Part shown: one piece after another, positions 1 through 64,000 of the stretch
Layout of the letters: each line of letters starts with the position of its first letter
Numbering within the stretch: the stretch's first letter is position 1
Origin: a candidate division Zixibacteria bacterium RBG-1
Lineage (GTDB): Bacteria; Zixibacteria; MSB-5A5; DSPP01; RBG-1
Length of the DNA stretch: 64,000 nt
NCBI GenBank assembly: GCA_000447245.1
Contig: AUYT01000001.1
Span: 804,106-868,105 of the forward strand
Reading direction: 5' to 3'
Position numbers and translations under genes: made by a program
The notes under the pieces: generated by a model
What the model saw: only the letters and a program-made list of their open reading frames with translations
Told to the model about the DNA's origin: nothing
The model's database searches: none

Positions 1-170
1 GTCCGTTTTTGGTGCCGGTTTTGAAAGTAGTGGTCTGTTCGTAGGGAACCGGTAAAATTACAAATTTAGATTTTTTAAAATCGGAATAAGGGGGAGGAAG
101 ACCCAAAAAAGAAAAAGCAGAGTTAGAGGTCATATGGTTCGACTGCGCTCACCATAAAAGGAAAATCAGA

Positions 171-1250
171 TTACCACTTGACATTAAAACCGTTCTCAAA
201 AACAAAGCTGGGTCTTTTTCGTTTGCTGATATTTTTCCCCATATTTTTAGCCAAAGCGGTCACTAAAATCGGCAACACAATAGTCGCATCACAATAAACC
301 GCGCACATCCGGGCGTCATGGCGAATTTTCCCCCAGCTTTGGGATTCCTGGAAAGTACAGCCGGACAACCCTCCCCAGTGGGGGGCATCGGTGGTGACCT
401 GAATACAATATTTGTAGCCCCAGGCCTCATACCCTAAATGAATGTTAGCGGTAACTTCGGCCTGCTGGATGAAGTTCTTGGGTGTGCCTCCTCCAATAGA
501 TATAATGGCGGTATTAGGGGAGTTAGCCACAATCAAGGCGGTTTCCTGCACGTCTTTAATCACATCAAAAGTAAAAGATTTTTTATGGCGGTGGTTATGA
601 GTGGCCAAGGCAATTCCCACCGAAGAATCCGCCACTGCCGGACAGTAAATCGGAATCCCGGCCCGGTAAGCCGAAGTCACAATCCCTTTTTGCTTTTTCA
701 TCTTCCAGATTTTTTCTCCCAGAAGATTGAAAAACTCTCGGGTGGTATAAGGTCTGGATAAATCCAGACTCTGGGTAAACTCCACGATGGTAGAATCCAG
801 ATCCCTGAACTCCAGTTCTTTGGCATAGGTATCATACACCCGGTCAATCAGCTGTTTTTGCAGTTCCACATCGTTGACATGAGGAGACCCGATGAAATGG
901 AAACGCCCCAGGGATTCGTGCATATCGTGAAAAAGATTAGCCCCGGTGGAAACCACACAGTCCACATAGCGGTTTTCAATCAGGTAGCTGACTATGTTAC
1001 GCATCCCTCCCGCCGACATGGCCCCGGCAATCCCCAGAAATATGGCCACTTCATCATTGAGCATATCTTTCCAGACCGAAAGGGCTTTCCCCAGATTTCT
1101 CCCTTGAAAGGAGATATTCTCCATTTTGCCCAAAAGCTCATCTAAATCCAGGGTAGGGTCAATTTCCAAGGGCTGGGTGGGCTGGGAGAGAAAATTTCTC
1201 TCTTTAAGCTTGGTCTTGTGATTATTTTTCATAGTTTCACTCGTTGACAA
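171..1250 (-). CDS. deoxyhypusine synthase-like protein
   Basis: 359 aa ORF; full-length resemblance to the deoxyhypusine synthase family (e.g. [24 protein letters not shown] segments); start overlaps the upstream arginine decarboxylase gene. Confidence 0.75.
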
Positions 1251-1788
1251 AGATGCAGGCGGTTATGACTGAGGTCCATAAACCGTTTTTGTCTCCCTCA
1301 GCCGATTGGGTGATGTTCATGGTCCGGTAAATCTTACCGGAAATTTTCCACAGCTCTTTTTTCTCGTCATAACTTTTTTCCACGTCGAATTCAATCCCCA
1401 GGGTAGTGGCCAGCATCCCGGCTGCCAAATCTTCGGCATATTCACCGGCTTTTTTCTCGGTCTGTCCGTAGGCGTGATGTTCCGACAGATACCCGTACAT
1501 CCTGCGGTCCTGGGGAATGGCCAGTCCGATGGAAGAAGAAATCAGACGGTTGGGTTCGTTGGTGGAATTTCGGCTCATGACACAGAAGACAATCTGTCCG
1601 TCATAAAGCATCTGCAATCCGGCGTTTCTGGAAATCAGCTTGCACTTGGGGGGAAAGATGGAAGAGACCGGGACCAAGTTAAAACGGGCAATACCGGCTG
1701 ACCTCAAAGCCAACTCAAAAGAGGAGAGGTATTCTTTATGCCTGCCCACTCCTTTGGTTAAAAAACTTTTTTTAGGGACTACTAACAT
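1237..1788 (-). CDS. pdaD: pyruvoyl-dependent arginine decarboxylase
   Basis: 183 aa; N-terminus [29 protein letters not shown] and [12 protein letters not shown] are typical of PvlArgDC proenzymes (self-cleaving Ser-Ser site); overlaps the DHS-like gene. Confidence 0.7.
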
Positions 1789-1854
1789 TTATCCTCCTTA
1801 TGTACCACCTCCCACTTTTACTATTCATCCTCCGCCCTTGGAATCTTCTCGGTT

Positions 1855-3327
1855 TTAATCCACCTGCGGCGGGACTAAGGCGATTTCTGTCACTTTCCCC
1901 AATTCCTCCAGGGATTCGTCAAAATCGGCTTTATGTCCCACCACATAAATGGTCAGGGCTTCCGGATGCAGATACTGCTGGGCCACTCTCAAAACATCCT
2001 TGGCGGACACTTTTCTGATATTGTCCAGATAATTTTTGTAATAATCGGCCGGACGCTTATCGTATTCTAAGCCCATTAGCAATCCAACAATCTGCTCGGT
2101 GGTGGTGAATCTGAACACGAAGTTGTTGATGTAGGCATCCTTGGCGGTATTTAATTCCTCCTCGGTCACCAGATTCTCCCTGATCATTTTGATTTCATCC
2201 AGCATATAACTTAAAGCTCTGCAGGTGGATTTGGTTTTGGTCTGACAGCTGGCAAAAAAGACCCCCAAATCCTGAGTGGTGAAAGGAAAGGAAGAACCGA
2301 CACTGTAAGCTAGACCTTCATCCGAACGAACCCGGGAGGTCAAGCGAGAGGAAAAGCTTCCCCCACCCAGAATAAAGTTCATCAATGACAGAGCGTATTG
2401 GTCCGGATTGTTTAAATCAGAGCCCAGATGACCCAGCATGATGTTGGACTGATTGATCTCTTTTTCAATAAAATAAATCCCGGGCTTGAATTTCTTCTCC
2501 ACTTTGGGCTTGGAAGGATAATCCATCTCTTTTTTCTGCCAATCGCCGAAGACTTTCTCCAATTTTTGCAGAATTTTAGCTTCTTTGAAATCACCGCTTA
2601 TCCCCAGCATTATTTGGTGGGGTTGAAAATATTTCTGGTGAAACCCTGCCAACTCTTTTTGGGTGATACTTTTGATATTATCCCATTCCAGACTGCGGCC
2701 GTAGGGATGGTCCCCGTAAATGGTTTTGTAGAATTCCCGGTTGATGATGGAGCCGGGGGTATCGTTGCGCCTGCGAATCTGCTCTTTGAGCTGGTCTTTG
2801 ACCAATTGCAATTTATCTTTATTGAAAGTTGGATTTCTTAGAATATCCGCCAGGAGTTTCAAGCCCTCATCTGTATCCTTGGATAGAATTGACAAGCTGG
2901 CTCGTCCGGCTTCGGTTCCAATCGAAGTTTCCACAGAGCCGGCCATATATTCCAGTTTTTGATTAATCTCATCCGGTTTTAAAGATTTGGTTCCGCCGGT
3001 CCGTAAAACCGTGCCGGTCAGTTGAGCCAAACCCGCCTTCTGGGCGGGTTCATAAACCGCACCGGTATTAATCAAGACCTGAACATTGAATAAAGGCAGG
3101 GTGTGGTCTTCTTTCAGGTAAACTATAATTCCGTTTTTCAGCTCTACTCTTTTGACTTCTTTTCCCACCTGGGGAACCTGCCATACTAAATCTTGGTACT
3201 TAAAGGTGGCGATTTTTTTAGCAGCCGGAGAGGTTTTTTGAGTTTCGGCGGCCCAGAGTAAGACAGCCAAAATCAAAACCAGAGATAAGCTGGCTACTAT
3301 CACAAATTTCCTATTTATTTTCTTCAT
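1855..3327 (-). CDS. M16 family peptidase, non-catalytic-type subunit (no HxxEH)
   Basis: 490 aa with N-terminal signal peptide; M16/pitrilysin-like length and layout but no HxxEH zinc motif; directly downstream of an HxxEH-containing M16 gene. Confidence 0.7.
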   Translation of the reverse strand: MKKINRKFVIVASLSLVLILAVLLWAAETQKTSPAAKKIATFKYQDLVWQVPQVGKEVKRVELKNGIIVYLKEDHTLPLFNVQVLINTGAVYEPAQKAGLAQLTGTVLRTGGTKSLKPDEINQKLEYMAGSVETSIGTEAGRASLSILSKDTDEGLKLLADILRNPTFNKDKLQLVKDQLKEQIRRRNDTPGSIINREFYKTIYGDHPYGRSLEWDNIKSITQKELAGFHQKYFQPHQIMLGISGDFKEAKILQKLEKVFGDWQKKEMDYPSKPKVEKKFKPGIYFIEKEINQSNIMLGHLGSDLNNPDQYALSLMNFILGGGSFSSRLTSRVRSDEGLAYSVGSSFPFTTQDLGVFFASCQTKTKSTCRALSYMLDEIKMIRENLVTEEELNTAKDAYINNFVFRFTTTEQIVGLLMGLEYDKRPADYYKNYLDNIRKVSAKDVLRVAQQYLHPEALTIYVVGHKADFDESLEELGKVTEIALVPPQVD

Positions 3328-3357
3328 TTAAACTCCTCCTCTTGCTTTCAAATTTTT

Positions 3358-4899
3358 TTAATCGCTCAGCTTCTTTTCCGGTACAAAAGAAGTGGGTTTG
3401 CTTTCGGTTTTGGTTTTGACCAGAGTAGCCACGGTGCGGTTGGCTTTATTGAAATATTTCTGGGCCACCCGCATAATCTCCTCCGGGGTCACTTTCTTAC
3501 GCTCTTCTTTCAGAGTCAGCATGAATTTCCAGCTGCCGGTGACCGCATCATAGTTGGTCAGCTGAAAAGCCAGACCGGTATTGGAATTCAAAGAACGGGT
3601 AAAATCCGCCTCCAGCTGGTTGCGGGTTTTTTCCAGTTCCCATTGGGAGACCGGTTCGGTCTTTAATTTTTCCAGCTCGGTGTAAATTTCTTCCTCTAAT
3701 TCCTGAGTAGTATGAGGTGCCAGTGGGGTGGCTTGGATAGTGAATAAATCTGGATAACGGGACTGATAACTGGAAGCGTTAACATTCAGGGCTATTTTTT
3801 TAGCCTCTACTAAGTTTTTATAATATCTGGAAGTTCTACCACGAGATAGAATGCTGGATATTACATCCAGAACATAAGTATCCGGATGTCCGGCCTGAGG
3901 GGTATGATAACCGATTAACATCTGGGGATTGGCGTCGAATTGCACTTCGATTCTTCTTTCCCCCTGTTGCTCCGGCTCGGAAGTAAAAACTGCTTCCGGA
4001 GTGGGTTGAGGCGGAATATCGCCAAAATATTTTTCCACCAGCCTAACAACTTCTTTGGGATTTATATCCCCCACAATGGCTATCACACAATTGTTGGGGG
4101 AATAATGTCTTCTAAAATATTCCTGAACCTGTTCTCGTTTGACGGTGGAAATATCCGAAGCCCAGCCCACCACCGGCCAGCCGTAAGGATGAGCGGTAAA
4201 AGCTGTGGCGGCGAACTGCTCCCACAGTTTACCCAGAGGCTGGGTGTCTGTTCTAAGCCGTCTTTCTTCAAACACCACATCTCTTTCGGAATAAAATTCT
4301 CTTAAAACCGGCTCCCGCATCCGGTCCGATTCAATATAAGCCCACATCTCCAAACGGTTGGAAGGCAAGCTCACAAAATATTGAGTTCCGTCCTCGCTGG
4401 TGGAAGCATTCAACCCGGAGCCGCCGTTTCTCATATAGGTTTCCCACAGTTCATCTTTGAGAATGAATTTCTTTTGTTTTTGCTGCAGCTCTCTCAATTT
4501 CTCCCGCAGTTGCTTTAACTTGGGTTCATCTCCGCCAGCCAAAGGATTTTGCAGTCTCTTTTCTTCTTTTTCCATTTCCGCGGCGGTCTTATCAATCTCT
4601 TTCATCAGAGACACTTCGGCCTCATAATTCCAGGTTCCGATATTTTTGGTCCCCTTGAAGAGCATATGTTCCAGAAGATGGGAAGTTCCGGTAATGCCGG
4701 GCTCTTCATCCACACTTCCGACTTTGAACCGAATTACACAGGAGACCACCGGGGCGGTGTGCTTTTCCACCATTAAAAGTTGTAGGCCGTTCTTTAAGGT
4801 GTGCTCCTGGACATCCAGTTTGAATTCACCGGCCCAGAGAAGAGAGGAAAATATTATCAGAAGACTTACTGCTACATAAACCCTGAAACTCTTTTTCAC
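3358..4899 (-). CDS. M16 family zinc peptidase (catalytic subunit)
   Basis: 513 aa, signal peptide, inverted zinc motif HLLEHMLFKGT (HxxEH). Confidence 0.8.
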   Translation of the reverse strand: MKKSFRVYVAVSLLIIFSSLLWAGEFKLDVQEHTLKNGLQLLMVEKHTAPVVSCVIRFKVGSVDEEPGITGTSHLLEHMLFKGTKNIGTWNYEAEVSLMKEIDKTAAEMEKEEKRLQNPLAGGDEPKLKQLREKLRELQQKQKKFILKDELWETYMRNGGSGLNASTSEDGTQYFVSLPSNRLEMWAYIESDRMREPVLREFYSERDVVFEERRLRTDTQPLGKLWEQFAATAFTAHPYGWPVVGWASDISTVKREQVQEYFRRHYSPNNCVIAIVGDINPKEVVRLVEKYFGDIPPQPTPEAVFTSEPEQQGERRIEVQFDANPQMLIGYHTPQAGHPDTYVLDVISSILSRGRTSRYYKNLVEAKKIALNVNASSYQSRYPDLFTIQATPLAPHTTQELEEEIYTELEKLKTEPVSQWELEKTRNQLEADFTRSLNSNTGLAFQLTNYDAVTGSWKFMLTLKEERKKVTPEEIMRVAQKYFNKANRTVATLVKTKTESKPTSFVPEKKLSD

Positions 4900-4997
4900 C
4901 GCAACCTCCTTGAGGTTAAATTTTTTGGTGGTTGATTATAATAATTTTTTGTTAACTTGTCAATAAATTTTAAAAAAATTTCGATAAAATTTAAAAC

Positions 4998-5025
4998 TTG
5001 ACTTTTGGTTTCGAAAAACTATTTT
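4998..5025 (+). promoter_or_regulatory. putative sigma70-type promoter (TTGACT-16-TATTTT) upstream of the SDR gene
   Basis: -35/-10-like hexamers with 16-nt spacer about 15 nt before the ATG at 5040. Confidence 0.3.
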
Positions 5026-5039
5026 TGTAAAAACCAACT

Positions 5040-5771
5040 ATGATTTCAGTCCAGGACAAAATTGTCATCATCACCGGCGCCAGCCGGGGAATCGGCAAAG
5101 CCACGGCTCTGCTTTTTGGTGAAAAGGGGGCTAGGGTTGTTATAGCCGCCAGAAGCCAGGATGATTCGGAAAAAACCGCTTCGGAAATGATCAAGAAAAA
5201 TCCGAAAAGTGAGGTTCTGGCCGTGGTCAGTGATGTCACCCAGGAAAAGAGTATTAAAAATTTGGTTCAACAGGCCATCCAGAAGTTCGGTGGGATCGAT
5301 ATTCTGGTCAATAACGCCGGAATCGGTATAAATAAGCCGGTGGCGGAATTTACCACTTTGGATTGGGACCTGACTCTGGATACTAATTTAAAGGGACCTT
5401 TTTTAATTTCACGGGAAGTTTTGCCGATAATGATAAAGCAGAGAGGGGGGCAGATTATCAATATCTCCTCCGGAGCCGGGAAAAACCCCATTAAAAATTA
5501 CGCGGCTTACTGTGCTTCCAAATTCGGACTGATCGGTTTTTCAGAATCCTTGGCTTTGGAAGTGAGAAATTATAATATCAAGGTATCAGTTTTGTTGCCC
5601 GGTACCACTGCCACTCATTTCGGAGATAAAAAAAGAGAATATGTGGGTCTAAGACCGAAAAACTCTTTATTGCCCAAGGAGGTAGCCGAAGCGATTTTAA
5701 CTCTGGCAACGCAGGAGCCGCAGGCCTGGACTTCTGAAATGAATTTAAGACCATTAATTATTGAACCATAA
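5040..5771 (+). CDS. short-chain dehydrogenase/reductase (SDR) family oxidoreductase
   Basis: 243 aa; TGASRGIGKA Rossmann motif, NNAG, catalytic YAAYCASK (YxxxK). Confidence 0.85.
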   Translation: MISVQDKIVIITGASRGIGKATALLFGEKGARVVIAARSQDDSEKTASEMIKKNPKSEVLAVVSDVTQEKSIKNLVQQAIQKFGGIDILVNNAGIGINKPVAEFTTLDWDLTLDTNLKGPFLISREVLPIMIKQRGGQIINISSGAGKNPIKNYAAYCASKFGLIGFSESLALEVRNYNIKVSVLLPGTTATHFGDKKREYVGLRPKNSLLPKEVAEAILTLATQEPQAWTSEMNLRPLIIEP

Positions 5772-5787
5772 AAAAGGGAGGTGCAGT

Positions 5788-6195
5788 ATGTTTAAAAAAA
5801 TAGCAGGGCTTTTAGCTCTGACGTTTTTGGCGAGTAGCCTAGCCGTGGCCCAAGAAGATACTACAGCGGCTGTCTCCGTAAATATCGACCAGATTTTATT
5901 CGGGACCGGAATCGAGAGCCGGGAAGCTATCGGCGTGGATACGGTTTTTACAGCAGATGTGGGAAATGTTTACTGCTGGGTTCTGGCAACCGGTGCCGAA
6001 GGTGAAACCCAGATTTCTTTTGTGTGGTATCACGGGGATGAACAGGTGGCGGAAGTGAATGTGCCGGTCAGGTCAGCCCGCTGGAGATGCTGGACTTCCA
6101 AGACCATAATGCCGGATATGACCGGGACCTGGAAAGTAGAAATTAAAGATGAAGCCGGAAAAGTTCTGGAATCAGCCAGTTTTCAAGTAAAATAA
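5788..6195 (+). CDS. hypothetical secreted protein
   Basis: ORF 5761..6195; likely start at ATG 5788 preceded by AAGGGAGG; N-terminal signal peptide MFKKIAGLLALTFLASSLAVAQ. Confidence 0.45.
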   Translation: MFKKIAGLLALTFLASSLAVAQEDTTAAVSVNIDQILFGTGIESREAIGVDTVFTADVGNVYCWVLATGAEGETQISFVWYHGDEQVAEVNVPVRSARWRCWTSKTIMPDMTGTWKVEIKDEAGKVLESASFQVK

Positions 6196-6238
6196 TTCAG
6201 GGAATTGAATTCTAAACAATGGTTCGTTAGTCAATAAT

Positions 6239-6280
6239 GGTCAACAATAGTCAATAATGATATTATTGTTGACCATAAAC
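6239..6280. promoter_or_regulatory. inverted repeat GGTCAACAATA-N14-TATTGTTGACC with flanking TCAATAAT direct repeats; candidate operator
   Basis: Perfect 11-bp inverted repeat arms at 6239-6249 and 6264-6274, about 30 bp upstream of the M24 start; the motif TATTGTTGACCAT recurs at 48895-48908. Confidence 0.4.
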
Positions 6281-6300
6281 TCACCATAAAGGAGAGAAAA

Positions 6301-7551
6301 TTGAGATGGAGATCAATCGGCAGGATGTTGTTTTTTACTCTGGCGATAAGTTCAGTCGCCTTTGCCAAACAGGGTTTGGAAACCAAAGTCAAAGCGGTCC
6401 AGAAATATTTAAAGGAAAATAAAATTTCCGGCTGGCTGTTATACGATTTTCACGGCAATAATCCGGTTGCCACGGAATTTGTCCAGCCCCAGGGGATGCA
6501 GACCAGAAGGTGGTATTATTTCATTCCCCAGTCCGGTTCGGCGTGGGGATTGGTGCATAGAATCGAACAGGCCAATTTCAAAGGTTTATACGGCAAGTTT
6601 GAAGTGTACTCCTCCTGGGATGAGCAGAAACGGAAGTTGAAAGAGATTTTGGCCGGACATAAAGAGATTGCCATGGAGTACTCGCCTCTGAATGCCATTC
6701 CCTATGTTTCCAGAGTGGATGCCGGTACGATTGAACTGCTCAGGTCTTTCGGGCTAAAAGTTATCTCTTCGGCTGATTTGGTGCAGTATTTCCAGGCCCG
6801 CTGGGATAAAGAAGCTTACCTGACTCACAAAGAGGCGGTCAAAGCTTTGATGGAGATTAAAGACAAGGCCTTCAACTTAGTGCGAGATAAAATCAGAAAA
6901 AATCAGAAAATTACAGAGTATGATTTACAACAATTTATCTGGAATCAGTATAAACAGTATAATATGATATCCGATTATTTTCCCATCTGTGCCGTGAACG
7001 AAAACGCCGGTAATCCGCACTATGAACCGACCAAAGAAAATCACCAGGAGATTAAAAAAGGGGATTTTCTCCTGATTGATATCTGGGCTAAAAAGAGTCA
7101 ACCTGGTTCGATTTACGGGGATATCACCTGGACGGCTTATGTGGGTGAAAAAGTGCCGGAAAAATTTGTGATGATTTTCAATATTGTCAAAGAGGCCCGG
7201 GATGCGGCGGTCAAGTTCCTGAAAGATAACTGGAAGAAGAAAACCATTTACGGCTGGCAGGTGGATGATGTTTCCAGAGGGGTAATTAAAAAAGCCGGCT
7301 ATGCTGATTTTTTCACCCACCGAACCGGGCATTCGATTGCCACGGAAGTGCACGGCAACGGGGTCAATATCGATAATTTTGAGACCAAGGATGAAAGAAA
7401 AATAATCCCCGGGGTGGGTTTTTCGATTGAGCCGGGAATCTACCTGAAAAATTTCGGAGTCCGTTCGGAAATTGATGTCTATGCCGGAGAGGATGGTATC
7501 GAGGTGACTTCGCTTCCTCTGCAGATGGAAATTATTCCTCTTTTGAAATAA
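6301..7551 (+). CDS. M24 family metallopeptidase (Xaa-Pro aminopeptidase/creatinase-like)
   Basis: 416 aa; TTG start 5 nt after AAGGAGAG; pita-bread motifs DFLLIDIW, HRTGHSIATEVHG, EPGIYL. Confidence 0.8.
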   Translation: MRWRSIGRMLFFTLAISSVAFAKQGLETKVKAVQKYLKENKISGWLLYDFHGNNPVATEFVQPQGMQTRRWYYFIPQSGSAWGLVHRIEQANFKGLYGKFEVYSSWDEQKRKLKEILAGHKEIAMEYSPLNAIPYVSRVDAGTIELLRSFGLKVISSADLVQYFQARWDKEAYLTHKEAVKALMEIKDKAFNLVRDKIRKNQKITEYDLQQFIWNQYKQYNMISDYFPICAVNENAGNPHYEPTKENHQEIKKGDFLLIDIWAKKSQPGSIYGDITWTAYVGEKVPEKFVMIFNIVKEARDAAVKFLKDNWKKKTIYGWQVDDVSRGVIKKAGYADFFTHRTGHSIATEVHGNGVNIDNFETKDERKIIPGVGFSIEPGIYLKNFGVRSEIDVYAGEDGIEVTSLPLQMEIIPLLK

Positions 7552-7980
7552 ATGAGAATATCTCCATCCAGAGTAAAAATCCAGCTCCGGAAATTTAAGA
7601 ATACCCCTTTTGCCCAGAACTTGGGGATAAAGATTGTGAAATTGAAACCGGGTTACGCAGAATTATCTTTAGCTTACCAGAAAAGAATAACACAACCCTA
7701 CGGTTTTATGCATGGAGGGGCTATTGCGGCTCTGGCAGATACTGCGGCGGCTACCTCGATTCATACTCTCTTGGAGCCGGAGGATAAGATGGTGAGTATT
7801 GAGATGAAGGTTAATTATATTGCGCCGGTGACTAAGGGGAGGATTTTTGCGGGGGCTAAAGTTATTCATAAAGGGAGGAAGACCGCGGTGACGGATGTGG
7901 ATATTAAAGATAGTGAGGGGAAGCTGTGCGCTAAGTCGATTGTGACTTATATGCTTTTTCCGGGTGGGAAGATAAAGTAA
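7552..7980 (+). CDS. PaaI/YbgC-type hotdog-fold thioesterase
   Basis: 142 aa; motif FMHGGAIAALADTAAATS typical of the PaaI thioesterase family. Confidence 0.7.
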   Translation: MRISPSRVKIQLRKFKNTPFAQNLGIKIVKLKPGYAELSLAYQKRITQPYGFMHGGAIAALADTAAATSIHTLLEPEDKMVSIEMKVNYIAPVTKGRIFAGAKVIHKGRKTAVTDVDIKDSEGKLCAKSIVTYMLFPGGKIK

Positions 7981-7995
7981 AATTAAGTTCCTTAA

Positions 7996-8850
7996 ATGCA
8001 GATTTGTCTACTTAAAGCATTATTTATTTCCTCTCATATTTTTTTTGTGACATTACTGGTGGTACAACCGTCTCTGGCATATGATGACGAAGGAGCAGTC
8101 GGATTTCAATCCTCAAAGACCAAATTGCAGAGTTTGACTGACTCACTTCCATCACAACTTGAAAAGACAAAAAAACGTTCAGATTTCGGAGTATTAGTTA
8201 ATTTCCGTCTTGGTCTTGGGCGACATGATAACTTGACTAAAGCTAAATCATGGACAGGACCTGAGCTAAAATCAAGTAATACCCATTTTACAGTTTTGAT
8301 TGAGAGTGGCGTTACCTATAAAAAAGCCTCAAGCAGTTTTTTTATTTCTTACCTGGCACCTATTCCCAGGATACAAAATATTTCCGGTTATGGACACAAG
8401 GCAGAGGCGGTGGATATCGGTTTGTTATTTAAAATGAGATTATTATCAATGAAATCTAAGGTCAACTTCACACCAGCCGTAGGATATATGTGGGCGAAAG
8501 AAATTGCGAACATTTATGACCCCAATGGGTCGCAACCAGATTCACTGGACTTGACCTATGCAGATAACGGGATGTCCTTTGGTGTGGACTTTCAATATAG
8601 ACTTGCAAAAAGCGGAAGAGTATCAGAGCATAGAATAGTCTTTGGTTACTTGCACGAAAATCTACGTAGAGAAGCGGATAGATATCAGTTGGAATGGAGA
8701 TTTTTAGGTTTTAATAAAGAGAAAGGTCAGGGAGGAAAGATGCTTTTTGACGATTTTGACTTTCTCGCTATTGGTTTGGAGCATGTAAGATGGTCAGATG
8801 GTAGAAATGACTGGTTTTTGATAGGTTCTTTTGGGGGGGTATTTAAGTAA
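7996..8850 (+). CDS. hypothetical exported protein (possible outer-membrane protein)
   Basis: 284 aa, N-terminal hydrophobic signal, no recognisable catalytic motif. Confidence 0.35.
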   Translation: MQICLLKALFISSHIFFVTLLVVQPSLAYDDEGAVGFQSSKTKLQSLTDSLPSQLEKTKKRSDFGVLVNFRLGLGRHDNLTKAKSWTGPELKSSNTHFTVLIESGVTYKKASSSFFISYLAPIPRIQNISGYGHKAEAVDIGLLFKMRLLSMKSKVNFTPAVGYMWAKEIANIYDPNGSQPDSLDLTYADNGMSFGVDFQYRLAKSGRVSEHRIVFGYLHENLRREADRYQLEWRFLGFNKEKGQGGKMLFDDFDFLAIGLEHVRWSDGRNDWFLIGSFGGVFK

Positions 8851-9069
8851 GGTATTATTTTAAGAGTTCCGTCAGGAGCTACTCCTGACGGCTATAACTG
8901 ACCTCACCCTACCCTCTCCTACAGGAGAGGGAGCAAAAATCCCTCCCATTGTAGGGGTTCACCCTGAAGGGAGGGGTCAGGATCACGAAGACACGAAAGC
9001 AACGAAAACAGTGGGTAGCCCAGCGGCTTCTGCCACTGGGTAAATGTGCGATAAATCGCACCGCTACAA
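8851..9069. repeat. composite intergenic palindromic repeat array (CCCTCTCC..GGAGAGGG hairpins plus GTGCGATAAATCGCACCGCTAC unit)
   Basis: Stacked hairpin units (CCGTCAGGAGCTACTCCTGACGG; ACCCTCTCCTACAGGAGAGGG; TCCCTCCCATTGTAGGGG) whose relatives recur at 27346, 32470, 36922, 37367, 41290, 44200, 46238, 48576, 50091. Confidence 0.6.
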
Positions 9070-9076
9070 CTTTAAA

Positions 9077-10450
9077 TTACGGTTTCGTCATCTCAATTTT
9101 CCCCAACCCCTCCAAATCCTTTCTGGTCTCTTTCGGATTGGTCACCACCACAAACACCACATCCTGATAGTCGAAATATTTATTCGCCACCCTTTTAATA
9201 TCATCCAAAGTCACCGCATCTATTTTTTGCATATAAGTATCAACATACTTGGAGTCCAAATTATAAAATTCAATATCGCTAATCTGCGAAGCCAAGGCCT
9301 CCGGTGTTTGAAGCCGGGAGGGAAAAAGCCCTTTCAAATAATTCTTAGCACCAGCCAGTTCATCTGGGCTGACCCCTTTTTCTCTAAACTTTTTCACTTC
9401 CTCTAAAGCCACATCAATAGTCTTTCTGGTAGTTTTATTCTTAGTAAAAGTAGAAATCAGATAAGCGCCGGTTTCTTTGAACATATTGAATCTGGAAGAA
9501 ACTCCATAAGTCAAACCTTGGTTGACTCTGATTTCATTGACTAATCTTGAAGAAAATCCTCCACCTAAAATAGTGTTAGCCACAACCACAGGGAAATAAT
9601 CGGGATTGTTACGAGGCACTGAAATATTCCCAATTCTAATCTGGGTTTGGGTCACGTCTGGTTTTTCCACAATCAGAAGTTTACGCCCTTTGTACTTAGT
9701 TGGAGCAGGAACTTTGTCTAGGCTAGAATTAGATTTTTGCCAATTGGCTAAAGTATTTTCAACTTTCTGTTTTACGCTCTGGGAACTGAAATCGCCTACC
9801 AAAGTTAAAATAGAATACTGGGGCACGAAATATTTTTTGTAAAAATTCATCACATCTTCGCGGGTAATGTTTTTCAAAGAAGTTTCGGTTCCAGAAACCG
9901 GATGTGAGTAAGGATTTTTTTCAAATAAAAATTGATAAAAAGCTTTAGTGGCAATGGTGGAGGGGTCATCTTTTTCTTCCTGTAAACCAGCTAAGGTCAG
10001 CTCTTTTTCCCGCTCAAACTCTTCTTGGGAAAAAACCGAATTGAGCAGAATGTCGGAAAGTAGATTCAAAGCTAAATCAACATCTTTGCTTAAAAATTCT
10101 CCACTGATAAAAGCATAATCGGGACTGGCTCCGCTGTTTAAACTCCCACCTACAAATTCAATTTCCTCTGAAATCTGTTCAAAAGATTTAGTTTTGGTCC
10201 CTTTTCTTATCAAGGTTGCGGTTAAGTCCGCCAAGCCTTCTTTTCCCAGCGGGTCATAGACAGAGCCGGCTTTGAGGACTAATCTAAAGTTTACCAAAGG
10301 GAGTTTCTTATTCTCCATTACCAGCAAAGTCAAATCATTTCCTAAGCTGGATTTTTGATAGGGGGGAAGTTTGATTTCGGATGCTAAAATTAAATTAGAA
10401 AAAACAACCAAGAGTAAAGAAACAATTATGGTAAGCTTAAATATTTTCAT
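9077..10450 (-). CDS. M16 family peptidase, non-catalytic-type subunit (no HxxEH)
   Basis: 457 aa, signal peptide, M16-like but no HxxEH; downstream of the catalytic M16 at 10486..11811. Confidence 0.7.
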   Translation of the reverse strand: MKIFKLTIIVSLLLVVFSNLILASEIKLPPYQKSSLGNDLTLLVMENKKLPLVNFRLVLKAGSVYDPLGKEGLADLTATLIRKGTKTKSFEQISEEIEFVGGSLNSGASPDYAFISGEFLSKDVDLALNLLSDILLNSVFSQEEFEREKELTLAGLQEEKDDPSTIATKAFYQFLFEKNPYSHPVSGTETSLKNITREDVMNFYKKYFVPQYSILTLVGDFSSQSVKQKVENTLANWQKSNSSLDKVPAPTKYKGRKLLIVEKPDVTQTQIRIGNISVPRNNPDYFPVVVANTILGGGFSSRLVNEIRVNQGLTYGVSSRFNMFKETGAYLISTFTKNKTTRKTIDVALEEVKKFREKGVSPDELAGAKNYLKGLFPSRLQTPEALASQISDIEFYNLDSKYVDTYMQKIDAVTLDDIKRVANKYFDYQDVVFVVVTNPKETRKDLEGLGKIEMTKP

Positions 10451-10485
10451 AAAGATTCATCTCCTTATAGTTTAAGGTCCAAATT

Positions 10486-11811
10486 TTAGATTCCAGCTTT
10501 TTCGGGCACTAAGGTTGCCACAGTCCGATTTCTATCAGTAAAATATTTTTGGGCTACTTTTTTTATATCCTCCACAGTGAGGGCTTTGTATTTATCCAAC
10601 ACTTTGTTTAAAAGAGTGTAGTCTCCGAATAAAGTCTGGTAAGTCCCAATCAAATTGGCTCTGCCGTTGTTGGTCTTCATAGATTTTATAAAGTTGGCTT
10701 CCAAAATATTTTTGGCTTTTTGCAGTTCTTTTTCAGTTACTCCAAGATTTTTGACTTTCTCTATTTCGTCATACAAAACCTTTTCCGCCTCGGTGGTATT
10801 AAAATTAGGTTTCATTCCCACATAAATATAAAACAGACCCGGGTCAATGGTGTAAAAGTAAGAAGACCAGACATCCGTAGCCATCTGTTTCTCATAAACC
10901 AAAGTTTTGTATAAGCGGGAGGATTCCCCTTCTGTCAAAATAATTTGCAAAACATCCAGAGCATAGATATCCTCACTCTGCGCACTGGGAATATGGAAGC
11001 CAGCCATAAAAGCTGGCAGTTGAGCTTCTTTGTAATATTGGACTCTTCTTTCCCCTTTTTGCTCTGGTTCGGCATTCACTACTTTAGGAATTGTAGGACC
11101 AGGTTTCAGATGTCCATAATATTTGTCTATTAACTTGAAAGCTTCAGCTGGATTTACATCTCCCACTATAATAATGGTGGCATTTCCTACTGAATAATAA
11201 GTCTTGAAGTAATTAACACAATCTTCGCGAGTGATAGCATCTAAATCCCCCATCCAACCCACCACCGGCCAATGATAAGGGTGGGCTTGAAAGGCAGCCG
11301 CGTATAATTCTTCTTCTAATTTTCCCTCATTGGAGTTGTCGGTCCGTAATCTTCTTTCTTCTTTGACCACTTCTCTTTCAGATGAAAGATTTTCTTCATT
11401 CAAAAGCAGGTTTTCCAGCCGGTCAGCATCTAGATCGATTATCAATTCTAATTTGTTAGAAGGAAAATCTTCAAAATAAGCGGTGAAATCGTTAGCGGTA
11501 TAAGCATTAGATACTCCACCATTGGATTCTAAAATTCTATCAAATTCTTTGGGACCATATCTTTTGGCACCGTTGAACATCATATGTTCAAACAGATGAG
11601 AAATTCCAGTGATGGCCTGTTTTTCGTTGCGGGAGCCGACTTTGAAGAAAGTAAAATAAGTGCAAATCGGCAAAGTATGGTCTTCTAATGTCAGAATCTT
11701 CAATCCATTCGGAAGTTGCTGGGATTTTATGTCTAAATCTAAGGCGAAAGCTAAACTGCTGAAAAATAAAAATGATATTAAGCTGGCGATTACAATTAAA
11801 CGCTTCATCAT
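10486..11811 (-). CDS. M16 family zinc peptidase (catalytic subunit)
   Basis: 441 aa, signal peptide, zinc motif HLFEHMMFNGAK (HxxEH). Confidence 0.8.
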   Translation of the reverse strand: MMKRLIVIASLISFLFFSSLAFALDLDIKSQQLPNGLKILTLEDHTLPICTYFTFFKVGSRNEKQAITGISHLFEHMMFNGAKRYGPKEFDRILESNGGVSNAYTANDFTAYFEDFPSNKLELIIDLDADRLENLLLNEENLSSEREVVKEERRLRTDNSNEGKLEEELYAAAFQAHPYHWPVVGWMGDLDAITREDCVNYFKTYYSVGNATIIIVGDVNPAEAFKLIDKYYGHLKPGPTIPKVVNAEPEQKGERRVQYYKEAQLPAFMAGFHIPSAQSEDIYALDVLQIILTEGESSRLYKTLVYEKQMATDVWSSYFYTIDPGLFYIYVGMKPNFNTTEAEKVLYDEIEKVKNLGVTEKELQKAKNILEANFIKSMKTNNGRANLIGTYQTLFGDYTLLNKVLDKYKALTVEDIKKVAQKYFTDRNRTVATLVPEKAGI

Positions 11812-11826
11812 ATTAACCCTCCTGTT

Positions 11827-12696
11827 TTAAGATTTTTTTCTTTGAGCTAAGACTACTCTTTCTATTCCGGCTAAATCTTTTTTGATTTGGATTTTCTCAA
11901 AATTGTCTGCTCGTTCAATCAACTTCACCACTTTTTTGGCTTGACCTAGAGCTACCTCTAAAGTTATTAGACCTCCCTTGCTCAAAAAATGTTTCCCCTG
12001 TTCAATTATTTGTTGCAGATAAAATAAGCCATTTTTTTTGGAAAGTAAAGCGACTTTGGGCTCGAATTTTTTTATCTCCTGAGGCAATGTTTTGAAGTCT
12101 GATTTTCTGACATAGGGGGGATTGGATACGATAGCGTCAATTTTTCCTTCCAGTTTTTTATCTAATTTCTTAAAGCCGTCACTCCGCAGGAATTTTATTT
12201 TTTTTGCAATTTTGTTGCTTAAAGCATTTTTTCGAGCCAGTTTTAACGCGGGTTGGGATACATCCAGTGCATAGACGAAGCAATTTAAATTCTTTGCCAA
12301 AGCAATGGCTATATTTCCAGAGCCGGCCCCCCAGTCAACTATTTGTAATTTTTCGCTTCTATCTTTGAAAAAGTTTATTACATTCTCCACTAAAATTTCC
12401 GTTTCCGGTCTGGGGATTAAAACATTTTTATCCACTTTTAATTTTAAACCATAAAATTCGGTCTCTCCTAAAATGTATTGTAACGGCTTACCTCTGACTC
12501 GTTCTTGAATCAATTTTTTATATTTCTGCTCTTGATTCTTGGTTAAAAACTGGTTGCCGTTGAGATACAATTCTACTTTGGGTTTTTTTACAACATGGCT
12601 TAACAGAAGTTCGGCGTTTACTCCCGGCGAACTGACTTTGCTTTTTTTGAAAATTTGTTTGGCTTTGCGAAGAGATTGTAAGTAAGTTTGATTCAT
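11827..12696 (-). CDS. prmC: release factor glutamine N5-methyltransferase
   Basis: 289 aa; SAM motif VDWGAGSGNIAIALA and catalytic NPPY (IVSNPPYV). Confidence 0.85.
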   Translation of the reverse strand: MNQTYLQSLRKAKQIFKKSKVSSPGVNAELLLSHVVKKPKVELYLNGNQFLTKNQEQKYKKLIQERVRGKPLQYILGETEFYGLKLKVDKNVLIPRPETEILVENVINFFKDRSEKLQIVDWGAGSGNIAIALAKNLNCFVYALDVSQPALKLARKNALSNKIAKKIKFLRSDGFKKLDKKLEGKIDAIVSNPPYVRKSDFKTLPQEIKKFEPKVALLSKKNGLFYLQQIIEQGKHFLSKGGLITLEVALGQAKKVVKLIERADNFEKIQIKKDLAGIERVVLAQRKKS

Positions 12697-13295
12697 TTTC
12701 GGCTGGTTAAACTCTGCAGGTATTTTTTTACTTTCTCTAAAGCTTTGGCTCGATGGCTGATTTCATTTTTTTGCTTCAATGAAAGCTGGGCAAAAGTTTT
12801 CTGCAATTTTGGGATATAAAATAAAGGGTCGTAGCCGAAACCAGATTTCCCTTTTCTTTCCGTGGCAATATAGCCGGAAATGTTTCCTTCCAAAAATTTT
12901 GCTTTTTTATCACTTAACATTAAAGCCATTACACATCTGAACCGGGCTTTCCGTTTCCGGAAGGGAACATTTTTCAATAGCTTCAACAATTTCAGATTAT
13001 TGTCTAAATAAGTGGCTTTTTCTCCGGCAAATCTTGAAGACCTGACCCCCGGTTTTCCTTTTAAGTAATCTACTTCTAAGCCGGAGTCGTCCGCTAAAAC
13101 AGGGAGCTTGGTCAATTTATAAACTTGGTCTGCTTTCTGCAGAGCGTTTTCTTCTAAAGTCTGGCCGGTCTCTTTGAGCTTGGAGATAGGTTTGAATTTA
13201 TCTAAAGTGAGTATCTGAATTTTCAAATCCGACAGGAGATTTTTTATTTCTTTGACTTTGTCTTTATTCTGGGTGGCTAAAATTAATTTCATCAA
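12693..13295 (-). CDS. rdgB: non-canonical purine NTP pyrophosphatase (RdgB/HAM1 family)
   Basis: 200 aa; N-terminus LILATQNKDKVKEI and SGFGYDPLF motif; 4-nt overlap with neighbours. Confidence 0.8.
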   Translation of the reverse strand: MMKLILATQNKDKVKEIKNLLSDLKIQILTLDKFKPISKLKETGQTLEENALQKADQVYKLTKLPVLADDSGLEVDYLKGKPGVRSSRFAGEKATYLDNNLKLLKLLKNVPFRKRKARFRCVMALMLSDKKAKFLEGNISGYIATERKGKSGFGYDPLFYIPKLQKTFAQLSLKQKNEISHRAKALEKVKKYLQSLTSRK

Positions 13296-14101
13296 TACTT
13301 GTTTATGTCAATCCTCTCAACCGAATTGACATTATTTTTTATGAATCTTCGGGCTAACTTGATAAATTTCTCTGGCAGGTCACTGACATAAAATTTTGGA
13401 TGTGGCTGGTGGTCGTTGTTCAGCAGATTTCTTTCCTCCAAAACTTTTTTGGTCTCCAAGGCAATAGCTTCTGCTGAATCCACTAGTTTAACTTTATTTT
13501 TCACCACTTTCTGAATCACATTTTTCAAAAGAGGATAATGGGTACAGCCCAAAATAATGGTATCCACTTTGGCTCTAATCAAAGGTTTCAGATAATCCTG
13601 TGCTATCAGGTAAGTGGCTTTTTTGTTGATATACCCTTCTTCAGCTAAGGAGACAAATAAAGGACAGGGGTAGGAAAAAACTTTCACACTCGGGTCAATT
13701 TGTCTGAGCGCTTCCGGGTAAGAATTGGAGGCCACAGTTCCTTCAGTTCCGATCACACCGATTCGCTTATTTTTAGTGGTCGCCAGCGCTTTTTTGACTC
13801 CCGGCTCTATCACTCCTAAAATCGGCAGAGGATAATTTTGCTTCAAAAAACTCAAGGCCTGGGCTGAAGCGGTGTTGCAAGCCACCACGATTATTTTAAC
13901 ATCCTGTCCCAGCAAAAATTTCACCGCCTGTTCGGAAAATCCCTGAATCACCTCTTTAGACCTGGTTCCGTATGGGAATCTGCCGGTATCTCCGAAGTAA
14001 ACTATTTCCTCCTGCGGAAGCTTTCTGAAAATCTCTTTGACAACCGTCAATCCTCCTACACCGGAATCAAATACCCCGACTTTCTGGGCAGGTGAATTCA
14101 T
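13292..14101 (-). CDS. murI: glutamate racemase
   Basis: 269 aa; VGVFDSGVGGLTV, VVACNTASA and ILGCTHYPLL motifs. Confidence 0.9.
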   Translation of the reverse strand: MNSPAQKVGVFDSGVGGLTVVKEIFRKLPQEEIVYFGDTGRFPYGTRSKEVIQGFSEQAVKFLLGQDVKIIVVACNTASAQALSFLKQNYPLPILGVIEPGVKKALATTKNKRIGVIGTEGTVASNSYPEALRQIDPSVKVFSYPCPLFVSLAEEGYINKKATYLIAQDYLKPLIRAKVDTIILGCTHYPLLKNVIQKVVKNKVKLVDSAEAIALETKKVLEERNLLNNDHQPHPKFYVSDLPEKFIKLARRFIKNNVNSVERIDINKY

Positions 14102-15549
14102 TTAGCTAAGGCCTCATATTTTTCTTTGAAATCCAGGATACTATTCAAAACTCCTTCGGCTATTTTTTGCTTGAAAGAAGAAGATTTCAAAAGTTTCTCT
14201 TCGCTTTTATTGGAGATGAAAGCGGTCTCCACCAAGACCGCAGGCATGTAGGCCTTGTTCAGTACAAAAAATCCGGCCTGGTCCACTCCCCGATTGGGAA
14301 TAGGCAGTTTTCTCCCCATATTCTCCTGAATCATATAAGCCAAATCGCTGGATTCTTTTAAAAACTGATTTTGCACCAGGTCCAGCAGAATGAAATCCAG
14401 ATCGGACAACTCCTCCTGATTTTCTTTTTCAAACCTCAAAGAAGAGTTTTCCAAGGCGGCCACGGCCCGGGCTTCATCATTTTTGGCTTGGTCTAGAAAA
14501 TAAGTTTCGAATCCAGAGATGTTCCGTTTCTTAGAAGAATTAGCATGGATGGAAATAAATAAATCCGCTCCGTTGCTGTTGGCTATCTGGGTTCTTTCAG
14601 CAAGAGGAATAAAAGTATCATCCTTTCTGGTCAAAATCACTTTGAAACCGGCTTTGCTCAAAAGTTTTTCCAGCCTCAGAGCCATATCCAGGGTTACATC
14701 TTTTTCAGCCAAGCCAGTGGGACCAATCGCTCCATAATCCTGTCCACCATGCCCGGCGTCAATTACAATCACATCCACTAAATTATCAAAATTTTTAGGT
14801 GAATTTTTAGGATTACCGTTGGAATTGGAAGTGGATATTGAGATTTGCAGACGCAGGGGGTCAGTTAAAATTTCATCCCGGTAGTTGACGAAAGTTTTGC
14901 TTAATCTGAAGGAAAGCTGAGTTGAGATTTCCAGCGGATAAAATTTGATTTCCGTCACCGGAGAGTTTTTCAAGACTGGGAAATCGGCCTCATTGACTTT
15001 GGCGGAGAAAAAATTGATATTAATCCAGCGGTTTTCGGAAGTATAAATCTCGTACTGCAGCTTTTCGGTCAGGAAAATCTCCAATAAAATTCCGTTGGAT
15101 TTTTCGGTGGCCTGGTAACCCAAAAGGTTTAACTCTTTTTTTTCAAACCTTAAGGACATCTGCCCCTCATCCCAGAAAACTCTTTGAGTGCAGATTAGCT
15201 CCAACACCGGAACTAAAGTGACAATGGCCAAGTAGAAATCTCCGTTTTTGAGCTGCACCGGATAGGTTAAATTATAAGGGGTCTGGTCGATTTCGATAAA
15301 AGGGGAGAACAAGCTCAGCTTGGCGGAATGGTTTTCAATTTTTACCACGGCTTTTTTGGTGATGGAGTTGAAATAAATTTCGGAGCCGAAAATTCTGGCT
15401 AAATCGGATGCTGAAATGTGTAAAATTCCCTCGATTCTTTCCGCTTCGATGGTGAAAACCTGGCCGTCTTTTTCTACCTGAACCGGTTCGGCATTACCCA
15501 AACCAATCAATGCTAATCCCCAGAACAACAAAAAGATTTTTTTTGGCAT
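14098..15549 (-). CDS. N-acetylmuramoyl-L-alanine amidase (Amidase_3, AmiC-like)
   Basis: 483 aa, signal peptide; catalytic-domain motifs VIDAGHGGQDYGA and ISIHANS. Confidence 0.8.
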   Translation of the reverse strand: MPKKIFLLFWGLALIGLGNAEPVQVEKDGQVFTIEAERIEGILHISASDLARIFGSEIYFNSITKKAVVKIENHSAKLSLFSPFIEIDQTPYNLTYPVQLKNGDFYLAIVTLVPVLELICTQRVFWDEGQMSLRFEKKELNLLGYQATEKSNGILLEIFLTEKLQYEIYTSENRWININFFSAKVNEADFPVLKNSPVTEIKFYPLEISTQLSFRLSKTFVNYRDEILTDPLRLQISISTSNSNGNPKNSPKNFDNLVDVIVIDAGHGGQDYGAIGPTGLAEKDVTLDMALRLEKLLSKAGFKVILTRKDDTFIPLAERTQIANSNGADLFISIHANSSKKRNISGFETYFLDQAKNDEARAVAALENSSLRFEKENQEELSDLDFILLDLVQNQFLKESSDLAYMIQENMGRKLPIPNRGVDQAGFFVLNKAYMPAVLVETAFISNKSEEKLLKSSSFKQKIAEGVLNSILDFKEKYEALAK

Positions 15550-15553
15550 ACTT

Positions 15554-16021
15554 TTAGTTTCTCTTCTTCATTTGTCGGGATATTTCTCTTTTGGCTTCTT
15601 TTTCTTTTATAGTTTTACGCTTGTCGTACAGTTTTTTACCTTTGACCAAAGCCAGCTCCAGTTTGGCGACCCCGTCTTTGAAATAGATTTTCAAAGGGAC
15701 TAAAGTTAGTCCTTTTTCCTGCACTTTCCCTATTAGACGGAAAATCTCCCGTTTATGTAATAATAATTTACGTATTCTCTCTGGCTCCACGTTGTAGCGG
15801 TTTCCCTTTTCATAGGGGCTGATGTGCATTTTGTTCAACCACAGCTCCCCGTCTTTAATGCTGGCGTAAGAATCTTTCAGATTCACTGTCCCCTCTCGCA
15901 AAGATTTTACCTCGGTTCCCTTCAAGACTAGCCCTGCTTCATAGGTCTCCAGAACAAAGTACTCATGCAACGCTTTGCGATTGGCGGCGATTACTTTTAT
16001 TTTATCGTCTGACTTTTCCAC
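15554..16021 (-). CDS. smpB: SsrA-binding protein
   Basis: 155 aa; highly conserved SmpB sequence ([17 protein letters not shown]). Confidence 0.9.
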
Positions 16022-16186
16022 TTTTTACAATATATTGTATGAAAAAAAGCAAGGCAAGGTAATTCACTTAGTAGGAAGTTTAGATTTTATAAAAATTTTG
16101 GGTTGAACTTAGGCGTGTTCTTTACAAAAAGATTTAATCTTTAAGTAGAAATAGGGGACTCAATTTAGGATATCGGTTGAATCTCG

Positions 16187-17212
16187 CTAATGTGAGTGAG
16201 GTGGTAAGTCATCGTGTATATGTTCAGGTATACGATGATACTTTTCACCTAAGGCGTTGGCAGGGTCAATATGGATGGTGGCATTGGATAGATGGGGTAA
16301 AAAGTGTAATAGCTGATGCCGTACCTCTTTGGCAATTTCATGCCCTTCCTCCACAGAAATCTCTGGACTCACAGCTACATTTACCTCTGCATGCAGCCGA
16401 TGCCCCACCCACCGAGCCCGTACTTCGGTCACTTCATGAACACCAGCTGTGTGCTTGGCCGTGTGAGTTATCTCATAAATTACCTTGTGGTCAACACCAT
16501 CCAGGAAGCGAGTGAAAACTGCTTTTATAGATACCCAGCAGATTCGCAAAATGGCGATGCTAATGAGAAGACCCACAATCGGGTCTGCCAGTGGGTACCC
16601 AAGCCAAACTCCAGTGGCTCCGACCAGCACAGCCAAGCTGGTCAAACCGTCTACCCGAGCGTGATACCCATCGGCTATAAGAGCAGCGCTGCCAATTTCC
16701 TTTCCAACCTTAATGCGAAGCATCGCCACGAGTTCATTGCCAAGAAAGCCGATCACTGATGCAGCGGCCACCGCCCAAAGATACTCAACTTTTTGAGGAT
16801 GAAACAGTCGATTTATGGATTCATAGCCGGTGATACAGGCACTGAACAGTATGACCAGAACAATGGTAACTCCGGCTAGATCTTCGACGCGACCGTATCC
16901 ATAAGTAAACTTTTGGCTGGGTTTCCAGCGGGCCATGGCAAAAGCAATCCAGAGAGGGATTGAAGTAGCAGCATCACCGAAGTTGTGAATAGTGTCAGCC
17001 AGAAGCGCCACACTTCCTGAAAATAATACCACAATGACTTGTAGTAAGGCAGTTACAAACAATCCCAGAAACGACCATTTGATGGCCCAGATTCCTCGTT
17101 GAGTGGTAAGAATGACCGGGTCTAGGGCGGTGTGGGTATGGTCATGAGCATGATGTCCCTGGCCCTCTCTTTTAGGTCTATTGTCTTCCGACGAATTTTT
17201 ATTTCCGAGCAT
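16187..17212 (-). CDS. cation diffusion facilitator (CDF) family metal efflux transporter
   Basis: 341 aa; His-rich N-terminus, TM helices, CDF signature SGSVALLADTIHNFGD, His-rich C-terminus. Confidence 0.8.
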   Translation of the reverse strand: MLGNKNSSEDNRPKREGQGHHAHDHTHTALDPVILTTQRGIWAIKWSFLGLFVTALLQVIVVLFSGSVALLADTIHNFGDAATSIPLWIAFAMARWKPSQKFTYGYGRVEDLAGVTIVLVILFSACITGYESINRLFHPQKVEYLWAVAAASVIGFLGNELVAMLRIKVGKEIGSAALIADGYHARVDGLTSLAVLVGATGVWLGYPLADPIVGLLISIAILRICWVSIKAVFTRFLDGVDHKVIYEITHTAKHTAGVHEVTEVRARWVGHRLHAEVNVAVSPEISVEEGHEIAKEVRHQLLHFLPHLSNATIHIDPANALGEKYHRIPEHIHDDLPPHSH

Positions 17213-17415
17213 AAATAAATGGTCTTTCAGGTATCATCCCTTTATTTAATTATATCTACGCACTAAATCGTCATCTCCATATAAAAATTTATTATATACA
17301 AAAAAACCGGCATCCGTCAAGTCAAAAATTTCGATAAATTGTAATTTGAAGCTGCTTTCATAGTTTCGACTTTCTACTTGCTTGCCAATTTAAATTAAAT
17401 TATATTTTCGCTCAA

Positions 17416-17500
17416 GCCGAAGTGGTGGAATTGGCAGACACGCTGTGTTCAGGGCGCAGTGAGGTTACCCCTCGTGCGGGTTCGACTCCCGCCTTCGGCA
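17416..17500 (+). tRNA. tRNA-Leu (anticodon CAG)
   Basis: Hand-folded cloverleaf: acceptor GCCGAAG/CTTCGGC, anticodon stem CTGTG/CGCAG with loop TTCAGGG, long variable arm, T-arm CGGG-TTCGACT-CCCG. Confidence 0.8.
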
Positions 17501-17542
17501 AAAGAGAGATTGTCACTTTAACTTAATATAGCTTACAACTTA

Positions 17543-18769
17543 ATGTTAGCGCTGACCAAACCCAGACCCAAACCCAGCCACATCTGGGACAAAGGGCTTA
17601 ATCTCAAAGAGAAAAAAGAACCCCAAATTCAAAAGCCGGACGAAGTCAAAATCGAAGTTTTGGCCAGCGGAATCTGCGGCACGGATTTGGGAATCTACAA
17701 CAGCAAAGAATCAGTAAAAAAGGAGATGGCTCACGCCCAAATTGATCCTGTCACCATCGGCCATGAATTTGGCGGCAAAATAAATCAGGCCGGAGATTCG
17801 GCTTTGGAAGATTTGGGACGAATGCTGATTGAAAAACATTGGATAACTGAAACTGAAAAACGATCTTTAGGTCTGAACAATGGCAAAGTCACCAAAAAAG
17901 CCAACCTGTTAAAGTTTCTGAGCCAAAATTTCCTGGTCTCGGCTGAGATGCATCTGACCTGTCAACACTGCCGCCAGTGTATAACCGGCCAAAAACATGC
18001 CTGCCCTTATACCAGAATCAAGGGAATACACCAGGACGGTGCCTTTGCCAAATATGTGATTGTTCCTATATCTAACTTAGTTTTGTTTAGAAAAGATGAA
18101 CTGCCCATCGAAATTATTGCTTTTATGGACGCCATTGGAAACGCCATGCATACAGTTCAGGAAGGGGGAGTATTAGGGAACAATGTGGCTGTCTTGGGGT
18201 GCGGGGTGCAAGGACTTTTGGCTACCGCTGTGGCAAGAGTTTCGGGTGCCAGCAAAATTTTTGTAACCGGGGCCTCTAATCCTCTGGTGAGAGAAAGCCA
18301 AAAAAGAATGAACAAAAAATTTCTGTTGGCCAGAAAATTGGGAGCGGATTTTTGTTTTGATGTGAGTTTTAAATCTGACCGATTAAAATTTTTGGAGCAG
18401 GTGAAAAAAGAGACCAAAGGAGTAGGGATAGATTGTGTCCTGGAGATGTCCGGCAATTACCAGGCTTATCATGATGCCTTCGAGGTCATCCGTAACGGAG
18501 GGAAAATGGCTCTCTTGGGCCTGCCGGCCGGAGAGACCAAAATTGATTTTTCCAATCAGATTATTTTTCGAGGGATTACCATACAGGGAATCATCGGCAG
18601 AAAAGTTTTTTCTTCCTGGGAAACCATGACAGCCCTTTTAAAATCCGGCTTAGCCAAAAAACTTTTAGATTTGGGGTTTGTGACCCATCAGTTGGATTTG
18701 AAAAATTATGTAAAAGGGTTCAAAGCCATGCAGGCCGGGGAAGCGATTAAAGTTCTGTTAAGACCTTAA
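17543..18769 (+). CDS. tdh: zinc-dependent L-threonine 3-dehydrogenase-like (MDR family)
   Basis: 408 aa; GICGTDLGIY, GHEFGG, structural-zinc Cys cluster CQHCRQCITGQKHAC, NAD motif GCGVQG; immediately upstream of kbl; unusually long. Confidence 0.6.
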   Translation: MLALTKPRPKPSHIWDKGLNLKEKKEPQIQKPDEVKIEVLASGICGTDLGIYNSKESVKKEMAHAQIDPVTIGHEFGGKINQAGDSALEDLGRMLIEKHWITETEKRSLGLNNGKVTKKANLLKFLSQNFLVSAEMHLTCQHCRQCITGQKHACPYTRIKGIHQDGAFAKYVIVPISNLVLFRKDELPIEIIAFMDAIGNAMHTVQEGGVLGNNVAVLGCGVQGLLATAVARVSGASKIFVTGASNPLVRESQKRMNKKFLLARKLGADFCFDVSFKSDRLKFLEQVKKETKGVGIDCVLEMSGNYQAYHDAFEVIRNGGKMALLGLPAGETKIDFSNQIIFRGITIQGIIGRKVFSSWETMTALLKSGLAKKLLDLGFVTHQLDLKNYVKGFKAMQAGEAIKVLLRP

Positions 18770-18773
18770 AAGT

Positions 18774-20006
18774 TTGAATGAAATAGTTATGCAACCCATA
18801 CTAGAAATTTTAAATAAAGCTTTAGGGGATTTTAAAACCTCGAACACTTATAAATACGAAACCCCCTTAGAATCCCCCCAAGATGCGGTGGTCAAGGTCA
18901 AAGGGAAAAAAGTGGTGATGCTGGCCTCCAATAATTACCTGGGTCTGGCCTCCCATCCTAAAATCAAAAAGGCGGTCATTGACGGTGTCAGAAAATTCGG
19001 TCCGGGAATGGCTTCGGTTCGCTTTATCTGCGGCACCAATAAAGTTCATTTAGAATTAGAGAAAAGGATAGCTTCCTTTCTGAAATGTGAGGATACTATC
19101 CTGTATTTATCCTGTTTTTCCGCCAACGAAGGACTTTTTGCCGGACTTTTAAATGATAAATTGGGGTATGAAAATTACCATGACGTTCTTTACTCCGACC
19201 GACTTAATCATGCTTCTATTATAGATGGGGGGCGGTTGTGTAAAGCTGAAACTACCGAGAGAAAAATTTATGAGCACAAAGATGTGGCACATTTACAAAG
19301 ACTTTTGGAAGAGGATAAAGATAAAAATTATCGCTTCCGAATCATCGCCACTGATGGGGTTTTTTCTATGGAGGGGGATTTAGCTCCGCTGCCAGAGTTG
19401 GTTTCTTTGGCAAGAGAATATAATGCCCTGCTTGTGGTGGATGACTCCCATGCCTTGGGAGTTTTGGGTAAGACTGGTAGAGGTACTCCCGAAGAGTTAA
19501 ACGTATTAGGCCAGGTAGATATTCTCACCGGCACTTTGGGAAAGGCCATGGGAGGAGCTGTGGGTGGATTTATTTCTGGAAAAAAAGAGATTATCTCCTA
19601 CCTGAGACAAACTTCCCGGCCTTATATTTTTTCCAATTCTCTGCCACCCTGTCTGGCGTATTCAGCTATGAAAGCCTTTGAGCTTCTGCAGAAAGATAAA
19701 TCCCTGGTGAAAAAATTAAGAGATAATACTATCTATTTCAGAAAAGAGATTAAAAATTTGGGATATAAAATTATAGATGGGATTCATCCGATTGTGCCGA
19801 TTATGTTGGGTGAGGCAGCTTTGGCGCAGAATGCCAGTTTTGAATTGCTTAAAGAAGGAGTATATATCAAAGGTTTATGGTTTCCGGTAGTGCCCAGAGG
19901 AGAAGCCCGTTTAAGAGGGCAGATTTCGGCGGCTCATTCTAAAAAAGATCTGGATAAGGCACTAAACGCTTTTCAGAAAGTAGGGAAGAGGTTGAAAATT
20001 ATTTAA
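18774..20006 (+). CDS. kbl: 2-amino-3-ketobutyrate CoA ligase (glycine C-acetyltransferase)
   Basis: 410 aa; PLP-dependent class II aminotransferase fold; DDSHALG and TGTLGKAMGG (PLP lysine) motifs. Confidence 0.85.
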   Translation: MNEIVMQPILEILNKALGDFKTSNTYKYETPLESPQDAVVKVKGKKVVMLASNNYLGLASHPKIKKAVIDGVRKFGPGMASVRFICGTNKVHLELEKRIASFLKCEDTILYLSCFSANEGLFAGLLNDKLGYENYHDVLYSDRLNHASIIDGGRLCKAETTERKIYEHKDVAHLQRLLEEDKDKNYRFRIIATDGVFSMEGDLAPLPELVSLAREYNALLVVDDSHALGVLGKTGRGTPEELNVLGQVDILTGTLGKAMGGAVGGFISGKKEIISYLRQTSRPYIFSNSLPPCLAYSAMKAFELLQKDKSLVKKLRDNTIYFRKEIKNLGYKIIDGIHPIVPIMLGEAALAQNASFELLKEGVYIKGLWFPVVPRGEARLRGQISAAHSKKDLDKALNAFQKVGKRLKII

Positions 20007-20615
20007 ATGGACCGCTTCATAAATCTTTACATCCTGTTTTACCTAATCGTGGGGAATATTATATTCGGAATTGTTAACCGAAAGTTTTCCTCTGACGATG
20101 CGCCTATTATTAAAAGAGACAAAAGCTACCGGATGCTGCATACTATCCGCTTCAGCTTACTTTTTATCTGGGCAGTGGGATTTTTTCTGGCGGAGTTAAA
20201 TCAGCTTAAATTACTTCCACAAGCAGAACCAACCCGAACTTATATAAGACTTTTCGGCTTGATTTTATTTACACTAGGAGGTTTGTGGATTTTATGGTCA
20301 CGCTGGACCTTGGGGAAATGGTTTTCCACCAAGTTTGCCATCAAAAAGGGACATCAGATTATAAAGACCGGTCCTTACAAGATTATGCGGCATCCTATTT
20401 ATTTGGGAGGCACTTTAGCCATCTGGGGATTTACTCTGGCTTTGGATAGTTTGATAACTTTGCTAATTTTGGCCATCCCCATACCCATTACCTTTTATCT
20501 GAATATCAAAGCCGAAGAGAGATTATTCCTAAAAGAGATGGCTGGCGAATATCAGAAATATCAGCAAGAAGTTCCTCGCTTAATTCCCTTTCTGAAAACA
20601 AAAGCCAAAACTTAA
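20007..20615 (+). CDS. ICMT/PEMT-family membrane methyltransferase
   Basis: 202 aa, multi-TM; C-terminal motif MRHPIYLGG...EERLFLKEMAGEYQKYQQEVPRLIP typical of isoprenylcysteine carboxyl methyltransferase-like proteins. Confidence 0.65.
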   Translation: MDRFINLYILFYLIVGNIIFGIVNRKFSSDDAPIIKRDKSYRMLHTIRFSLLFIWAVGFFLAELNQLKLLPQAEPTRTYIRLFGLILFTLGGLWILWSRWTLGKWFSTKFAIKKGHQIIKTGPYKIMRHPIYLGGTLAIWGFTLALDSLITLLILAIPIPITFYLNIKAEERLFLKEMAGEYQKYQQEVPRLIPFLKTKAKT

Positions 20616-20630
20616 TAAAAAATAGTACCA

Positions 20631-20720
20631 GTCATCCTGAACCCTTCGGCTGACTCAGGGTAAATGCAGTGAAGGATCTAGAAGGAAAAGATGAGATTCT
20701 TCGCCTACGCTCAGAATGAC
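20631..20720. mobile_element. MITE-like element with imperfect terminal inverted repeats GTCATCCTGAA / CTCAGAATGAC
   Basis: About 90 bp; related copies at 30208-30300 (same orientation) and 33268-33367, 34849-34933 (inverted). Confidence 0.55.
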
Positions 20721-20804
20721 AAAAATGAAATTCCCAGTGTTAGAAACCACTGGGCTATCCTAACTTTTTTTAAGCTCTCCCGGAGCTTATTTATTCTTGG
20801 ACCC

Positions 20805-21341
20805 TCAGCCGGCTTTAAAGGCGGGGACATAACTTTCACGGGCGAAAATATTGACCGGGGACGAACCGATTCTTTGAGCAATTTCCTGGGATATTTTGTC
20901 TAAATCCTCTTTGGCAAAGCCTTCACAGGTGAACAAAATCTCCTGATTTTTATCAATCAGAAACAAAGTCGGCACGACCGTGATTCCATAGGCATAAGAG
21001 ATTTGATAATTATTCTGGTCCAACAAGAGAGGGAAACTGATTTTGTACTCTCTGGCAAACTGCAGGGTCTCGGCCTGGTTATTCTGCGAAATTCCCCAAA
21101 GGGTGAATCCTTTTCCGGCATAATTTTTATGTAATCTTTCTAAAAAGGGAAAAGTGAACTGGCAGGTGGGGCAGTTGATTTTGAAAAAAGCGATTAAAGT
21201 TAAATCGGTGCTTAGTTTTTCCTTTCCCGACATTGTCGGATCCGCCTTTGGCGGAAAAGAGTAAGTTTTACCATCTGTTCCGCTTAATTTAAAATCCGGG
21301 GCTTTGGTTCCTGTTTCTAAAAGCGCCATTTTCACCTCCAA
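20805..21341 (-). CDS. thioredoxin-fold redoxin (TlpA/AhpC-TSA-like)
   Basis: 178 aa; CxxC motif in FFKINCPTCQF. Confidence 0.65.
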   Translation of the reverse strand: MEVKMALLETGTKAPDFKLSGTDGKTYSFPPKADPTMSGKEKLSTDLTLIAFFKINCPTCQFTFPFLERLHKNYAGKGFTLWGISQNNQAETLQFAREYKISFPLLLDQNNYQISYAYGITVVPTLFLIDKNQEILFTCEGFAKEDLDKISQEIAQRIGSSPVNIFARESYVPAFKAG

Positions 21342-21384
21342 CGTTCAGTCAATATAAAAAATTTGTTATTTGTGTCAACTGTTT

Positions 21385-21440
21385 GGGTCGGGAGACCCAA
21401 ACCTACACACAATATCCGAGTAGGTCAAGGTCTCCTGACC
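21385..21440. repeat. palindromic hairpin repeat (GGGTCAGGAGACCC family)
   Basis: Two arms (GGGTCGGGAGACCCAAACCTAC / GTAGGTCAAGGTCTCCTGACC) forming a long inverted repeat; copies at 25795, 33932, 37241. Confidence 0.6.
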
Positions 21441-21447
21441 TTGACAT

Positions 21448-21771
21448 TTATTTTTTACGATGAAACAGATGCCGGATGGTTCGTACAATCAATTTTACAT
21501 CCCCCTTCAACCCTAATTCTTTGATTTGATTGATTATTTTTTGCTGGTCTAATTCATCTTTTTGGTAGATTACCTCAATTCTACGGTTGTCTGCATCCAC
21601 TCTGGCTTCTACTACTCCCGAAAGCCCTTCCAGGACTTTTTTGGTTCTATTAGCTCAGAAGCCGCAGGGAATGCCTATTACTTCCAAGGAAAGTTGGTTT
21701 AGATTGTTCTCCTTGGGTGTATCAGAGAGGGCCTTGATTTTTAATCTGGCGAATAGATTTTTCAGTTTCAA
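21448..21771 (-). CDS. HMA (heavy-metal-associated) domain protein with in-frame TGA at the second Cys of the CxxC motif; candidate selenoprotein or pseudogene
   Basis: Hand translation of the minus strand gives ...LEVIGIPCGF[TGA]ANRTKKVLEGLSGVVEARVDADNRRIEVIYQKDELDQQKIINQIKELGLKGDV..., matching the ferredoxin-like HMA fold across the TGA (plus-strand 21655-21657); start uncertain (TTG at 21771 or 21687). Confidence 0.45.
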
Positions 21772-21912
21772 TTTGATGGCTATTTATCTTATTTACGAAT
21801 TGAAACAGGAAATCCGTAACTTCCGGTTTTATATAATACCAAGCCCTAATCTAATTTCATTCACTCTACTCAAAAACCTTTCAACTTTCGGATAAATACT
21901 TCGTAGCATAAA

Positions 21913-22251
21913 TTGAAAATGAAATTTTACCCAAAAAGTATAGCTTTTTTTCAAGCCCTGGGCTTAGCCCTCTATGTGGGCCTGTTTGCCTTTCTGGCGA
22001 TTCATATCGTGCCCTGGTTTGAAAATAATCCAGCCACGCATCCGGCCTTAGGAATCATTCTTTTTCTATTGGCCTTCGTCATTTCAGCCGTCATTTCAGG
22101 GTCGATAATTCTGGGATATCCGATTTTTCTTTTCTTTGAGGGCAAGAGAAAGGATGCCTTAAAAATAGTCTTGTGGAGTGTGGTCTGGCTCCTGCTTTTA
22201 CTAGGGATTTTTGTGGTCATGGCCCTTCTTTCCTTACCCGCTAAGAGCTAG
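21913..22251 (+). CDS. hypothetical small membrane protein
   Basis: 112 aa with three predicted hydrophobic helices. Confidence 0.35.
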   Translation: MKMKFYPKSIAFFQALGLALYVGLFAFLAIHIVPWFENNPATHPALGIILFLLAFVISAVISGSIILGYPIFLFFEGKRKDALKIVLWSVVWLLLLLGIFVVMALLSLPAKS

Positions 22252-22319
22252 AGCTTTCCTTAGTGGTTCAGGCTTACTTTAGATCGAAATCTGTGGCTGG
22301 AATTTTTGGTCTGTTTGAT

Positions 22320-22352
22320 ATAAAAAAATTAGGTCGGGTGTTATCCCGACCT
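22320..22352 (-). terminator. putative rho-independent terminator
   Basis: Hairpin AGGTCGGG-TGTTAT-CCCGACCT (22331-22352) followed on the minus strand by a T-run, downstream of the minus-strand gene 22407..22946. Confidence 0.4.
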
Positions 22353-22406
22353 AACCTAACGGGGGAAAATAGCTCCTTTATATCTTTACCCTAGTTTCAA
22401 TTTTTT

Positions 22407-22946
22407 TTAAGGCGCAGTCTGAACTAAACCCGGACCGCTGAACTCAACCAGCCCGGTGCTTAATTTCTCTTCGGTGTCAAACCTAAGTACAACTTGGTCC
22501 TGGTGGTCCTTCCCTAAATCTTCGGCTTCAATCTCCAGCATCAATCCCACAAAATCGGCGGTATTGGAGACGATAATTTCCGCCATCAGTCTGATTTTGT
22601 CATTTACCTCAAAACCGGTAAGCTCAAATTCGCTGTAGAAGCTGGAATCGTCTGACTTTTGGATATGTCCGGAACCGAAACAGTTTTTCCCATTGGTTCT
22701 ATGACCTGTCACTGTCAGATAAATCGTGCCCATCTGCCCGTTGGTCAGCTGGTTGGACTCAATGGCCACATTGTTGACTTCGGCCCGTGTGGGCCCGCCC
22801 TGGGAATTGAAGATTCTGCTGGTAGAATCACATCCCAGAAGAGCAAAACTTAAAAGCAAAAGAATTCCAAATAATCCGAGGGTTTCGGCTTCGCCAATCC
22901 TGGCGGATTGGGCTTTTATCCTGTAGGGACAAATTGACTTCTGCAC
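22407..22946 (-). CDS. hypothetical lipoprotein
   Basis: 179 aa; hydrophobic leader ending in lipobox-like LLGC. Confidence 0.4.
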   Translation of the reverse strand: MQKSICPYRIKAQSARIGEAETLGLFGILLLLSFALLGCDSTSRIFNSQGGPTRAEVNNVAIESNQLTNGQMGTIYLTVTGHRTNGKNCFGSGHIQKSDDSSFYSEFELTGFEVNDKIRLMAEIIVSNTADFVGLMLEIEAEDLGKDHQDQVVLRFDTEEKLSTGLVEFSGPGLVQTAP

Positions 22947-23188
22947 AAATCTCCTGTCTCTGAGCTTTTTTTGTCCCCCGCTCGTTATAAATATAGCTTA
23001 AAGTCGATTTTTGTCAATATGCAAAATGGAGGCAATGGGCTGATTTTAGCGTAAAATCGGGCTTTTGAGACGGGTCTACGATAGAGTAATTATCTTATTG
23101 ACTTTTCTGGAGGTTTTGATTATATTTTGAACAGGGATGGGTCAGAGGGTTGCAAAAATAGACCCTTAAGGTAAATCCGGGGGGATTT

Positions 23189-25690
23189 ATGAGATGCTGT
23201 AATAGCTACAAATTAACCAGGTGGGTGGCTGTAAGTATACTAATCCTCACCTCCAGCTTTGTTCAAGCGAAATTAAAAAGCGACCAATCTAAATCAGTTC
23301 ATCAGTATCCACAAACTGCAGCCGACCCCCTGACTCAAACCAGGGTTCATAAAATCGGGAATATCTGGCTCTCGATTACGAACTTCGGCCAAATTGGAAG
23401 TGGAGGGAAAACCTATAAAGATGTATGCACCAACCAACCAGCCCCATCTTGTCAGTTTCCGGCTGGCTCGGGGATTGAATATCTTTACATAGGGGCTCTC
23501 TGGATAGGGGCAGTGATGAATGATACGGATACTTTGGTTGCGGTGGGGCATGATGGCTGGCAGAATGTGCAGGAATTTGGTCCTACGTCAACCGGGGCCA
23601 TAGTTTCGAGAACTATCCGACCTGATGGTTATCAACAAGATAACTGTTTTGTTCCCTATTCAGATTCGGCAAAGTCGGAACTGGATTATATTGCCGTGTA
23701 TTATGATACGGTAACAAGACAGGATATCCCCAGCATACCGGAAAGAGATAGACCACTAAATTTAGAGATTACCCAAAAAAGCTACAGCTGGAGTTATGAA
23801 TATGCCAATGATTTTGTACTGTTCGATTATTCAATAAAGAATATTGGGACCAATAAATTAACCAGTGTTTATATAGGATTTTATATTGATTTTGATATCT
23901 ATAATCAGAGTTTTGATGGAGGTGGTTATTTTGATGATATTGCCGGCTTTAAGTTTTCAGTGCCTTCACCCTATGATCCCCGTCTGGAAGATACAGTCAG
24001 CATTGCCTGGGGTGCGGATAATGATGGATTATCTGCTGCGCGAGTGGAAGGAGACGTTTTCCTAGACAATTTTAGCCCTACAGGAGTCCTGGGAACGAGA
24101 GTGCTTCGGTCACCAAATCCTGATTTAAAGCATTCTTTTAACTGGTGGGTTTCTAATGGAAATCCTCAGTTGGATTTTGGACCCTGGACCCAAGCCAATC
24201 TTGCCAGGCGCCCAAACTATTTCGTTCCTAATGGCCAATCCGGAACTCCGGAATCTGATCGGTCTAAATATTTCATCATGAGTAATAATGAATTTGATTA
24301 TGACCAATTGTTTGCTGCTTTACCAGAGATTTGGGAGCGACAGGGTTGGGTAAACCAGACCCAAATTTCACCCGACAATCTGGCAGATATTGCCGACGGT
24401 TTTGATAGCCGCTATCTGTTGTCTTTCGGTCCTTTCGACATTGATTCTGGTGAGGTTCTTCCGTTGACCATCGCTTTAGTGGCCGGAGAAGATTTTCATG
24501 TTAAGCCGACTGATTTTAATTCGTATAGTGCGACTGACAGTGCGGCGGTCTTTAATTTTTACAATAAGCTTGATTTTACCTCTTTAGCCGCCAATGCCCA
24601 TTGGGCTGCCTGTGTCTATGACAATCCGGGGTTTGATACTGACGGGGACGGTTATAGAGGGGAATTCCGAATAATTGCTGGTGATACAATCTATAAATGC
24701 GGGGACGGAGTTCCAGATTTTCAAGGTCCGCCTCCCCCACCTGCTCCCCAATTGAAATTTGAAACCTCCTACGGAACCGTAAAAATCAAATGGAATGGCA
24801 AAACGACTGAAAAGTTTTTTGACCAATTTACCAATCGAAGAGATTTTGAGGGTTACCGAATCTATGGCAGCTGGACTGGAATTTTGGGGGATTTTTTTCT
24901 TCTGGATTCATTTGACAAAATGAATTATAAGTTTTTCTACTGGGATAAAGGGAGAAAAAAATGGGTTTACAAGCTTACCGACTTAAGCCTGGACTCTCTT
25001 GTGACTTTGTTTAAGCCAGACGACCCTTGTGAGGGTGCAAGACCTTGCCCCTTGGAGAGCTTATCTTTTTGTTCTGACCCTGACACTTGTGACGACTGGG
25101 ATGTTGCCAGATGGAATTTATATCATCCTTATATCTATCAGGGAACCCAAATAGAAACTTTAAGGATTGCTCCCAATTTAATCATTACCAGGGGGGATTC
25201 GATTTATTTCGACAGGCAGGACTATAACAGAGGTCTATTACCAATCAAGACTTACAAAGACAGTATCTTGAATGGGAGCATTGGTTCAGATGATGACAGA
25301 TATTATGAGTATGAATATGTAATTGATAACTTGAATCCCAATGAGCCCCTTTATTTCGCAGTTACGACTTTTGATTTCGGAGATCCAATAACACGTTTGA
25401 CCCCTTTGGAAACCAGTGTTCTGGCTAATTCTAAATTAGTTTATCCCCGAGTTTGTCTGGCTAAACCGGGGGATGTTAATGAAGATGGGGAGGTTCTGTT
25501 ATCGGACGTGATAGCTATGATTAATATCCGTTTTACATGGTGGCCCCCTCGTCCCATTCATACCTGCAGAATGGACATGAATGGTGATGGGTGGGAACTA
25601 TTTGCAGATATAATCTATCTGGTTAATTACCTATTTAAAGGTGGCCCAAAGCCACAGGTTGTTGAAGAGTGTTGTTTGGTAGGTAATTGA
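23189..25690 (+). CDS. large secreted hypothetical protein with C-terminal dockerin-like tandem repeats
   Basis: 833 aa; signal peptide; C-terminus GDVNEDGEVLLSDVIAMIN...MDMNGDGWELFADIIYLVNYLFKGGPKP...CCLVGN resembles duplicated dockerin Ca-binding loops (DxNxDGxxxxxD). Confidence 0.55.
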   Translation: MRCCNSYKLTRWVAVSILILTSSFVQAKLKSDQSKSVHQYPQTAADPLTQTRVHKIGNIWLSITNFGQIGSGGKTYKDVCTNQPAPSCQFPAGSGIEYLYIGALWIGAVMNDTDTLVAVGHDGWQNVQEFGPTSTGAIVSRTIRPDGYQQDNCFVPYSDSAKSELDYIAVYYDTVTRQDIPSIPERDRPLNLEITQKSYSWSYEYANDFVLFDYSIKNIGTNKLTSVYIGFYIDFDIYNQSFDGGGYFDDIAGFKFSVPSPYDPRLEDTVSIAWGADNDGLSAARVEGDVFLDNFSPTGVLGTRVLRSPNPDLKHSFNWWVSNGNPQLDFGPWTQANLARRPNYFVPNGQSGTPESDRSKYFIMSNNEFDYDQLFAALPEIWERQGWVNQTQISPDNLADIADGFDSRYLLSFGPFDIDSGEVLPLTIALVAGEDFHVKPTDFNSYSATDSAAVFNFYNKLDFTSLAANAHWAACVYDNPGFDTDGDGYRGEFRIIAGDTIYKCGDGVPDFQGPPPPPAPQLKFETSYGTVKIKWNGKTTEKFFDQFTNRRDFEGYRIYGSWTGILGDFFLLDSFDKMNYKFFYWDKGRKKWVYKLTDLSLDSLVTLFKPDDPCEGARPCPLESLSFCSDPDTCDDWDVARWNLYHPYIYQGTQIETLRIAPNLIITRGDSIYFDRQDYNRGLLPIKTYKDSILNGSIGSDDDRYYEYEYVIDNLNPNEPLYFAVTTFDFGDPITRLTPLETSVLANSKLVYPRVCLAKPGDVNEDGEVLLSDVIAMINIRFTWWPPRPIHTCRMDMNGDGWELFADIIYLVNYLFKGGPKPQVVEECCLVGN

Positions 25691-25794
25691 ATCTCTGAAA
25701 GCTACCCTGTAACGTCCCGTTTTACACTTAACAGTATCCCGTAGGGACACGGGACGTACGCCCTATGTAAAATAGGGGGTTACAGATATATTTT

Positions 25795-25850
25795 GGGTCA
25801 GGAGACCCAAATCTACCCAGGAATCCAGGGTAGGTCGAGGTCTCCTGACC
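25795..25850. repeat. palindromic hairpin repeat (GGGTCAGGAGACCC family)
   Basis: GGGTCAGGAGACCCAAATCTACCC...GGGTAGGTCGAGGTCTCCTGACC; a further inverted-repeat region (ACGTCCCG / CGGGACGT) lies at 25700-25790. Confidence 0.6.
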
Positions 25851-25888
25851 TCGACTGAAGCAAAAATGAAATTCCCTGAACTTTCTAC

Positions 25889-25917
25889 TTGACAAATAAT
25901 TAGCCGATAATTAAATT
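25889..25917 (+). promoter_or_regulatory. putative sigma70-type promoter (TTGACA-17-TAAATT) of the Rrf2-suf operon
   Basis: Consensus -35 hexamer and 17-nt spacer, about 55 nt upstream of the Rrf2 start. Confidence 0.4.
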
Positions 25918-25970
25918 AGTTACAGGGAAACCTAACAAATCTGTCGGGTTTTCGTATATGTAGTGTAGAT

Positions 25971-26420
25971 ATGAGGATAACTAAACAAGAAGAGTATGGG
26001 TTGCGCTGTATTTTGCAGTTAGCCCAGAATGGGACTGACTCTAAAACTACGGTGGAAATAGCGGCTAAAGAGGGGCTGTCCATGGATTACGTGACCAAAC
26101 TCTTAATCTTGTTAAGAAGACATAAGATTGTGGAGTCGGTCCGGGGTGTTAAAGGCGGTTATCGACTGGCAAGAAATCCCGAGAAAATAACTGTCGGGCA
26201 GGTGATGCGGGCTTTGGGTTGGTCGGTTCTGGATGAATCTTTATGCCGACATTATCCGGGGAAACTGGATAGCTGCATCCATCTGCAGGGCTGTGGTATC
26301 AGACCAATCTGGATGAAAGCGGCTAAGATGATGTATAAGCTTTTGGATTCAACTACCTTGGCAGGATTGTTAAAAGAAGAAGGGGTTATCACGCAAGAAT
26401 TGGAAAGCAAAGAAGCATAG
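25971..26420 (+). CDS. Rrf2 family transcriptional regulator (IscR/SufR-like)
   Basis: 149 aa; N-terminal wHTH typical of Rrf2 (ITKQEEYGLRCILQLA, GVKGGYRLAR); first gene of the suf operon. Confidence 0.8.
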   Translation: MRITKQEEYGLRCILQLAQNGTDSKTTVEIAAKEGLSMDYVTKLLILLRRHKIVESVRGVKGGYRLARNPEKITVGQVMRALGWSVLDESLCRHYPGKLDSCIHLQGCGIRPIWMKAAKMMYKLLDSTTLAGLLKEEGVITQELESKEA

Positions 26421-26539
26421 TATATTTTTTGTTGCAATAGTGGACTTTTTTGTCAGGTTTCGTATAATGAAAGATAAAAAGTTTCAATAGGTTACACTAT
26501 CCCGTAGGGAAAAGTTAAATTAAGAAATAACGAGGAGAA

Positions 26540-27310
26540 ATGAGCAAGGAACCAATTCTAAAAATTGAAGACCTGCATGTGGCAGTTGAAGGAAAAGAGA
26601 TTTTAAAAGGGTTAAACTTAACCATAAACAAAGGGGAAGTGCATGCCTTAATGGGCCCAAATGGCTCCGGGAAATCCACTCTGGCCTATGTGCTAATGGG
26701 GCATCCGAAATATCAGGTTACATCTGGTAGGGTGTGGTATAAAGGAGAAGAGATATTAGCTCTAAAACCGAATGAGAGAGCCAAGAAAGGTTTATTTTTG
26801 GCGTTTCAGTATCCAACACCGATTCCGGGTGTGACGGTAATGAACTTTTTACGGGCGGCTTTGAAAGCAGTCCAAGGGAAAGAGATTCCAGCCAAAGATT
26901 TTTTGAAACTTTTAAAAGAGAAAATGAAATTTTTGGAAATTTCGGATCAGTTTTCTAACCGCTATATCAATGATGGTTTCTCCGGCGGGGAAAAGAAAAG
27001 GCATGAGATTTTGCAGATGGCGATTTTGGAGCCGGAGATGGCGATTTTAGATGAAACTGATTCAGGTTTGGATATTGATGCTTTGAAAACTGTGGCCAAA
27101 GGAGTCAATCGTTTAATCGGACCCAATCTGGGTATTTTATTGATCACTCATTATCAGAGAATGCTGAATTACATTAAACCGGATTTCGTGCATGTCTTAG
27201 TAGATGGAAAAATTGTCCAGTCCGGTGGAGATAAATTAGCTTTGAAATTAGAAGAGTTGGGGTATGATTGGACCGTGGAGAAAACAGAAACACTTTCAGT
27301 TGAGAAATGA
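26540..27310 (+). CDS. sufC: Fe-S cluster assembly ATPase SufC
   Basis: 256 aa; Walker [13 protein letters not shown] signature FSGGEKKR; ends with TGA stop. Confidence 0.9.
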
Positions 27311-27345
27311 TTGTCTGGATATGGAGGAAATTAAATAAGGAGTGT

Positions 27346-27433
27346 TCCCTCTCCTTTAAGGAGAGGGTTAGGGAGAGGTCAGTAGTAAAATATAAAAACT
27401 GACCCCTCCTTTATCCTCCCCTCTAGGGGAGGA
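27346..27433. repeat. palindromic repeat unit (CCCTCTCC..GGAGAGGG family)
   Basis: CCCTCTCCTTTAAGGAGAGGG and TCCTCCCCTCTAGGGGAGGAG hairpins between sufC and sufB. Confidence 0.55.
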
Positions 27434-27467
27434 GATGAAAAATAAAATTAAGAAAGGAAGTAATTTT

Positions 27468-28883
27468 ATGGCAGAAAAAGAATTTACAGATGTTCAGGAC
27501 ATAGGCAAAGATTATAAATACGGATTCAAAGACCCGGAGAAACATGTTTTTAAATCCAAAAGGGGCTTAACTCGTGAAGTTGTAGAGGAAATCTCCTGGA
27601 TGAAAAAAGAACCGGAGTGGATGCGGAATTTCCGCTTAAGAGCGCTGGATATCTTTTTGAAAAAACCGATGCCTACTTGGGGAAGTCCGATTTTAGCCGA
27701 GATTGATTTCGACAACATTTTTTACTACATCAAACCCATGGAAAATCAGGGAAAATCTTGGGATGACGTTCCCGAAGATATCAAAAGGACCTATGAAAAA
27801 TTGGGGATTCCGGAAGCGGAAAGAAAATTTTTGGGCGGGGTGTCAGCTCAGTATGAATCGGAAGTGGTTTATCACAGCTTAAGAAAAGACTTGCAAGCCC
27901 AAGGAGTGATTTTCTTGGATATGGACTCAGGCTTGAGAGAATATCCAGATATTGTCAAAAAATATTTTGCAACTGTAATTCCAGCAGGTGATAACAAATT
28001 TTCGGCTTTAAATTCAGCGGTTTGGTCCGGGGGTTCATTTATCTATGTTCCAAAAGGAGTGGATGTCAAGATTCCTCTGCAGGCCTATTTCAGAATCAAT
28101 GCTGAAAATATGGGGCAGTTTGAGAGAACTTTGATTATTGCGGATGAAGGTTCATCGGTCCATTATATCGAAGGATGCACAGCACCAGTTTACTCCACCG
28201 ATTCATTGCATTCAGCGGTAGTGGAGCTGATTGCACTCAAAGGTTCAAAATTGCGATACACCACTATTCAGAACTGGTCTAAAAATGTTTACAACTTGGT
28301 CACCAAAAGAGGAATTGCTCACGAGGATGCCACGATTCGATGGGTGGATGGAAATTTAGGCAGCAAATTGACTATGAAATATCCTTCGGTTTATATGGTG
28401 GGTAAAGGTGCTTACGGTGAAGTTTTATCCATCGCTTTTGCCGGAAAAGGGCAGCATCAGGATGCCGGGGCTAAGATGGTGCACGTGGCGCCAGGTACTT
28501 CATCTACCATTGTTTCCAAATCTATTTCCAAAGATTCCGGCAGAACTTCTTATCGGGGTCTGGTTAAGGTTTACAAGGGTGCTACCGGGGTGAAATCTAA
28601 TGTCAGATGTGATGCTCTTTTGATGGATGAAGAGTCCCGTTCAGACACTTATCCTACAATGGAGATTGATGAAGAAAATGTCAATGTCGGTCACGAAGCC
28701 ACAGTTTCCAAAGTAGGGGAAGAGCAGCTGTTCTATCTAACTTCTAGAGGAATTTCAGAGCAGGAAGCAACTTTGATGATTGTGAATGGATTCATTGAGC
28801 CTTTTACCAAAGAGTTGCCTCTGGAATATGCGGTGGAGCTGAATCGTCTGATACAATTGGAGATGGAAGGTTCGGTAGGATAG
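27468..28883 (+). CDS. sufB: Fe-S cluster assembly protein SufB
   Basis: ORF 27435..28883; likely start at ATG 27468 (AAGGAAG RBS); strong SufB-family similarity throughout. Confidence 0.85.
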
Positions 28884-28892
28884 TAGAATAAA

Positions 28893-30206
28893 ATGTTTGA
28901 ATTTGAAAAAAATTTCACCAAAGAAAAATTAGAGCTACTTTCCAAATCCAGAAATGAGCCGCAGTGGGTTTTAGAAAAAAGGAAAAAGGCATTTGATGCC
29001 TTTCAAGCTTTAAACTGGCCTACCAAGCAGGAAGAGGACTGGAGAAGGACTGATTTTTCTCCATTGGAGAAGTCAAATTTTGACTTGAACAGATTTTTAA
29101 ACTCCTCTAAATTCATTACCAATGGTTCGGCTTCGCTCACCACAAGCGGTCAACCGACTGCACAGTTCTCAGCGCAACTTTTACAGTCTGATTCAGAGTC
29201 TATTTTCTCCGGTGAAGCGGAGTTTAAGTCATCCAAAATAATTTTTACTGACTTAGATTCTGCTATTAAAAATCATTCTGAAATTCTTTCAAAATATTCT
29301 GATTTAATCAATCCCAATGATGGGAAATTTTTGGCTTTCAATAAAGCTTTCTGGAATAAGGGTATGCTTCTGTATGTTCCAAAAGGAGTGACGGTATCTC
29401 TGCCACTTTATCATCAGCTAAATCTGAAATCTTCCGGCTGGGGAGTTTTTCCTTACACTATAATTATTGCAGAGCCAAATAGTAAAATAATTTTGGTGGA
29501 TGATTACACCAGCCAAGAGCAAAAAGATTGGGCTTTCTCCGATGCTCTGACAGAAATTTATCTGCAGAGAGATGCTCAATTAATTTATGTCAACTCTCAA
29601 AGATGGTCTGGGAACGTTTATCATTTGTTGAGACAAAAAGCCAAATTAGAAGCTAATGCCCAGCTGATTACTTTGACAGTCAATTTAGGCAGTCAAAAAT
29701 CCCGTTCGGAAATTGAGACAGAATTGGCAGGTTCCGGCGCTTCTGCCTACATTTTCGGTTTGACAATTGGCAACGGGCAACAAACTTTTGAGCAACATAC
29801 TCTGCAGGATCACAAAGCACCCCATACCACCAGTGATTTGTTATTCAAAACAGCTTTGCTTGATTCGGCTTATGCGGTTTATTCCGGCCTAATCAAAGTG
29901 GAAAAACAAGCCCAAAAAACTGATGCCTATCAAGCCAATCGGAATTTACTTCTCTCGGACAAAGCCAAAGCCGATACTTTGCCGAAGTTGGAAATTTTGG
30001 CCAATGATGTCCGCTGTACGCACGGTGCCACAGTCGGTCCGATTGACCCGGAGCAGTTTTTTTATTTAATTTCCCGAGGAATTGAAGACAAGGTTGCCAA
30101 ACAACTTTTGATCGAAGGGTTTTTTGATGAAGTTCTGGGTCGCATAAAAGAAAATGGATTTAAAGATAAGATTAAAGAATTTTTGGAGGAAAAGATTGTT
30201 GAATAG
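28893..30206 (+). CDS. sufD: Fe-S cluster assembly protein SufD
   Basis: 437 aa; SufB/SufD-family beta-helix region; position between sufB and sufS. Confidence 0.8.
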   Translation: MFEFEKNFTKEKLELLSKSRNEPQWVLEKRKKAFDAFQALNWPTKQEEDWRRTDFSPLEKSNFDLNRFLNSSKFITNGSASLTTSGQPTAQFSAQLLQSDSESIFSGEAEFKSSKIIFTDLDSAIKNHSEILSKYSDLINPNDGKFLAFNKAFWNKGMLLYVPKGVTVSLPLYHQLNLKSSGWGVFPYTIIIAEPNSKIILVDDYTSQEQKDWAFSDALTEIYLQRDAQLIYVNSQRWSGNVYHLLRQKAKLEANAQLITLTVNLGSQKSRSEIETELAGSGASAYIFGLTIGNGQQTFEQHTLQDHKAPHTTSDLLFKTALLDSAYAVYSGLIKVEKQAQKTDAYQANRNLLLSDKAKADTLPKLEILANDVRCTHGATVGPIDPEQFFYLISRGIEDKVAKQLLIEGFFDEVLGRIKENGFKDKIKEFLEEKIVE

Positions 30207-30207
30207 T

Positions 30208-30300
30208 GTCATCCTGAATGAAAGTGAAGGATCTGATTTTTTCAAAAGAGAGATTCTTCGCTACAGTTTACCCTGAGCCTGTCGAAGGGCTCAGAATGAC
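30208..30300. mobile_element. MITE-like element (GTCATCCTGAA...CTCAGAATGAC)
   Basis: Begins 2 nt after the sufD stop and ends 11 nt before the Rieske gene start; same family as 20631-20720. Confidence 0.55.
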
Positions 30301-30311
30301 AAATAAAAATT

Positions 30312-30620
30312 ATGGAATACAAAGTGGCTGAAATTGGAGAAGTTACTCACGGAGGGATGAAAATCGCGAAGGCTGGGGAGAAAAATTTGATGTTATGCAA
30401 CGTGGCTGGGGAATATTATTGTGTGGATAATGTTTGCACCCATGATGGAGGAACTCTAAGTGAAGGTGAATTAATCGATGATGAAATTGAATGTCCCCGG
30501 CATGGGGCTCATTTTAATGTTAAAACTGGAGCCGTGATGACTCTACCTGCAATTTTCCCAATTGCTACGTATTCGGTGAAAGTGGAAGGGAAAGATATAA
30601 AAGTCATTATTAAAGAGTAA
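30312..30620 (+). CDS. Rieske [2Fe-2S] ferredoxin-like protein
   Basis: 102 aa; CTHDGGTLSEG (CxH) and CPRHGAHF (CxxH) Rieske ligands. Confidence 0.8.
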   Translation: MEYKVAEIGEVTHGGMKIAKAGEKNLMLCNVAGEYYCVDNVCTHDGGTLSEGELIDDEIECPRHGAHFNVKTGAVMTLPAIFPIATYSVKVEGKDIKVIIKE

Positions 30621-30624
30621 AAGT

Positions 30625-31884
30625 ATGCTAAACGTTCAAAAAATCAGAGAAGATTTTCCAATATTAAATCAAAAAATTCACGACAAGCCCTTGGCTTATC
30701 TGGACAATGGCTCCACTTCCCAGAAGCCTAAAGTGGTAATTGATGCCATTACTAATTATTACAACTGGTATAATTCCAATATCCATCGGGGGATTCATAC
30801 TTTGAGTGAGAAAGCCACCGAAGCTTACGAAAATGTTAGAAAAATCGTGGCTGATTTTATAAAAGCTCCTGACCCAGAAGAAATAATTTTTACCCGCAAT
30901 GCTACCGAAGCTGTAAATTTGGTAGCTTATGCCTGGGGGAGAAAAAATATTTCTACCGGTGATGAGATTCTTTTAACTGAAATGGAACATCACTCTAATT
31001 TAATCCCCTGGCAGATTTTGGCTAAGGAGAAGAAAGCGGTCTTGCGGTTTATTCCTATCACTCAAAATTTCACTCTGGACTTAGATAAAATTGAAGATTT
31101 GATAACTTCTAAAACCAAGCTGGTAGCTGTGACCCAGATGTCCAATGTTTTGGGAACTATAAATCCGGTTAAAAAAATAGCTGGGTTGGCTCATAAGGCC
31201 AAGGCCTTATTCTTGATAGATGGAGCCCAGGGTGTGCCTCATTCTGGTATCGATGTAGCCAATGTCAACTGTGACTTTTTAGCATTCACTGCTCACAAAA
31301 TGTTAGGACCAACTGGCGTGGGAGTTCTATACGGTAAGAAAAAATTGTTAGAAGAGATGGACCCCTTTATTGCTGGGGGAAGTATGATTTTAGAGGTTTG
31401 GCAAGATCGAGCTACTTGGAACAAAGTCCCTTACAAATATGAAGCCGGAACTCCCAATATTGCAGACGTCATTGCCTTTGGTGAAGCGATAAAATATTTG
31501 CAAAATATCGGCATGGAAAATGTCAGAAACCATGAGAAAGAGTTGACCGCTTACGCTTTGAAAAAACTTTGTGAAACTGAAGACTTAACTATCTATGGTC
31601 CTAAAAATCCGGAACTTCAAGGAGGAATAATCTCTTTTAATTTCTCCGCCAAAGGCGGATCCGACTCTGTCGGAATAGATATACATCCACATGATGTTGG
31701 TACTATCGTGGATCAAGAAGGAGTAGCAATAAGAGCTGGGCATCACTGCTGTCAGCCTTTGATGAGAAAATTAGGGATTCCGGGAACTGCGCGAGCCAGC
31801 TTTTATATTTACAATACTAAAGAAGAAATTGACCAGTTGACTTTTGCTCTGGGAAAAGTCAAAGAGGTGTTTGCACGTTTATAG
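30625..31884 (+). CDS. sufS: cysteine desulfurase SufS
   Basis: 419 aa; PLP-lysine region TAHKMLGPTGVG and active-site Cys region GHHCCQPLMRK. Confidence 0.9.
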   Translation: MLNVQKIREDFPILNQKIHDKPLAYLDNGSTSQKPKVVIDAITNYYNWYNSNIHRGIHTLSEKATEAYENVRKIVADFIKAPDPEEIIFTRNATEAVNLVAYAWGRKNISTGDEILLTEMEHHSNLIPWQILAKEKKAVLRFIPITQNFTLDLDKIEDLITSKTKLVAVTQMSNVLGTINPVKKIAGLAHKAKALFLIDGAQGVPHSGIDVANVNCDFLAFTAHKMLGPTGVGVLYGKKKLLEEMDPFIAGGSMILEVWQDRATWNKVPYKYEAGTPNIADVIAFGEAIKYLQNIGMENVRNHEKELTAYALKKLCETEDLTIYGPKNPELQGGIISFNFSAKGGSDSVGIDIHPHDVGTIVDQEGVAIRAGHHCCQPLMRKLGIPGTARASFYIYNTKEEIDQLTFALGKVKEVFARL

Positions 31885-31989
31885 CACGAATAAATAGTCG
31901 GGTGCAGGGACCCGACTTCTACCCGGCTTTGGGTAGCACTGGGTCCCTGAACCCAGTGCTAAGCTCATATAAAGCGAGTGAAATAAATT

Positions 31990-32454
31990 ATGTCAGCCAT
32001 TGAAGATTTATATCGAGAAATAATTTTGGACCATTATTCTTCTCCCCGTAATCGAGGAGAATTACCGGCTCCAGCTTTAAAAATTGAAGGGGCAAATCCG
32101 CTTTGTGGGGATGAGCTGGTTTTATACATTGAAGAAAAAGATGGCCAAATCAAGCAGGTAAAAATAAATACCAAAGGTTGCTCTATCTCACAGGCCTCGG
32201 CTTCTTTGATGACCGAAGCTATCGTTGGGAAAAAAATCGAAGAAATTCAGAAAATTATTGAGAATTTTAAAGATATGATGCTAAAAGATGGTTCATTTAC
32301 TCCTACAGTTGATTTGGGGGATTTGGAGGTTCTGGAAGGGGTCAAAAAATATCCGGTCAGGATTAAATGTGCTTTGTTGGCTTGGAATACTTTGATAGAG
32401 GGGCTGAAAGCATTACAGAATCACAAAAAGCCAGAGCCGGTGGTGATGGAGTGA
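31990..32454 (+). CDS. sufU: SufU/IscU-like Fe-S scaffold / sulfur acceptor
   Basis: 154 aa; conserved Cys in NPLCGDE and KGCSISQASAS typical of SufU. Confidence 0.8.
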   Translation: MSAIEDLYREIILDHYSSPRNRGELPAPALKIEGANPLCGDELVLYIEEKDGQIKQVKINTKGCSISQASASLMTEAIVGKKIEEIQKIIENFKDMMLKDGSFTPTVDLGDLEVLEGVKKYPVRIKCALLAWNTLIEGLKALQNHKKPEPVVME

Positions 32455-32469
32455 ATATTAAAAGATATT

Positions 32470-32518
32470 TACCTCTCCCCATCCCTCCCCTAAAAGGGGA
32501 GGGTAAGGGAGGGGTTAG
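32470..32518. repeat. palindromic repeat unit (CCCTCCCCTAAAAGGGGAGGG family)
   Basis: TCCCTCCCCTAAAAGGGGAGGGTAAGGGAGGGGTTAGT between sufU and the DUF59 gene. Confidence 0.5.
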
Positions 32519-32534
32519 TTAAGAAGGTGAAATT

Positions 32535-32876
32535 ATGACGGAAAACCTGAATAATCAAAATCAACAGTCGAATAATCTGGACGCGGAGACTTTGAAAGAG
32601 CAATTGAAACAGATTGTGGACCCGGAGATTAATATCAATATCGTGGATCTAGGTTTGGTTTACAAAGTTGAAAATAAAGACGGGGATATTTTAATCGATA
32701 TGACTCTGACCTCACCGGTCTGCCCTTTTGGGGAAGTGGTGAAATCAGAAACTATCAGAATTTTAAAAGAGCTTCCCGGTGTCAAAGAAGTTCATATAAA
32801 TATCGTCTGGGACCCTCCTTGGAATCCCTGGGAGATGGCATCCGAGGAAGCAAAATTACAATTAGGTTTGTTATGA
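32535..32876 (+). CDS. DUF59/MIP18-family Fe-S assembly protein (SufT-like)
   Basis: 113 aa; motif IVDLGLVY...TLTSPVCPFG characteristic of the DUF59 family. Confidence 0.75.
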   Translation: MTENLNNQNQQSNNLDAETLKEQLKQIVDPEININIVDLGLVYKVENKDGDILIDMTLTSPVCPFGEVVKSETIRILKELPGVKEVHINIVWDPPWNPWEMASEEAKLQLGLL

Positions 32877-32895
32877 ATTTAAAGAGAGGAGTGAT

Positions 32896-33255
32896 ATGAT
32901 AACTTTAACCAAAATTGCAGCAGAAGAATTGAAAAGAGTCATCAAAGAAAATAATTTGCCGGAGAGTTCGGCTTTAAGAGTAGAAGTGAGAGAGGATGGA
33001 TGTTCTTCGCATGGAACTCCTTATTCTTACTACATTAAACTGGAAGAAAGCCCAGCCACTTCTCAGGATAATGTCTTTGAATCAGAAGGGGTAAAAGTTT
33101 TGGTTGCCCAGGCCAGCTTGCAATATATTCAGGGTCTTAGTCTGGATTTTGTGGAGTCGATCCACGGACGGGGATTTGCCTTTACCAATCCAAATGCCAA
33201 GCGCTCCTGCGGGTGCGGGCACTCATTTAGCGTAGACGAAGAAAAAGAGAATTAA
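32896..33255 (+). CDS. A-type Fe-S cluster carrier (HesB/IscA/SufA family)
   Basis: 119 aa; C-terminal SCGCGHSF signature and upstream Cys (DGCSSHG). Confidence 0.85.
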   Translation: MITLTKIAAEELKRVIKENNLPESSALRVEVREDGCSSHGTPYSYYIKLEESPATSQDNVFESEGVKVLVAQASLQYIQGLSLDFVESIHGRGFAFTNPNAKRSCGCGHSFSVDEEKEN

Positions 33256-33267
33256 CCTCTATTTTTT

Positions 33268-33367
33268 GTCATTCTGAGCCCCGACCCCTACGGGATGGTG
33301 TAACCATAAATCGGGGCGAAGAATCTCATCATTCAAAAAAAAGATCCTTCACTTCGTTCAGGATGAC
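33268..33367. mobile_element. MITE-like element (inverted orientation of the GTCATCCTGAA family)
   Basis: GTCATTCTGAGCCCCGACCCCTACGGGATGGTGTAACCAT...TTCAGGATGAC; first 45 nt identical to the copy at 34849. Confidence 0.6.
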
Positions 33368-33410
33368 CCAATTATCTTTGGAGTGGCAGAGTTAAAATAA
33401 GGGAGGAGAA

Positions 33411-33914
33411 ATGGATGTAGCCAGAATTCAGGAGTTATATAAATATAATGCCTGGGCCAATGGCCAGGTTTTTGAATCAGTCGCAAAATTAACCCCGGAG
33501 CAATTTAATAAGGATTTGGCTACCAGTTATCGTTCGGTCAAAGGTACTCTGGTTCATATCGTGGGAGCGGAATGGATCTGGCTCAGAAGGTGGCTGGGAA
33601 CTTCTCCCAAAGCTCTTTGGGACCCGGCCGAATTTTCTTCGGTAGAACAAATCAAAAACCGTTGGGAAGAGGTGGAACGGGAAAGAAAAGAATTCCTCTC
33701 CGACCTAACCGAAGACTCTCTCAGGAAACCTTTGGCTTATACCAATATCAAAGGGCAACCTTTTAGTTATCCTTTGTGGCAGGCCTTGCAGCATCTGGTT
33801 AATCATTCCACTTATCACCGGGGACAGGTTACGACCCTGCTCAGGCAATTGGGTGCCCAGCCAAAGGGGACAGACCTTCTGGCATATTACGATGCTAAAT
33901 TCGGGCAAAGATAA
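33411..33914 (+). CDS. DinB/YfiT-like family protein
   Basis: 167 aa; N-terminal YKYNAWANGQVF and His residues of the DinB_2 four-helix-bundle family. Confidence 0.65.
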   Translation: MDVARIQELYKYNAWANGQVFESVAKLTPEQFNKDLATSYRSVKGTLVHIVGAEWIWLRRWLGTSPKALWDPAEFSSVEQIKNRWEEVERERKEFLSDLTEDSLRKPLAYTNIKGQPFSYPLWQALQHLVNHSTYHRGQVTTLLRQLGAQPKGTDLLAYYDAKFGQR

Positions 33915-33931
33915 CTTGAATGCCAGGCCTT

Positions 33932-33992
33932 GGGTCAGGAGACCCAAGGCTACCCAAGAAATGCATATAGGGTAGGGTCGGGTCTCCTGACC
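33932..33992. repeat. palindromic hairpin repeat (GGGTCAGGAGACCC family)
   Basis: GGGTCAGGAGACCCAAGGCTACCC...GGGTAGGGTCGGGTCTCCTGACC. Confidence 0.6.
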
Positions 33993-34008
33993 TAACCAAA
34001 ATAAAATT

Positions 34009-34833
34009 TTATTTCACCAAAAGATTTTTTTCTTGGTAAATTTCTAATCTTCTATCTTTGAAAATATGATTCTTGGAATTTACCTGTTTAAGGTTGGCTA
34101 ATTTGGGATTAATCTCTGCCACTTGTAGTTCTTCTTTGTCAGCCGAAGCTTGAGCTAAGATATTTCCGTCCGGGTCCACTATCATACTGCGACCGGCAAA
34201 TTTTAATTTTCTTTCCACCCCTACACGGTCACTAGTGACAATAAAAATTCTATTTACAATAGCGTGTCCAGGTAAAGCTCTGAAAGATAATTTCGGGACA
34301 ATTAAATTAGAAGGATGAGCGATAATCTGTGCCCCCTTCAAAGCTAAAATTCTCCAGGCCTCCGGAAATCTCCAGTCAAAACAAACTAAAATTCCCACCT
34401 TGACTCCGTTTATCCTGAAAATCGGCAATCCTAAATTCCCCGGCTCAAATATATCCTTTTCTTTGTAGAATAAATGCAGTTTGCGGTAAGTTCCGATATA
34501 ACCTTTCGGTCCGACCAAAACTGCTGAATTGTAAAGTTTTTTCCCTTTTATGGTGAGTTTTGTCGAACCATCTTTTTCATTTATTCCGGCTACAATGAAA
34601 CATTTTTTCTGCTTGGCCAGAGAAATCAGAAATTGAGAGGATTTGCCGTGTGGTATCTCTTCAGCAAATTTAAAAGCTTCTTTCGTATCTCTGAAATTGT
34701 AACCGGAATTGCAAAGTTCCGGCAAGACTAAAAGGTTTAAATTTTTAATCCGGGAAAGACTTTTTTCAATCTTTTTTAAATTGTAATCTATTTTCCCTAA
34801 TTTAGGGTCGAACTGAAAAAAAGCGACTTTCAT
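34009..34833 (-). CDS. carbon-nitrogen hydrolase family protein (nitrilase superfamily)
   Basis: 274 aa; Glu (VLPELC), Lys and Cys (ILVCFDWRFPE) catalytic-triad contexts. Confidence 0.8.
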   Translation of the reverse strand: MKVAFFQFDPKLGKIDYNLKKIEKSLSRIKNLNLLVLPELCNSGYNFRDTKEAFKFAEEIPHGKSSQFLISLAKQKKCFIVAGINEKDGSTKLTIKGKKLYNSAVLVGPKGYIGTYRKLHLFYKEKDIFEPGNLGLPIFRINGVKVGILVCFDWRFPEAWRILALKGAQIIAHPSNLIVPKLSFRALPGHAIVNRIFIVTSDRVGVERKLKFAGRSMIVDPDGNILAQASADKEELQVAEINPKLANLKQVNSKNHIFKDRRLEIYQEKNLLVK

Positions 34834-34848
34834 CTTCTCATTTTATGT

Positions 34849-34933
34849 GTCATTCTGAGCCCCGACCCCTACGGGATGGTGTAACCATGAATCGAGGTCA
34901 GCATGACTTATATGGCACTTCGTTCAGGATGAC
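34849..34933. mobile_element. MITE-like element (GTCATCCTGAA family, inverted orientation)
   Basis: Direct repeat of the 33268-33367 copy; the two flank the DinB and CN-hydrolase genes. Confidence 0.6.
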
Positions 34934-34944
34934 AAATACAAAAC

Positions 34945-36672
34945 TTATTCCTTCAGTCTGACATAAATCACCTGACCGTCGAAAATGGTAGCTTCGACCT
35001 GGGTTTTTAAAATCTCTTCCGGGGGTAAAGTAAAAATGTCCTTGCTCAAAACCACCATGTCCGCCAATTTTCCCTCTTCCAAAGACCCTTTCAAACTATC
35101 CTGAAATTCGGCATAAGCGGCCCCGATGGTGTAGCCCTTGAGGGCTTCCATAAGTGAAATACATTCCCTCCGGTACCAGCCCGCACCCGGCTCCGGATTT
35201 TGGGGGTCTTTTCTGGTGACCGCGGCGTATAAACCAATCAAAGGATTTAAGGGTTCCACCGGCCAGTCGGTCCCGAATGCCAGATGGGCACCATTCACTA
35301 AGAGTGATTTCCAGGCATAAGCTCCTTGGCATCTTTTCTTCCCCAGCCTATCTTCGGCCCATCTCTTGTCGGAGGTGCAATGGGTTGGCTGCATGGAGGC
35401 AACCACTCCCAGCTTTCCAAACAGGGGAATATCCTCTTCCCGCAGCACCTGGGCATGCTCAATGCGGTGCCGGGAATTTTTTCTTTTGTTGGTTAAGAGA
35501 GCTTTCTCAAAGGCCTTCAAAACCAGGTAATTTCCTTTGTCACCGATGGCATGAAAGCAGATCTGAAAACCCATTTTGTCCGCTTTGGTTATCAAAGAAC
35601 CGAGCTCCTCCTGCTTATACTGGGGAATTCCCATGGTGCTGGTGTCATCTGAATACGGTTCGAATAAATAAGCAGTGCGGGAGCCCAGAGTCCCGTCTAC
35701 GTATCCTTTGAAGGGACCCAATTTCAGCAAATTTGGTCTTTCAGTGAAGGCGGACTTCAAGCTGTCTATTTTCTCCGGAGTTTTTATCCATTCAAACGGC
35801 AGCCACTCCGAAATTCTGACGGTCAGATTCCCCTGCTCGGCCAGGGTGTTATAAATCGGCAGAACATTCAAATCAGAATTATCCTGAATGCTGGTGATGC
35901 CGTTTTCTTTGGCTTCCGCGATGGCGGTTTGGATGGCTTTCTGCATATCCGCTTCTGTGGGTGGAGGGATAAGGTTAGCCACTAAATCAGCGGCGTTTTC
36001 TTTTAAAATTCCGGTGGGATTTCCCATAGAATCCCGCACAATCTCTCCCCCTTCCGGGTCGGGAATATCCTTATCAATTTTGGCTTCCAGCAAAGCTAGA
36101 CTGTTGACCCAGGCCACGTGTCCGTCGATTCTGGTCAGATAGACCGGATGCAGCGAAGTGAGTTGGTTTAAAAACTTTTTATCAGGCCACTGGCTTTTGT
36201 TAAAAAGAGTATGGTCCCAGCCCCGGCCTACAATCCAGCTTCCTTCGGGGGTTTCCTTTATTTTTTGTTTGAGTTTGGCAGTGATTTCGGCTTTGGTTTT
36301 GCAGCCGGCCAGATTGACTCGCATAAGGGATAAACCCCCGGAGAGAAAATGCAGATGGGCATCGTTGAAACCGGGAATGACTGGCTTCCCGCGCAGGTCA
36401 ATCATCTCCGTTTTTCCCTTCTCAACATAATCCATCACCTGCACGTTGTTTCCCACAAACAGGATTCTGTTTCCCTTTACCGCGATGGCATGAGCTTGGG
36501 TGTTGTGTTCGTCCAGAGTAATTATTTTTCCATTTAACAGAACCAGGTCCGCTCGTGGTGAATCCTCGCGATGAAGCGCTTTCTGATTCTGTTTTTGAGA
36601 GAAGGTTACCCCGGCCAAAGATAGGATTGTGACAAGAAATAATAAGCCCAGGATTTTTCGGTTTGGTCTCAT
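34945..36672 (-). CDS. amidohydrolase-family metal-dependent hydrolase (Amidohydro_3-like), exported
   Basis: 575 aa; signal peptide; metal-binding motif FNDAHLHFLSGG and C-terminal HxxGD-type motifs. Confidence 0.75.
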   Translation of the reverse strand: MRPNRKILGLLFLVTILSLAGVTFSQKQNQKALHREDSPRADLVLLNGKIITLDEHNTQAHAIAVKGNRILFVGNNVQVMDYVEKGKTEMIDLRGKPVIPGFNDAHLHFLSGGLSLMRVNLAGCKTKAEITAKLKQKIKETPEGSWIVGRGWDHTLFNKSQWPDKKFLNQLTSLHPVYLTRIDGHVAWVNSLALLEAKIDKDIPDPEGGEIVRDSMGNPTGILKENAADLVANLIPPPTEADMQKAIQTAIAEAKENGITSIQDNSDLNVLPIYNTLAEQGNLTVRISEWLPFEWIKTPEKIDSLKSAFTERPNLLKLGPFKGYVDGTLGSRTAYLFEPYSDDTSTMGIPQYKQEELGSLITKADKMGFQICFHAIGDKGNYLVLKAFEKALLTNKRKNSRHRIEHAQVLREEDIPLFGKLGVVASMQPTHCTSDKRWAEDRLGKKRCQGAYAWKSLLVNGAHLAFGTDWPVEPLNPLIGLYAAVTRKDPQNPEPGAGWYRRECISLMEALKGYTIGAAYAEFQDSLKGSLEEGKLADMVVLSKDIFTLPPEEILKTQVEATIFDGQVIYVRLKE

Positions 36673-36921
36673 AGCGCTCCTTTCATGGTGAGCTTAAGCC
36701 GAACCATGAGTTTTTTTAATATACGAAATTTTCGCGGCAATGCAAGCTCAAGCCATTCACCAAATCCTTTCAAAGTTGGCGATACATCACAAAATTTTGG
36801 TGATTACCAGCTGATACAAATGTGATTTACAAAATCTATTTGTCTGATTAGTTGACTGGTGGAATGTGAAATTGTTTTGGGAGCTTTGAAAAAAGTATAA
36901 CGAGATAAAAAACAAAATCAG

Positions 36922-36968
36922 ACCCTCTTTTCCCTCTCCTCTTAGGGGAGGGTAAGGGTGGGGTAAGT
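36922..36968. repeat. palindromic repeat unit (CCCTCTCC family)
   Basis: CCCTCTTTTCCCTCTCCTCTTAGGGGAGGGTAAGGGTGGGGTAAGT. Confidence 0.5.
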
Positions 36969-36994
36969 TAATCAAAAAAATGAAAACATAAACT

Positions 36995-37306
36995 ATGCCC
37001 AGAAAAATAAGCAAAGTCAGGGGGGAGCACGGCTTAAATTTTTTTATTAGCTACCAGCTGAAAAAAAGGTTACAAACCCTGGCCCAAAAATATGACACTT
37101 CTCTGGCGGAGATTGTCCGGACCCTGCTAAAAATCGGGATACCGGTTCTAGAAGGATATAAGCAAGCTCAAGAGCAGGCGGAGAAAGAGCTTGATAAATT
37201 GACCCATGTCCCTACAGGATTCAGTCGGAAAAAAATCTCTGGGTCAGGAGACCCAGAGCTGCCCCAGGGTAGGGTCAGGTCTCCTGACCTGACCAATGAA
37301 ATTTAA
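36995..37306 (+). CDS. small ribbon-helix-helix-like protein (putative DNA-binding)
   Basis: 103 aa; the segment LKKRLQTLAQKYDTSLAEIVRTLLKIGI resembles CopG/Arc RHH; the C-terminal 20 codons run through a hairpin repeat, so the true stop is uncertain. Confidence 0.35.
   Translation: MPRKISKVRGEHGLNFFISYQLKKRLQTLAQKYDTSLAEIVRTLLKIGIPVLEGYKQAQEQAEKELDKLTHVPTGFSRKKISGSGDPELPQGRVRSPDLTNEI
37241..37290. repeat. palindromic hairpin repeat (GGGTCAGGAGACCC family)
   Basis: GGGTCAGGAGACCCAGAGCTGCCCCAGGGTAGGGTCAGGTCTCCTGACC. Confidence 0.6.
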
Positions 37307-37317
37307 GCAGGGATAAA

Positions 37318-37911
37318 ATGAGAAAAATCAAATATCAGAATTGGATTTATGAGGTCATAAACGAGACCTCACCCCGGCCCTCTCCTACAGGAGAGGGAGA
37401 TTTTTCCCCTCCCCTAGTAGGGGAGGGGGATGGTTCGATAAACTCACCACAAAGGGGTGGGGTCAGTGCAGTTGACCCAGAAATTGAGAAACAGGTCAGA
37501 AAAGCTCTCGCCAGATTATCTGAAAAAGAAAAAATCTTTATCGAAGAATTTTACTATCAGGGGAGAAGCTATAAAGAAATTTCTGCGATTTTGAAAATCA
37601 ACCTCAAACAGAGCGAATATCTGCACCGCCGGGCGACATTCAAGCTGAGAAATCTTCTGGCTGGTTTTGTAGAAAGAAAATTCAAGATAAAAGTTGACCG
37701 AGTCAGCCCTGAAAAATCAGTGAAACACCGTAAATCTGTTTTTGCCTGTATCATCTGCCAGAATCCTAAGCAAAAAGAAATTGAGAAAGTTATCAGCTCC
37801 AAAAAAGATTTCCAGACCTGGGGTGTGGTTTTAAAAAAATTAAAAAACGAATTTAAGTTGCATATCAAAGCCCCTCAAATTCTTATAGGGCATATGAAGC
37901 ATAGAAGTTAA
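37318..37911 (+). CDS. sigma-70 region 4-like HTH protein with repeat-encoded N-terminal Pro/Gly-rich linker
   Basis: 197 aa; LARLSEKEKIFIEEFYYQGRSYKEISAILKINLKQSEYLHRRATFKLRNLL resembles sigma-70/ECF region 4; residues 17-45 are encoded by the palindromic repeat at 37367-37462. Confidence 0.4.
   Translation: MRKIKYQNWIYEVINETSPRPSPTGEGDFSPPLVGEGDGSINSPQRGGVSAVDPEIEKQVRKALARLSEKEKIFIEEFYYQGRSYKEISAILKINLKQSEYLHRRATFKLRNLLAGFVERKFKIKVDRVSPEKSVKHRKSVFACIICQNPKQKEIEKVISSKKDFQTWGVVLKKLKNEFKLHIKAPQILIGHMKHRS
37367..37462. repeat. palindromic repeat units (CCCTCTCC..GGAGAGGG, CCCCTCCCCTAGTAGGGGAGGGGG) lying inside ORF 37318..37911
   Basis: Same unit types as the intergenic copies; here in frame within a coding sequence. 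Confidence 0.5.
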
Positions 37912-38026
37912 AAAAGATTAGAGGCCATTTTAGTGGTAGCCGCAGACTTTAGTCTGCGCTTTAAGATTTCGCAACCTAAAGGTTGCGGCTACCAGGTTTT
38001 TTTATTAATCCTTAATCCCTGTTTTA

Positions 38027-39985
38027 TCAGGCACACCCCAGAAGAGGGGCTGTGCCGCTTTTGAAAACATAATTCACCAGATAAACAATATCTGCTAAAT
38101 TCACCGAACAATTCGCATTGGGATCTCCCAAAAACAGGGGGTTCGGTGCTGGTCCCCCTTTGAAAACAAAGTTCACCAGCCAAATAATGTCCGTCAAATT
38201 AATTCCCCCATCTGAATTGGCATCCCCGGCTAGGTAAGGAAAGGTCTTCAAACTATCCAAGGGAGACAAAATCCAATAGTTGGGGTCAAAGGTAATGGAA
38301 GTGGGATCACCGGTTACCAGGAAGAAAAAAGTCTGGTCTCTTTGGTTGTTTTGCAATGTGACGATTGTATCACCGGAGGTGGTGGAAACCTTGAATTCTA
38401 GCGGCATGGTATAAACTGAGGGGGTGGTCTGTTTCTGGCTGATGTTGAGATGAACCCTGGAGTTTCCTCCCACAGGGGTCTCAGCCCAGCTCCAGTTGTA
38501 TCTGGGAAAATTGGGGCTATAGACCCACTCATTGAAAAACCAATCCAAATCCTGTCCGGAGTAATTTTCCATTGAGGTTTGAAATTGCTGAGTATTGGCA
38601 GTGCTGTATTTATAGGTCTGTCCGTAATCCGCCATCCCGTTAAAGAACAAACTGTCGCCCAGTATGTATCTCAACATATGCAGAACCCAGGAGCCCTTGT
38701 CGTAGACCGCAGTTGAAAACCAGTAGTTGGAAGGTGGATTGTAAATCGGATAATGGACTGAGCCGTTGGGTAGCTGGTAAGAAGATTTAACGGCGTTTTC
38801 TTGCCCCGCTAACTGTGAATTTTTGGCTGATAGACCGTATTCATATTCCATCCACAAGACCTCGCAGTAGCTGGCAAACCCTTCGTTGAGCCAGATGTTG
38901 GGAAAGTCATTGCAGGTGACCATATCCCCCCACCACTGGTGGCCCAGCTCATGGGCATTCACCCATTCGTAAACAGCATTGCCGGGCATGGGAAATCCCC
39001 AGGAGGTGTTGGTCTGATGCTCCATAGCACCACCCAATTCTGCCTGCACGTTGGAGTATTTTTCACCCATAAAAGGATAAGGGACCCAGATAGAGGAGAA
39101 AAACTCAATCATCTCCGGAGTTTTTCGAAAATCCACCACTGCCGCAGCCGAATCCTCGTGATAAACCCAATAATGAACCGGCAGGGTGTCGTTGTTTACC
39201 ACCGCAAAAGAATCAATTCGGGCAAAATCACAGACCGTCAAAGAGATTAAATAAGTCACTATCGGATAATCTTCTTTCCAGTGATATGTCACTGTGGTAT
39301 CTGGATTGTTGGTAACTGAGAGAAGAGTTCCATTAGCTACCGCATAATTTCCTGCTGGAGCAGTGCAGATAATTTCTGAATAAGCTTTGTCGTTGGGAAA
39401 ATCAAAACAGGGAAACCAATAACGAGAGCCGTAAGGTTCGGTGAAGGAATAATAAATGGGAGTGCCGTAGGCATTGGCATCAAAATAAAATCCGCCACTC
39501 GGGTTTCCATGATAAAAAACTTCCACATTAAAAGAATCCCCGGGATTGTAGGGAACATCCAGGTCCACGGTCAATTTGGTGCTGGTTCTGGAAAAGGTGG
39601 TGCTGGAAAAATTGACCTTGCAGGAATCCACCGTCATACCCACAAAGTCTAAGACCAGGCTGGCCAGAAGGGAAATTTCCGACTTGGCGTGAATGGTCAC
39701 ATGCCCCCGGAATCTGTTGGTCAGGTCCGTGGGAACCAACCTGACATCTAAAATATATTTGGTAACGTCATAATCATGGGAGCTGTCGGCCGGCAGGGCT
39801 GGGGGAAAGGATTTTCCGAAGTGTAAAGATTTCCCCTCCTCCACCAGATTAGACTCCGGATCGCCTGCCGGGGAACCTGCTTGAGATTTGGGGACATAGG
39901 CAAATGCGGTAACAGTCAAGACCAGCAGGCAAATCAAAAAAATTAGACTTATAGCTTTGTTAGAGAATCTTTTTCCACCAGACAC
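38027..39985 (-). CDS. M1 family aminopeptidase (aminopeptidase N-like) with C-terminal dockerin-like module
   Basis: 652 aa; signal peptide; gluzincin motif HELGHQWWG...NEGFASY; C-terminus GDANSDGGINLTDIIWLVNFVFKGG...GDPNANCSVNLADIVYLVNYVFKSG...LLGCA. Confidence 0.8.
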   Translation of the reverse strand: MSGGKRFSNKAISLIFLICLLVLTVTAFAYVPKSQAGSPAGDPESNLVEEGKSLHFGKSFPPALPADSSHDYDVTKYILDVRLVPTDLTNRFRGHVTIHAKSEISLLASLVLDFVGMTVDSCKVNFSSTTFSRTSTKLTVDLDVPYNPGDSFNVEVFYHGNPSGGFYFDANAYGTPIYYSFTEPYGSRYWFPCFDFPNDKAYSEIICTAPAGNYAVANGTLLSVTNNPDTTVTYHWKEDYPIVTYLISLTVCDFARIDSFAVVNNDTLPVHYWVYHEDSAAAVVDFRKTPEMIEFFSSIWVPYPFMGEKYSNVQAELGGAMEHQTNTSWGFPMPGNAVYEWVNAHELGHQWWGDMVTCNDFPNIWLNEGFASYCEVLWMEYEYGLSAKNSQLAGQENAVKSSYQLPNGSVHYPIYNPPSNYWFSTAVYDKGSWVLHMLRYILGDSLFFNGMADYGQTYKYSTANTQQFQTSMENYSGQDLDWFFNEWVYSPNFPRYNWSWAETPVGGNSRVHLNISQKQTTPSVYTMPLEFKVSTTSGDTIVTLQNNQRDQTFFFLVTGDPTSITFDPNYWILSPLDSLKTFPYLAGDANSDGGINLTDIIWLVNFVFKGGPAPNPLFLGDPNANCSVNLADIVYLVNYVFKSGTAPLLGCA

Positions 39986-40327
39986 ACAGGCCTCCTTAAA
40001 GTCTAAGTAAGACTCATGCAGGTTTATTGAAAAGCACGCTCATGACCGTTATAAATATAAGCTAATTTATCCTTTTTGTAAAGGGAGAATTTTGGGTGAA
40101 ATTATGAATTAAAATGCAAGAAAATGCTGATATTTGCTCAAAAAACTTGCTTTTAAAAATCCATGGGGCATCTTTCATCAAGTTATTTTTGAATCGGGTC
40201 AATTTCCAGAGCCGAAGATACGTAGAAAATTAAACAAGAGTTTCGACAGAACCTATCATAAATGGTTCGACTCGTTCCCCCGATGAATCGGGGTCAGAGT
40301 AAACGAAGCTCACTAAAAGGAGGAGCA

Positions 40328-41176
40328 ATGAGAAGTTCGGTGAAGTGGCTGACGGTAATATTGGGCGTTTCTGCTTTTGGTGCGGCGACCGCCTCGGAGA
40401 AGATTTCCTGGAAAAAGATTGACGAGGCCTTAAGCTTAGCCAAAAGCCAGAATAAGAAATTATTAATCGATTTTTATTCCCCCACCTGAGGGGCCTGCAT
40501 AAAAATGGACAAAGAAACTTACTCGGATGACCGGGTGGTGGTTCTGTCCAAAGATTTCATCTTCGTCAAAGTCAACACCAAAGAAGATACCTTAACTAAA
40601 AAGCAATATCAAGTATTCGCCACTCCGACTGCGCTTATGGCCAATGCGGACGGGCAGGAGATAGACCGGGTGGTAGGTTTTCATCCCACCGAACAGTTTT
40701 TACCCATCATCAAAGATTACCAGAAAGGGAAAAATACTTTAGGTGATCTGGAGAAGAAAGCCGGCAAAAATCCCAAAGACGTAAAACTTTTGTACACTTT
40801 GGGGGACAAATATCAATGGCGAGGCGGTAATGAAAAAGCTGTGGAGATGTTTAACAAAGTGGTAGAGTTAGACCCGGAAAATAAATCCGGCAAAGCGGAC
40901 TCTTCGGCTTTTAATCTGGCTTACCTGAAATATCGCCAGAAAGATTATCAGAGTGCCATTGCTGATTTTGAAATGTTCAAGACCGAGTATACCAATCCCA
41001 ATCTGGTGGGTGATGCCCAGATTTACATCGCGGCCTCTTACGAAAAGTCAGATAACAAAGCCGAAGCTCTGAAACAGTACCAGAAATATCTGGAGATGTA
41101 TCCGGAGGGTGAAAACGCCGATTACGCCAAGGAGCAGATTGAAAAACTGACCCAGAAAGCGGAAAAGGCAGAATAA
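40328..41176 (+). CDS. exported thioredoxin-fold (DUF255/Thioredoxin_7-like) + TPR protein with in-frame TGA at the first Cys of the CxxC motif; candidate selenoprotein
   Basis: ATG 40328 preceded by AAAAGGAGG; signal peptide; ORFs 40262..40489 and 40505..41176 are in one frame, separated only by TGA 40487-40489; joined reading ...KKLLIDFYSPT[TGA]GACIKMDKETYSDDRVVVLSKDFIFVKV... aligns with the LLIDFYADWCGxCKxMDKE thioredoxin-like pattern. Confidence 0.5.
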
Positions 41177-41289
41177 GTTTAATTAGATTGCAATATAAAA
41201 ATTCCTGTCGGTGTCTTGTGGTTACACCATAAACTGTCAGGAATTTTTTATAATAAAAATCATTTTATGCCCCGCGTAGGGGTGGTTCA

Positions 41290-41470
41290 TTACGAGTTCG
41301 CCACGAGTGGAGCTTGTCTCCACCCGAGAAAATGGGGGAAGCTAAACTTCCGACCCCAGGTGACTGACCTCACCCCAACCCTCTCCTTAAAGGAGAGGGA
41401 GAAAATTCCCTCCCCTGTAGGGGAGGAAAAAGGAGGGGTTAGTGTTGGGTAGCTCTGGCTTCTGCCACAG
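41290..41470. repeat. composite palindromic repeat array
   Basis: GAGTGGAGCTTGTCTCCACCCG, ACCCTCTCCTTAAAGGAGAGGG, TCCCTCCCCTGTAGGGGAGG units plus GGGTAGCTCTGGCTTCTGCCACAGGG (cf. 9015-9040). Confidence 0.55.
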
Positions 41471-41493
41471 GGAGAAGGCCTCCGAAATTTCCC

Positions 41494-41522
41494 TTGACAA
41501 AAATGCTTAAAACCAATAGTAT
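41494..41522 (+). promoter_or_regulatory. putative sigma70-type promoter (TTGACA-17-TAGTAT)
   Basis: Consensus hexamers 16 nt upstream of the cbiX-like start. Confidence 0.4.
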
Positions 41523-41537
41523 CTAAAAAATATTTTT

Positions 41538-42047
41538 ATGAAGACCTTCTTAGTCTTAGCCATGCACGGGTCGCCCCCCAATGATTTCCCCAAAAATGAG
41601 CTGGCTGAGTATTTCGGTTTAAAGTCCCGCTTAGAAATGGGGGGCGGGATGAAGAACCCGGCTTTGGAAGAAAGGTATAACCAGCTGAATGAGAAAATCT
41701 GCTCCTGGCCCCGCACAGCTGAAAATGATCCCTTTTGGGCCGGCTCCCAAAAGTTAACTTTCGATCTGCAAAGAGCTACAGGTTTGGAGGTGCTTTTGGT
41801 TTTCAACGACTTCTGTTCTCCAAATTTAGAAGAGGGGATGGAAAAAGGGATCTCATCCGGGGCTGAAAAACTGATTGTCATTACTACCATGATGACTAAA
41901 GGAGGGGAGCACTCCGAGGTCGAAATCCCGGCTGCTATTCAAAAAGTTCAAAGCCATCACCCTCAAGTTAAAATTGTTTTTGCCTGGCCTTTTGAACCAA
42001 AAGAGGTGGCTTCTTTTTTAGCCCAACAGATCCAACGCTTCCTTTAG
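41538..42047 (+). CDS. CbiX/SirB-type sirohydrochlorin chelatase (small form)
   Basis: 169 aa; N-terminal LVLAMHGSP motif and overall CbiX-like architecture. Confidence 0.65.
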   Translation: MKTFLVLAMHGSPPNDFPKNELAEYFGLKSRLEMGGGMKNPALEERYNQLNEKICSWPRTAENDPFWAGSQKLTFDLQRATGLEVLLVFNDFCSPNLEEGMEKGISSGAEKLIVITTMMTKGGEHSEVEIPAAIQKVQSHHPQVKIVFAWPFEPKEVASFLAQQIQRFL

Positions 42048-42188
42048 TCTGATTAAACCCATTTACCTTTTTATTTTCTTCCTCTTTTTTCAATAGGCAC
42101 CCAAGAATTTTCCGAGAACGAAAGCTCAGGAGGTTTATTTAGGCATTTGTTAAACGAATCAATTCGACTTAAACTGTTAAAAAATCTT

Positions 42189-43232
42189 ATGCTGAGAATT
42201 GATGGAAACTACGGTGAAGGGGGAGGGCAGATTTTGCGAACTGCTCTGGCTTTGTCGCTGGTTCTACAAAAGCCGATTGAAATTTACAATATCAGAAAGG
42301 GTCGCAAAAATCCAGGGCTGGCTCCCCAGCATCTAACCAGCGTCAATGCAGCCGCTAAAATCTCCGGCGCACAGGTGGAAGGAAACAAACTAAAATCAGA
42401 AGAACTAAAATTTTCTCCCGGTCAAATAAAAGCCGGCCAGTATCTTTTCAATGTAGCCGAAGAAAGAGGTTCAGCCGGTTCGGTGGCTTTGGTTTTGCAG
42501 TCTATTTTGCTGCCACTGAGTTTAGCGGCTGGGTCTTCTAAAGTAACACTTTTAGGCGGAACGCATGTCCCTTTTTCCCCACCCTTTACTTATTATCAGG
42601 AGATTTTCTTTCCAACTTTGCAAAGATTAGGTTTAAACATTAAAAGTGAGATCAAAAGGTGTGGGTTTTACCCGAAGGGTGGAGGAGAAGTAGTTTGCGA
42701 AATTCAGCCGGTGGCTGAGATTAAAAATCTCAATCTTCTGGAAAGAGGAAAACTTTTAAAATTGTCCGGAATTTCAGCTATGGCTAATTTACCACTTTCC
42801 ATTGCCGACAGACAGAAAAATTCGGCCCTAAAACTTTTACAACAAAAAAATCTAAAAGCAGACATTAAAATTATTCCAGCTTTCTCATTCGGTCAAGGGA
42901 CATTTTTCTTTCTGAAAGCGGAATTTGAAAACTGTGCCGCTGGCTTTGGCTCCTTGGGTGAGATGGGGAAACGAGCTGAAATTGTGGCAGAAGAAGCGGT
43001 AAGTCAACTTTTACAATTTCTCTCCACAGATGCCGTCATAGAAGAACATTCGGCTGACCAGCTGATTCCGTTTTTGGCTTTGGCCAAGCAGAGTTCTGCG
43101 TTCACAGTTTCCAAGATTTCAAAACATCTATTGACTAATATTTGGGTGGTTAAACAGTTTTTGGAGATAGAGATTAGTCTGGAAGGGGAAGAGGGACAAG
43201 CCGGTAAAGTTATGATAAAACCTGCTGAGTAA
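42189..43232 (+). CDS. rtcA: RNA 3'-terminal phosphate cyclase
   Basis: ORF 42147..43232; likely ATG 42189 (MLRIDGNYGEGGGQILRTALALS); matches RtcA along its length, including the conserved His region SADQLIPFLALA. Confidence 0.85.
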   Translation: MLRIDGNYGEGGGQILRTALALSLVLQKPIEIYNIRKGRKNPGLAPQHLTSVNAAAKISGAQVEGNKLKSEELKFSPGQIKAGQYLFNVAEERGSAGSVALVLQSILLPLSLAAGSSKVTLLGGTHVPFSPPFTYYQEIFFPTLQRLGLNIKSEIKRCGFYPKGGGEVVCEIQPVAEIKNLNLLERGKLLKLSGISAMANLPLSIADRQKNSALKLLQQKNLKADIKIIPAFSFGQGTFFFLKAEFENCAAGFGSLGEMGKRAEIVAEEAVSQLLQFLSTDAVIEEHSADQLIPFLALAKQSSAFTVSKISKHLLTNIWVVKQFLEIEISLEGEEGQAGKVMIKPAE

Positions 43233-43313
43233 ATTCCCGCAGAGTTTGGCTAAGGTTCTGACTGGGCTATCTGGCTATCCGTTTGTGATACCTAAAAAAG
43301 TAAAAATAAGCCA

Positions 43314-43341
43314 TTGACAAAGATAAAACTATAGTTATACT
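43314..43341 (+). promoter_or_regulatory. putative sigma70-type promoter (TTGACA-16-TATACT)
   Basis: Near-consensus hexamers about 100 nt upstream of gene 43446. Confidence 0.4.
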
Positions 43342-43445
43342 ATTAAATAGTGAAAAAAATCACAAGCTGGAGTATAAAACAGACTGGGATGACCTTGGGG
43401 AGCGTATTAATAAGAAACAGTAGGAAAAAACATTGAGGAGGGTTT

Positions 43446-44171
43446 ATGAAAATAGTAAGAATCGCTTTACCCTGTATTTTTTTGATTCTTCTCTCTTTTT
43501 TAATCCTGACTGCTCATCCGAATTTTACCGGATATTCAGGGGCACCGGGCTGTAAAGGAACCTGCGCCTCATCCTGTCACGGTTTTGCGGGGGGAACTAT
43601 CTCAGTCAGCGGTTTTCCCAGCACCTATACTCCAGGACAAATCTATACTCTAAAGGTGAGTCATTCTGCCGGAGGAAGCATTGCCAATTTTAACGCTTCA
43701 GTCCGAATTGTAACAGACAGCAGCAATGCCGGAGTTTTATCAGCAGGACAGAGCACCGTTACCTACAATACAACCGGGGAGACCAATGGAATGCATTTTT
43801 CCAATGCCGATCAGGATAGTGGCACGTTTTCCTGGACTGCGCCGGATACTTCAGTAGGTGAAGTACGTCTTTATTTAGCCGGACATCAAGGGACTACCCC
43901 GGATGATCCCAACACTGAACTGGTATTGAGCGCCACCTCGGGGGTTTGTCTGGCGAAAGCCGGAGATGTCACCGGAGATGGCACCATTCTTTTGCCCGAC
44001 ATTATAGCCATAATAAATTTTCTATTTAGAGCCGGACCAACCCCCACCCCGCTCTGCCGGGGGGACGCCAACGGCAATGGAACTATTTTACTTCCGGATG
44101 TAATTTACTTAATCAATTTCCTGTTTAGGGCCGGCCCAGCCCCGGTTAAAACAGGGGTCTGTTGCCTGTAA
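43446..44171 (+). CDS. small secreted protein with C-terminal dockerin-like tandem repeats
   Basis: 241 aa; signal peptide; C-terminus GDVTGDGTILLPDIIAIINFLFRAGPTP...GDANGNGTILLPDVIYLINFLFRAGPAP...VCCL. Confidence 0.55.
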   Translation: MKIVRIALPCIFLILLSFLILTAHPNFTGYSGAPGCKGTCASSCHGFAGGTISVSGFPSTYTPGQIYTLKVSHSAGGSIANFNASVRIVTDSSNAGVLSAGQSTVTYNTTGETNGMHFSNADQDSGTFSWTAPDTSVGEVRLYLAGHQGTTPDDPNTELVLSATSGVCLAKAGDVTGDGTILLPDIIAIINFLFRAGPTPTPLCRGDANGNGTILLPDVIYLINFLFRAGPAPVKTGVCCL

Positions 44172-44199
44172 TATCTGATAGAAAGAGCTATTCGCATAG

Positions 44200-44305
44200 T
44201 GTGGAGACCAGCTCCACCCGAAAAATTAACCCCACCTTCACTCTCACCTCTAGGGGATGGATTTTTTGTCCCCTCTCCTGTAGGAGAGGATTAGGGTGAG
44301 GTTAG
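44200..44305. repeat. composite palindromic repeat array
   Basis: GTGGAGACCAGCTCCACCCG and CCCCTCTCCTGTAGGAGAGG units, ending GATTAGGGTGAGGTTAGT. Confidence 0.5.
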
Positions 44306-44319
44306 TATTTCATTCTCTG

Positions 44320-44348
44320 TTGACAAATCATTTGACTAAAACTATACT
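44320..44348 (+). promoter_or_regulatory. putative sigma70-type promoter (TTGACA-17-TATACT)
   Basis: Near-consensus hexamers 42 nt upstream of nadE. Confidence 0.4.
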
Positions 44349-44389
44349 TTGTGTAATTTTCATATTGAAAAAATTCGAATGAGGAAAAG

Positions 44390-46129
44390 ATGCGAATCTT
44401 AAGAGTGGGGATGGCGCAAATCAACTGCACGGTCGGGGACCTTGGGGGAAATGTCAAAAAGATTAAAGAGTATATCAGATTTGCTCAGGAGTCGGAAGTC
44501 GACATTATAGCTTTCCCTGAATTGGCCGTCACTGGCTATCCTCCCGAAGATTTACTTTTAAAACCCAAATTCATCGAAGATAATCTGGAAGCTCTGCAGG
44601 AGATTGTGCAGGAATCCCATAACATCTGCAGTATAGTCGGCTTTGTGGATAAAAAAGGTGATATCTACAACGGCGCCGCCATAATTTCCAACCAGAAACT
44701 TTTCGGAGTATTTCACAAAAAACAGCTTCCCAACTACGGGGTATTCGACGAGTACCGCTATTTCCATCCGGGAGAAGATCTGGCGGTCTATTTAATCAAC
44801 GGTGCCGTGGTAGGAATCAACATCTGCGAAGATATCTGGTATCCGGACGGTCCGGCCCATATCCAAGCAAAAAAAGGGGGAGCGGAGGTTATTCTCAACA
44901 TCAACGCCTCACCTTACCATATCGCCAAATGGAAAACCCGGGAGAAGATGCTATCCACCAGGGCTTTTGATAATGGTATCTATGTGGTGTATGTCAACTT
45001 AATCGGCGGTCAGGATGAGCTGGTGTTTGACGGGGACAGCATGATTTTCGACCCGGAAGGGGCATTGGTTGCCCGAGGCAAACAGTTTGAAGAGGATTTT
45101 ATAATCTATGATCTGGAATTAGCCAAGCCCTTAAGTGCCAAACTGCATTATCCCCGAGGAAGAGAAGAAAATCCGGAAGAAACCGAGGATAAAAATCACT
45201 TACAGCAGATTAAGATCTCCGAGAGTTCCTCTGATAAAAAGAAAAAATCCATACCCAAAAGAGAGATAACGACTCCTCATTCCACAGGTGAAATCTACAA
45301 CGCTCTGGTCTTGGGAACTTCCGATTATCTGCGGAAAAACGGCTTTGCCAAAGCGGTTATCGGGCTTTCCGGCGGAATCGATTCAGCTCTGGTTTCCACC
45401 ATTGCAGCGGATGCTATTGGTAAAGAGAATGTGATAGGTGTCTTCATGCCGTCAGTTTATACTGCGGAGCGGAGTGAAAAAGATGCTATGAAATTAGCTT
45501 CCAATTTGGGAATAAAGGTTTTGACTATCCCTATTCAGACCGTTTTTCAGGCCTATCTTTCCACCCTGCAGAAGGAGTTTAAAGGCAAGCCGGCAGATGT
45601 CACCGAAGAAAATCTGCAGGCCCGGATCAGGGGGAATATTCTTATGGCTCTTTCCAACAAATTCGGCTGGATAGTTCTTGCCACCGGCAACAAATCCGAG
45701 CTGGCCTGCGGCTATGCCACTTTATATGGAGATATGGCCGGAGGTTTTGCGGTAATCAAAGATATTTTCAAAACTTTGGTGTATGAATTAGCCAAATATA
45801 AAAATTCCACAGCCGGCAAAGAAATAATTCCTAAGTCCATTATAGAAAGGGAGCCGACCGCAGAATTGAGAGAAAAACAAAAAGATACAGACAGCCTTCC
45901 TCCCTATGATATTTTAGACCCGATTCTCAAGGCCTATGTGGAAGAGGATAAATCTTTTCAGGATATAATAGCGGCCGGATATGATGAAAAAATGGTTAAA
46001 AGGGTAATTTCCTTAGTTGACAAAAGCGAATATAAACGCCGCCAGGCACCTTTGGGGATAAAAGTTACCCAGAGGGCCTTCGGGAAGGACCGCCGGCTAC
46101 CCATTACCAATCGCTACACCGGATTTTAA
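44390..46129 (+). CDS. nadE: glutamine-dependent NAD+ synthetase
   Basis: 579 aa; N-terminal CN-hydrolase domain (FPELAVTGY, NICEDIW) plus C-terminal synthetase P-loop GLSGGIDSALVS. Confidence 0.9.
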   Translation: MRILRVGMAQINCTVGDLGGNVKKIKEYIRFAQESEVDIIAFPELAVTGYPPEDLLLKPKFIEDNLEALQEIVQESHNICSIVGFVDKKGDIYNGAAIISNQKLFGVFHKKQLPNYGVFDEYRYFHPGEDLAVYLINGAVVGINICEDIWYPDGPAHIQAKKGGAEVILNINASPYHIAKWKTREKMLSTRAFDNGIYVVYVNLIGGQDELVFDGDSMIFDPEGALVARGKQFEEDFIIYDLELAKPLSAKLHYPRGREENPEETEDKNHLQQIKISESSSDKKKKSIPKREITTPHSTGEIYNALVLGTSDYLRKNGFAKAVIGLSGGIDSALVSTIAADAIGKENVIGVFMPSVYTAERSEKDAMKLASNLGIKVLTIPIQTVFQAYLSTLQKEFKGKPADVTEENLQARIRGNILMALSNKFGWIVLATGNKSELACGYATLYGDMAGGFAVIKDIFKTLVYELAKYKNSTAGKEIIPKSIIEREPTAELREKQKDTDSLPPYDILDPILKAYVEEDKSFQDIIAAGYDEKMVKRVISLVDKSEYKRRQAPLGIKVTQRAFGKDRRLPITNRYTGF

Positions 46130-46237
46130 ATTTGAAAAAATTTAAAATTATTAAATCTTTCTAAGATTTCACTTGAAAAAAAATCAAAAAAAATGTATAT
46201 TTAGGCAACTAAAATGCTATTAAACTTTCACCTTCAC

Positions 46238-46320
46238 GGGTAGCGGTCGGATTTATCCGACTATAGATTTCATGTGCGATGAACCCCTCAGGTTCTTCGG
46301 GACAAGTCGCACCGCTACAA
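46238..46320. repeat. palindromic repeat (GTAGCGGTCGGATTTATCCGAC / GTGCGATGAA...GTCGCACCGCTAC family)
   Basis: Paired hairpin units related to 9046-9069, 48576-48659, 50091-50116. Confidence 0.55.
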
Positions 46321-46377
46321 AAAAAAGAGGGAGGATGAACGAGAAAAATTTTAACCGGTTTTATAGGATTTTTATTT

Positions 46378-46926
46378 TTGCTGACGGTCACTTTGATTTT
46401 GGCGGACCAGAACAAAGATAAAAAGGAACAGGAGGGTATGCTGATGGAAATGCCCAAACCCGGGCCGGAGTTAAAAAGATTGGATTTTTTTGTGGGAAAC
46501 TGGACGGCGGATGTGACTATGTATCCCAACGAATTTATGCCCGGAGGGAAAAGCAAGGGGAAAGAAAGTATGAAATGGGAACTGGACGGAATGTTTATCT
46601 CCATGGATTATCAGGACCAGCCCGGAGAAGAAAAGAAGATGCCGGCTTACAAGGGAAAAGGTTTTATGACTTATGATATGCAAAAGAAGACCTATCGCTC
46701 CTGGTGGATGGATAACTGGGGCTCGGCTTCCGAATCCGTGGGAGGCTGGCCAGATGACAAGACCCTGGTCTTAAGCCACCAAGGAGAATTCATGGGGAAG
46801 AAATTCCATGAAAAATTTGTGTACCAGATTTTGGACCAAAATAAGTTTCATTTCCAGATTGAGCACTCTCCGGACGGGAAAGAGTTTAAAAAAGTGATGG
46901 AAGCCACTTATACCAGGGAAAAATAA
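46378..46926 (+). CDS. DUF1579-like protein
   Basis: 182 aa; segment LDFFVGNWTADVTMYP...MKWELDGMFISMDYQD resembles the DUF1579 family; start uncertain (an upstream ATG with hydrophobic leader lies in another frame). Confidence 0.45.
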   Translation: MLTVTLILADQNKDKKEQEGMLMEMPKPGPELKRLDFFVGNWTADVTMYPNEFMPGGKSKGKESMKWELDGMFISMDYQDQPGEEKKMPAYKGKGFMTYDMQKKTYRSWWMDNWGSASESVGGWPDDKTLVLSHQGEFMGKKFHEKFVYQILDQNKFHFQIEHSPDGKEFKKVMEATYTREK

Positions 46927-47173
46927 GCTGTGTAAGGATAGTTTCAAAAAGGAGTTTTTATTTTAAAACCTGTTGTCAAAAACATACTTATCACTTACAA
47001 GTTCTCAATTTTGGCATTGATTTTGCTCATTTTCGTATCTGTGGCTTACCTAGTCAAAATCCAGGCAGGAGAAGAACCTTCTAAGAGTCAAGCCCAGCAG
47101 GGTGGATTTCCCAACCTAGTAGGTGGTTTAAAAGCAACTTAAGAGAAAAAATCATGCCCCCAAAAAACGGATA

Positions 47174-47656
47174 ATGATTCAGAGATATTTATACCAAGCC
47201 AAGCCGGAAAAAGTTTTCAAAGCTTTGACTGATGCCAAAGAGCTGACCAAATGGTTTTTAAAAGAGGCTCAGGTGCAGCTCAAGAAGGGGGGAAAGATGA
47301 GGTTTGTCTGGAGCCCCAAGGATAAGCACGAAAATAAGATTCTGGACTTAGTTCCCAATAAACGCTTAAGAATGACCTGGCCCACCATGGGCTGGGGAGG
47401 CACTCCTAAGACCGATACTTATGTCACCTTCAGTCTGACTCCTAAGGGAAAATCTACTCTTTTGCAGATAGAGCACACTGGTTTCGGACCCGGTGAGGAA
47501 TGGGTAATGTATTATGCCGGTACCTATTCGGGCTGGACTTATTATCTATTGAATTTGAAATCCTGGCTGGAGCACGGAATTGATTTGAGAGACAAAATAT
47601 CTGAAACTGTCATAACTGAAAACGATTCTGAAAAATCTAGGAAAGGGAAAAGATAG
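47174..47656 (+). CDS. SRPBCC-superfamily protein (AHSA1/START-like)
   Basis: 160 aa; pattern PEKVFKALTDAKELTKWF...TFSLTPKGKSTLLQIEHTGF typical of activator-of-Hsp90-ATPase-homologue-like proteins. Confidence 0.6.
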   Translation: MIQRYLYQAKPEKVFKALTDAKELTKWFLKEAQVQLKKGGKMRFVWSPKDKHENKILDLVPNKRLRMTWPTMGWGGTPKTDTYVTFSLTPKGKSTLLQIEHTGFGPGEEWVMYYAGTYSGWTYYLLNLKSWLEHGIDLRDKISETVITENDSEKSRKGKR

Positions 47657-47681
47657 TTTTTAAGATATCTTAAAAATTTAC

Positions 47682-48470
47682 ATGCGAAGATTTGGTTTAC
47701 ATCTGCTCCTCGGTTTCTTCCTGCTGATTTTTACAGCGGTTCAGCTTCAGGCCGGAAGACCCTTTGAGACGGAAGTTTCTGAAATTCATAATAATCAGAG
47801 GATTAAGTTCGATTTGGGGATAGATTATTCCCACATTGCTTCCCGGCAGGATTTGCTGGCTTTACCCTGGATAGGGATAAATTTTTCCACCGGTCAAATA
47901 GTGGAAATCCAGGCCTATTACGATTTTTTCTACCGCTTCACCAAGAGAGCTACCACAGTTTACGGCTCCGGGGATTTATCTTTGTGGACCAAATTAAGAT
48001 TCGTGGAAGAAAAAGGGAGTCGTCCAGCCGTCGGGTTACGCTTCGGTGTCAAACTTCCCAATGCCAAAGATGAGGTGGGATTGGGAACCGACCAGACCAA
48101 TTTCTACGCCGCTGGCTTAATCGGGAAAACCTGGAGAAAACTGGAGAATCATCTGAACTTAGGAATCGCCATCTACGACAGCCCCTTCCGGGTCAGGGAG
48201 CAAAAGGATTTGTTTACCTTAGCGTATTCTTCCATTTACAATTTTTCCCCTACCCTGCAGTTCGTTTTTGATTTCTACACCCAGCAAGGGGCCGACCTTC
48301 GCTTTAATCTGAATAAACTTACTCTGGGAAGCAGAATCGCGCATAAAAAATGGGTCTGGGAATTGGCTTTGAAAAAGGGAATCAACTCCATCAACAAAGG
48401 ATATCAGGGGGAACAATCCTTAGACTGGGGCTTAGTTTTATCCGCCAGCCGTTATTTTGATTTGAAGTAG
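47682..48470 (+). CDS. hypothetical outer-membrane beta-barrel protein
   Basis: 262 aa; signal peptide; alternating amphipathic beta-strand pattern; C-terminal aromatic-rich strand. Confidence 0.4.
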   Translation: MRRFGLHLLLGFFLLIFTAVQLQAGRPFETEVSEIHNNQRIKFDLGIDYSHIASRQDLLALPWIGINFSTGQIVEIQAYYDFFYRFTKRATTVYGSGDLSLWTKLRFVEEKGSRPAVGLRFGVKLPNAKDEVGLGTDQTNFYAAGLIGKTWRKLENHLNLGIAIYDSPFRVREQKDLFTLAYSSIYNFSPTLQFVFDFYTQQGADLRFNLNKLTLGSRIAHKKWVWELALKKGINSINKGYQGEQSLDWGLVLSASRYFDLK

Positions 48471-48497
48471 AGTTTATCACAACACACATCTTTGTAG

Positions 48498-48528
48498 GCG
48501 GGGATCTTTTCCCCGCTTTTTTTGTTTT
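48498..48528 (+). terminator. rho-independent terminator
   Basis: GCGGGGATCTTTTCCCCGC hairpin followed by TTTTTTTGTTTTG, 28 nt after the stop of gene 47682..48470. Confidence 0.6.
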
Positions 48529-48575
48529 GTCGGGAAGAGCTCGCGACCTACGAAATTGCAAGATTTGGCGATTCT

Positions 48576-48659
48576 GTAGCGGTGCGATTCATCGCACCTT
48601 AGCTGATATTTGGTTAAATCAAAGTAACCTTTTCAGGTCGGATAAATCCGACCGCTACA
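48576..48659. repeat. palindromic repeat (GTAGCGGTGCGATTCATCGCAC ... GTCGGATAAATCCGACCGCTAC)
   Basis: Same family as 46238-46320 with the units in swapped order. Confidence 0.55.
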
Positions 48660-48776
48660 TTATGTAACTATATTTGTCATAAAAAATGAAGATTAACAAA
48701 CAGGGGGGGGTAATATCCGTAAAAAGAGTAGTTAGCTGTTCTATAAAAATGCAATAAATGGGATAACATCAAGGAT

Positions 48777-48911
48777 AGTCAATAATACTCAACAATAGTA
48801 TTATTATTGACTATAGTTGAGTATTGAGGAGGTGAGGGACTAAATAGTTTAACTTCTAAATTTAAGGAAAATTAGTTAGTAGTCAAGCATATTACTATTG
48901 TTGACCATTAA
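48777..48911. promoter_or_regulatory. AT-rich interlocking inverted repeats (TAGTCAATAAT / ATTATTGACTA; CAACAATAGT) plus TATTGTTGACCAT motif; candidate operator region
   Basis: Palindromic block 48777-48830 and the motif TATTGTTGACCAT at 48895-48908 (also at 6264-6276), about 45 bp upstream of the HMA lipoprotein gene. Confidence 0.4.
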
Positions 48912-48955
48912 ATTCAAAGCGTTGAATTAGAAATTAACCTTAAAGGAGGGATTCA

Positions 48956-50017
48956 ATGAAGAGTTTCAAGGTATTGCTTTTAGCCGCCATTTTTTTGTGT
49001 AGTATGGTATTAATCGCAGCTGCCTGCGAAAAATCCTCTCAGACTTCCACCGCCCAAGCCCAATGTGACCACCAAGTTTGCAGCAAAAAAACGGCCTTGA
49101 GCAGTTCAGATAAAGAGCATAATTGTTGTGCCTCTAAAGTAAAGTCCGCTTCCTCGCATTGTGAGGGAGTTAAAGAGAGTAACTTAAATTTGAAAGCCGG
49201 AACCTGTGAAGGGAAGTTTGATGGCTCACAGACCTCAGCCCAGAATTTGTCAACCAAAGCGGATAAATGCTGTCTTAAATCCAGCTTAGCCAATGTGGAA
49301 ACCTTAGAGCCGGCCCAAAAAGCTACTTCCAACAAAGAAGAAGCCGTTACCCAGAAGGCGGTCTTAAATGTTTCCGGGATGACCTGCGGCGGTTGCGCTT
49401 CGGAAGTGAAGTCGGCTTTGACCAAAGTGAATGGGGTTAAAGAGTGTAAAGTGAGCTGGAAAGAAGGGAAAGCGGAGGTGGGATTCACAGGTGATCCAGC
49501 TAAAGCCAATGAGTTAGTAAAAGCAGTAAACAAGACCGGTTTCAAAGCCAGTTTAGCCAGTGTGGAAAGTATCACAGCGATGGAAGATGATGAGGACGAT
49601 GCCTATGACGCCGAAGATGCTGATGATTCTGATGATGGCGAAGATGCAGATGCCAAGCAGATGGTGGTCAAAGAGAAAGAGACTTTCAAAGCTACCAGTT
49701 ACGTGTGTGAAGATTGTGGTTACAGACAAGCCAAAGGTGGAAAATGTCCCAGCGGTAACTGCAAGTTAACCAAAGTTACCGAGAAACACACTTTTGTGTG
49801 TGAAGAATGTGATTATGCCCAAGCCAAAGCCGGTGTCTGTCCGAGTCATAAAACTTCTTTGGTCGAATACTCAGTCAAATATGAATGTCCGGCCTGCCAC
49901 ATGGTTTACGAGACTGCGGGAGTCTGCTCCATGTGCAAAAAGCAGTTGCAGATGGTAACCGACGAACCGATTGCGACTGGTAAAAAGATGATGAGCAAAG
50001 AGAAAGCCACTTATTAA
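48956..50017 (+). CDS. Cys-rich heavy-metal-binding lipoprotein with HMA domain and three C-terminal Cx2C...Cx3-4C modules
   Basis: 353 aa; lipobox LIAAAC; HMA motif VSGMTCGGCAS; acidic linker EDDEDDAYDAEDADDSDDGEDAD; repeats YVCEDCGY..GKCPSGNC, FVCEECDY..GVCPSH, YECPACHM..GVCSMC. Confidence 0.7.
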   Translation: MKSFKVLLLAAIFLCSMVLIAAACEKSSQTSTAQAQCDHQVCSKKTALSSSDKEHNCCASKVKSASSHCEGVKESNLNLKAGTCEGKFDGSQTSAQNLSTKADKCCLKSSLANVETLEPAQKATSNKEEAVTQKAVLNVSGMTCGGCASEVKSALTKVNGVKECKVSWKEGKAEVGFTGDPAKANELVKAVNKTGFKASLASVESITAMEDDEDDAYDAEDADDSDDGEDADAKQMVVKEKETFKATSYVCEDCGYRQAKGGKCPSGNCKLTKVTEKHTFVCEECDYAQAKAGVCPSHKTSLVEYSVKYECPACHMVYETAGVCSMCKKQLQMVTDEPIATGKKMMSKEKATY

Positions 50018-50051
50018 TTTTTTCCGAGACAATTAATGCAGTAATTCTGAA

Positions 50052-50090
50052 GGGTGTCGTTTGATAAAAAAAACGACACCCCTTTAGTTT
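50052..50090 (+). terminator. rho-independent terminator
   Basis: 11-bp stem GGGTGTCGTTT/AAACGACACCC with 8-nt loop, followed by CTTTAGTTT. Confidence 0.55.
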
Positions 50091-50245
50091 GTAGCGGTGA
50101 GATTTATCGCACATCGTTAATCTAAACCCACTGGCTTCCACCATTGGGAAATTTAAATGCTGTGAATCGCGTTTAACTAACCCCTCCCTACCCCTCTCGA
50201 TTACACTCGAGGGAAACCTCCCCTAAAAGGAGAGGGAACTCAAAA
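50091..50245. repeat. composite palindromic repeat array
   Basis: GTAGCGGTGAGATTTATCGCAC unit, CCACTGGCTTCCACCATTGGG, and CCCTCTC..GAGGG / CCCCTAAAAGGAGAGGG units. Confidence 0.5.
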
Positions 50246-50314
50246 ATGATTTGATTTTCCACCTTTTAAACTATATTTTAAGTCAAAAACATAAATCTCA
50301 ACCTTGGGGGAAAA

Positions 50315-50704
50315 ATGGAATTTGAGATAAAGAGAATCAACACCTGGTCAGCGGTCAAAATTTCTTTCGTGGTATATGGAGTCCTGGGGTTAGTCTTAGG
50401 GTTATTCTACGGTATGTTTATCTTCAGTTTGGGAGGGCTTCTGGGCGGGCTGGCCAATCAAGAGCTGGCTCCCTTTACGGGAATGTTTTCCAGCTTGGCT
50501 GGAGGGATTTTCTTCACTATTATAATTGGATTCTTTATTGCTTTCATAAGCGCGGTAGTTTATGGAGTAATTATTACCGCCATTGTGGTCTGGCTATACA
50601 ACCTATTTTCCAAGTGGACTGGAGGGATTAAAGTCAACTTGGAGAAGACCGTAACTATGGTCCCGGCCAGTTCCTCCTCAGAGTTAGGAGGTGCACCGGT
50701 TTAA
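50315..50704 (+). CDS. hypothetical integral membrane protein
   Basis: 129 aa; three to four Gly-rich hydrophobic helices; stop overlaps the gltX start. Confidence 0.4.
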   Translation: MEFEIKRINTWSAVKISFVVYGVLGLVLGLFYGMFIFSLGGLLGGLANQELAPFTGMFSSLAGGIFFTIIIGFFIAFISAVVYGVIITAIVVWLYNLFSKWTGGIKVNLEKTVTMVPASSSSELGGAPV

Positions 50705-52152
50705 TGTCTGAAATAAGAGTCAGAATCGCCCCCAGTCCTTCCGGTTACCTCCATGTAGGAACGGCACGGACCGCAGTTTACAACTGGCTTTTTGCCCAAA
50801 AGCATAAAGGGAAATTTGTTCTAAGAATCGAAGATACCGATGAAGCCCGCTCTTCCAATGAGATGGTCAAGGGAATCATTGATTCTCTGTTGTGGCTCGG
50901 CTTAAAATGGGACGAAGGACCCTTTTACCAATCCCAAAGAATGCCCTTGTATCAAAAATCCGCCCAGACGCTATTGGAGAATAAAAAGGCCTACTTCTGT
51001 TATTGCACACCGGAAGAATTGCAAACCAAAAGAGAAGAAGCCCAGAAGAAAAAAATCGCTTGGAAGTACGACCGAAAATGTTATTTTCTCTCCCAAGATG
51101 ATAAGCAAAATTTAGAGTCAAAAAAAGTTCCCAAAGCCATCAGATTGTTGGTCCCGGAAGGGAAGACATCTTTCCATGACCTTGTCTATCGGGATTTGGA
51201 AAAAGAAAATCGGAATATTGAAGACTTAATTCTGCTCCGCTCAGATGGGCGTCCTACTTATAATTTAGCTTGCGTGGTGGATGATTTGGAGATGAAAATT
51301 TCTCACGTCATCCGGGGGAACGACCATCTACCTAATACATTCAAACAGATTTTGATTTATCAAGCTTTGGGTGAAAAACCGCCGGCCTTTGCTCATTTAC
51401 CTTTAATTTTAGGTATGGATAGGGCCAAAATTTCCAAAAGATTTGACGCGGTTTCAGTCACCGATTACAGGGACCAGGGATTTTTGCCGGAAGCGGTGAT
51501 AAATTTTTTATCCCTTCTGGGCTGGTCCCCCAAAGATAATCAGGAGGTTTTATCTGTAGCTGAACTAATCGAAAAATTCTCTCTGGAAAATGTGCATCAG
51601 GCTAATCCGGTCTTCGATATCCAGAAATTGGAATGGATGAATGGGGAGTATATCAAAGCCCAGCCGGATGAAAAACTTCTGGGGCTGGTGAAAAAATTCT
51701 GGATAGAAGCCAGCCTGGTTACAGACGAAGATTTCTCCAAAAAGAAGGCATGGTTGTTGAAAATAGTGGGAATTCTGAAAGAACGATGCAAAAAGCTGAC
51801 TGATTTTGTGGATTTGGGGAAATTCTTTTTCACTTCTGAGTTTGAGTATGAAGAAAAAGCTCTGGGAAAGCAGTTTAAAAATTCGGAAGTTGTCGCAAGA
51901 TTGACCAAATTAAAAGAGAAATTCCAAGGACTTGATGGTTTTGATAAGGCCAAGTCAGAAGAATTGGTGAGAAATTTGGCTACTGACCTGAATGTGAAGC
52001 CGGCCGAGTTGATTCATCCTCTGCGTCTGGCGATTACGGGTATGTCTTTCGGTCCATCTTTGTTTGAGATTGTGGAGCTTTTGGGGAAGGAAGAGGTTGT
52101 CAAAAGATTGGAAAAAGCCGTAAATTTTATACACAATAAACTGGGAACGTAA
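50704..52152 (+). CDS. gltX: glutamate--tRNA ligase
   Basis: 482 aa; HIGH-class motif PSPSGYLHVGTAR and KMSKS-class motif KISKR. Confidence 0.9.
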   Translation: MSEIRVRIAPSPSGYLHVGTARTAVYNWLFAQKHKGKFVLRIEDTDEARSSNEMVKGIIDSLLWLGLKWDEGPFYQSQRMPLYQKSAQTLLENKKAYFCYCTPEELQTKREEAQKKKIAWKYDRKCYFLSQDDKQNLESKKVPKAIRLLVPEGKTSFHDLVYRDLEKENRNIEDLILLRSDGRPTYNLACVVDDLEMKISHVIRGNDHLPNTFKQILIYQALGEKPPAFAHLPLILGMDRAKISKRFDAVSVTDYRDQGFLPEAVINFLSLLGWSPKDNQEVLSVAELIEKFSLENVHQANPVFDIQKLEWMNGEYIKAQPDEKLLGLVKKFWIEASLVTDEDFSKKKAWLLKIVGILKERCKKLTDFVDLGKFFFTSEFEYEEKALGKQFKNSEVVARLTKLKEKFQGLDGFDKAKSEELVRNLATDLNVKPAELIHPLRLAITGMSFGPSLFEIVELLGKEEVVKRLEKAVNFIHNKLGT

Positions 52153-52213
52153 TTCCTGAACCGGTATTTTCTTGACAAGGTCTTAAATTTTTCTATTTTG
52201 ATTTTTGATTTTC

Positions 52214-52284
52214 TGGGGGATCGTCTAACGGCAGGACGAATGGCTCTGGACCATTTAATCGGGGTTCGAATCCCTGTCCCCCAG
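52214..52284 (+). tRNA. tRNA-Gln (anticodon CTG)
   Basis: Hand-folded: acceptor TGGGGGA/TCCCCCA, D-stem GTCT/GGAC, anticodon stem AATGG/CCATT with loop CTCTGGA, T-arm CGGGG-TTCGAAT-CCCTG; TTGACA -35-like hexamer about 25 nt upstream. Confidence 0.75.
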
Positions 52285-52418
52285 TTAATACCCCCGGTTC
52301 GAGAAACCTGAAATCGGTACGTCTGCATTTTTGAAATTTTACCTGACAGATAAAAAGTCGTTCGTAGTTATATTTAAGTTGCATTTTCTATCACCTTTTA
52401 TTAATTTCTGTATTCAAT

Positions 52419-52670
52419 TTGATAAAACTAGATATGAGAAAAGCCTGGTTTAAAAAATATGGATGGGTTTATTATCCTATTAGCTGGCAAGGTTGGGCCC
52501 TAACCATCTTAACTTTGCTTTTTTGTGGACAAGTATTTGTTGCCGTTGACAGTCGTTCTCACTCTGTAAGTGATACACTATATGGAGTGTTCCCTTTTGT
52601 AGTGTCAGCCCTGGTGATTTTAGGGTGGATTGCCTCTAATACAGCTGATAAAAGCAATAAATTGCAGTAA
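52419..52670 (+). CDS. hypothetical small membrane protein
   Basis: 83 aa with two hydrophobic helices; lies between tRNA-Gln and the duplicated tRNA 3' end. Confidence 0.3.
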   Translation: MIKLDMRKAWFKKYGWVYYPISWQGWALTILTLLFCGQVFVAVDSRSHSVSDTLYGVFPFVVSALVILGWIASNTADKSNKLQ

Positions 52671-52920
52671 AGACAAATTCCAGATTTTAGAGGACTACGG
52701 ACTTTTTCCAAAATGAACTGATAGTTTTTCCTTCAAGAAAAATTCCTATTTAGATATCTTTGAGTTGCATTACACCTTAAAACTTTTGTAAAGTTGGCTA
52801 TCCATGATTTGTAAAATTCTTTCTAATTGCAAAATCTCGGAAAAAAACTAAGATGGGATCTGAGAGTAGAGAAAAATATCGCAAAATGTGCCCACTAACT
52901 CAAGAATCTACCTAACGCAC

Positions 52921-53071
52921 AATTCTGGTGCAGAAATCAGAGTTCTAAAGTTGTCCGCTATTCCCAGTTTATCCCGAGCGAGCGTAGCGAGTCGAGGGAT
53001 TTATCTCGGAGCACACTGATGGAGTTTTCCTCGATTCAAGAACTCGGAACAAGCGAATCCCTGTCCCCCAG
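52921..53071. repeat. intergenic repeat (AATTCTGGTGCAGAAATCAGAGTTCTAAA...TTTCCTCGATTC...) ending in an 18-bp copy of the tRNA-Gln 3' end
   Basis: Similar to 55038-55200; the 3' 18 nt CGAATCCCTGTCCCCCAG (53054-53071) are identical to tRNA-Gln 52267-52284. Confidence 0.5.
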
Positions 53072-53081
53072 AGTTATTATC

Positions 53082-53109
53082 TTGACATATCTTCTACTTT
53101 ATCTAATAT
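53082..53109 (+). promoter_or_regulatory. putative sigma70-type promoter (TTGACA-16-TAATAT)
   Basis: Hexamers about 65 nt upstream of gene 53173. Confidence 0.35.
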
Positions 53110-53172
53110 TTAACTCCCGAGTATTTAGATAGCAACTTGAAACATTTCAACCTAATTTAGAGGAGGTTCGCC

Positions 53173-54720
53173 ATGAGAAACAAAGTTGTGTTAGCAGTGG
53201 TATTTTTATTATGGATGGGACTTGCTTGGGCAGATACTCCCCAGCTGATTAATTTTCAGGGTCGACTGACTGATTCTTTGGGAAACCCTGTGAGTAATGG
53301 TGCCTATAGTTTACGCTTCAGAATCTACGATGATTCTTTGGCTGGTAATATTTTGTGGGAAGAGACCGACCCGGTTCAGGTAAAATCTGGACTTTTTACG
53401 GTGCTTCTGGGTTCAACTAATTCAATTCCGGATAGCGCTTTTTATTCTGCTAATCGCTGGTTAGGAATAAAAATCGGTACAAACCCTGAAATTACACCCA
53501 GACAGAGATTGGCTTCCGTGGGTTACAGCTATGTTTCTTCCCAATGGAACTCGGCTGACTCGAATCTCTATCGGATAAAGGGAAAAGTCGGCATTGGAAC
53601 TTCCACTCCCACCTTCGCAAAGCTGGAGGTCGTCGCCTCCAGTGGCATCGGCGTTTTCGCTTCGGGCAGCCCTGGCGTTTACGGCACCAGCTCATCAGGC
53701 ACTGGTGTTTTTGGCGAGGGTTCCTTGTACGGCCTTTACGGCAACAGCAACGGCACTGGAGTTTTCGGCACGGGCCCCCAGTACGGCGTTCACGGTGATG
53801 GGTACAACGGCACGGGCGTTTACGGCGAGGGCGACACGGCTGGCGTTAGCGGCCAAAGTATATCAGGCACTGGCGTTCGCGCCTTATCATATAACGGCCC
53901 CGGTGTTGTCGCTTCGGGTAGCACGTACGGCGTTTCCGGCACAAGCACCGGAGGCACTGGCGTTAGAGGCATTAGCGGCAGCGGCTATGGCGTTTATGCC
54001 TCGGGCGGCCCGAACGGCGTTGTCGCTTATGCAACTAATTCTGGCGGCTCGGCTGTTTACGGCTCGGGCGTCACGTATGGTGTTTACGGTGTGGCAAGCG
54101 CCAACAACGGCTCCGGTGTTTATGGTTCAAACGGCGGGAATCCCTCGACATATGCCGGCTACTTCGTCGGAACCGTTTACGTGGCCGGTGACTTTTATGC
54201 TGTAGGAACAACCAAAAGCGCCGCCGTGAAAGTCAACAACGGCGAATATCGGGTGCTTTATGCGCAGGAATCCCCCGAAAACTGGTTTGAGGATTTCGGC
54301 ACGGCCCAGTTGGTGAATGGCCAAGCCACTGTGAATATCGATCCCCTCTATGCCCAAACGGTAAATACGGCAGTAACCTATTACGTCTTCTTGACTCCGG
54401 AAGGGGATTGTCAGGGACTTTTCGTTACCGGCAAGACCCCGGCCTGTTTTGAGGTGCGGGAACTGCAAAACGGGAAATCCAACCTGTCGGTGAGTTATCG
54501 AATCGTGGCCAAAAGGAAGGGCTATGAAAACGTCCGCCTGCCCAAACTGCCCGGCCTAACTCCGGAAGAGGTTCAAGCCAAAGACGTCAAGCTCCGGGCC
54601 GAGATGGCCAAAGAAAACGCTGGGCACCTAGAGGAACAAGCCCGAATGGAGCAGGAACGTAAGAAAATGGAAGAAGAGCGCACCAAAATGGAGCAAGAAT
54701 GTTTGCTTCCCAAGCGGTAA
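53173..54720 (+). CDS. secreted glycine-rich repeat protein with GC-rich repetitive core and C-terminal coiled-coil
   Basis: 515 aa; signal peptide; about 20 tandem G-x-GV(Y/F)G-like repeats encoded by locally GC-rich DNA (53600-54200); C-terminal globular region and charged tail EEQARMEQERKKMEEERTKMEQE. Confidence 0.5.
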   Translation: MRNKVVLAVVFLLWMGLAWADTPQLINFQGRLTDSLGNPVSNGAYSLRFRIYDDSLAGNILWEETDPVQVKSGLFTVLLGSTNSIPDSAFYSANRWLGIKIGTNPEITPRQRLASVGYSYVSSQWNSADSNLYRIKGKVGIGTSTPTFAKLEVVASSGIGVFASGSPGVYGTSSSGTGVFGEGSLYGLYGNSNGTGVFGTGPQYGVHGDGYNGTGVYGEGDTAGVSGQSISGTGVRALSYNGPGVVASGSTYGVSGTSTGGTGVRGISGSGYGVYASGGPNGVVAYATNSGGSAVYGSGVTYGVYGVASANNGSGVYGSNGGNPSTYAGYFVGTVYVAGDFYAVGTTKSAAVKVNNGEYRVLYAQESPENWFEDFGTAQLVNGQATVNIDPLYAQTVNTAVTYYVFLTPEGDCQGLFVTGKTPACFEVRELQNGKSNLSVSYRIVAKRKGYENVRLPKLPGLTPEEVQAKDVKLRAEMAKENAGHLEEQARMEQERKKMEEERTKMEQECLLPKR

Positions 54721-55037
54721 GGCAACTCTTGGCAGGTTACCGGTATCAGACAGGATGCTTATGCCAACGCCCATCGGATTCCTGTAGAAGAAGAAAAAAT
54801 AGCTAAGGAGAAAGGATATTATTTACATCCCGAACTTTTTGGCCAGCCGGAAGAAAAACAACTTGGATGGGTCCATCATCCAGAAATGATGAAACAAGCT
54901 AAAGAAAAAAGAGAGCAAGAGGCCAAGCAGATTAAAACAGAATAACTCTTGAGCAGTTGGCAAAAAATTTGTGAGTGGCCGATTATAAGATAGTTGTGAA
55001 TTTCATCCGCTAACCCCAGTTTTTTTATTTGACAGAA

Positions 55038-55200
55038 AATTCTGGTGCAAAAAATCAGAGTTCTAAACTTGTCCCAGATCCCCAATTTACACCGAGCGTA
55101 GTGGTTCGACTATGCTCACCATAAATCGAGGGACTTATGGACAAGTGTAACAAACGGGGGTTTCCTCGATTCGCTCAGGCAGGCTCGGAATAAACAAATC
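55038..55200. repeat. intergenic repeat related to 52921-53071
   Basis: AATTCTGGTGCAAAAAATCAGAGTTCTAAACTTGTCC...GGTTCGACTATGCTCACCATAAATCG...TTTCCTCGATTCGCTC; a partial relative (GGTTCGACTGCGCTCACCATAAAAGG) is at 137-162. Confidence 0.5.
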
Positions 55201-55249
55201 CTGGTCCTTCAGTAATTATTCGCCATTTTATACTTTTTTAATTTTTTAC

Positions 55250-55290
55250 TTGACAAGCCCCTTTAACCAGCGTATTCATATATATGAATA
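55250..55290 (+). promoter_or_regulatory. putative promoter (TTGACA-17-TATTCA) overlapped by perfect 18-bp palindrome TATTCATATATATGAATA
   Basis: Palindrome at 55273-55290 overlaps the -10 element upstream of the Rrf2 gene; a related motif GTATATTCATATAATATGACAT is at 55871-55892 upstream of nirK. Confidence 0.45.
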
Positions 55291-55322
55291 CAAGGTCATA
55301 TATTCTGTAAAGGAAAACAATT

Positions 55323-55757
55323 ATGATATTTACACCCAGCTTTGAATACGCCCTGCAGGCTTTGATATATCTAGCCGGGAAGGGCAATGGCAGCCCGGTT
55401 CAAGTCAAAGATATTGCCCAGGCCGAGGATATTCCTAAGTATTTTTTGGCTAAAATTCTGAATCATTTAGATCACGAAAATTTAGTAAAATCAGTCAAAG
55501 GTCCAGGAGGAGGGTTTAAACTTAGCCGGCCGGCCAATCGAATCAGGGTGAGTGAACTAATAGATGTATTTGAAGGGCTTGACCACCTAGACAAAGTTTG
55601 TATTTTAGGGTTGGATAGGTGTCAGGAACCAAACAGCTGTGCTTTGCATAAAGAGTGGAAGCAATTTCGCCAGTTGTTGAAAAAAAGGGTACAAAAATTG
55701 ACCATAGCTGATATGTGGAAAATACGGGAAACCAAAAGAGATCTCAATAAAAAATAG
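55323..55757 (+). CDS. Rrf2 family transcriptional regulator (NsrR-like by context)
   Basis: 144 aa; Rrf2 wHTH (FEYALQALIYLA, GPGGGFKLSR); two of the usual three cluster-ligand Cys visible (CILGLDRCQ). Confidence 0.75.
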   Translation: MIFTPSFEYALQALIYLAGKGNGSPVQVKDIAQAEDIPKYFLAKILNHLDHENLVKSVKGPGGGFKLSRPANRIRVSELIDVFEGLDHLDKVCILGLDRCQEPNSCALHKEWKQFRQLLKKRVQKLTIADMWKIRETKRDLNKK

Positions 55758-55820
55758 AAGATGACAGCAAATTTTAAGCCCAAACTCAAAGCCGAGGGAT
55801 TAAATTTTTATAAAAAATAC

Positions 55821-55849
55821 TTGACAAGGGTTTTTTTATTGTGTATCTA
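55821..55849 (+). promoter_or_regulatory. putative sigma70-type promoter (TTGACA-17-TATCTA) upstream of nirK
   Basis: Consensus -35 hexamer; followed by the Rrf2-site-like motif at 55871-55892. Confidence 0.4.
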
Positions 55850-55987
55850 ATAATAGATGAGTAAAGGTTCGTATATTCATATAATATGACATAATAAAAG
55901 TGAGAGAAAAAACTATAACACTAGATAACTTTTAAAAGGAGGAGCTATGTCATCTAACACATTAAAGAGCTCAAACTACCAACTATT

Positions 55988-57040
55988 ATGGTGGTCTCTC
56001 TGATGTCGGTGGTTTTATTGTTGGGTATTAGCTGGCTGGTTTCAGGTTGTGGCGGTGAAGGGCAAACCGAATCTTTGAAAGAGGCAGTTTATGGCTCCCC
56101 GGAAGCTCAAATTTCAATGGAGAAACCGACTACTTCTGAACTGTATTCGGGAGCGGCTTTGAGCATTGCGCCGGAAGTAAACCCAGTACCCAATGCCAAA
56201 GTCCATGAGGTCCGTTTGGACGTGACCCATAGCGAAATTCAGGTAACCGAAGGGGTGAAATTCGTAGCCTGGACTTTTGGTGGAACTTTACCAGGTCCGG
56301 TATTGCACGTTCGTCAAGGAGACCGAGTTAGATTTACCATGACTAATCGGTCTGACCAAACCGTATCCTTTTCACCGCCCACTCCACATTCCATCGATTT
56401 CCATGCCGCCATGGTCAATCCGGCTGACAAATATAGAGAAGTCATTCCCGGAGCCACCATCAAATTTGAATGGGTAGCCAATTATCCCGGTGTATTTATG
56501 TATCACTGCGGCTCTCCCGCAATTTTACAACATATGATTTATGGCATGATTGGGATGACCATTGTGGAGCCGAAAAATGGTTACCCCACCAAGGTAGACC
56601 GGGAATTTGCTTTAGTACAAAGCGAGTTATACTTAACTAAAATGAAAAGCGGTATGTATCTGGTGGATATGGAAGCCGCCAAACAAAAGAAAGCCACCTA
56701 TGTAACTTTTAATGGAATTCCCAAACAGTATGTCGACAAGCCCTTACAAGCTAAACCCGGTGAAAGAGTCAGAATATATATACTAAATGCGGGACCAAAC
56801 GGAACTTCCAGTTTCCATGTGGTGGGTACTTTATTCGATAAAGCCTGGTTTGATGGAAATCCACAAAATGAGCAAAGAGGGTTACAGACTGTAATTTTAG
56901 GTTCCAGCAACGGCGCTATTGTTGAATTTGTTATCCCGGAAGCGGGAACTTATACTTTTGTGGACCATGAATTTGCGGATGTAGAGTTAGGAGCAGTCGG
57001 ACAAATAGTGGCTAAAAGTGAGGCGATAGCCAGTAAGTAA
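55988..57040 (+). CDS. nirK: copper-containing nitrite reductase (NO-forming)
   Basis: 350 aa; lipoprotein-type leader (LVSGC); type-1/type-2 Cu ligand contexts HSIDFHAA and YHCGSPAILQHMIYGM (Cys-x8-His-x4-Met); C-terminal HVVG and FVDHEF regions parallel known NirK. Confidence 0.85.
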   Translation: MVVSLMSVVLLLGISWLVSGCGGEGQTESLKEAVYGSPEAQISMEKPTTSELYSGAALSIAPEVNPVPNAKVHEVRLDVTHSEIQVTEGVKFVAWTFGGTLPGPVLHVRQGDRVRFTMTNRSDQTVSFSPPTPHSIDFHAAMVNPADKYREVIPGATIKFEWVANYPGVFMYHCGSPAILQHMIYGMIGMTIVEPKNGYPTKVDREFALVQSELYLTKMKSGMYLVDMEAAKQKKATYVTFNGIPKQYVDKPLQAKPGERVRIYILNAGPNGTSSFHVVGTLFDKAWFDGNPQNEQRGLQTVILGSSNGAIVEFVIPEAGTYTFVDHEFADVELGAVGQIVAKSEAIASK

Positions 57041-57054
57041 AACAGGTTAAACCG

Positions 57055-57612
57055 ATGCGCAAATTTAGTTCCATATTTATATTAATGATCTTACCATGTC
57101 TGGTGTGGGGAAATACCTCCCTAAACGCTCCTCCTAAACAGGTTAGGAGTTTTTCCCCAGGAACCAAGGGCACAGTACTGATATTTGTTTCCAGTCTGTG
57201 CCCTTGTACTGATGCCCACAGGATTATGGTGGAAAATTTAATGACTAGAATGCCAGCCAGTGGATTCAAATTTTATGCGGTGTTCTCCAATAAAGGGGAA
57301 ACTACCGAACTGATAGAGTATTTCTATCGGACCATTGGCTGGCAGATGCCTTATATTTTGGATAGTAGCGGAACTTTGCAAAAAAAATATAAAGCCACCC
57401 ATACCCCTCAAGCCTTTGTGATAAGTCCTCAAAATAAAGTGCTTTATAGAGGACCAATCGACGACAGTAACTTAAATCAGGGACGAGTAGATAATCCTTA
57501 TTTAAAAAATGCTTTAGAGGATCTTTTGGCAGGAAGAGCTGTTAAAGCTTCTGAGGTGGCTGGGACCGGCTGCTGGATTGTTAGAAGTATTTCTTCAAAA
57601 GAACTGAAATAG
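57055..57612 (+). CDS. thioredoxin-fold protein (SCO/TlpA-like), exported
   Basis: 185 aa; signal peptide; Cys motif VSSLCPCTDAH in a thioredoxin-like context. Confidence 0.45.
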   Translation: MRKFSSIFILMILPCLVWGNTSLNAPPKQVRSFSPGTKGTVLIFVSSLCPCTDAHRIMVENLMTRMPASGFKFYAVFSNKGETTELIEYFYRTIGWQMPYILDSSGTLQKKYKATHTPQAFVISPQNKVLYRGPIDDSNLNQGRVDNPYLKNALEDLLAGRAVKASEVAGTGCWIVRSISSKELK

Positions 57613-57733
57613 AACCCGAGATGAATATAAAGCAGATTAAAACCTTAAAGATTGTGAAAAAAATCACAAAAAAAGGTAAAAAAACCTAGGTCAATTTAGA
57701 AAGTAAAAACTGTTGATAAAGAGAGGCTTGAAA

Positions 57734-58246
57734 ATGAAAAACTCAATGAAAACAATAGCTGGTTTAGCCATTGTTCTGGGATTCTTGATATTATCCGGAT
57801 GTAGTAAAAATACAAAAGTAATCTCCGGTCCCTCAAATCCTTTTGTTCTTTCAGTTCAACCAACTAATGGAGCCGTTAATGTCCCAATTTCATCTTCAGT
57901 GCAGATAATTTTCGCCTCTCCTATGGATACTCTTTCAGTAGCTCAAAACTTCTGCTTGATAGGAGGAGAGATGATGTATCAAGTGATGGATTCTTTGGAG
58001 CATGCTATGATGGATTATTCAGAGATGATGGAGTGGATGCATTCAGAGTCTTTTACTGGACAGTTTCAATGGAATTCAAAAAGAGATTCTTGTCTATTTT
58101 TACCAGATTCCAGCCTGATTCATCATACCGAATACATGATTTATATGGGAAGGAATATGGAGAGTAGGCATCGTGATATGATGATGGAACACCGAGAGAT
58201 GATGGGAGAAGATTTTATAACTCATTTTACAACCGAGGATAACTAA
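57734..58246 (+). CDS. Met/His-rich periplasmic lipoprotein (putative Cu(I)-binding)
   Basis: ORF 57713..58246; likely ATG 57734 (AGAGAGG RBS); lipobox LSGC; Met-rich stretches MMYQVMDSLEHAMMDYSEMMEWMH and HRDMMMEHREMMGED. Confidence 0.5.
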   Translation: MKNSMKTIAGLAIVLGFLILSGCSKNTKVISGPSNPFVLSVQPTNGAVNVPISSSVQIIFASPMDTLSVAQNFCLIGGEMMYQVMDSLEHAMMDYSEMMEWMHSESFTGQFQWNSKRDSCLFLPDSSLIHHTEYMIYMGRNMESRHRDMMMEHREMMGEDFITHFTTEDN

Positions 58247-58404
58247 CTCTTAGAAGAAGGAGGAAAAATGAAAAGAGTGTTAAAACTTTTATAGATTTAG
58301 AATTAACTGTCAAGAGTAATATTTTTTTCTTGACAAATTAATTCTGCTGGATGATATTTAGAGAAGTTAAAAAAAATTGAAACAAGGACGGGGAAGGAGG
58401 ACGA

Positions 58405-59319
58405 ATGAAAAAGAAAAATAAAGTTTGGGTAGGTCTGGGGGTACTCTATCTGGTTGTTTTTCTATTGTGTTGGGGAACGATAACTTCCAGAAGTCAAGAA
58501 ACTTCTGCTGGAGCTACCTATGTCGGCTCCGAGTTGTGCTTAACCTGCCACCAGGATCTTTTGGCAACCTACGAACACACCATCCATTACAAAATCGCCC
58601 AGGATCCCAGAAATGAACTGGAGCAAAAAGGGTGTGAATCCTGCCATGGTCCAGGAAGTATGCACACTGAAGACCCTAGTAATGTGAAAATTCCAGTTTC
58701 TTTTGCTAAAAAGACAAAAACTCCGGTAAAAGATCAGAATGAAGCCTGCTTACAATGTCATGAAAAAACCCACTTGAACTGGTCGGGTAGCATCCATGAC
58801 TCCAGAGAGTTAGCTTGTGCCACTTGCCATCATATTAAAGAAAATCTTACAGATAGATTTCTGTTGGCTAAGGCTAACCAGTCGGATTTATGTGGCTCCT
58901 GCCATAGGGCTCAAAAAGCCAAAACCATGAAGGCCTATCACATGACGGTAAGGGATGGAAAATTAGAATGCACTTCTTGTCATAATCCTCATGGAACTAA
59001 TACAGATAAGCTGTTAGTGGAGAACTCAGTCAATGAAACCTGCTATAAATGTCACGCTGAAAAAAGAGGCCCTTTTTTGTGGCCGCATCCTCCGGTGACG
59101 GAGAATTGTCTGAATTGTCATGACCCCCACGGCTCTAACCATAACAAGATGTTGCTTACCAAAGTGCGCCGGATCTGTCAGAGGTGCCATGTTGAAACCA
59201 GGCATCCCACCACCCCTCAGACTGCCAATAACCTTTATCTCATCAACCATGCCTGTGCTAACTGCCATTCTCAAATTCATGGTTCTAACCACCCCTCTGG
59301 GGTAAGATTTCTCAGATAG
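58405..59319 (+). CDS. decaheme c-type cytochrome (MtrA/DmsE/PioA-like)
   Basis: 304 aa; signal peptide; ten CxxCH motifs (CLTCH, CESCH, CLQCH, CATCH, CGSCH, CTSCH, CYKCH, CLNCH, CQRCH, CANCH); RBS GGAAGGAGG. Confidence 0.85.
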   Translation: MKKKNKVWVGLGVLYLVVFLLCWGTITSRSQETSAGATYVGSELCLTCHQDLLATYEHTIHYKIAQDPRNELEQKGCESCHGPGSMHTEDPSNVKIPVSFAKKTKTPVKDQNEACLQCHEKTHLNWSGSIHDSRELACATCHHIKENLTDRFLLAKANQSDLCGSCHRAQKAKTMKAYHMTVRDGKLECTSCHNPHGTNTDKLLVENSVNETCYKCHAEKRGPFLWPHPPVTENCLNCHDPHGSNHNKMLLTKVRRICQRCHVETRHPTTPQTANNLYLINHACANCHSQIHGSNHPSGVRFLR

Positions 59320-59327
59320 GAGGAAAA

Positions 59328-61538
59328 ATGAAAAAAAAGAGCTTATTTTTTTTAATCCTAAGTTTAACCCTTTTTTTGCCGGTATATAGCCAGACTACCT
59401 CCAGCGGAGATGTCGATATAGGCTTCTATCAGATTTCGGGATATACCTTATCCAACAAGTACTTAGAATACAGAGACTATAGAGAAGGAATTGCTTTAAA
59501 TGGATTATCTTATTTTCTGGGAAGCAAAATCGGGTTTCTGGATTTAAAAGCTACGGGAATTGCTAGAAATGACCAAACTTCTGCTTTGCGTTTAGGAAAA
59601 TACGGAAGATATTATCTCAATTTGAGCTGGGACCAGACTCCCCATATTTTTAGCAACCACTCTAAACTTTTCTTCAGCGAAACTCAAAAGGGAGTCTATA
59701 CACTTGCCGATTCAATCCAAGCCCGCCTGCAGGGAGCTTCCGATGCTCAAATACGGAGTTTGATGGCCAGCTACCTTTCACAAGCCCAGAGGTTCCCCCT
59801 CTCCTATCGCAGAGATAAGGCCATCGGTGAGGTAAAGATTTCTCCCACTCGGGATATAGCGCTAAAGGTTTCTTATACTAACGAGAAAAAGAAAGGATAC
59901 AAAGCCACCAGCGGGACCCCCGGAGGTTTTAACATGATTGACCTGCCGGAGCGGATTGATTTTTTGACTCATCAGGTTGATGCGCAAGCGCAGTATTCTC
60001 AAAAAAATTGGTCGATCATTGGAGATGTGGGAGTCTCGGTTTTCGACAATAAGCTGGAAGCTTTGAACTGGGATAATCCCTTCCGGCTCACCGACACAAC
60101 CGGCGGGGCCACCAGGACTTCTAAGATAAGAATGGGTGTAGCCCCGGATAACTGGTCCGGGAACACCAGTATTACCGGTTTTGCCAAGTTACCCTTTTAT
60201 AACATTCAATCCCGGGCTACCATAGGTTATGGAATAACCAGACAAGACGAAAACTTCTTGCCCCATACCAGTAACTCGGCTTTAGTGGATACCCTTGACC
60301 CCTTGATTCTGCCCAAGTCCAGTCTGGAAGGAGAAATCCGGACCGTAACCGGAAGTTATTTTGTCACCGCCCGACCGATTAAAGAACTCTTTTTGGAAGC
60401 CAATTTTAAATACGATGAATTCGACAATCAGACCGAAGAGATTATTTTCCCCAGCCGGGTGTCACAGGGCGATCAATCGCTCGACACCTTAGGCCGAGCC
60501 AGTTTACCATATGAATATATCAAGAGATACTACGGCCTCAAAGCCAATTTCAAACCGATCTCTTATGTCTCTGTAGGTCTGGGGTACAATTATGAACGCT
60601 TTTCGCGTGATTTCAGGAATGTGAGGAAGTCCGGCGAGAACAGCTATCGCTTTTCATTGGATTTGTTCCCGCTCTCCTGGGTAACGGTTCGCAACAGTTA
60701 TACCCGTTCAGAGCGAAAGGCCGAAGCTTACAACGCGGATGCAGTGGAAGAGACTTTTCCGGAAGGGGAGGCGGTGGTTAATCCACTCTTAGAAGAACTG
60801 AGGAGATTTGACCAGGCTGACCGAAATCGGGATAGATTTGTCTCTCAGGCATCGCTCGAGGTCTTTGATAAAGTGGATTTGATGTTGGGGGCTCATATTC
60901 AGTTGGATGATTATCCAGAGAGTCATTATGGGGTAAAAGAGGGTCGGTCCACGGCCCTTTCTGCGGGAGTTAATTACTATCCGATTCCCCGATTCAGTTT
61001 TTATGGAGATTACACCCGAGAATATTTGTTCACAGATATGCAGTCCCGCTATAGAAATGTGGTGGGTGGTGTCGGGACAGACGACACTTTGGATGATTGG
61101 GGTACCAAGGTCAGAGATTTGACAGATCTCTTTTCACTCGGATTTCTAGTGGACGTTATTCCCCAAAAATTGAGTTGGCAAGTCAACTACACCTATTCTT
61201 ACTCCTGGGGCAAAAACGACAACTATTTCACTCCTGGTGGAGCGCGATCCGGTGGTGGAGTGGATCCGGCCTACGATGATTCCTTACTCTGGCCTATGAC
61301 CAAAAATGAACTGCAGACAGCTAATTCCTTCATTAGGTATAAGATTTCAGAAAAGGTTTCGGTCTGGGGTGAGTACCGCTTCGAGAAATATTTTATCAAG
61401 GATTTCACCATAGATGACGTTGATCCCCAGGAGTTAGGAACCGGTGGTACTCAGGGAACTCGGTCGATATTTTTAGCTGCCACTCAGCCGGATTATGAAG
61501 GGCATTTATTTGGCTTGAAGTTGGCTTATTCATTTTGA
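59328..61538 (+). CDS. large outer-membrane beta-barrel protein (MtrB/PioB-like by context)
   Basis: 736 aa; signal peptide; long run of amphipathic beta-strands; C-terminal LKLAYSF with terminal Phe; follows the decaheme gene by 8 nt. Confidence 0.5.
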   Translation: MKKKSLFFLILSLTLFLPVYSQTTSSGDVDIGFYQISGYTLSNKYLEYRDYREGIALNGLSYFLGSKIGFLDLKATGIARNDQTSALRLGKYGRYYLNLSWDQTPHIFSNHSKLFFSETQKGVYTLADSIQARLQGASDAQIRSLMASYLSQAQRFPLSYRRDKAIGEVKISPTRDIALKVSYTNEKKKGYKATSGTPGGFNMIDLPERIDFLTHQVDAQAQYSQKNWSIIGDVGVSVFDNKLEALNWDNPFRLTDTTGGATRTSKIRMGVAPDNWSGNTSITGFAKLPFYNIQSRATIGYGITRQDENFLPHTSNSALVDTLDPLILPKSSLEGEIRTVTGSYFVTARPIKELFLEANFKYDEFDNQTEEIIFPSRVSQGDQSLDTLGRASLPYEYIKRYYGLKANFKPISYVSVGLGYNYERFSRDFRNVRKSGENSYRFSLDLFPLSWVTVRNSYTRSERKAEAYNADAVEETFPEGEAVVNPLLEELRRFDQADRNRDRFVSQASLEVFDKVDLMLGAHIQLDDYPESHYGVKEGRSTALSAGVNYYPIPRFSFYGDYTREYLFTDMQSRYRNVVGGVGTDDTLDDWGTKVRDLTDLFSLGFLVDVIPQKLSWQVNYTYSYSWGKNDNYFTPGGARSGGGVDPAYDDSLLWPMTKNELQTANSFIRYKISEKVSVWGEYRFEKYFIKDFTIDDVDPQELGTGGTQGTRSIFLAATQPDYEGHLFGLKLAYSF

Positions 61539-61766
61539 GAAATGATCACAAGAGCTTGACTACCAACTGGATAGGAGGGGTATTTAACATATATTAAGAG
61601 TGTTTGTGTCGACATAAGTCATTTAGACATACGACGTTGTAATTTACCGACGTTGGTCTAGAAGTGCAAATGAGGGAAATATTGTGAATTTTTTCACTTG
61701 CTAAGCAGATCTTACGTATGTATTATAAAGAATAGATAGAAACAGGTCTAAAAAGGAGGATAAAGT

Positions 61767-62174
61767 ATGAAGCTCAAAGAACTGGTCTTACTGATTTTGG
61801 TACTCGCAATTTCGGTCTTCGTTACTCGGTTTTTGGTTACAGTGGAACCGGCCCATGGAACAACACCGACCGGAAAAGAACTGTATCAAAAACATTGCGC
61901 TTCTTGTCATGGCGCGGATGCTAAGGGCGTGGAGAAGATGGCTAAAATGTTAAAAGTCACCATCAGGGATTTGACCAAGCTGGCTAACATTCCAGATTCC
62001 ACCAAAACCTGGCCGAAAATTATCGCAGACGGAAAAGCCAAGATGCCGGCTTTTAATAAAAAACTGAAAGAGGCAGAAGTGAGTTCCGTTATAGCCTACA
62101 TTCATACCTTGGCGCCGGCTTCAGGCAAGAGCGAGACTCCAGCAGCCAAGGATACCACTAAGGTTACAAAATAG
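61767..62174 (+). CDS. monoheme class I cytochrome c
   Basis: 135 aa; N-terminal membrane anchor or signal; single CASCHG motif; Lys/Thr-rich C-terminal tail. Confidence 0.7.
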   Translation: MKLKELVLLILVLAISVFVTRFLVTVEPAHGTTPTGKELYQKHCASCHGADAKGVEKMAKMLKVTIRDLTKLANIPDSTKTWPKIIADGKAKMPAFNKKLKEAEVSSVIAYIHTLAPASGKSETPAAKDTTKVTK

Positions 62175-62205
62175 AAACCAGAACCCAAATTTTTTAGGAG
62201 CAAAA

Positions 62206-62631
62206 ATGAAAAGCAAAAATTGGACAATATATCTGAGCCTCGTAATAATTACATCCTTAGCAGTTTTTTTGATTTTTAGAACTGGTCAGAGCCAAGCCCA
62301 AAAAGTGACTGCCAAAGATTTATACAAGAAAAGCTGTGCCGCCTGTCATGGAGAAGATGGCAAGGGTGTGGAAAAGATGGCCAAGATGCTGAAAGCCACC
62401 ATTCGAGACGTTACCAAACTAACTATGACAGCAGAGCTGTCCAAAGAATGGGATAAGGTCACTAAAGACGGAAAAGGAAAGATGCCGGCTTACAAAGCCA
62501 AACTCAAACCAGCTGAAATCGATTCGGTCCTGGCTTATATGCAAACCATGACTGTTAAACCGACTAAGTCAGAAACGGCTGAAGCTAAGGATACCACTAA
62601 GGTTTCTAAAGATACGACCAAAGTAAAATAG
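62206..62631 (+). CDS. monoheme class I cytochrome c (paralogue)
   Basis: 141 aa; CAACHG; core closely parallels the preceding gene (GKGVEKMAKMLKATIRD, DGKGKMPAYKAKLK). Confidence 0.7.
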   Translation: MKSKNWTIYLSLVIITSLAVFLIFRTGQSQAQKVTAKDLYKKSCAACHGEDGKGVEKMAKMLKATIRDVTKLTMTAELSKEWDKVTKDGKGKMPAYKAKLKPAEIDSVLAYMQTMTVKPTKSETAEAKDTTKVSKDTTKVK

Positions 62632-63257
62632 ATTTAGTTTTTAAAAATGGAATAGTAGGTTAAACCCAAGAGACTTTTCTTTGGAGGTGAAGTCTGTCTG
62701 AATAAATTATGCGGCTTTCCTGCTATTTCATCATTTTATAGATTAAATTCTCAAAGATTTCTTTCAGCAAAACAATCCTAATCCAGAACGTTTCTTAAAT
62801 GTACTTCTGTAAGAGGGGAGAGGTTTTTTACGGAAATAAATAAGGAGTTTGGGGTTCAATCATAGCCAATTCCATCTTACCCTTAAGCGGGCAAATTCTT
62901 TAATCTTTTTTACCTTCAGTTTCCTGTTCAATTTCAACCTCTTCTTTTTTTGGCTTTTCCGGTCAGCCAAGCCCAGTTCATAGGATAAACCCCGGGCTTA
63001 AATATCACCGCATAAAAGTGCCAGATAAAAATGGCTGTAAAAAAATCCGTCCTATTGTGAAAAATTTCACTAAATTTGAAAAAATGTCCTATCAAGTTGG
63101 GTTTACAATAAGTCAGGTATTTAGGTCACCGTAACTTCTTGTCAATCATAAGAATACAGACACGAAAACCTTCTTCCGCTGGCATTTCTTTTGCTATTTA
63201 AAGATTCAGTCAGTCTCTGAAGAGATTGATTCTGAAAAAGTAGGAAAGGAAGGCACG

Positions 63258-64000
63258 GTGGGAAATATCAATCGCCGCACGTTCTTAAAGTTTTCAGTAA
63301 TTGCCGCTACCTTGGGTGCAGCACCATCAGCCAAGAGTCAAGAGAATTTTTCCGGCTGGCCGGAAAGATATGGAATGCTGACAGACACTACCCTCTGCAT
63401 CGGTTTAAACTGTCGCAAATGCGAAGAAGCCTGCAAGAAGGTCAACAACCTCTCCCGAAAAAATCTTAATCTGTCAGACAACAGTGTATTTGAGCACAAG
63501 CGCCGTACTGATCCGGAAAACTATACCGTTGTCAACCGTTTTCCAAATCCCAATAAGCCTGAAACACCCTACTATGTAAAGAAGCAGTGTATGCACTGTG
63601 ATGAGCCAGCCTGCGCTTCAGCTTGTTTGGTCAAAGCTTTCAAAAAGACGCCGGAAGGACCGGTAATATATAACAAAGATGTATGTATAGGCTGCCGCTA
63701 TTGTATGGTGGCCTGCCCCTTTGGGATTCCATCTTACGATTACTTTGATGCCTATACTCCCCAGGTCAGGAAGTGCACCATGTGTTACGACCGCATCCAA
63801 CAGGGAAAAATTCCGGCTTGTGCTGAAATATGTCCCCAAGAAGCCATCACCTTCGGCAAGCGCAAAGACCTTATCGCCTTGGCTCGGGAGAGAATCCGCA
63901 GTCACCCAGAGCGCTATCATCCTCACATTTTCGGAGAAGAGGAAGCCGGCGGAACCAGCTGGCTGTACTTGACCGGACTTGACTCTGTTCAGCTGGGCTT
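63258..64000 (+). CDS. Tat-exported 4Fe-4S ferredoxin-type subunit (NrfC/HybA/PsrB/ActB-like), partial at window end
   Basis: GTG start after AGGAAAGGAAGG; twin-arginine leader NRRTFLKF; four Cys clusters (CIGLNCRKCEEAC, CMHCDEPACASAC, CIGCRYCMVACP, CTMCYDR...CAEICP); runs off the window. Confidence 0.7.
   Translation, partial: MGNINRRTFLKFSVIAATLGAAPSAKSQENFSGWPERYGMLTDTTLCIGLNCRKCEEACKKVNNLSRKNLNLSDNSVFEHKRRTDPENYTVVNRFPNPNKPETPYYVKKQCMHCDEPACASACLVKAFKKTPEGPVIYNKDVCIGCRYCMVACPFGIPSYDYFDAYTPQVRKCTMCYDRIQQGKIPACAEICPQEAITFGKRKDLIALARERIRSHPERYHPHIFGEEEAGGTSWLYLTGLDSVQLG

Follow-up and report, generated by a model that had tools for sequence, protein, structure and literature searches.

Known REP and RAYT systems

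REPs typically occur in more than 100 copies per genome. Work on REPs and RAYTs has been almost confined to Gammaproteobacteria, with each lineage carrying its own REP sequence. The arrangements closest to the repeats of the candidate division Zixibacteria bacterium RBG-1 are the REPIN-RAYT systems (Bertels and Rainey, 2011; PMC3116915) and BIME-1 of E. coli (Nunvar et al., 2010; PMC2817692). As in those systems, the repeats were extragenic inverted pairs of REPs with a short spacer, a pair could fold as a whole into a single long hairpin, and in related loci the same REPs flanked RAYT genes. The halves of a doublet often belonged to two distinct stem types, TTTGGGTC-type and GTCRAGGTC-type, which are comparable to the Y and Z units of E. 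coli. In the well-studied REPIN-RAYT systems, which are gammaproteobacterial and use RAYTs of groups 2 and 3, the REPs are lineage-specific, whereas the hairpin top described here was common to more than ten phyla. For group 4 RAYTs, which the present clade resembles, Bertels et al. (2017; PMC5581495) found no more than a weak association with abundant 16-mers in the flanks.

Several features were shared with the subclass 2.4 RAYTs of Quentin et al. (2018; PMC6006769): patchy occurrence among many phyla, long GT[AG]G-headed REPs (“canonical long”), a long spacing from HuH to Y, and in-frame REPs inside the tnpA-REP gene, whose position between HuH and Y is described there as unique to that subclass. 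The YxxNNP-type Tyr motif of the subclass was found here in the sub-clade resembling the RAYT of locus L107. Zixibacteria, the host phylum here, were not covered in that study, and the available portions of its text and supplements do not give the REP sequence of the present element.

Di Nocera et al. (2013; PMC3733652) described the GTAG superfamily of REPs from Proteobacteria, Cyanobacteria, Chloroflexi and the PVC group; its members are likewise short palindromes that carry a GTAG tag at their foot. The GGTCTCCTGACC core was in none of its 24 families, as far as the available text and supplements go, and most of the present phyla had not then been sampled. The TnpA-Y1 of IS200/IS605, elements with subterminal hairpins, is a related HUH/Y1 enzyme that recognizes folded ssDNA hairpins and, as in the present case, is associated with no target-site duplication. 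Unlike IS200/IS605, the present elements would use a GTAG guide, and the short elements far outnumber the RAYT gene. In further contrast to IS200/IS605, RAYT genes are typically single-copy and not mobile as a unit (PMC5581495; 10.1101/2021.07.10.451892). This kind of element is already well known and is not new; here it occurs in a candidate-phylum host and has a hairpin tip identical in more than ten phyla.

REP doublets in the RBG-1 window

The window was a 64-kb stretch of the RBG-1 genome. With up to two mismatches allowed, the half-site GGGTCAGGAGACCC had eight matches in it, two in each of copies 1 to 4 (Table 1), against 0.25 +/- 0.52 expected by chance; eight matches were reached in 0 of 100 shuffles. 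No singleton half-sites were found elsewhere in the 64 kb and all five copies were doublets, i.e., doublets predominated over singlets. Each copy comprised two inverted REP units with heads facing inward, a unit being a GTAG head, a gap of 0–1 nt, a stem of 8–9 bp and a 4-nt TCCT loop. The GTAG head was present in seven of the eight half-sites, and core-to-core spacing within doublets was 24–36 nt. The repeats in RBG-1 are best read as REPs of the GTAG superfamily, paired as REPIN or BIME-1-like doublets. All five copies counted in the 64 kb lay inside 16 kb.

Table 1. Repeat copies, their half-units and the associated small gene (window positions).
Feature	Position	Strand	Hairpin	Head	Remark
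Copy 1, REP doublet	21382-21445	.			Two local hairpins as ssDNA
Copy 1, left unit	21382-21401	minus-strand REP	TTTGGGTC-GGGA-GACCCAAA	CTAC 21403-21406	
Copy 1, right unit	21424-21445	plus-strand REP	GTCAAGGTC-TCCT-GACCTTGAC	GTAG 21420-21423	
Copy 2, REP doublet	25792-25855	.			Central stem CTACCC/GGGTAG
Copy 2, left unit	25792-25811		TTTGGGTC-AGGA-GACCCAAA	CTAC 25813-25816	
Copy 2, right unit	25834-25855		GTCGAGGTC-TCCT-GACCTCGAC	GTAG 25830-25833	
Copy 5, diverged doublet	31896-31959	.			Same architecture, hairpin top altered
Copy 5, left			AGTCGGGT-GCAGGG-ACCCGACT	CTAC 31919-31922	
Copy 5, right			CACTGGGT-CCCTGA-ACCCAGTG	GTAG 31933-31936	
Copy 3, REP doublet	33928-33997	.			Sole copy favoring long hairpin as ssDNA
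Copy 3, left unit	33928-33949		CCTTGGGTC-AGGA-GACCCAAGG	CTAC 33950-33953	
Copy 3, right unit	33976-33997		GGTCGGGTC-TCCT-GACCTAACC	GTAG 33972-33975	Stem with 2 mismatches
Small gene, 103 aa	36995-37306	+			Conserved, invariant core to about residue 64
Copy 4, REP doublet	37237-37294	.			Three-hairpin fold, 94% of ensemble
Copy 4, left unit	37237-37258		CTCTGGGTC-AGGA-GACCCAGAG	CTGC 37259-37262	Variant head
Copy 4, right unit	37273-37294		GGTCAGGTC-TCCT-GACCTGACC	GTAG 37269-37272	

All copies were extragenic or overlapped no more than a gene's 3' end, and all five lay 2–101 nt from a gene 3' end. Copy 1 lay 2 nt past the stop of a 50-aa minus-strand ORF (21448-21600) whose stop codon was conserved in a ~85%-identical relative; its placement after a gene 3' end depends on this ORF. 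It also lay just upstream of a promoter-like site (21378-21351, minus strand) of an AhpC-like gene. Copy 2 was 101 nt past an 833-aa ORF and 115 nt ahead of an Rrf2 gene; the ~85% relative had neither copy 2 nor the 833-aa ORF, as part of a 2.8-kb replacement. Copy 3 sat between convergent genes, 13 nt from the end of DinB and 11 nt from the end of a CN-hydrolase gene, a sigma-70-r4 gene started 23 nt beyond the end of copy 4, and copy 5 was 11 nt past a sufS-like gene and 28 nt ahead of a nifU-like gene.

The original prediction had named four copies, each placed after a gene 3' end; all four were present, at the refined boundaries given for copies 1 to 4, and their placement held. The CTACCC...GGGTAG center it described was found in copies 2 and 3 and was degenerate in copy 1 (CTACAC/GAGTAG) and copy 4 (CTGCCC). 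Its 24-nt-arm hairpin was recovered as arms of 26–27 nt (81–85% complementarity) with a stable fold, whereas the covariation described below favored two local hairpins. Copy 5 and the local hairpin within each arm had been missed.

As RNA, the copies had folding energies between -34 and -44 kcal/mol, with z-scores of about -5.5 to -6 against shuffles, and the minimum free energy structure was the long hairpin in copies 1–3. As ssDNA, isolated halves folded at -9.4 and -10.4 kcal/mol (z about -4.9) and local hairpins were favored in four of the five copies. The great stability of the RNA hairpins, the position of all five copies close behind gene 3' ends and the flagging of two outer hairpins as terminator-like by a terminator scan would fit elements that are primarily RNA signals, either intrinsic terminators or 3'-end stabilizers, with an incidental link to transposases; E. 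coli REPs have been reported as regulators in the 3'UTR (10.64898/2026.03.23.713779). This explanation is improbable. An intrinsic terminator is a G+C-rich hairpin with a U-tract directly behind it, in sense with the adjoining upstream gene, and no copy had such a tract. T-runs occurred on the plus strand at copy 1 and on the minus strand at copy 4, in both cases antisense to that gene, and copies 2, 3, and 5 had none. No Rfam family matched the elements. Moreover, an RNA terminator needs no fixed 12-nt top, no GTAG head and no identity in more than ten phyla beside unrelated genes, and it would not flank or interrupt RAYT genes. An effect on transcript stabilization or termination may nevertheless exist and is best seen as secondary, compatible with the elements being RAYT substrates, the main explanation set out below.

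Conservation across phyla and neighboring RAYT genes

The 98 genome loci in which the two-arm core was found spanned more than ten phyla, a further 10 loci came from metagenomes, and exact-core copies in other MAGs numbered 8–14 among the loci fetched. The part fixed across loci was the hairpin top GGTC-TCCT-GACC alone; phyla with the invariant tip included Zixibacteria, Planctomycetota, Chloroflexota, Nitrospirota, and Bacteroidota. Of 296 distinct units, 107 carried GTAG no more than 18 nt 5' of the core, compared with 5 in the mirror control, and its position peaked sharply at 9 nt before the core; a GT[AG]G head was found in 165 of the 296 units, vs 50 in the mirror control.

Lower stems varied by lineage and covaried locally. 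At the seven unconstrained stem pairs, pairing was 75.9% vs 23–44% in slid controls; the covariation score was 0.338 vs 0.126 for shuffled data, a value that 0 of 500 shuffles reached, and double-sided changes occurred at each of the seven pairs. Flank-to-flank pairing (54%) was lower than local pairing (62–66%). Since just 10 of 113 doublets were symmetric, the covariation favors two local hairpins over the long one, a pair of local REP hairpins being the probable conserved structure.

Inverted-repeat shape and intergenic position could also suit a MITE, the attC site of an integron or an operator bound by a local transcription factor, and regulator genes (Rrf2 and a sigma factor) follow copies 2 and 4. 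Such an origin is very hard to credit. Neither flanking direct repeats longer than 4 nt, i.e., target-site duplications, nor attC core sites R''/R' (RYYYAAC / GTTRRRY) were found at the elements, and the genes neighboring the element were mutually unrelated, both in the window and across the 98 loci. A conserved hairpin apex with covarying lower stems argues for a folded single strand and not a duplex operator.

A RAYT gene was flanked by the same element in 18 related loci: 10 selected by motif (L001, L005, L007, L024, L027, L029, L032, L053, L056, and L084) and, further, L107, L114-L117 and L118-L120. In the 10 motif-selected loci a protein family of 180–200 aa adjoined the element, with half-sites on both sides. 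GGTC-TCC(T/C)-GACC hairpins were present in all seven RAYT loci picked by protein similarity alone. In L107 the RAYT gene lay between doublets whose left unit was identical to that of the window. RAYT genes of the fetched loci lay among housekeeping genes; L107 and L114 shared pyrD-RAYT-pyrK synteny with 74% protein identity, and L007 had two RAYT copies side by side.

Two family members scored 100.2 and 108.3 bits on NCBIfam NF047646 (REP-associated tyrosine transposase; cutoff 80), while a third scored 64.6 bits, under the cutoff. The sole PDB match was 4ER8, the TnpA-REP of E. coli, and Pfam Y1_Tnp matched some members, not all. Many homologs were named RayT or REP-associated tyrosine transposase by JGI and NCBI. 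HuH, W, Y, NP, and S were invariant, with H55, H57, W111, Y132, P137, and S152 among the invariant residues. Core sites occurred inside the RAYT ORFs of L115, L116, and L117, and in-frame REP insertions in RAYT genes fell between HuH and Y. By published descriptions and motifs, the putative cognate RAYT clade matches subclass 2.4 / group 4, while placement of the ~181-aa sub-clade in 2.4 or 2.6 is uncertain because motif details (THLH / YLHENP) differ.

The flanked RAYT genes, in-frame REPs and NF047646 match support the REP/RAYT reading, and with it the REP-like organization and transposase link proposed in the original prediction. Neither outcome that it had named as refuting was seen: copies occurred beyond the window, at the 98 genome and 10 metagenome loci, and compensatory changes were plentiful, with all seven unconstrained stem pairs showing them. 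The idea that the repeat had a sequence of its own failed, the hairpin top being common to more than ten phyla.

Proposed recognition, persistence in RBG-1 and translated repeats

The whole explanation, that the repeats are REP doublets, substrates of a group 4-like RAYT and old residents in RBG-1, is highly probable. In single-stranded DNA, e.g., the lagging-strand template, each half would fold into a hairpin on which a RAYT (TnpA-REP), an HUH/Y1 transposase that has become domesticated, is predicted to act. Strand-specific recognition and the positioning of cleavage would come from the GTAG head, which is single-stranded, and from the GGTC-TCCT-GACC loop and upper stem; in perfect-palindrome REPs, the loop and GTAG head determine recognition and cleavage, and a single strand is bound (PMC8266576). 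The lower stem would be needed for pairing alone and, as it must merely pair, would drift through compensatory change. The RAYT clade would be spread patchily over many phyla and keep the same hairpin top throughout. Recognition and cleavage of the present elements are proposed by analogy with the TnpA-REP of E. coli, Stenotrophomonas, and Marinomonas, and activity in RBG-1 may be presumed. The window copies would be long-standing residents at gene 3' ends and not recent insertions, with stable hairpins at transcript 3' ends and, once, a C-terminal peptide on a protein as by-products.

The 64-kb window encoded no RAYT gene, nor did the 2,122,767-bp RBG-1 contig carry any of the best 120 RAYT family members out of 2,735. 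The RBG-1 copies could therefore be orphan, decaying REPINs, relics of a cognate RAYT once present or received and since lost. REPIN decay after RAYT loss has been described (Bertels and Rainey, 10.1101/2021.07.10.451892), and copies 1, 3, 4, and 5 had degenerate heads, loops or stems. Such an orphan state is nevertheless unlikely: with the best 120 of 2,735 matches in view, a RAYT of RBG-1 could easily be missed, copy 2 was essentially perfect, and copy 1 was retained at the orthologous position in the ~85% relative (L104/L106), its two hairpins identical while the flanks had diverged and the spacer had a 7-nt indel, which argues for continuing constraint or homogenization. No empty-site polymorphism indicative of mobility was found; three other contigs were 100% identical to the window.

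A stronger proposal is that the GGTC-TCCT-GACC apex and GT(A/T)G head form a fixed code by which a single ancient RAYT clade recognizes its substrate, identical across more than ten phyla while the proteins diverged to 22–27% identity and lower stems, spacers and doublet geometry varied freely. This is offered tentatively, as possible but short of probable. If true, it would be a pan-bacterial REP-RAYT pairing, contrary to the usual lineage-specific co-evolution of REP and RAYT, and could serve for a direct test of which substrate features RAYTs read. An invariant hairpin tip beside one RAYT clade amounts to a natural experiment in substrate recognition, in which bases that are read can be told from those that need only pair. 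The signature GGTCAGGAGACC-N(15-45)-GGTCTCCTGACC can be used to search metagenomes for such systems.

In RBG-1, the REP reading accounts for five intergenic palindromes and one odd protein C-terminus, and probably for further repeats. The original prediction that the copy at 37241 was read into the 3' end of an ORF was correct: the last ~22 codons and the stop of the conserved small gene were supplied by copy 4, giving the C-terminal tail SGSGDPELPQGRVRSPDLT... The product had no Pfam match and looks, by eye, ribbon-helix-helix-like. Its homologs were 71–116 aa long and differed in their tails, which in several proteins of other lineages ended in ...KISGSGDP(E/D/Q)LP, a translated REP. Annotators should be warned that such protein tails are repeat-derived. 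GSGRSPDLP-type inserts were found in RAYT proteins P0035, P0039, and P0045; judged from these sequences, translated REPs (GSGDPxLP / GSGRSPDLP) appear to have repeatedly added tails or inserts to host proteins and to RAYTs.

REP doublets in the window

All four repeat copies of the original prediction were recovered where they had been placed, and a fifth, diverged doublet (copy 5) was added. The 14-mer GGGTCAGGAGACCC, with up to two mismatches, matched the window eight times against 0.25 matches expected by chance. These eight matches formed one inverted pair of half-sites in each of the four copies, and a looser 12-mer search of the window added no singleton half-sites. The inverted-repeat arms were 26-27 nt long with 81-85% complementarity, and the folding stability of all copies was far above that of shuffled sequence (z about -5.5 to -6).

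Features of the window, in window coordinates
Feature	Position	Context	Description
Copy 1	21382-21445	2 nt beyond a 50-aa minus-strand ORF; directly upstream of the promoter-like site of an AhpC-like gene	REP doublet
833-aa ORF	23189-25690	In segment 23047-25880, with copy 2	No Pfam match
Copy 2	25792-25855		REP doublet
SufS-like protein	30625-31881		Identical to EQB63160.1 / OGC86372.1 of Zixibacteria bacterium RBG-1
Copy 5	31896-31959	Between sufS-like and nifU-like genes, inside the suf cluster	Hairpin + CTACCC...GGGTAG + hairpin
C/G-rich palindrome	32471-32515	Directly past the nifU-like gene	ACCTCTCCCCATCCCTCCCCT / AGGGGAGGGTAAGGGAGGGGT; unrelated to the REP family
Copy 3	33928-33997	Flanked by convergent genes	REP doublet
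Small ORF	36995-37306	Overlaps copy 4	
Copy 4	37237-37294	3' end of small ORF	REP doublet
Sigma-70-r4 gene	37318-37911		
Second-family palindrome	37934-37994	Between convergent genes, T-run after it	GTAG heads outward
Second-family palindrome	48575-48659		GTAG heads outward
Inverted-repeat cluster	48769-48910	Around 48.8 kb	A+T-rich, nested; unrelated to the REP family

Each arm was palindromic on its own, so every copy had two possible folds, a single long hairpin or three hairpins side by side: left, xxxGGGTC-AGGA-GACCCxxx; centre, CTACCC...GGGTAG; and right, xxxxxGGTC-TCCT-GACCxxxxx. RNA folding placed the two forms at almost equal energy; on the plus strand the long form was favored by copies 1-3, while the three-hairpin form accounted for 94% of the ensemble in copy 4. 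Single-stranded DNA folding gave local hairpins in four of the five copies. Read on its own strand, a half-site consisted of GTAG, 0-1 nt and a stem of 8-9 bp with a TCCT loop, and the halves of each doublet were arranged head to head. This REP doublet architecture matches the textbook layout of GT[AG]G-headed REPs (Nunvar 2010, PMC2817692; Di Nocera 2013, PMC3733652).

Two sets of compensatory changes separated the local stems of the window copies: TTTGGGTC/GACCCAAA vs. TCTGGGTC/GACCCAGA, and GTCAAGGTC/GACCTTGAC vs. GTCGAGGTC/GACCTCGAC. Copy 5 (AGTCGGGT-GCAGGG-ACCCGACT, CTACCC...GGGTAG, CACTGGGT-CCCTGA-ACCCAGTG) had a hairpin top unlike the family core and thus may be a decayed copy or belong to a sister sub-family. 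All five doublets shared one orientation, with the TTTGGGTC-type unit on the left and the GTCRAGGTC-type unit on the right. The cumulative GC skew rose steadily from 4 kb on, except for a dip at 8-16 kb, and was rising across all five copies; five doublets are too few to define a replication-strand bias.

Several other readings of the copies were set aside. A canonical terminator was rejected because all T-runs were antisense with respect to the adjoining upstream gene, and MITE, attC and operator readings were rejected on their features. The context of cyanobacterial small dispersed repeats and HIP1 was rejected as well, there being no GCGATCGC sites in the 64 kb and the source being a member of the Zixibacteria. 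No copy matched a known RNA family, at the gathering threshold or at E<=1. Nothing favored a CsrA-type RNA sponge with AGGA loops; with a palindromic design, either transcript carries both AGGA and UCCU loops. Transcript effects of the copies, as 3' hairpins, are plausible.

Distribution and covariation of the element

The exact pattern GGTCAGGAGACC-N15-45-GGTCTCCTGACC was searched in a species-representative genome collection, a set outside which the RBG-1 genome lies. It occurred at 98 stretches, and the doublet is thus not confined to the window. The metagenome-assembled genomes with matches were labeled Planctomycetota, Chloroflexota, Nitrospirota, Bacteroidota, Desulfobacterota/Deltaproteobacteria, Kiritimatiellia, Actinomycetota, Cyanobacteria, Armatimonadota, Gammaproteobacteria, Candidatus Schekmanbacteria, and Candidatus Stahlbacteria. 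Many of these genomes contained several copies, and some contained tandem arrays. Only the hairpin top was common to the matched loci; lower stems were lineage-specific yet locally complementary.

Covariation was measured on 148 distinct units in fixed register, using the seven stem pairs unconstrained by the search pattern. Double-sided changes were found in all seven. Paired cells made up 75.9%, compared with 23-44% when the partner was slid, and the covariation score was 0.338 vs. 0.126 +/- 0.009 in shuffled data (none of 500 shuffles reached 0.338) and 0.10-0.18 in slid controls. Compensatory changes, the expected mark of a conserved hairpin, were therefore abundant in the local stems. Head, loop and top stem were conserved, while the lower stem covaried.

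Left and right stems were identical in only 10 of 113 doublets. Outer flanks paired with each other (54%) less than the local stems did (62-66%), and the inner heads paired with each other at 75-83%. Together these values argue that the head region and the individual REP hairpins are constrained. The predicted hairpin with 24-nt arms can form as a long fold, but it does not appear to be the structure under constraint.

Association with a REP-associated tyrosine transposase

ORF clustering over all fetched loci yielded one protein family of about 180-200 aa in 10 loci of three phyla, and in each of the 10 loci half-sites lay close by on both flanks of the gene. Judged by sequence, the family belongs to the tyrosine transposases that go with REPs (RAYTs), because it carries HUH and Y..NP motifs and matches the NCBIfam RAYT model NF047646 (100 and 108 bits, cutoff 80; 64.6 for a third, more divergent member), Pfam Y1_Tnp (the divergent members) and, as the sole match in the PDB, E. 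coli TnpA-REP (4ER8). At E<=0.001 the family comprised 2,735 clusters; RayT and REP-associated tyrosine transposase are frequent names for its members in JGI and NCBI annotation.

Scanning metagenomes for a pattern specific to the sub-family of the window led to locus L107, where a RAYT gene between pyrD- and pyrK-like genes was flanked by doublets whose left unit, TTTGGGTC-AGGA-GACCCAAA-CTACCC, was identical to that of the window. As a guard against motif-sampling bias, seven further RAYT loci were picked with protein similarity as the sole criterion. Four of them were L107-like (42-74% identity), and three belonged to the ~181-aa type (24-27% identity). All seven had hairpins headed by GT(A/T)G and topped by GGTC-TCC(T/C)-GACC. 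The element is physically linked to RAYT genes in relatives. The RAYT-like gene sought as a companion was thus found beside the element in related loci, but none is encoded in the 64-kb window.

In L107-like RAYTs the protein C-terminus was formed by a REP (...YFGSGDPKLP). In-frame REP peptides, GSGDPKLP from one unit type and GSGRSPDLP from the other, occurred as the C-terminus, as N-terminal extensions and as internal inserts of the RAYT itself (RAYT loci L107 and L114-L117; RAYT-family proteins P0024, P0035, P0039, P0045, and P0089). REP insertions within the RAYT gene have been described as unique to subclass 2.4 (Quentin et al., 2018, PMC6006769). This subclass is the same as Bertels group 4 and has a patchy distribution over many phyla (PMC6006769; PMC5581495). 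Tandem arrays beside RAYT genes, which are BIME-like clusters, comprised four doublets with an 80-bp period (L005, 5291-5611) and runs of single units with 36-38-bp periods (L117, 3806-3889; L119, 1283-1408). In three Planctomycetota-type RAYT loci (L118-L120) a short conserved motif, GACCGAAGGTCTCC (complement GGAGACCTTCGGTC), adjoined the REPs that flank the RAYT gene on either side and had GGTCTCC in common with the REP core.

By analogy with TnpA-REP, the enzyme would bind single-stranded DNA in its folded form, with strand specificity; the TnpA-REP work of Messing in 2012, with structure 4ER8, reportedly lies behind this mode of binding. The enzyme may also read the loop and the GTAG head, as with perfect-palindrome REPs, in which these parts are read, stem mismatches are harmful and the bottom-stem sequence is free (Corneloup, 2021, PMC8266576). 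This precedent predicts the conservation pattern found here.

Overall, the element belongs to the GTAG superfamily as a REP/REPIN family, and the RAYT clade linked with it is subclass-2.4-like. Systems of this kind are known but had no prior description in the Zixibacteria, since literature searches gave no match for Zixibacteria with REPs and only unrelated primer or eukaryotic matches for the 12-mer core. The core sequence was also absent from the text and part of the supplements of the main REP surveys. One feature goes past a routine new member and is worth targeted study: the 12-nt hairpin apex was identical over more than 10 phyla, across RAYTs only 22-27% identical, an identity not found stated in the searchable literature.

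Persistence, gene context and other palindromes

Two protein searches and cluster look-ups placed no RAYT on the RBG-1 contig among the matches listed. Together with the window's lack of a RAYT gene, this speaks for copies in RBG-1 that are orphan, decaying elements, as in the scenario described after RAYT loss (10.1101/2021.07.10.451892), a reading considered unlikely. Copies have persisted long at given sites, because the copy 1 hairpins were kept in an ~85%-identical relative (L106) and REP-derived tails were common to homologs of the small ORF. In that relative both copy 1 hairpins were identical, the spacer contained a 7-nt indel and substitutions, and the stop codon of the 50-aa ORF was kept.

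Several metagenome contigs were 100% identical to the window (L099-L101, L109, and L111), and the close relative L108 was identical across copy 4. Presence/absence polymorphism indicating mobility was sought among the identical contigs, L108 and the ~85% relative, and no clean empty site was found. The relative lacked copy 2, but only through a 2.8-kb replacement. About 150 nt of unrelated sequence stood in place of the 833-aa ORF and copy 2, so this 2.8-kb segment is strain- or species-specific.

As predicted, the copies followed genes: each of the five was separated from a gene 3' end by 2-101 nt. The reading of copy 4 into an ORF was also borne out, with the last ~22 codons of the small ORF coming from it. 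On the evidence of a homolog alignment, this ORF is a real gene because its core is conserved: it was invariant to about residue 64 across 16 homologs, with variable tails. Several homologs from other lineages ended in ...KISGSGDP(E/D/Q)LP, a translated REP, and the GSGDP(E/D/Q)LP tail was common to these homologs and REP-translated RAYT ends. Comparison with L108 gave zero differences in the ORF, making a substitution-pattern test uninformative. All 74 differences from L108 fell in the 3' half of the sigma-70-r4 gene (37575-37887), with no change in the preceding ~870 nt, a pattern resembling that of a recombination tract or of a C-terminal region that is hypervariable.

The second palindrome family had an outer stem, (T)GTAGCNGC / GCNGCTAC(A), around two inner hairpins: GCAGAC-TTTA-GTCTGC and GCAACC-TAAA-GGTTGC; GGTGCGA-TTCA-TCGCACC and GGTCGGA-TAAA-TCCGACC. 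The member between convergent genes gave a sub-threshold Rfam match to VrrA (33.5 bits vs. 50), which is probably due to chance.

Follow-up and report, generated by a model that had tools for sequence, protein, structure and literature searches.

CopZ, MerP and the heavy-metal-associated (HMA) domains of ATPases use a pair of cysteines to bind a soft metal ion. In a cation-transporting ATPase E1-E2 selenoprotein, a UxxC motif lies in the N-terminal HMA domain. In this large membrane pump (TIGR01525; ABB15669.1 from Carboxydothermus hydrogenoformans), selenocysteine (Sec) is the first ligand of the motif. Two Sec residues are present in NF041115, 'UxxU_metal_bind', whose members are small stand-alone HMA-type domains with Sec at the xxCxxC position. 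A CopZ/HMA-like module is also part of another curated selenoprotein, the MerT/CopZ fusion-like heavy metal transport selenoprotein NF045683. The original prediction for the locus described here suggested, with some hesitation, that Sec had been reported in HMA motifs, and UxxC in the cation ATPase and UxxU in NF041115 bear this out.

The locus is in the Zixibacteria bacterium RBG-1, within a window of 64,000 nucleotides (the whole stretch of DNA that was analysed). Judged from its sequence, it is most likely a real selenoprotein gene, a CxxU variant of the HMA-type selenoproteins. It is very probably functional, encoding a small cytoplasmic protein of predicted HMA fold with UGA, at codon 39, decoded as Sec. 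Its parts, in the order of translation, are:

21448..21771, minus strand: proposed HMA selenoprotein coding sequence, complete, 107 codons plus TAA, with codon 39 for Sec; colinear in 10 alleles
21769..21771, minus strand: start codon TTG, the only start conserved within codons 1-60
21691..21768, minus strand: N-terminal extension, residues 2-27 (KLKNLFARLKIKALSDTPKENNLNQL), outside the canonical HMA domain; coding, dN/dS 0.22, pS 0.51
21511..21684, minus strand: HMA domain, residues 30-87, from Pfam PF00403, PDB sequence matches and Foldseek superpositions
21664..21666, minus strand: Cys36 codon (TGC), first ligand of C-G-F-U; TGC or TGT in 10/10 alleles
21655..21657, minus strand: TGA in frame, the proposed Sec39, standing where the second Cys ligand of the metal would be; no variation among 10 distinct alleles
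21621..21639, minus strand: candidate bacterial SECIS, AAAGUCC-UGGAA-GGGCUUU; stem from 15 nt, loop from 22 nt past the UGA
21451..21498, minus strand: C-terminal basic tail, residues 92-107 (VKLIVRTIRHLFHRKK); dN/dS 0.06, His101 and His104 invariant (HxxH)

The closest curated relative is NF041115, the best-matching NCBIfam model (50.8 bits, residues 25-92, profile positions 4-71 of 74), and that this best match is itself an HMA-type selenoprotein family supports the selenoprotein reading. Membership is nevertheless denied, since the family cutoff is 95 bits. Where NF041115 has Sec twice, the RBG-1 protein has Cys and then Sec, and it adds a conserved 27-residue N-terminal extension and the basic HxxH tail. 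Unlike the ATPase selenoprotein, it is soluble, has only 107 aa and no ATPase domain, and its Sec is the second ligand rather than the first. The likeness to NF045683 is weak (19.8 bits at the C-terminal profile positions 157-229, against a cutoff of 375 bits); that family is a 235-position membrane fusion, and the RBG-1 protein is without the MerT part. With the Cys-only CopZ/Atx1-type chaperones and MerP it has in common the domain family and the position of the binding motif, but its motif has I-P for M-T before the first Cys and Sec for the second, and it has extra segments at both ends. Scores are below cutoff for all of the CopZ equivalogs NF033795, NF033794 and NF047957 (39.1 bits with a cutoff of 91, the CopZ_Bs score; 35.0 with a cutoff of 95; 28.1 with a cutoff of 85) and for MerP (TIGR02052; 24.4 bits, cutoff 92.55). 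MerP, a periplasmic protein, has a signal peptide and the RBG-1 protein has none: its N-terminus, MKLKNLFARLKIKALSDTPKENN, is charged and, as read from the sequence, lacks signal-peptide character.

A single 107-codon frame runs on the minus strand from the TTG at 21771 to the TAA at 21448, interrupted only by the TGA at 21655-21657. Its translation reads ...LSLEVIGIPCGF-TGA-ANRTKKVLEGLSGVVEARVDADNRRIEVIYQKDELDQQKIINQIKELGLKGDVKLIVRTIRHLFHRKK-TAA, the TAA being 21448-21450. The gene had been said to be missed by the open reading frame track, and the six-frame list indeed gives only the fragments 21655-21771 (38 aa) and 21448-21600 (50 aa) together with an antisense ORF, 21587-21895. Public predictions of the gene are likewise all either fragments or mistranslations with Trp at the TGA. 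Two starts had been considered, TTG 21771 and TTG 21687. Codon 1 is a start codon in each of the nine alleles that cover it (ATG in L006 and L011, TTG in the other seven), whereas codon 29, the TTG at 21687, is of start type in just 3 of 10. The start is therefore placed at 21771, because codon 1 is conserved as a start and codon 29 is not, and 21687 is rejected.

That the protein has an HMA-type domain with TGA at the second Cys of CxxC, the core of the original prediction, is now upheld by minus-strand translation, Pfam match and homologue alignment together. With Cys placed at the TGA, Pfam HMA (PF00403, gathering cutoff 24.8 bits) scores 36.7 bits over residues 30-87 and profile positions 3-60 of 62. 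With X placed there the score is 28.6 bits, still above cutoff, and the part after the TGA by itself gives 25.5 bits over profile positions 15-60. Each column of G-I-P-C-G-F-[TGA] has its counterpart in the GMTCxxC of MerP-like and CopA/ATP7B domains. The alignment with Cys-containing homologues that had been called for took in distant HMA homologues from Pfam, PDB and metagenomes, and in each of them the TGA falls on the second CxxC cysteine. Sequence matches in the PDB are to the metal-binding domains of CopA, ATP7B and CopZ. Of the ferredoxin-like beta-alpha-beta-beta-alpha-beta fold of HMA domains, a mediocre AF2 model (pLDDT 66) predicts beta1, alpha1, beta2, beta3 and alpha2, with the canonical beta4 missing, and it adds an N-terminal strand and a C-terminal helix. 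The strand, at residues 11-19 within the extension, is of modest confidence, and the helix, residues 92-102 in the tail, is of low confidence. Foldseek gives no match at E<=0.001, and the only good superpositions are on HMA proteins: for 2l3m, 3dxs, 1kqk, 1osd and 6ff2, the 62-64 superposed columns show an rmsd of 3.5-3.9 A.

On the preferred reading, a ribosome starting at TTG 21771 would meet UGA at codon 39. The hairpin 15 nt past it, with a stem of 7-8 bp and a loop of U-G-G-A-A, would act as a bacterial SECIS and recruit SelB-GTP-Sec-tRNA(Sec), and Sec would be inserted rather than the chain terminated. The motif G-I-P-C36-G-F-U39 would sit at the beta1/alpha1 junction, as does the metal site in CopZ, MerP and ATPase HMA domains. 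The ligands would then be a single sulfur and a single selenium, and the metal most probably Cu(I), with Hg(II) or some other thiophilic ion as a possibility. The Cys36-Sec39 pair may be kept reduced by the product of the gene immediately downstream, which has these features:

20805..21329, minus strand: redoxin, a cytoplasmic TlpA/ResA-like thiol-disulfide oxidoreductase with a CPTC motif, of AhpC-TSA/Redoxin fold
21351-21378: the redoxin gene's own strong promoter-like site, an 11/12 consensus match; putative

The redoxin matches Pfam AhpC-TSA at 63.4 bits and Redoxin at 59 bits; its best NCBIfam match is ResA, under that model's cutoff. It lies directly 3' of the HMA gene in all 7 other loci with enough sequence. 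This constant adjacency of a thiol-disulfide oxidoreductase gene also suits a different function for the same Sec protein, that of a redox protein which binds no metal. Cys36 and Sec39 would then cycle between selenol/thiol and selenenylsulfide in a thiol-selenol relay with the CPTC redoxin, in the manner of the CxxU of SelW/Rdx-type proteins. Such a role would account for the departure of G-I-P-C-G-F-U from the metal-site consensus G-M-T-C-x-x-C, and most CxxU and UxxC selenoproteins are, according to a review, considered redox proteins. However, the only homologies that can be detected are with HMA domains that bind metal (CopZ, CopA, MerP and NF041115), and the redoxin gene carries a strong promoter-like site of its own; a purely redox function is possible, and on the whole rather unlikely. 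The absence of a copper ATPase or other metal-transfer partner near the HMA gene favours neither the metal nor the redox reading.

Both of these functions presuppose Sec insertion, for which the hairpin is the proposed signal. The criteria for bacterial SECIS elements (PMC13188914, Fig. 2 legend) are a loop of 3-9 nt with a G in its first two positions, a stem of 4-16 bp, a spacing of 16-37 nt from the UGA, and a minimum free energy (MFE) of -7.5 kcal/mol or lower. The hairpin at 21621-21639, found when the minus strand downstream of 21655 was checked for a SECIS as had been proposed, falls within all four, with a stem of 7-8 bp and a spacing of 22-23 nt. Its energy of -7.6 kcal/mol in the window allele barely clears the threshold; in the other alleles it is -8.8 to -10.3. 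The loop, UGGAA (or GGA), is of the common N1-G-G-N-N2 pattern. In the form AAAG(U/C)CC-UGGAA-GGGCUUU the hairpin belongs to the MFE fold and is predicted in 10/10 alleles, though L004 has lost its two basal A-U pairs. The hairpin named in the original prediction, GGCTT...AAGCC, is rejected: its 13-nt loop exceeds 3-9 nt and it competes with the better hairpin at 21621-21639. A lower stem in the MFE fold (UGAGCU with AGCCA) was likewise set aside because half of the alleles have a C-A mismatch there, at the position-6/position-51 pair.

Across the alleles, 97.5% of cells in the hairpin are paired and both of the one-sided changes keep pairing. Compensatory double changes are absent from the 10 alleles, a count that is uninformative because the alleles are too alike across the hairpin. 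The hairpin lies where synonymous codon diversity is at its lowest in the gene, codons 43-52, with 0.075 against 0.379 elsewhere (p=0.0013). All 10 alleles encode Gly49 by GGG and Leu47 by CTG, and elsewhere the codons for Gly and Leu show free variation. The 71-nt region folds no significantly better than shuffled sequences (z=-1.29).

If the hairpin merely stimulated read-through, the UGA could be read by a near-cognate or suppressor tRNA as Trp, Cys or Arg, all of them standard amino acids. For this it can be said that no covariation ties the hairpin to SelB binding, and that Sec machinery is not seen near the gene: neither the 64-kb window nor the 10 kb past its right end has tRNA-Sec, SelA, SelB or SelD. 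ARAGORN and Rfam find only tRNA-Leu and tRNA-Gln in the window, another 20 large ORFs scanned with Pfam give no SelA, SelB or SelD, and the 10 kb past the right end have cytochrome and Fe-S genes only. Against it, the hairpin fits the SelB-type geometry and the G-G loop pattern, and insertion of Cys predicts TGY in some alleles, where 0/10 have it. Moreover, two unrelated genes of the lineage are recoded at exactly the position where a Cys serves as metal ligand or in redox chemistry, a hallmark of Sec/Cys pairs. A scan for in-frame TGA near Cys (CxxU/UxxC-type, open on both sides) yields two credible cases, both at CxxC-type positions. The second is a Trx-TPR gene (40328-41176) with a conserved TGA at the UxxC site of its Trx domain. 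It had been put forward as a companion case, and it carries the same signature, TGA and a covarying hairpin, in RBG-1 and three other Zixibacteria, which also lends indirect support to Sec machinery being encoded in the genome. Decoding as a standard amino acid is thus very unlikely. An AhpC-TSA gene, considered as a third Sec gene (128 aa in L016, 185 aa in L015), was dismissed, the sequences being identical and the difference one of gene calling.

The TGA is kept in 10/10 distinct alleles, that of the window and nine others, from independent assemblies whose sources include Rifle RBG-1, Hainich groundwater, NCBI MAGs and JGI metagenomes. Sequencing error, which had been named as a possible refutation, is excluded because the alleles are 10 and distinct and because the identical window allele was recovered in several independent assemblies. 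Synonymous divergence among the alleles is near-saturated (pS 0.5-0.7), and dN/dS is 0.18 for the whole part upstream of the TGA and 0.08-0.11 downstream of it. Within the HMA domain it is 0.08 before the TGA and 0.10 after it, with 0.22 in the N-terminal extension and 0.06 in the tail. There is purifying selection on both sides of the TGA (dN/dS 0.08-0.22 overall), with 50-65% of synonymous sites differing. No start codon 3' of the TGA is conserved across alleles, and L005 and L012 have no start at all in codons 2-60, so the downstream part would be reachable by read-through alone.

These observations bear on the proposal that the locus is a decayed HMA pseudogene, or else two small ORFs parted by a genuine stop, the other refutation that had been envisaged. 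Gene callers using the standard code do give only fragments, of 38, 50, 55 or 61 aa. Nevertheless, with TGA and frame kept in 10 alleles at dN/dS 0.06-0.22, the sequence downstream conserved in relatives, neither frameshift nor second stop in the frame in any of the 10 alleles, and no conserved start after the TGA, decay or a genuine stop is highly improbable. Recoding as Sec, preferred in the original prediction to a chance stop, is strengthened by this conservation of TGA and flanking protein sequence. A variant genetic code with TGA as a sense codon (Trp in table 4 or Gly in table 25), to which the W at the TGA codon in the ENA gene calls P0001 and P0002 might point, is virtually refuted by stop-codon usage, since TGA is a normal stop in Zixibacteria RBG-1 that ends 7 of the 38 long ORFs in the 64-kb window (those of SufC and an 833-aa protein included), is internal to none of them, and is found in frame near Cys only in the two credible cases, both CxxC-type.

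The chances seem evenly balanced that the gene represents something broader: an uncatalogued family of stand-alone Cys-x-x-Sec HMA proteins, confined to Zixibacteria, obligately dependent on Sec and always paired with a dedicated cytoplasmic redoxin. Obligate Sec is proposed because two very large protein collections yielded no close orthologue with Cys, either by a word-index search (5.8 billion clusters) or by exhaustive HMMER (1.84 billion representatives). The former returned four matches, all with TGA; the latter returned nothing but HMA proteins that were generic or had several domains, and the best of those with a single domain were MerP-like, at about 44 bits. A table of prokaryotic selenoprotein families from May 2026 lacks the stand-alone CxxU HMA form, which is also without an NCBIfam model. 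No literature linking Zixibacteria with selenoproteins was found (the groundwater MAG survey of Deng et al. 2026 being outside scope), and selenium is unmentioned in the RBG-1 genome paper.

On that broader reading the HMA gene, alongside Trx-TPR, would be the earliest indication of UGA-to-Sec decoding in the candidate phylum Zixibacteria. Confirmation of the Sec reading would show Sec use by a widespread subsurface phylum and add a subfamily of HMA selenoproteins. A natural S-metal-Se site would become available to set beside the S-metal-S site that is classical for chaperones of copper and mercury; such a mixed site could offer metal affinity or exchange chemistry beyond that of CopZ-type chaperones. 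Selenoprotein genes are systematically mis-annotated, the HMA gene being one instance, and the annotation of two RBG-1 genes is corrected here.

Upstream of the gene there are two further features:

21833..21860, minus strand: promoter-like site, ATGAAA-16 nt-TATTAT with TG; putative, from a 9/12 consensus match alone
22407..22946, minus strand: same-strand neighbour, a 179-aa predicted lipoprotein with an LLGC lipobox

No Pfam family is on record for the lipoprotein. In L009 and L014, too, it precedes the HMA gene.

Codon 39 of the HMA gene, a TGA at 21655-21657, is the sole interruption of the following frame.

21771 to TAA at 21448-21450, minus strand: HMA gene ORF, 107 codons in one frame

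The product is MKLKNLFARLKIKALSDTPKENNLNQLSLEVIGIPCGF-U-ANRTKKVLEGLSGVVEARVDADNRRIEVIYQKDELDQQKIINQIKELGLKGDVKLIVRTIRHLFHRKK. As originally predicted, ORF calling misses the gene: the ORF list shows just two pieces, of 38 and 50 aa, and an antisense ORF. With Cys placed at the TGA, residues 30-87 match Pfam HMA at 36.7 bits (cutoff 24.8 bits), and with X the score is 28.6 bits. The part after the TGA by itself scores 25.5 bits over profile positions 15-60, and since full-frame and post-TGA scores exceed the cutoff, the domain spans both sides of the TGA. In the Pfam profile the TGA sits where GMxCxxC has its second Cys. It takes that Cys position, too, in alignments with the PDB domains of ATP7B and CopA, with MerP-like proteins from an exhaustive search, and with the window's own Cys-type HMA protein (48956-50017), which bears out the proposal that it replaces the second CxxC cysteine.

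Ahead of the core, which has I-P in place of M-T before Cys36, there is a conserved 27-residue extension, charged and amphipathic and with no signal peptide; the basic tail carries invariant His101 and His104 (HxxH). In an AlphaFold2 model built on a four-sequence alignment (pLDDT 66 only), the HMA-fold elements beta1, alpha1, beta2, beta3 and alpha2 are predicted, beta4 is absent, and a strand is added at the N-terminus (residues 11-19) and a helix at the C-terminus (92-102). The only good superpositions in a PDB fold search are with HMA proteins, 2l3m, 3dxs, 1kqk, 1osd (MerP) and 6ff2 (CopZ), at 3.5-3.9 A rmsd over 62-64 columns with probability 0.99-1.00 and E-values of just ~5e-3 to 5e-2. 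The model is consistent with an HMA fold, short of independent proof.

Protein search, contig look-ups, a genome scan and a metagenome scan with DNA around the TGA gave 10 distinct alleles, together with several independent assemblies that match the window exactly. The metagenome pattern required TGA and so was blind to Cys variants; the protein-based searches were not, and could have recovered Cys variants, but returned none. In 10/10 alleles codon 39 is TGA, and codons 1-104 are colinear in all. Pooled pairwise Nei-Gojobori estimates are as follows.

Synonymous divergence and selection along the HMA gene
N-terminal extension: pS 0.51, dN/dS 0.22
HMA before TGA: pS 0.51, dN/dS 0.08
HMA after TGA: pS 0.63, dN/dS 0.10
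C-terminal tail: pS 0.70, dN/dS 0.06

Conservation past the TGA in relatives, one of the points on which the original prediction depended, is therefore present, with no decay in either post-TGA segment. The start is settled by comparison of the alleles: between TTG 21771 and TTG 21687, it is TTG 21771, codon 1 being the sole conserved start codon within codons 1-60 (ATG in the L006 and L011 alleles, TTG in the remaining seven that cover it). The L005 and L012 alleles have no in-frame ATG, GTG or TTG anywhere in codons 2-60. With no other start codon conserved in that stretch, the strongly constrained downstream two-thirds of the domain needs translation through the TGA. A pseudogene, a split gene and a sequencing error are thereby ruled out. 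Two pairs of alleles are mosaic in their divergence: between L007 and L009 (a syntenic locus in a MAG labelled Candidatus Zixiibacteriota) pS is 0.07 upstream of the TGA and 0.41 downstream, and between L008 and L012 it is 0.04 and 0.72. Because pS differs so sharply on either side of the TGA, recombination inside the gene, near the TGA/hairpin region, is suggested.

The window has a G+C content of 42.7%. Of its 38 long ORFs, 7 terminate with TGA and none has it internally; TGA is an ordinary stop in this genome, which excludes tables 4 and 25. The Trp given at codon 39 in two ENA predictions is a gene-caller artefact.

Downstream of the TGA lies a hairpin, AAAGUCC(U)-GGA-(A)GGGCUUU, which belongs to the MFE structure predicted for the 71 nt 3' of the TGA.

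21621-21639, minus strand: candidate SECIS hairpin, stem +19 to +25 with +31 to +37 (U of UGA = +1)

Its loop, U-G-G-A-A, starts 22 nt past the UGA. The bacterial SECIS model (PMC13188914) has an apical loop of 3-9 nt with G in its first two positions, commonly N1-G-[G/U]-N-N2 with N1/N2 pairing, an upper stem 4-16 bp long, a UGA-to-loop distance of 16-37 nt and an MFE of -7.5 kcal/mol or stronger. The hairpin agrees with the model throughout, the window allele barely clearing the energy threshold; prediction on the isolated hairpin recovers it from all alleles, with -7.6 kcal/mol for the window allele and -8.8 to -10.3 for the rest. Across alleles 97.5% of cells pair; two one-sided changes (C to U, A to G) preserve pairing, there are no double changes of any kind, and in L004 two basal A-U pairs are lost. 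Positive evidence for RNA-level constraint over the predicted hairpin comes from synonymous conservation. For codons with an invariant amino acid, the pairwise codon difference averages 0.075 over codons 43-52, the lowest contiguous window of the gene (permutation p=0.0013), vs 0.379 elsewhere. Gly49 is GGG and Leu47 CTG in 10/10 alleles; Gly and Leu codons at other positions vary among three or four synonyms. The hairpin first put forward, GGCUU...AAGCC, shares sequence with the 3' arm just described, would have a 13-nt loop and is not the better candidate.

No tRNA-Sec was found in the 64-kb window, and no SelA, SelB or SelD among its large ORFs or within 10 kb past its right end. A second selenoprotein candidate bears on Sec decoding in the lineage.

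40328-41176, plus strand: Trx-TPR gene, TGA at 40487-40489

A signal peptide is followed by a thioredoxin-like domain with FYSPT-[TGA]-GAC (UxxC), where thioredoxin-fold proteins have CxxC, and then by TPR repeats. The predictions for eighteen relatives (49-100% identity) all stop short at the same position, homologues of full length with Cys appear at ~31% identity, and the TGA is kept in all three relatives whose DNA was compared (L017, L018, L019). One pair of a hairpin ~36 nt downstream of the TGA is U-G, C-G, C-G and U-A across the four sequences, a compensatory change in the predicted stem. The post-TGA part (40505-41176) is annotated by NCBI in RBG-1 as 'tol-pal system protein YbgF'; the best NCBIfam matches, DsbD-type and selenoprotein TsoB, are all under cutoff. 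Two unrelated genes of the lineage therefore have a conserved UGA at a redox/metal Cys position with a hairpin after it, and the Trx-TPR gene, as anticipated, gives good indirect support for Sec decoding.

Among known families, the table of a 2026 review (PMC13188914) has three related entries, including a cation-transporting ATPase (UxxC) and a MerT-type transporter (C/SxxU); it has no stand-alone PF00403 CxxU entry, though one may be listed elsewhere. NCBIfam additionally lists a MerT/CopZ fusion selenoprotein, related by its HMA-type module. HMA motifs with Sec had thus been reported before. The best NCBIfam match is NF041115, at 50.8 bits vs a cutoff of 95, and that family has UxxU whereas the protein here has CxxU, so it is a relative and not a member; it also falls short of the CopZ and MerP equivalog cutoffs. 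Close Cys forms exist for most selenoprotein families, which makes the lack of a close Cys orthologue among 5.8 billion clusters or 1.84 billion representatives unusual. The gene is very probably translated and UGA-recoded, and, with somewhat less assurance, the inserted residue is probably Sec. The proposed HMA-type selenoprotein with Sec as second ligand is a real finding, its interpretation supported, and fits best as a CxxU variant, new and in Zixibacteria, within the known HMA-type metal-binding selenoprotein class. With >100 bacterial selenoprotein families known, Sec-HMA among them, it is useful rather than startling to the specialist; some interest is added by the implied Sec use in the phylum and by the apparent absence of close Cys forms.

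The gene downstream is conserved in position, being also 3' of the HMA gene in 7/7 other loci with sufficient downstream sequence.

20805-21329, minus strand: redoxin gene, 174-aa cytoplasmic TlpA/ResA-like protein with CPTC motif

Insertion of Sec at codon 39 would be SelB-dependent, and the product would bind a thiophilic ion in a linear Cys36-S / metal / Se-Sec39 site. The favoured ion would be Cu(I), CopZ and CopA domains being the nearest Cys homologues, with Hg(II) possible, and the redoxin may keep the Cys36/Sec39 pair reduced. A serious alternative is that the CxxU pair plays a purely redox role with the redoxin. No copper ATPase lies near the HMA gene. Co-transcription is not implied, since the redoxin gene is preceded by a near-consensus promoter-like site of its own (TTGACA-16 nt-TATATT), past the inverted repeats of the spacer. 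That spacer (21330-21447, minus strand, 118 nt) contains the inverted repeats GTCAAGGTC-aggag-GACCTTGAC and GTTTGGGTC-tccc-GACCCAAAC, both perfect over 9 bp and both lacking a T-run on the minus strand.

Upstream there is a predicted lipoprotein gene in the window, L009 and L014 (another relative's locus). The gap between it and the HMA gene, ~140 nt in L009, is ~630 nt in the window and is occupied by an ORF found in none of the other loci compared, which may be a strain-specific insertion or no gene at all.

21913-22251, plus strand: hydrophobic ORF, 112 aa, weak DUF350 match below cutoff

The Cys-type HMA protein at 48956-50017 (plus strand) is a secreted, Cys-rich protein of 353 aa whose HMA domain is classical (GMTCGGC, 69.3 bits in Pfam) and whose C-terminal half carries several CxxC/CPxC pairs; at just 30% identity to the Sec-HMA protein, it is no recent paralogue. 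A metal/redox cluster at 55323-62631 (plus strand) encodes an Rrf2 regulator, a multicopper-oxidase-like protein, a secreted AhpC-TSA protein, an MtrA-like multihaem cytochrome (58405-59319), an MtrB/PioB porin (59328-61538) and then two c-type cytochromes. It continues beyond the window, in locus L015 (11053-20426), with Fe-S/NrfD and further multihaem cytochromes, and the whole looks like an extracellular electron-transfer module. On the opposite strand, at a distance of 4 kb, the HMA gene has as a neighbour a complete suf Fe-S cluster assembly operon (25971-32454, plus strand: Rrf2 regulator, SufC, SufB, SufD, Rieske protein, SufS-like aminotransferase and a 154-aa ORF), ordinary in itself yet relevant to thiol and metal handling around the gene.

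Follow-up and report, generated by a model that had tools for sequence, protein, structure and literature searches.

The genome of candidate division Zixibacteria RBG-1, an uncultured bacterium, encodes within one stretch of 64,000 nucleotides (the whole of the DNA analysed, referred to below as the window) three exported proteins that are mutually unrelated and still end alike; they are a peptidase of the M1 family, a protein with a choice-of-anchor V domain and one of unassigned function. The preliminary description of this DNA claimed that the three share a two-repeat tail ending in Cys residues, and the ORFs, the repeats and the termini were all confirmed. The features are as follows.

23189-25690, + strand: gene for an 833-aa Sec-exported protein with tail 1 (ORF call)
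25451..25687, + strand: dockerin module 1, 4-Cys type (C..C..CC); repeat 1 25472-25534, repeat 2 25574-25636; ends ECCLVGN
38027-39985, - strand: gene for a Sec-exported metallopeptidase of the M1 family, 652 aa, with tail 2 (ORF and Pfam)
38030..38248, - strand: dockerin module 2, 2-Cys type; repeat 1 38224-38162, repeat 2 38125-38063; ends LLGCA
43446-44171, + strand: gene for a 241-aa Sec-exported protein with tail 3 (ORF and NCBIfam)
43938..44168, + strand: dockerin module 3, 4-Cys type; repeat 1 43965-44027, repeat 2 44064-44126; ends GVCCL

The 833-aa protein corresponds to RBG1_1C00001G0733 of Zixibacteria RBG-1 (100 % identity), and its N-terminal 754 aa gave no match in Pfam, NCBIfam or PDB sequences. 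The 652-aa protein was recognised by the Pfam models Peptidase_M1 (E 1.3e-29) and Peptidase_M1_N (E 1.8e-17), and the N-terminal domain of the 241-aa protein is of the choice-of-anchor V type (NF041895 choice_anch_V, 56.1 bits with a cutoff of 42). All three start with a typical Sec signal peptide comprising a K/R-containing n-region, a hydrophobic core and an A-x-A-like site, as read from the sequence. A 515-aa ORF at 53173 was also looked up and no record of it was found.

Each protein ends with two copies of the unit G-D-x-N/T-x-D/N-G-x(4)-x-D-[IV]-[IV]-x-[LIM]-[IV]-N-[FYI]-[LVR]-F-[KRT]-x-G-P/T-x-P, with some local departures: the helix end of repeat 1 in the 833-aa protein is degenerate (MINIRFTWWPPRP), and in loop 2 of the M1 tail a Cys replaces the usual Gly (DPNANC). 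When the whole window was scanned in six frames with a regular expression, the unit turned up only in the three tails. With only about 55-60 % DNA identity among them (84 of 246 columns invariant), the tails are old and have been kept by selection; for the same reason it was ruled out that they had recently been duplicated or had exchanged cassettes.

The tails are true dockerins of a type-I-like kind, members of a known domain family, and each is built of two tandem F-hand segments of about 22 residues in which a 12-residue loop is followed by a helix. When isolated, tails 1, 2 and 3 scored 23.4, 28.1 and 24.2 bits, respectively, with PF00404 Dockerin_1 (gathering cutoff 22.9 bits; E 2e-6 to 7e-5), whereas in the context of the whole proteins the scores fell below the cutoff (17.7, 18.7 and 20.7 bits). 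Because the whole-protein score sits just under the Pfam cutoff, the module is easily missed in annotation. Across the wider family 103 of 108 members matched PF00404 at E<=0.01, the best with an E value of 1e-18. A phmmer search of PDB sequences returned type I dockerins as all of its top matches (E 8e-5 and weaker), and the AlphaFold2 model of module 3 (pLDDT 95; helices 19-30, 39-42 and 52-63) found only dockerin chains among its best 32 Foldseek matches in the PDB (probability 0.84-1.0, TM 0.6-0.83). The proposal that the unit is dockerin-like is thus borne out by the Pfam HMM, by phmmer and by the predicted fold.

The Ca-ligand positions D1, N/T3, D/N5 and D12 are kept in all six repeats of the window, and the corresponding columns of the family alignment (D10, N12, D14, D21, D43, N45, D47 and D54) are near-invariant; from this conservation we infer that the tails bind Ca2+. 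The preliminary description had set against the dockerin the possibility that the tails score as a known secretion domain. No such domain matched: identity with the T9SS C-terminal sorting domain (CTD) was excluded by the lack of a TIGR04183 match and by the helical fold, CTD HMMs built in this analysis found nothing within the window, and the sorting-signal families of NCBIfam gave no match on the three tails. A PEP-CTERM, IPTL-CTERM or LPXTG signal was likewise excluded, as the sequences stop 1-6 residues past the Cys with no hydrophobic TM stretch or basic cluster.

The tails are not confined to the window, and the second objection raised in the preliminary description, that other proteins of the genome might lack them, does not hold. 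A single-sequence homology search with one tail produced only 4 matches, because of the word index, and a profile search was needed; it showed the module in over 2,300 proteins, and the genome loci that encode it number at least 567. Together with the Dockerin_1 E values, the thousands of proteins retrieved indicate that the resemblance among the tails is not due to chance. Most of the hosts are MAGs of Zixibacteria or of Ignavibacteria-like bacteria, in which one genome usually has several copies, and RBG-1 itself has a further tail-bearing protein outside the window (P0063, RBG1_1C00001G0284). A 29%-GC contig of a Woesearchaeota MAG encodes a protein of over 1066 aa with the module, and Acidobacteria MAGs have it as well. 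The cargo of the family as a whole includes peptidases M24, M28 and S8, beta-propellers, Ig-like domains and proteins of unassigned function. Of 107 independent ORFs from genomes, 98 have no more than 5 aa between the end of the module and the stop codon. According to the family alignment both helices share the near-invariant face Y-L-I-N-Y-L-F-K-G-G-P-x-P, which gives the module an internal two-fold symmetry across very different cargo.

An indication of function came from homologues of the cargo proteins: in all three cases these mostly have a T9SS type A sorting domain in the slot taken here by the dockerin. Homologues with 40-61 % identity to the 833-aa protein have a C-terminal beta-sandwich tail instead, with matches to TIGR04183 and to the PorU and PorZ CTDs. 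The AF2 model of this tail matched PorZ and PorU as well as the NucA, RgpB and mirolase CTDs in Foldseek, and an HMM of such tails retrieved canonical T9SS CTD ORFs. The profile of these tails produced only weak matches to PDB sequences (PorU CTD, E 0.16), and their T9SS-like identity was settled by structure prediction with Foldseek and by the cross-HMM matches. TIGR04183 was present in 72 of 150 choice-of-anchor V homologues. The M1 homologues with 33-40 % identity mostly carry the T9SS CTD and those with 65-100 % identity carry the dockerin. Since the cargo homologues mostly have a sorting domain there, the dockerin fills a choice-of-anchor position, and the swap argues for a role in localisation and not in mere stabilisation. 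The suggestion that the tail is an anchoring or sorting module hence receives indirect support. Both tail types occur in one genome (P0138 and P0143 on the same 1.44-Mb contig; L038 on chromosome OY970208.1), so the dockerin is not simply the replacement of the T9SS CTD.

Of the 108 family members, 99 have a near-terminal Cys, and the Cys patterns in the family alignment (A2) are (4,40,75,76) in 36 members, (46,76) in 31, (8,46,76) in 12 and (48,76) in 5. The Cys pair of the M1 tail, made up of the loop-2 Cys (DPNANC) and the terminal one, follows the (48,76) pattern and is thus shared with other members. In most of the family the internal partner lies within loop 2 and is not N-terminal; the 4-Cys tails have a Cys at -5 with respect to the conserved Gly and the 8-type tails at -1. 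In an independent set of 107 genome loci, members with one internal Cys had one at the terminus (42+10+7 cases), those with two had two, and the 10 that lack an internal Cys had no terminal one either. This match between terminal and internal counts points to stabilising disulfides with the internal Cys, one of the two fates suggested in the preliminary description, rather than lipidation. No report of disulfide-stapled dockerins was found in the literature searched.

The earlier statement that no cohesin is visible in the window holds at the level of annotation and of a low-sensitivity phmmer search. No gene annotated in the window or its flanks encodes one, and the validated CipA cohesin 2 as a query found none in 893 kb, in a search of low sensitivity that covered less than 5 % of the RBG-1 genome. 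Outside cellulosomes, dockerins are reportedly often without an identified cohesin. Unlike that of cellulosomes, the cargo described here does not consist mainly of polysaccharide-degrading enzymes.

The most likely explanation, and one that we consider probable, is that the tails let Sec-exported proteins dock, in a Ca2+-dependent manner, to a common receptor in the cell envelope. The two F-hand loop-helix repeats fold into a three-helix dockerin at the extreme C-terminus, and one or two disulfides from the near-terminal to the internal Cys would pin the module as a covalent form of the N/C-terminal clasp known from cellulosomal dockerins. Many different exported proteins could then dock non-covalently onto one receptor, which is presumably a module of the cohesin type carried by an anchored scaffold, and the tail would take the surface-retention slot held in homologous proteins by the T9SS sorting domain. 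Helix faces conserved across unrelated cargo are what a shared protein receptor predicts. A weak point of the docking model is the passage of the outer membrane, for which the replaced T9SS CTD provides and a dockerin offers no account.

The module could alternatively be an orphan dockerin, stabilised by Ca2+ and stapled by disulfides but having no cohesin, that binds an envelope glycan, the S-layer, a mineral or a polymer substrate, or else stabilises or solubilises exported proteins. The failure to find a cohesin in the DNA searched, insensitive as that search was, the frequency of dockerins without a known partner mentioned above and the occurrence of the module in Woesearchaeota and Acidobacteria MAGs, whose envelopes are very different, all fit this explanation. 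It has more difficulty with helix faces that stay extremely conserved in the first and the second repeat alike, on thousands of cargo proteins unrelated to one another, with the exchange for a surface-anchoring T9SS CTD and with the existence of a cohesin scaffoldin in a related FCB phylum, and we regard it as rather unlikely, though worth serious consideration. A bolder and still less probable explanation is that Zixibacteria, Ignavibacteria-like bacteria and some DPANN archaea have an undescribed route of surface display whose cargo is tagged by the Cys-stapled YLINYLFKGGPxP-C dockerin, that the tag is recognised by a receptor other than a classical cohesin, and that it replaced the T9SS sorting domain on a whole set of exported proteins in the RBG-1 clade. 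As far as this route is concerned, the swap was visible in all three families examined.

The tail could also be a sorting signal, i.e. a cargo tag read by a translocon or a sortase-like enzyme, possibly via the terminal Cys, and then removed or linked covalently. Its strictly C-terminal place, the exact coincidence with the T9SS CTD slot in all three homologue sets, its presence on a protein with a choice-of-anchor domain and the count of 4 dockerin tails to 0 T9SS CTDs in 80 kb of RBG-1 DNA would all suit such a signal. However, both the HMM and the fold indicate a dockerin and not a beta-sandwich CTD, the TM helix and basic tail of PEP-CTERM or IPTL-CTERM are lacking, and DPANN archaeal MAGs with the module come from hosts that have no outer membrane. 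Moreover, Cys-free members exist and Cys numbers otherwise balance as for disulfides, and cargo with either tail coexists in single Zixibacteria genomes, which leaves the sorting signal with a slim chance. Lipidation, the other fate proposed earlier for the terminal Cys, would make it a lipid or prenyl site (CaaX- or Rab-like) tethering the protein to the membrane, and the high frequency of the near-terminal Cys would suit it. So would a gene of the ICMT family (isoprenylcysteine carboxyl methyltransferase-like) situated 2.5 kb upstream of that for the 833-aa protein, but this gene lies outside any operon with the tail genes, belongs to a family common in bacteria and was treated as a coincidence. 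Lipidation was set aside as highly improbable on the Cys counts (among the 107 members from genome loci, 10 are free of Cys), the endings GGPPPC, GGPAPVC, VCCL, CCLVGN and LLGCA, which have no common CaaX frame, and the Sec export of the proteins.

Zixibacteria are abundant, uncultured sediment bacteria; no paper on Zixibacteria and dockerins or on Zixibacteria and T9SS was found in the literature searched. The present results show that a large share of the exported proteins of Zixibacteria bears one of two interchangeable C-terminal modules, either the T9SS sorting domain or the presumably disulfide-stapled dockerin, and this two-module scheme provides a concrete handle for predicting their surface proteome. 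For the fields of type IX secretion and of cellulosomes it raises the questions of what the dockerin receptor is and how the outer membrane is crossed without a CTD.

Among known systems the T9SS type A sorting domain (TIGR04183, Por_Secre_tail) shares with the dockerin tail the slot, the strictly C-terminal position and the Sec-exported proteins of FCB-group bacteria. It differs in fold, a beta-sandwich as opposed to a helical F-hand pair, and it takes its cargo across the outer membrane and is cut off by PorU, whereas there was no sign of either for the dockerin tail.

The type I dockerins of clostridial cellulosomes (PF00404; 1OHZ_B, 2CCL_B, 2MTE, 4DH2) resemble the tails in having two F-hand repeats, each with a helix after the D-x-N-x-D-G...D12 loop, a repeat spacing of about 33 residues, a three-helix fold with two-fold symmetry and a C-terminal location on secreted enzymes. 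The clostridial helix is of the L-x-R/K-Y-L-L type with Ser-Thr and Lys-Arg recognition pairs, in contrast to Y-L-I-N-Y-L-F-K-G-G-P-x-P in the present family, where the tails also have a near-invariant terminal Cys with a covarying internal Cys. The three cargo proteins examined here are not glycoside hydrolases, the host belongs to a diderm candidate phylum and no cohesin was found in the DNA searched.

A precedent for the docking model is Ca. Stygibacter of the Cloacimonadota, for which a cellulosome-like system has been proposed, with C-terminal dockerins on signal-peptide proteins, including peptidases, and a scaffoldin of 3,755 aa that has tandem cohesins and its own T9SS CTD at the end (PMC8542988). 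Both cases concern FCB-group candidate phyla with C-terminal dockerins and with T9SS CTDs used in the same lineage; the scaffoldin was identified there and none was found here in the DNA searched. That paper reports neither an exchange of dockerin and CTD between homologous proteins nor a Cys staple (PMC8542988).

A parallel for the staple is the clasp of the R. flavefaciens ScaA dockerin, in which residues before the first Ca loop touch residues past the last helix and stabilise the fold and the cohesin-binding site (PMC3821032). The 4-Cys and 8-type tails similarly place a Cys before the conserved Gly, paired in number with the C-terminal Cys. The published clasps are formed by stacking or electrostatic contacts with no mention of a disulfide (PMC3821032), whereas the clasp of the Zixibacteria tails would be covalent.

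Three ORFs in the window finish, as the preliminary description had it, with a pair of GDxNxDGxxxLxD-IIxLVNYLFKGGPxP units and, after these, a Cys-containing terminus:

23189-25690, + strand, 833-aa protein (tail 1), terminus ECCLVGN
38027-39985, - strand, 652-aa M1 metallopeptidase (tail 2), terminus LLGCA
43446-44171, + strand, 241-aa protein (tail 3), terminus GVCCL

A six-frame pattern scan of the whole 64 kb revealed no unit outside these tails. Recent duplication as their origin was ruled out since merely 84 of the 246 DNA columns are invariant; the tails are therefore anciently separate copies kept by selection at the protein level. A classical Sec signal peptide could be read at the N-terminus of all three proteins, which are otherwise unrelated, as had been claimed. 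The 652-aa protein carries an M1 metallopeptidase as cargo (Pfam search), and the 241-aa protein a domain that matches the 'choice-of-anchor V' model NF041895 with 56 bits. The 833-aa protein (RBG1_1C00001G0733 of candidate division Zixibacteria RBG-1, 100 % identity, on a 2.12-Mb contig) has a 754-aa N-terminal region (23189-25450) for which neither Pfam nor NCBIfam nor the PDB sequences gave a match. The family of the latter region is large and exported (>1,692 homologues of ~850 aa); its named members are all from Zixibacteria, and most of the family carries a T9SS-type C-terminal domain (CTD).

The tail genes are dispersed among housekeeping genes (suf operon, Rrf2 regulator, NAD synthetase, RNA cyclase, M16 peptidases and others). 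No cohesin or T9SS component gene was found among the annotated genes of the neighbourhood, in line with the earlier remark that the window shows no cohesin. Near its 3' end lies the MtrAB-type porin-cytochrome cluster published for RBG-1 in the context of iron cycling (PMC3903129):

55988-62631, multicopper oxidase, thioredoxin-like protein, Big_5 protein, multihaem cytochrome c, MtrB/PioB outer-membrane porin (PF11854, E 8e-93), two monohaem cytochromes

The presence of this cluster means that RBG-1 has an outer membrane. An ICMT/PEMT-family (isoprenylcysteine carboxyl methyltransferase-like) gene at 20007-20615 precedes the 833-aa gene by 2.5 kb; its nearness to C-terminal-Cys proteins is probably a coincidence. 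A Thioredoxin_2 and TPR protein gene (40505-41176) is divergent from the M1 peptidase gene and further thioredoxin-fold genes occupy 20805-21341 and 57055-57612; these might be linked to extracytoplasmic thiol-disulfide chemistry.

The proposed dockerin nature of the tails was borne out by profile and structure-prediction searches. Scored alone, they reach 23.4, 28.1 and 24.2 bits with Pfam Dockerin_1 (PF00404), all above the gathering cutoff of 22.9. The whole proteins score 17.7-20.7, just under the cutoff, which is probably the reason for the label 'hypothetical' on these genes. A phmmer search of all PDB sequences with the tail returned dockerins exclusively, from E 8e-5. The AlphaFold2 model, built from an alignment of 108 family sequences, has a mean pLDDT of 95 and the expected helices, and its best 32 Foldseek matches in PDB are dockerin chains (TM up to 0.83), followed by noise. 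Since, in addition, Ca-ligand positions 1, 3, 5 and 12 are near-invariant in both loops of the family alignment, the dockerin assignment is secure.

From candidates capped at 8,000, the tail profile picked out more than 2,313 proteins, the few named ones being 'dockerin type I repeat-containing protein' of Zixibacteria; PF00404 matches 103 of the 108 family members. Another RBG-1 protein was among those retrieved, the hypothetical P0063 (RBG1_1C00001G0284), which ends in GVCCL like the 241-aa protein. The cargo across the family includes M24, M28 and S8 peptidases, SBBP, NHL and FG-GAP propellers and Ig-like domains. Scanning one genome for each species confirmed at least 567 loci that encode the module. 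In 98 of 107 ORFs of this independent set no more than 5 residues separate the end of the module from the stop codon. The best 80 of these loci belong mostly to Zixibacteria and Ignavibacteria-labelled MAGs, with a few Acidobacteria, FCB and DPANN-archaeal MAGs, and at least 10 lie on one 2.7-Mb Zixibacteria chromosome. A Woesearchaeota MAG contig (L030, CAYHUM010000012.1, 29 % GC) encodes a >1066-aa protein with a typical tail, YLVNYIFKGGPAP...C, so unless this contig is mis-binned the module is not confined to diderm bacteria. The same tail is recorded for loci L026, L035 and L025.

One to eight residues past the second GGPxP, 99 of the 108 sequences have a Cys. The patterns, in alignment columns, are (4,40,75,76) in 36 sequences, (46,76) in 31, (8,46,76), with an extra Cys at 8, in 12 and (48,76), the type of the M1 peptidase tail, in 5. 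The independent set from the genome scan has one internal Cys (46, 48 or 8) paired with one terminal Cys (42, 10 and 7 cases), two internal Cys accompany two terminal ones, and 10 members are Cys-free. In neither set is the terminal Cys systematically without a partner. Because Cys numbers balance, partner positions alternate and Cys-free members occur, the pattern is the one expected of disulfides that stabilise an exported domain.

In all three families the RBG-1 dockerin stands in the position of the relatives' T9SS anchor or sorting domain, and this interchange is the informative result of the analysis. Among homologues of the 833-aa protein the dockerin is limited to the closest relatives, P0121-P0126 (72-100 % identity), and the paralogue P0143. 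Over 100 further homologues from Zixibacteria, at 40-61 % identity, carry a different tail of ~90 aa, '...NLPxxCTIRIYTLDGDLVR...WDLISRNTQAVVSGIYLY.VES..G.QVGKFVIIK'. The alternative tail of one of them, P0135, scores above the cutoff of the T9SS type A sorting domain model TIGR04183 (24.0 bits; others are sub-threshold), and these tails also match the CTD end of the PorU model and that of the PorZ model. The predicted fold is a beta-sandwich, best matched by PorZ, PorU, the translocon-bound NucA CTD (T9SS), RgpB CTD and mirolase CTD, and an HMM of these tails picks up canonical 'PNPFNP...KMVLMK' T9SS CTD ORFs in other genomes. In homologues P0127-P0132 (59-61 % identity) the T9SS-like CTD has a Cys-flanked acidic insertion, NNCAADDNPDDGHDTWC, absent from other CTDs. 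M1 homologues of 65-100 % identity have the dockerin tail, ending in LGCA or LGCP; at 33-40 % most have T9SS CTDs and some other dockerin-like repeats. A second M1 peptidase of 766 aa on an RBG-1-lineage contig (L166, 15628-16017) stops right after its catalytic and C-terminal M1 domains and bears neither dockerin nor CTD, so the tail is specific to one M1 paralogue. The choice-of-anchor V model is matched by 117 of 150 representative homologues and TIGR04183 by 72; others have IPTL-CTERM-like signals or different dockerin variants at the C-terminus. The variety of anchors paired with this domain is illustrated by P0246, P0262 and P0385, whose 'PTLxxWG + hydrophobic helix + basic tail' end resembles an IPTL-CTERM-type signal. 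A single genome can have both kinds of tail: P0138 and P0143 share a 1.44-Mb contig, and a Zixibacteria MAG as well as the Zixibacteria chromosome OY970208.1 have T9SS-CTD ORFs adjoining dockerin ORFs. The 80 kb of RBG-1 DNA covered contain four dockerin tails and not a single T9SS CTD, a sample too small for claiming T9SS loss.

The best supported explanation, which we consider reasonably probable, is that Sec would export cargo bearing a disulfide-stapled C-terminal dockerin, whose Ca2+-dependent docking onto a common envelope receptor would retain it at the surface. In both repeats, however different the cargo, the helix face YLINYLFKGGPxP is near-invariant and internally symmetric, as would suit one partner common to all, and the slot in common with T9SS CTDs fits surface retention; this part of the earlier anchoring or sorting proposal is indirectly supported. 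Two points weaken the docking model: the dockerin does not account for passage across the outer membrane, and an insensitive search covering <5 % of the RBG-1 genome found no cohesin. A rather unlikely competitor is an orphan dockerin that either binds a non-protein ligand or serves for stabilisation only. That a non-cohesin receptor system replaced T9SS tagging throughout the RBG-1 clade seems more doubtful still. The sorting part of the proposal, a true signal for some other machine, is improbable, since the module folds as a dockerin, also occurs in archaeal MAGs, can lack Cys altogether and coexists with T9SS cargo. Lipidation of the terminal Cys, offered earlier beside the disulfide, is scarcely credible, as it, like a sortase site, is at odds with balanced Cys numbers, alternative partners and Cys-free members.

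The module is a member of Dockerin_1, and its Zixibacteria relatives are already named dockerin repeat proteins by NCBI; non-cellulosomal dockerins have reportedly been known since Peer et al. 2009. Our literature search found no description of dockerins in Zixibacteria, of a conserved disulfide staple in dockerins or of a dockerin-T9SS CTD swap between homologous proteins. To be stable and to bind cohesin, cellulosomal dockerins depend on an N/C-terminal 'clasp' that is non-covalent (PMC3821032), and the Cys pairs described here look like its covalent version. A precedent for docking exists in the FCB group, where peptidases are likewise dockerin-tagged and the cohesin scaffoldin is itself T9SS-anchored (PMC8542988).

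Follow-up and report, generated by a model that had tools for sequence, protein, structure and literature searches.

Rickettsia palindromic elements (RPEs) lie in frame within protein-coding genes (Ogata et al. 2000, reviewed in PMC10969869), and in-frame intragenic copies are also known for some ERIC, BOX and cyanobacterial MITEs (PMC10969869). A window of 64,000 nucleotides, meaning here the whole stretch of DNA that was analysed, from the Zixibacteria genome RBG-1 (2,119,746 bp, 41.9% GC, organism described as 'non-flagellated'; Castelle et al. 2013, PMC3903129) contains a repeat that invites comparison with them. Like the RPEs, it is dispersed, palindromic and non-autonomous, lies in frame in a conserved gene of which orthologues without the insert exist, and would add a peptide to a tolerant segment of the protein. 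Unlike the RPEs, it belongs to an unrelated sequence family by description and occurs in the phylum Zixibacteria. It is also shorter and modular, with 48–100 nt compared with about 150 nt for the first-described RPEs, and it is intragenic at one of the six loci in the window, whereas RPEs are frequently intragenic.

With REP/BIME sequences and MITEs (ERIC, BOX, Correia/NEMIS and cyanobacterial elements) it shares short GC-rich hairpins, a mostly intergenic location, composite arrays and terminal inverted repeats, but in contrast to these no target-site duplication was seen for the Zixibacteria element.

The host gene and the domains of its product

The element lies in the second of two genes on the plus strand. 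The first, termed the small gene (36995..37306, +), encodes 103 aa with a core at about aa 10–64 and a C-terminal tail at about aa 70–103. The second, termed the r4 gene (37318..37911, +), begins with ATG 11 nt past the stop of the small gene and encodes 197 aa, comprising an N-terminal motif, a linker, a sigma-70 region-4 helix-turn-helix (HTH) and a C-terminal CxxC...H..H domain. All elements named by the original prediction were present within 2–5 nt, the repeat, for example, being placed at 37365–37464 rather than 37367–37462. The pair is flanked by a divergent amidohydrolase gene (34945–36672, −) and a convergent M1 peptidase gene (38027–39985, −). Between the convergent r4 and M1 peptidase genes, an inverted repeat with 25-nt arms followed by a T-run (37934..38006, no strand assigned) is probably a bidirectional terminator common to both; a simple terminator scan missed it owing to a loop of more than 8 nt. 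An Rfam search gave no match at the locus of the two genes, and the sole match at gathering threshold in the window was a single tRNA gene (52214–52284). Judged by eye, the C-terminal end of the M1 peptidase appears dockerin-like (GDANSDGGINLTDIIWLVNFVF...). LVIVD/dockerin proteins were seen at orthologous loci, and at one of these (L004) an IPTL-CTERM protein and an exosortase (EpsH) are encoded nearby.

The sigma-70 region-4 HTH, which had been proposed from the sequence, was confirmed by two Pfam models. It is encoded at 37492..37650 (+, aa 59–111) and was matched by Sigma70_r4_2 (PF08281; residues 59–106, E 1.1e-6, 28.6 bits, cutoff 25.7) and Sigma70_r4 (PF04545; residues 63–111, 24.7 bits, cutoff 24.1). 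The AlphaFold model superposes on region 4 of M. tuberculosis SigL at about 1 Å over 61 columns. When genome contigs were scanned with the alignment of the r4 protein family, the matches were Firmicutes sigma factors only, which fit the region-4 patterns.

The C-terminal domain (37741..37908, +, aa 142–197) has invariant C144, C147, W168 and H192 and a near-invariant H195, arranged in the motif CxxC...W...PQxLIGHxK(Y)H with a pLDDT of about 80–88. No Pfam or NCBIfam model matched it. The cysteines and histidines may form a putative zinc site, and the domain looks like an undescribed zinc-binding domain that is apparently fused to the sigma-4 HTH. A profile of this domain identified 203 representatives of clusters at 50% identity at E≤1e-3, 101 of them at E≤1e-10. 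Nearly all of these representatives are 160–220 aa long with the domain at the C-terminal end, and a region-4 match was present in nine of ten sampled members.

By its architecture, the r4 protein is not a sigma factor. In contrast to FliA/WhiG and ECF sigma factors, it lacks regions 2 and 3 and has instead an N-terminal motif of 12–16 aa and the CxxC...H..H domain. It also differs from the RinA/ArpU-type phage late activators and from UPF0122/YlxM, as its matches fall far below the cutoffs of these families, and it differs from them in its chromosomal gene with conserved housekeeping context, its obligate small partner and its Cys2His2 C-terminal domain.

Start codon, palindromic element and repeat family

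The ORF 37318–37911 is the sole ORF in its frame. As predicted, ATG 37318 is its only conventional start: no in-frame ATG, GTG or TTG was found between the repeat and the HTH, and the first such codon thereafter is TTG codon 92, inside the HTH. Codons 1–16 (37318..37365, +) encode the conserved N-terminal motif MRKIKYQNWIYEVINE. A homologue search with the r4 protein returned 21 proteins, of which 19 full-length orthologues were aligned; MRKIKYQNWIYE is conserved in all 19, including the repeat-free orthologues of 174 aa, and residues M1, K3, K5, N8 and W9 are each at least 90% conserved. Across seven orthologous DNAs, the differences within codons 1–16 are synonymous or conservative (I/V, Y/F, Q/R). 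Among sampled distant relatives found via the C-terminal domain, the motif R-I-x-Y-Q-N-W-I-V-D/E persists at about 30% identity. A purine-rich, Shine-Dalgarno-like sequence lies upstream of ATG 37318 and of the orthologous starts. Since the N-terminal motif is conserved with and without the repeat as well as in distant relatives, a start of the r4 gene at ATG 37318, with the repeat inside the coding sequence, is supported by the sequence comparison.

The composite palindromic element is 100 nt long, lies in frame (37365..37464, +) and encodes residues 17 to 49, approximately, of the r4 protein, with SPRPSPTGEGDFSPPLVGEGDGSINSPQRGG at residues 18–48. It begins with a left arm GACCTCACCCC (37365–37375, +), continues with hairpin 1, CCCTCTCC-TACA-GGAGAGGG (37378–37397, +), hairpin 2, CCCCTCCCCTA-G-TAGGGGAGGGG (37406–37428, +), and an extra segment of 25 nt (37429–37453, +), and ends with a right arm GGGGTGGGGTC (37454–37464, +) that pairs with the left arm as terminal inverted repeat in an 11-bp outer stem. 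The predicted RNA fold is a three-way structure of −63.7 kcal/mol, compared with −43.2 ± 4.0 for shuffled sequences (z = −5.2). In a terminator scan, hairpin 1 followed by AGATTTTT, which holds a T5 tract, resembled an intrinsic terminator. As L004 and the intergenic copies lack the T-run, internal termination was dismissed as a feature of the family.

The element is open in two of the three forward frames, so an uninterrupted frame by itself says little about selection; the argument for an in-frame insertion therefore rests on the conserved flanks and on length changes that preserve the frame. From the sequence, the repeat is presumably translated as a peptide. Residues 1–58, all those that precede the HTH, include the peptides PSPTGEGDFSPPLVGEGDGSINSPQR and GGVSAVDPEIEK, and in the AF2 model the pLDDT is below 50 across aa 1–51, which fits the expectation for a disordered tether.

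Copies of the element were found elsewhere in the window. The hairpin unit CCCTCYCC-N(2-8)-GGRGAGGG occurs seven times in the 64 kb, compared with zero expected from 100 shuffles, which indicates a dispersed repeat family rather than chance. Composite copies with two hairpins and common arms (n=3) lie at about 8899–8980, from 41365 and in the r4 gene linker, and copies with a single hairpin are located at 27347, 32483 and 36932. Some 89% of the sequence is coding, yet five of the six repeat loci fall between genes, the r4 gene copy being the intragenic one. The unit was present at 12 of 13 fetched loci of the window's clade and at none of 49 other loci, and is thus a dispersed REP/MITE-type element specific to this lineage. 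The copy nearest to the pair (36932..36967, +), an intergenic hairpin (CCCTCTCCTCTTAGGGGAGGG) with a right-arm-like GGGTGGGGTAAG, lies 43 nt upstream of the small gene, and L004 (5609–5629) and L009 (2571–2591) carry a hairpin copy at the matching relative position. Direct repeats were not seen on either side of the copies read in the window. Comparison of filled and empty r4 linker sites revealed a replacement of 12–14 codons and no clean insertion, which is weak evidence given the divergence of these sites.

In addition to the seven perfect hairpins, isolated arm-like motifs (GGGTGAGGTTAG / ACCTCNCCC) at 44294, 50188, 62824 and 63448 hint at degenerate or incomplete copies of the element. 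Some genes predicted in related metagenomes run through copies of the element and carry a false extension at the N-terminus or an altered tail at the C-terminus, with HPNPLLQVREQTPSPSRGRERVG, PSFPSPFRGGEGRGK and SPPPSPTGEGVFFPPIRGEG as examples (P0013, P0039; L006 2646–2957; L008 1982–2332).

Orthologous alleles and competing explanations

An allele series was obtained from the DNA of nine orthologous loci, compared at the same codon position. Four of them (L001, L009, L023 and L024) have no element and encode 174–175 aa. L006 carries the left arm and one hairpin (175 aa), L011 both arms and one hairpin (179 aa), L008 two hairpins (188 aa) and L004 two hairpins with a different spacer (190 aa); the window carries two hairpins and the extra 25-nt segment (197 aa). 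All r4 gene lengths are divisible by three, and the repeat-bearing alleles are in frame. The repeat-free orthologues of 174 aa have an unrelated linker of 12–14 residues, and in the alignment of the wider family the linker varies from roughly 10 to about 60 residues. In a crude neighbour-joining tree, repeat-bearing and repeat-free orthologues are interleaved; either the element was thus gained or lost several times, or the short protein leaves the tree unresolved. The small protein of L006, L008 and P0039 likewise has a C-terminal tail encoded by the element, which is read there in the same frame (SPPPSPTGEG...).

With a probability of roughly 85%, these alleles are explained by a selfish palindromic element that landed in, or recombined into, an unconstrained linker of the r4 protein and is translated there as a disordered, Pro/Gly-rich spacer whose hairpin modules have come and gone in frame. 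The source would be a lineage-specific element of the REP/MITE type, with terminal inverted arms of 11–13 nt around one or two GC-rich hairpin modules, and the site of arrival would be a linker that is naturally hypervariable and disordered between the short N-terminal motif and the region-4 HTH. Transcribed and translated in frame, the element would form a spacer rich in Pro, Gly, Ser and Glu at residues 17 to 49 or so, and later gains and losses of hairpin modules, each a multiple of three bases, would have produced the alleles of 175, 179, 188, 190 and 197 aa. The element may be tolerated because the linker segment has no constraint on length or sequence. The repeat peptide is probably made and functionally neutral. 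The structure of −63.7 kcal/mol sits 47 nt after the start codon of the r4 gene, however, and together with the terminator-like hairpin 1 it could hinder expression, so the insertion may not be neutral.

The original prediction had weighed an in-frame insertion of the repeat against a non-canonical gene start. An initiation at ATT or another near-cognate codon downstream of the repeat, which would turn the repeat and the 16 codons before it into a 5' leader, is suggested by the lack of canonical in-frame starts ahead of the HTH, by the non-coding nature of all other copies of the element in the window and by an ATT codon (I56) that precedes the HTH. We consider it very unlikely, given that the 16 codons are conserved at the protein level, where replacements are conservative and some DNA changes synonymous, that the motif has outlasted the divergence of the DNA in relatives at about 30% identity, that every length variant keeps the frame and that the Shine-Dalgarno-like purines stand before ATG 37318 and the orthologous starts. 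The comparison of orthologues decides in favour of the in-frame insertion, because the 16 codons are conserved in the 19 orthologues, repeat-free alleles exist and the hairpin variants are in frame. Somewhat less improbable, but still unlikely, is a co-option of the element, either as an RNA or DNA structure that tunes r4 expression (attenuator, pause or processing site) or as a length-tunable tether. The very stable structure (z −5.2), the fit of hairpin 1 and its T5 tract to a terminator pattern and the recurrence of the element at this locus across several lineages, within the linker, at the boundary between the small and r4 genes and ahead of the small gene, might point in this direction. 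Against it stand the T-run missing from L004 and the intergenic copies, the many orthologues that function without the element and the unconstrained linker length across the family, and uncompensated stem mutations (G>A in hairpin 1 of L004, C>T in hairpin 2 of L008) argue against selection for RNA structure.

Repeats commonly cause misassembly and spurious extension of ORFs, and P0013 and P0039 have false N-terminal extensions through repeat copies; a decaying pseudogene, or an artefact of assembly or gene calling made by the repeat, has therefore to be considered. We regard this as even less probable than the downstream start, as the ORF is intact with all domain-defining residues conserved, and related in-frame alleles with conserved synteny occur in independent metagenomes. 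The exact protein of 197 aa recurs on seven contigs of independent sources, and is thus no assembly artefact. The least credible of these accounts is the one found in the databases, where the identical protein (EQB63168.1/OGC86379.1, candidate division Zixibacteria) is named 'RNA polymerase flagellar operon sigma factor FliA'. In favour of the name, the best PDB and NCBIfam matches of the HTH include FliA/WhiG region 4, which the profile of the 19 orthologues matched in the PDB at E 9e-9. Only region 4 was matched, however: Pfam gave no Sigma70_r2 match even at E≤1, the NCBIfam model FliA_WhiG scored 31 bits with a cutoff of 189.6, and TIGR02937 scored 34.3 bits with a cutoff of 42.9 and only at its C-terminal 62 positions. 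Just 58 residues precede the HTH, mostly disordered and 51 of them of low confidence in AF2. No flagellar or chemotaxis genes were found beside the pair, here or at orthologous or distant loci. With no region 2, no flagellar context and an organism reported to be non-flagellated (PMC3903129), the FliA label is untenable and was rejected as a mis-annotation.

A conserved pair with a small partner protein

The suggestion that the two genes form an unusual regulatory module was supported by their conservation as a pair. A homologue of the small protein is encoded directly downstream of the r4 gene, on the same strand, at 36 of 38 distant metagenomic loci; one of the two unpaired loci is a contig end and the other a doubtful match. 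The gene order at these 36 loci (among L019–L022 and L025–L061), r4 and then small, is inverted compared with the window's clade, where the small gene comes first, and the small protein of this clade has lost a conserved C-terminal helix MVKEYIQLFRKLRQVKSLKEI that is present elsewhere. In the wider family, the neighbours include a divergent CPBP/Rce1-like protease (25 loci), an LpxC-FabZ fusion (16) and LpxA (12), and therefore the module appears to be chromosomal and housekeeping-like, not phage-borne.

Among 19 homologues, the small protein has 30 invariant columns within positions 15–64, with the near-invariant core RGEHGLNFFISYQLKKxLQxLAQKYDTSLADIVRTLLKIGIPVLEGY. The tail is variable, with an AF2 pLDDT below 50 for aa 71–103, and its coding sequence contains palindromes (37237..37289, +). 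A hairpin with a 9-bp stem at 37237–37258 (CTCTGGGTC-AGGA-GACCCAGAG) encodes the conserved ISGSGDPE(L), and a perfect 12-nt inverted repeat (37242–37253 / 37278–37289) lies within the ORF. In L001 and L004, the left half of these tail palindromes is preserved as coding sequence. L001, L004 and further orthologues retain the palindrome at 37237–37258, which on the minus strand precedes a T-run and scores as terminator-like.

The upstream ORF had been described as a ribbon-helix-helix (RHH)-like gene that reads into a hairpin repeat. The inverted repeat inside the ORF bears out the second part; for the RHH label, in contrast, no curated cutoff or threshold was reached with RHH profiles of Pfam, NCBIfam and the PDB. 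Below threshold, Tra_M was matched at E 0.008–0.01 in 18 of 20 members of the small-protein family, and a RelB-like model at E 0.004 for the small protein of the window and 1.3e-4 for the L019 homologue. The latter also matched ORF56 at E 1.3e-4 (22 bits, cutoff 50), and the PDB entry of ORF56 (2k9i) matched the small protein at E 0.41. Comparisons of the small protein by hhalign with approximate NikR and CopG sequences were uninformative or marginal, CopG giving E 0.0055 with a probability of 6.7%. The AF2 monomer has helices at 12–32 and 37–70 and no strand, and the RHH matches of Foldseek (7etr_B, 6a6x_D, 6iya_F and 4hv0) all had E>1. The size and hydrophobic pattern of the small protein fit the strand, helix A and helix B of CopG, ORF56 and RelB-type RHH proteins, but unlike that of RHH antitoxins its partner is an HTH/zinc protein and not a toxin. 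A classification as RHH protein is thus plausible but unproven.

The top matches of the small protein in PDB and Pfam profile searches, S20 and PH0823, were judged to be spurious. One homologue (P0028), from a 1-kb contig, is labelled Thermodesulfobacteriota by its source although it is 77% identical to the Zixibacteria protein; this short contig was probably binned wrongly.

From their domain content, the r4 protein and its small partner, which is probably of the RHH type, would be a DNA-binding regulatory pair and not a sigma factor. Our best guess, based on domain content and strict gene pairing, is a two-protein regulator in which a protein with a sigma-4-type HTH and a zinc domain acts with an RHH-like dimer. 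A more far-reaching idea, which is speculative and which we think rather unlikely, is that the pair might be an undescribed transcription device of Zixibacteria-like lineages, either a sigma-4 mimic that sits on the RNA polymerase beta-flap or on −35 elements, or a two-protein unit for promoter recognition. Such a device would consist of an N-terminal peptide (R-I-x-Y-Q-N-W-I-V), a tether of free length, the sigma-4 HTH and the undescribed Cys2His2 domain, always encoded next to a highly conserved RHH-like protein of about 84 aa. If this were true, the repeat-derived linker would be a natural experiment on free tether length.

The type of event is already known from Rickettsia. What the locus offers is an orthologue-controlled case, outside Rickettsia and in an uncultivated phylum, of selfish palindromic DNA that was in all likelihood absorbed as a disordered protein linker, with alleles of none, one and two hairpins pointing to a stepwise gain and loss of hairpin modules in frame. 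For annotation, the label 'FliA' should be dropped from EQB63168.1/OGC86379.1, and peptides of the PSPTGEG or PLVGEG type in Zixibacteria proteins can serve as a flag for read-through of the repeat. The same element has also caused false extensions, N- or C-terminal, in several database entries. The host gene pair is conserved and uncharacterised, is spread over about 200 sequence clusters with its adjacency kept despite the inverted order, and is a more promising lead than the repeat. A sigma-4 HTH with a new putative zinc domain, encoded beside a small RHH-like protein, would be a target for studies of transcription in the candidate phyla of the FCB group.
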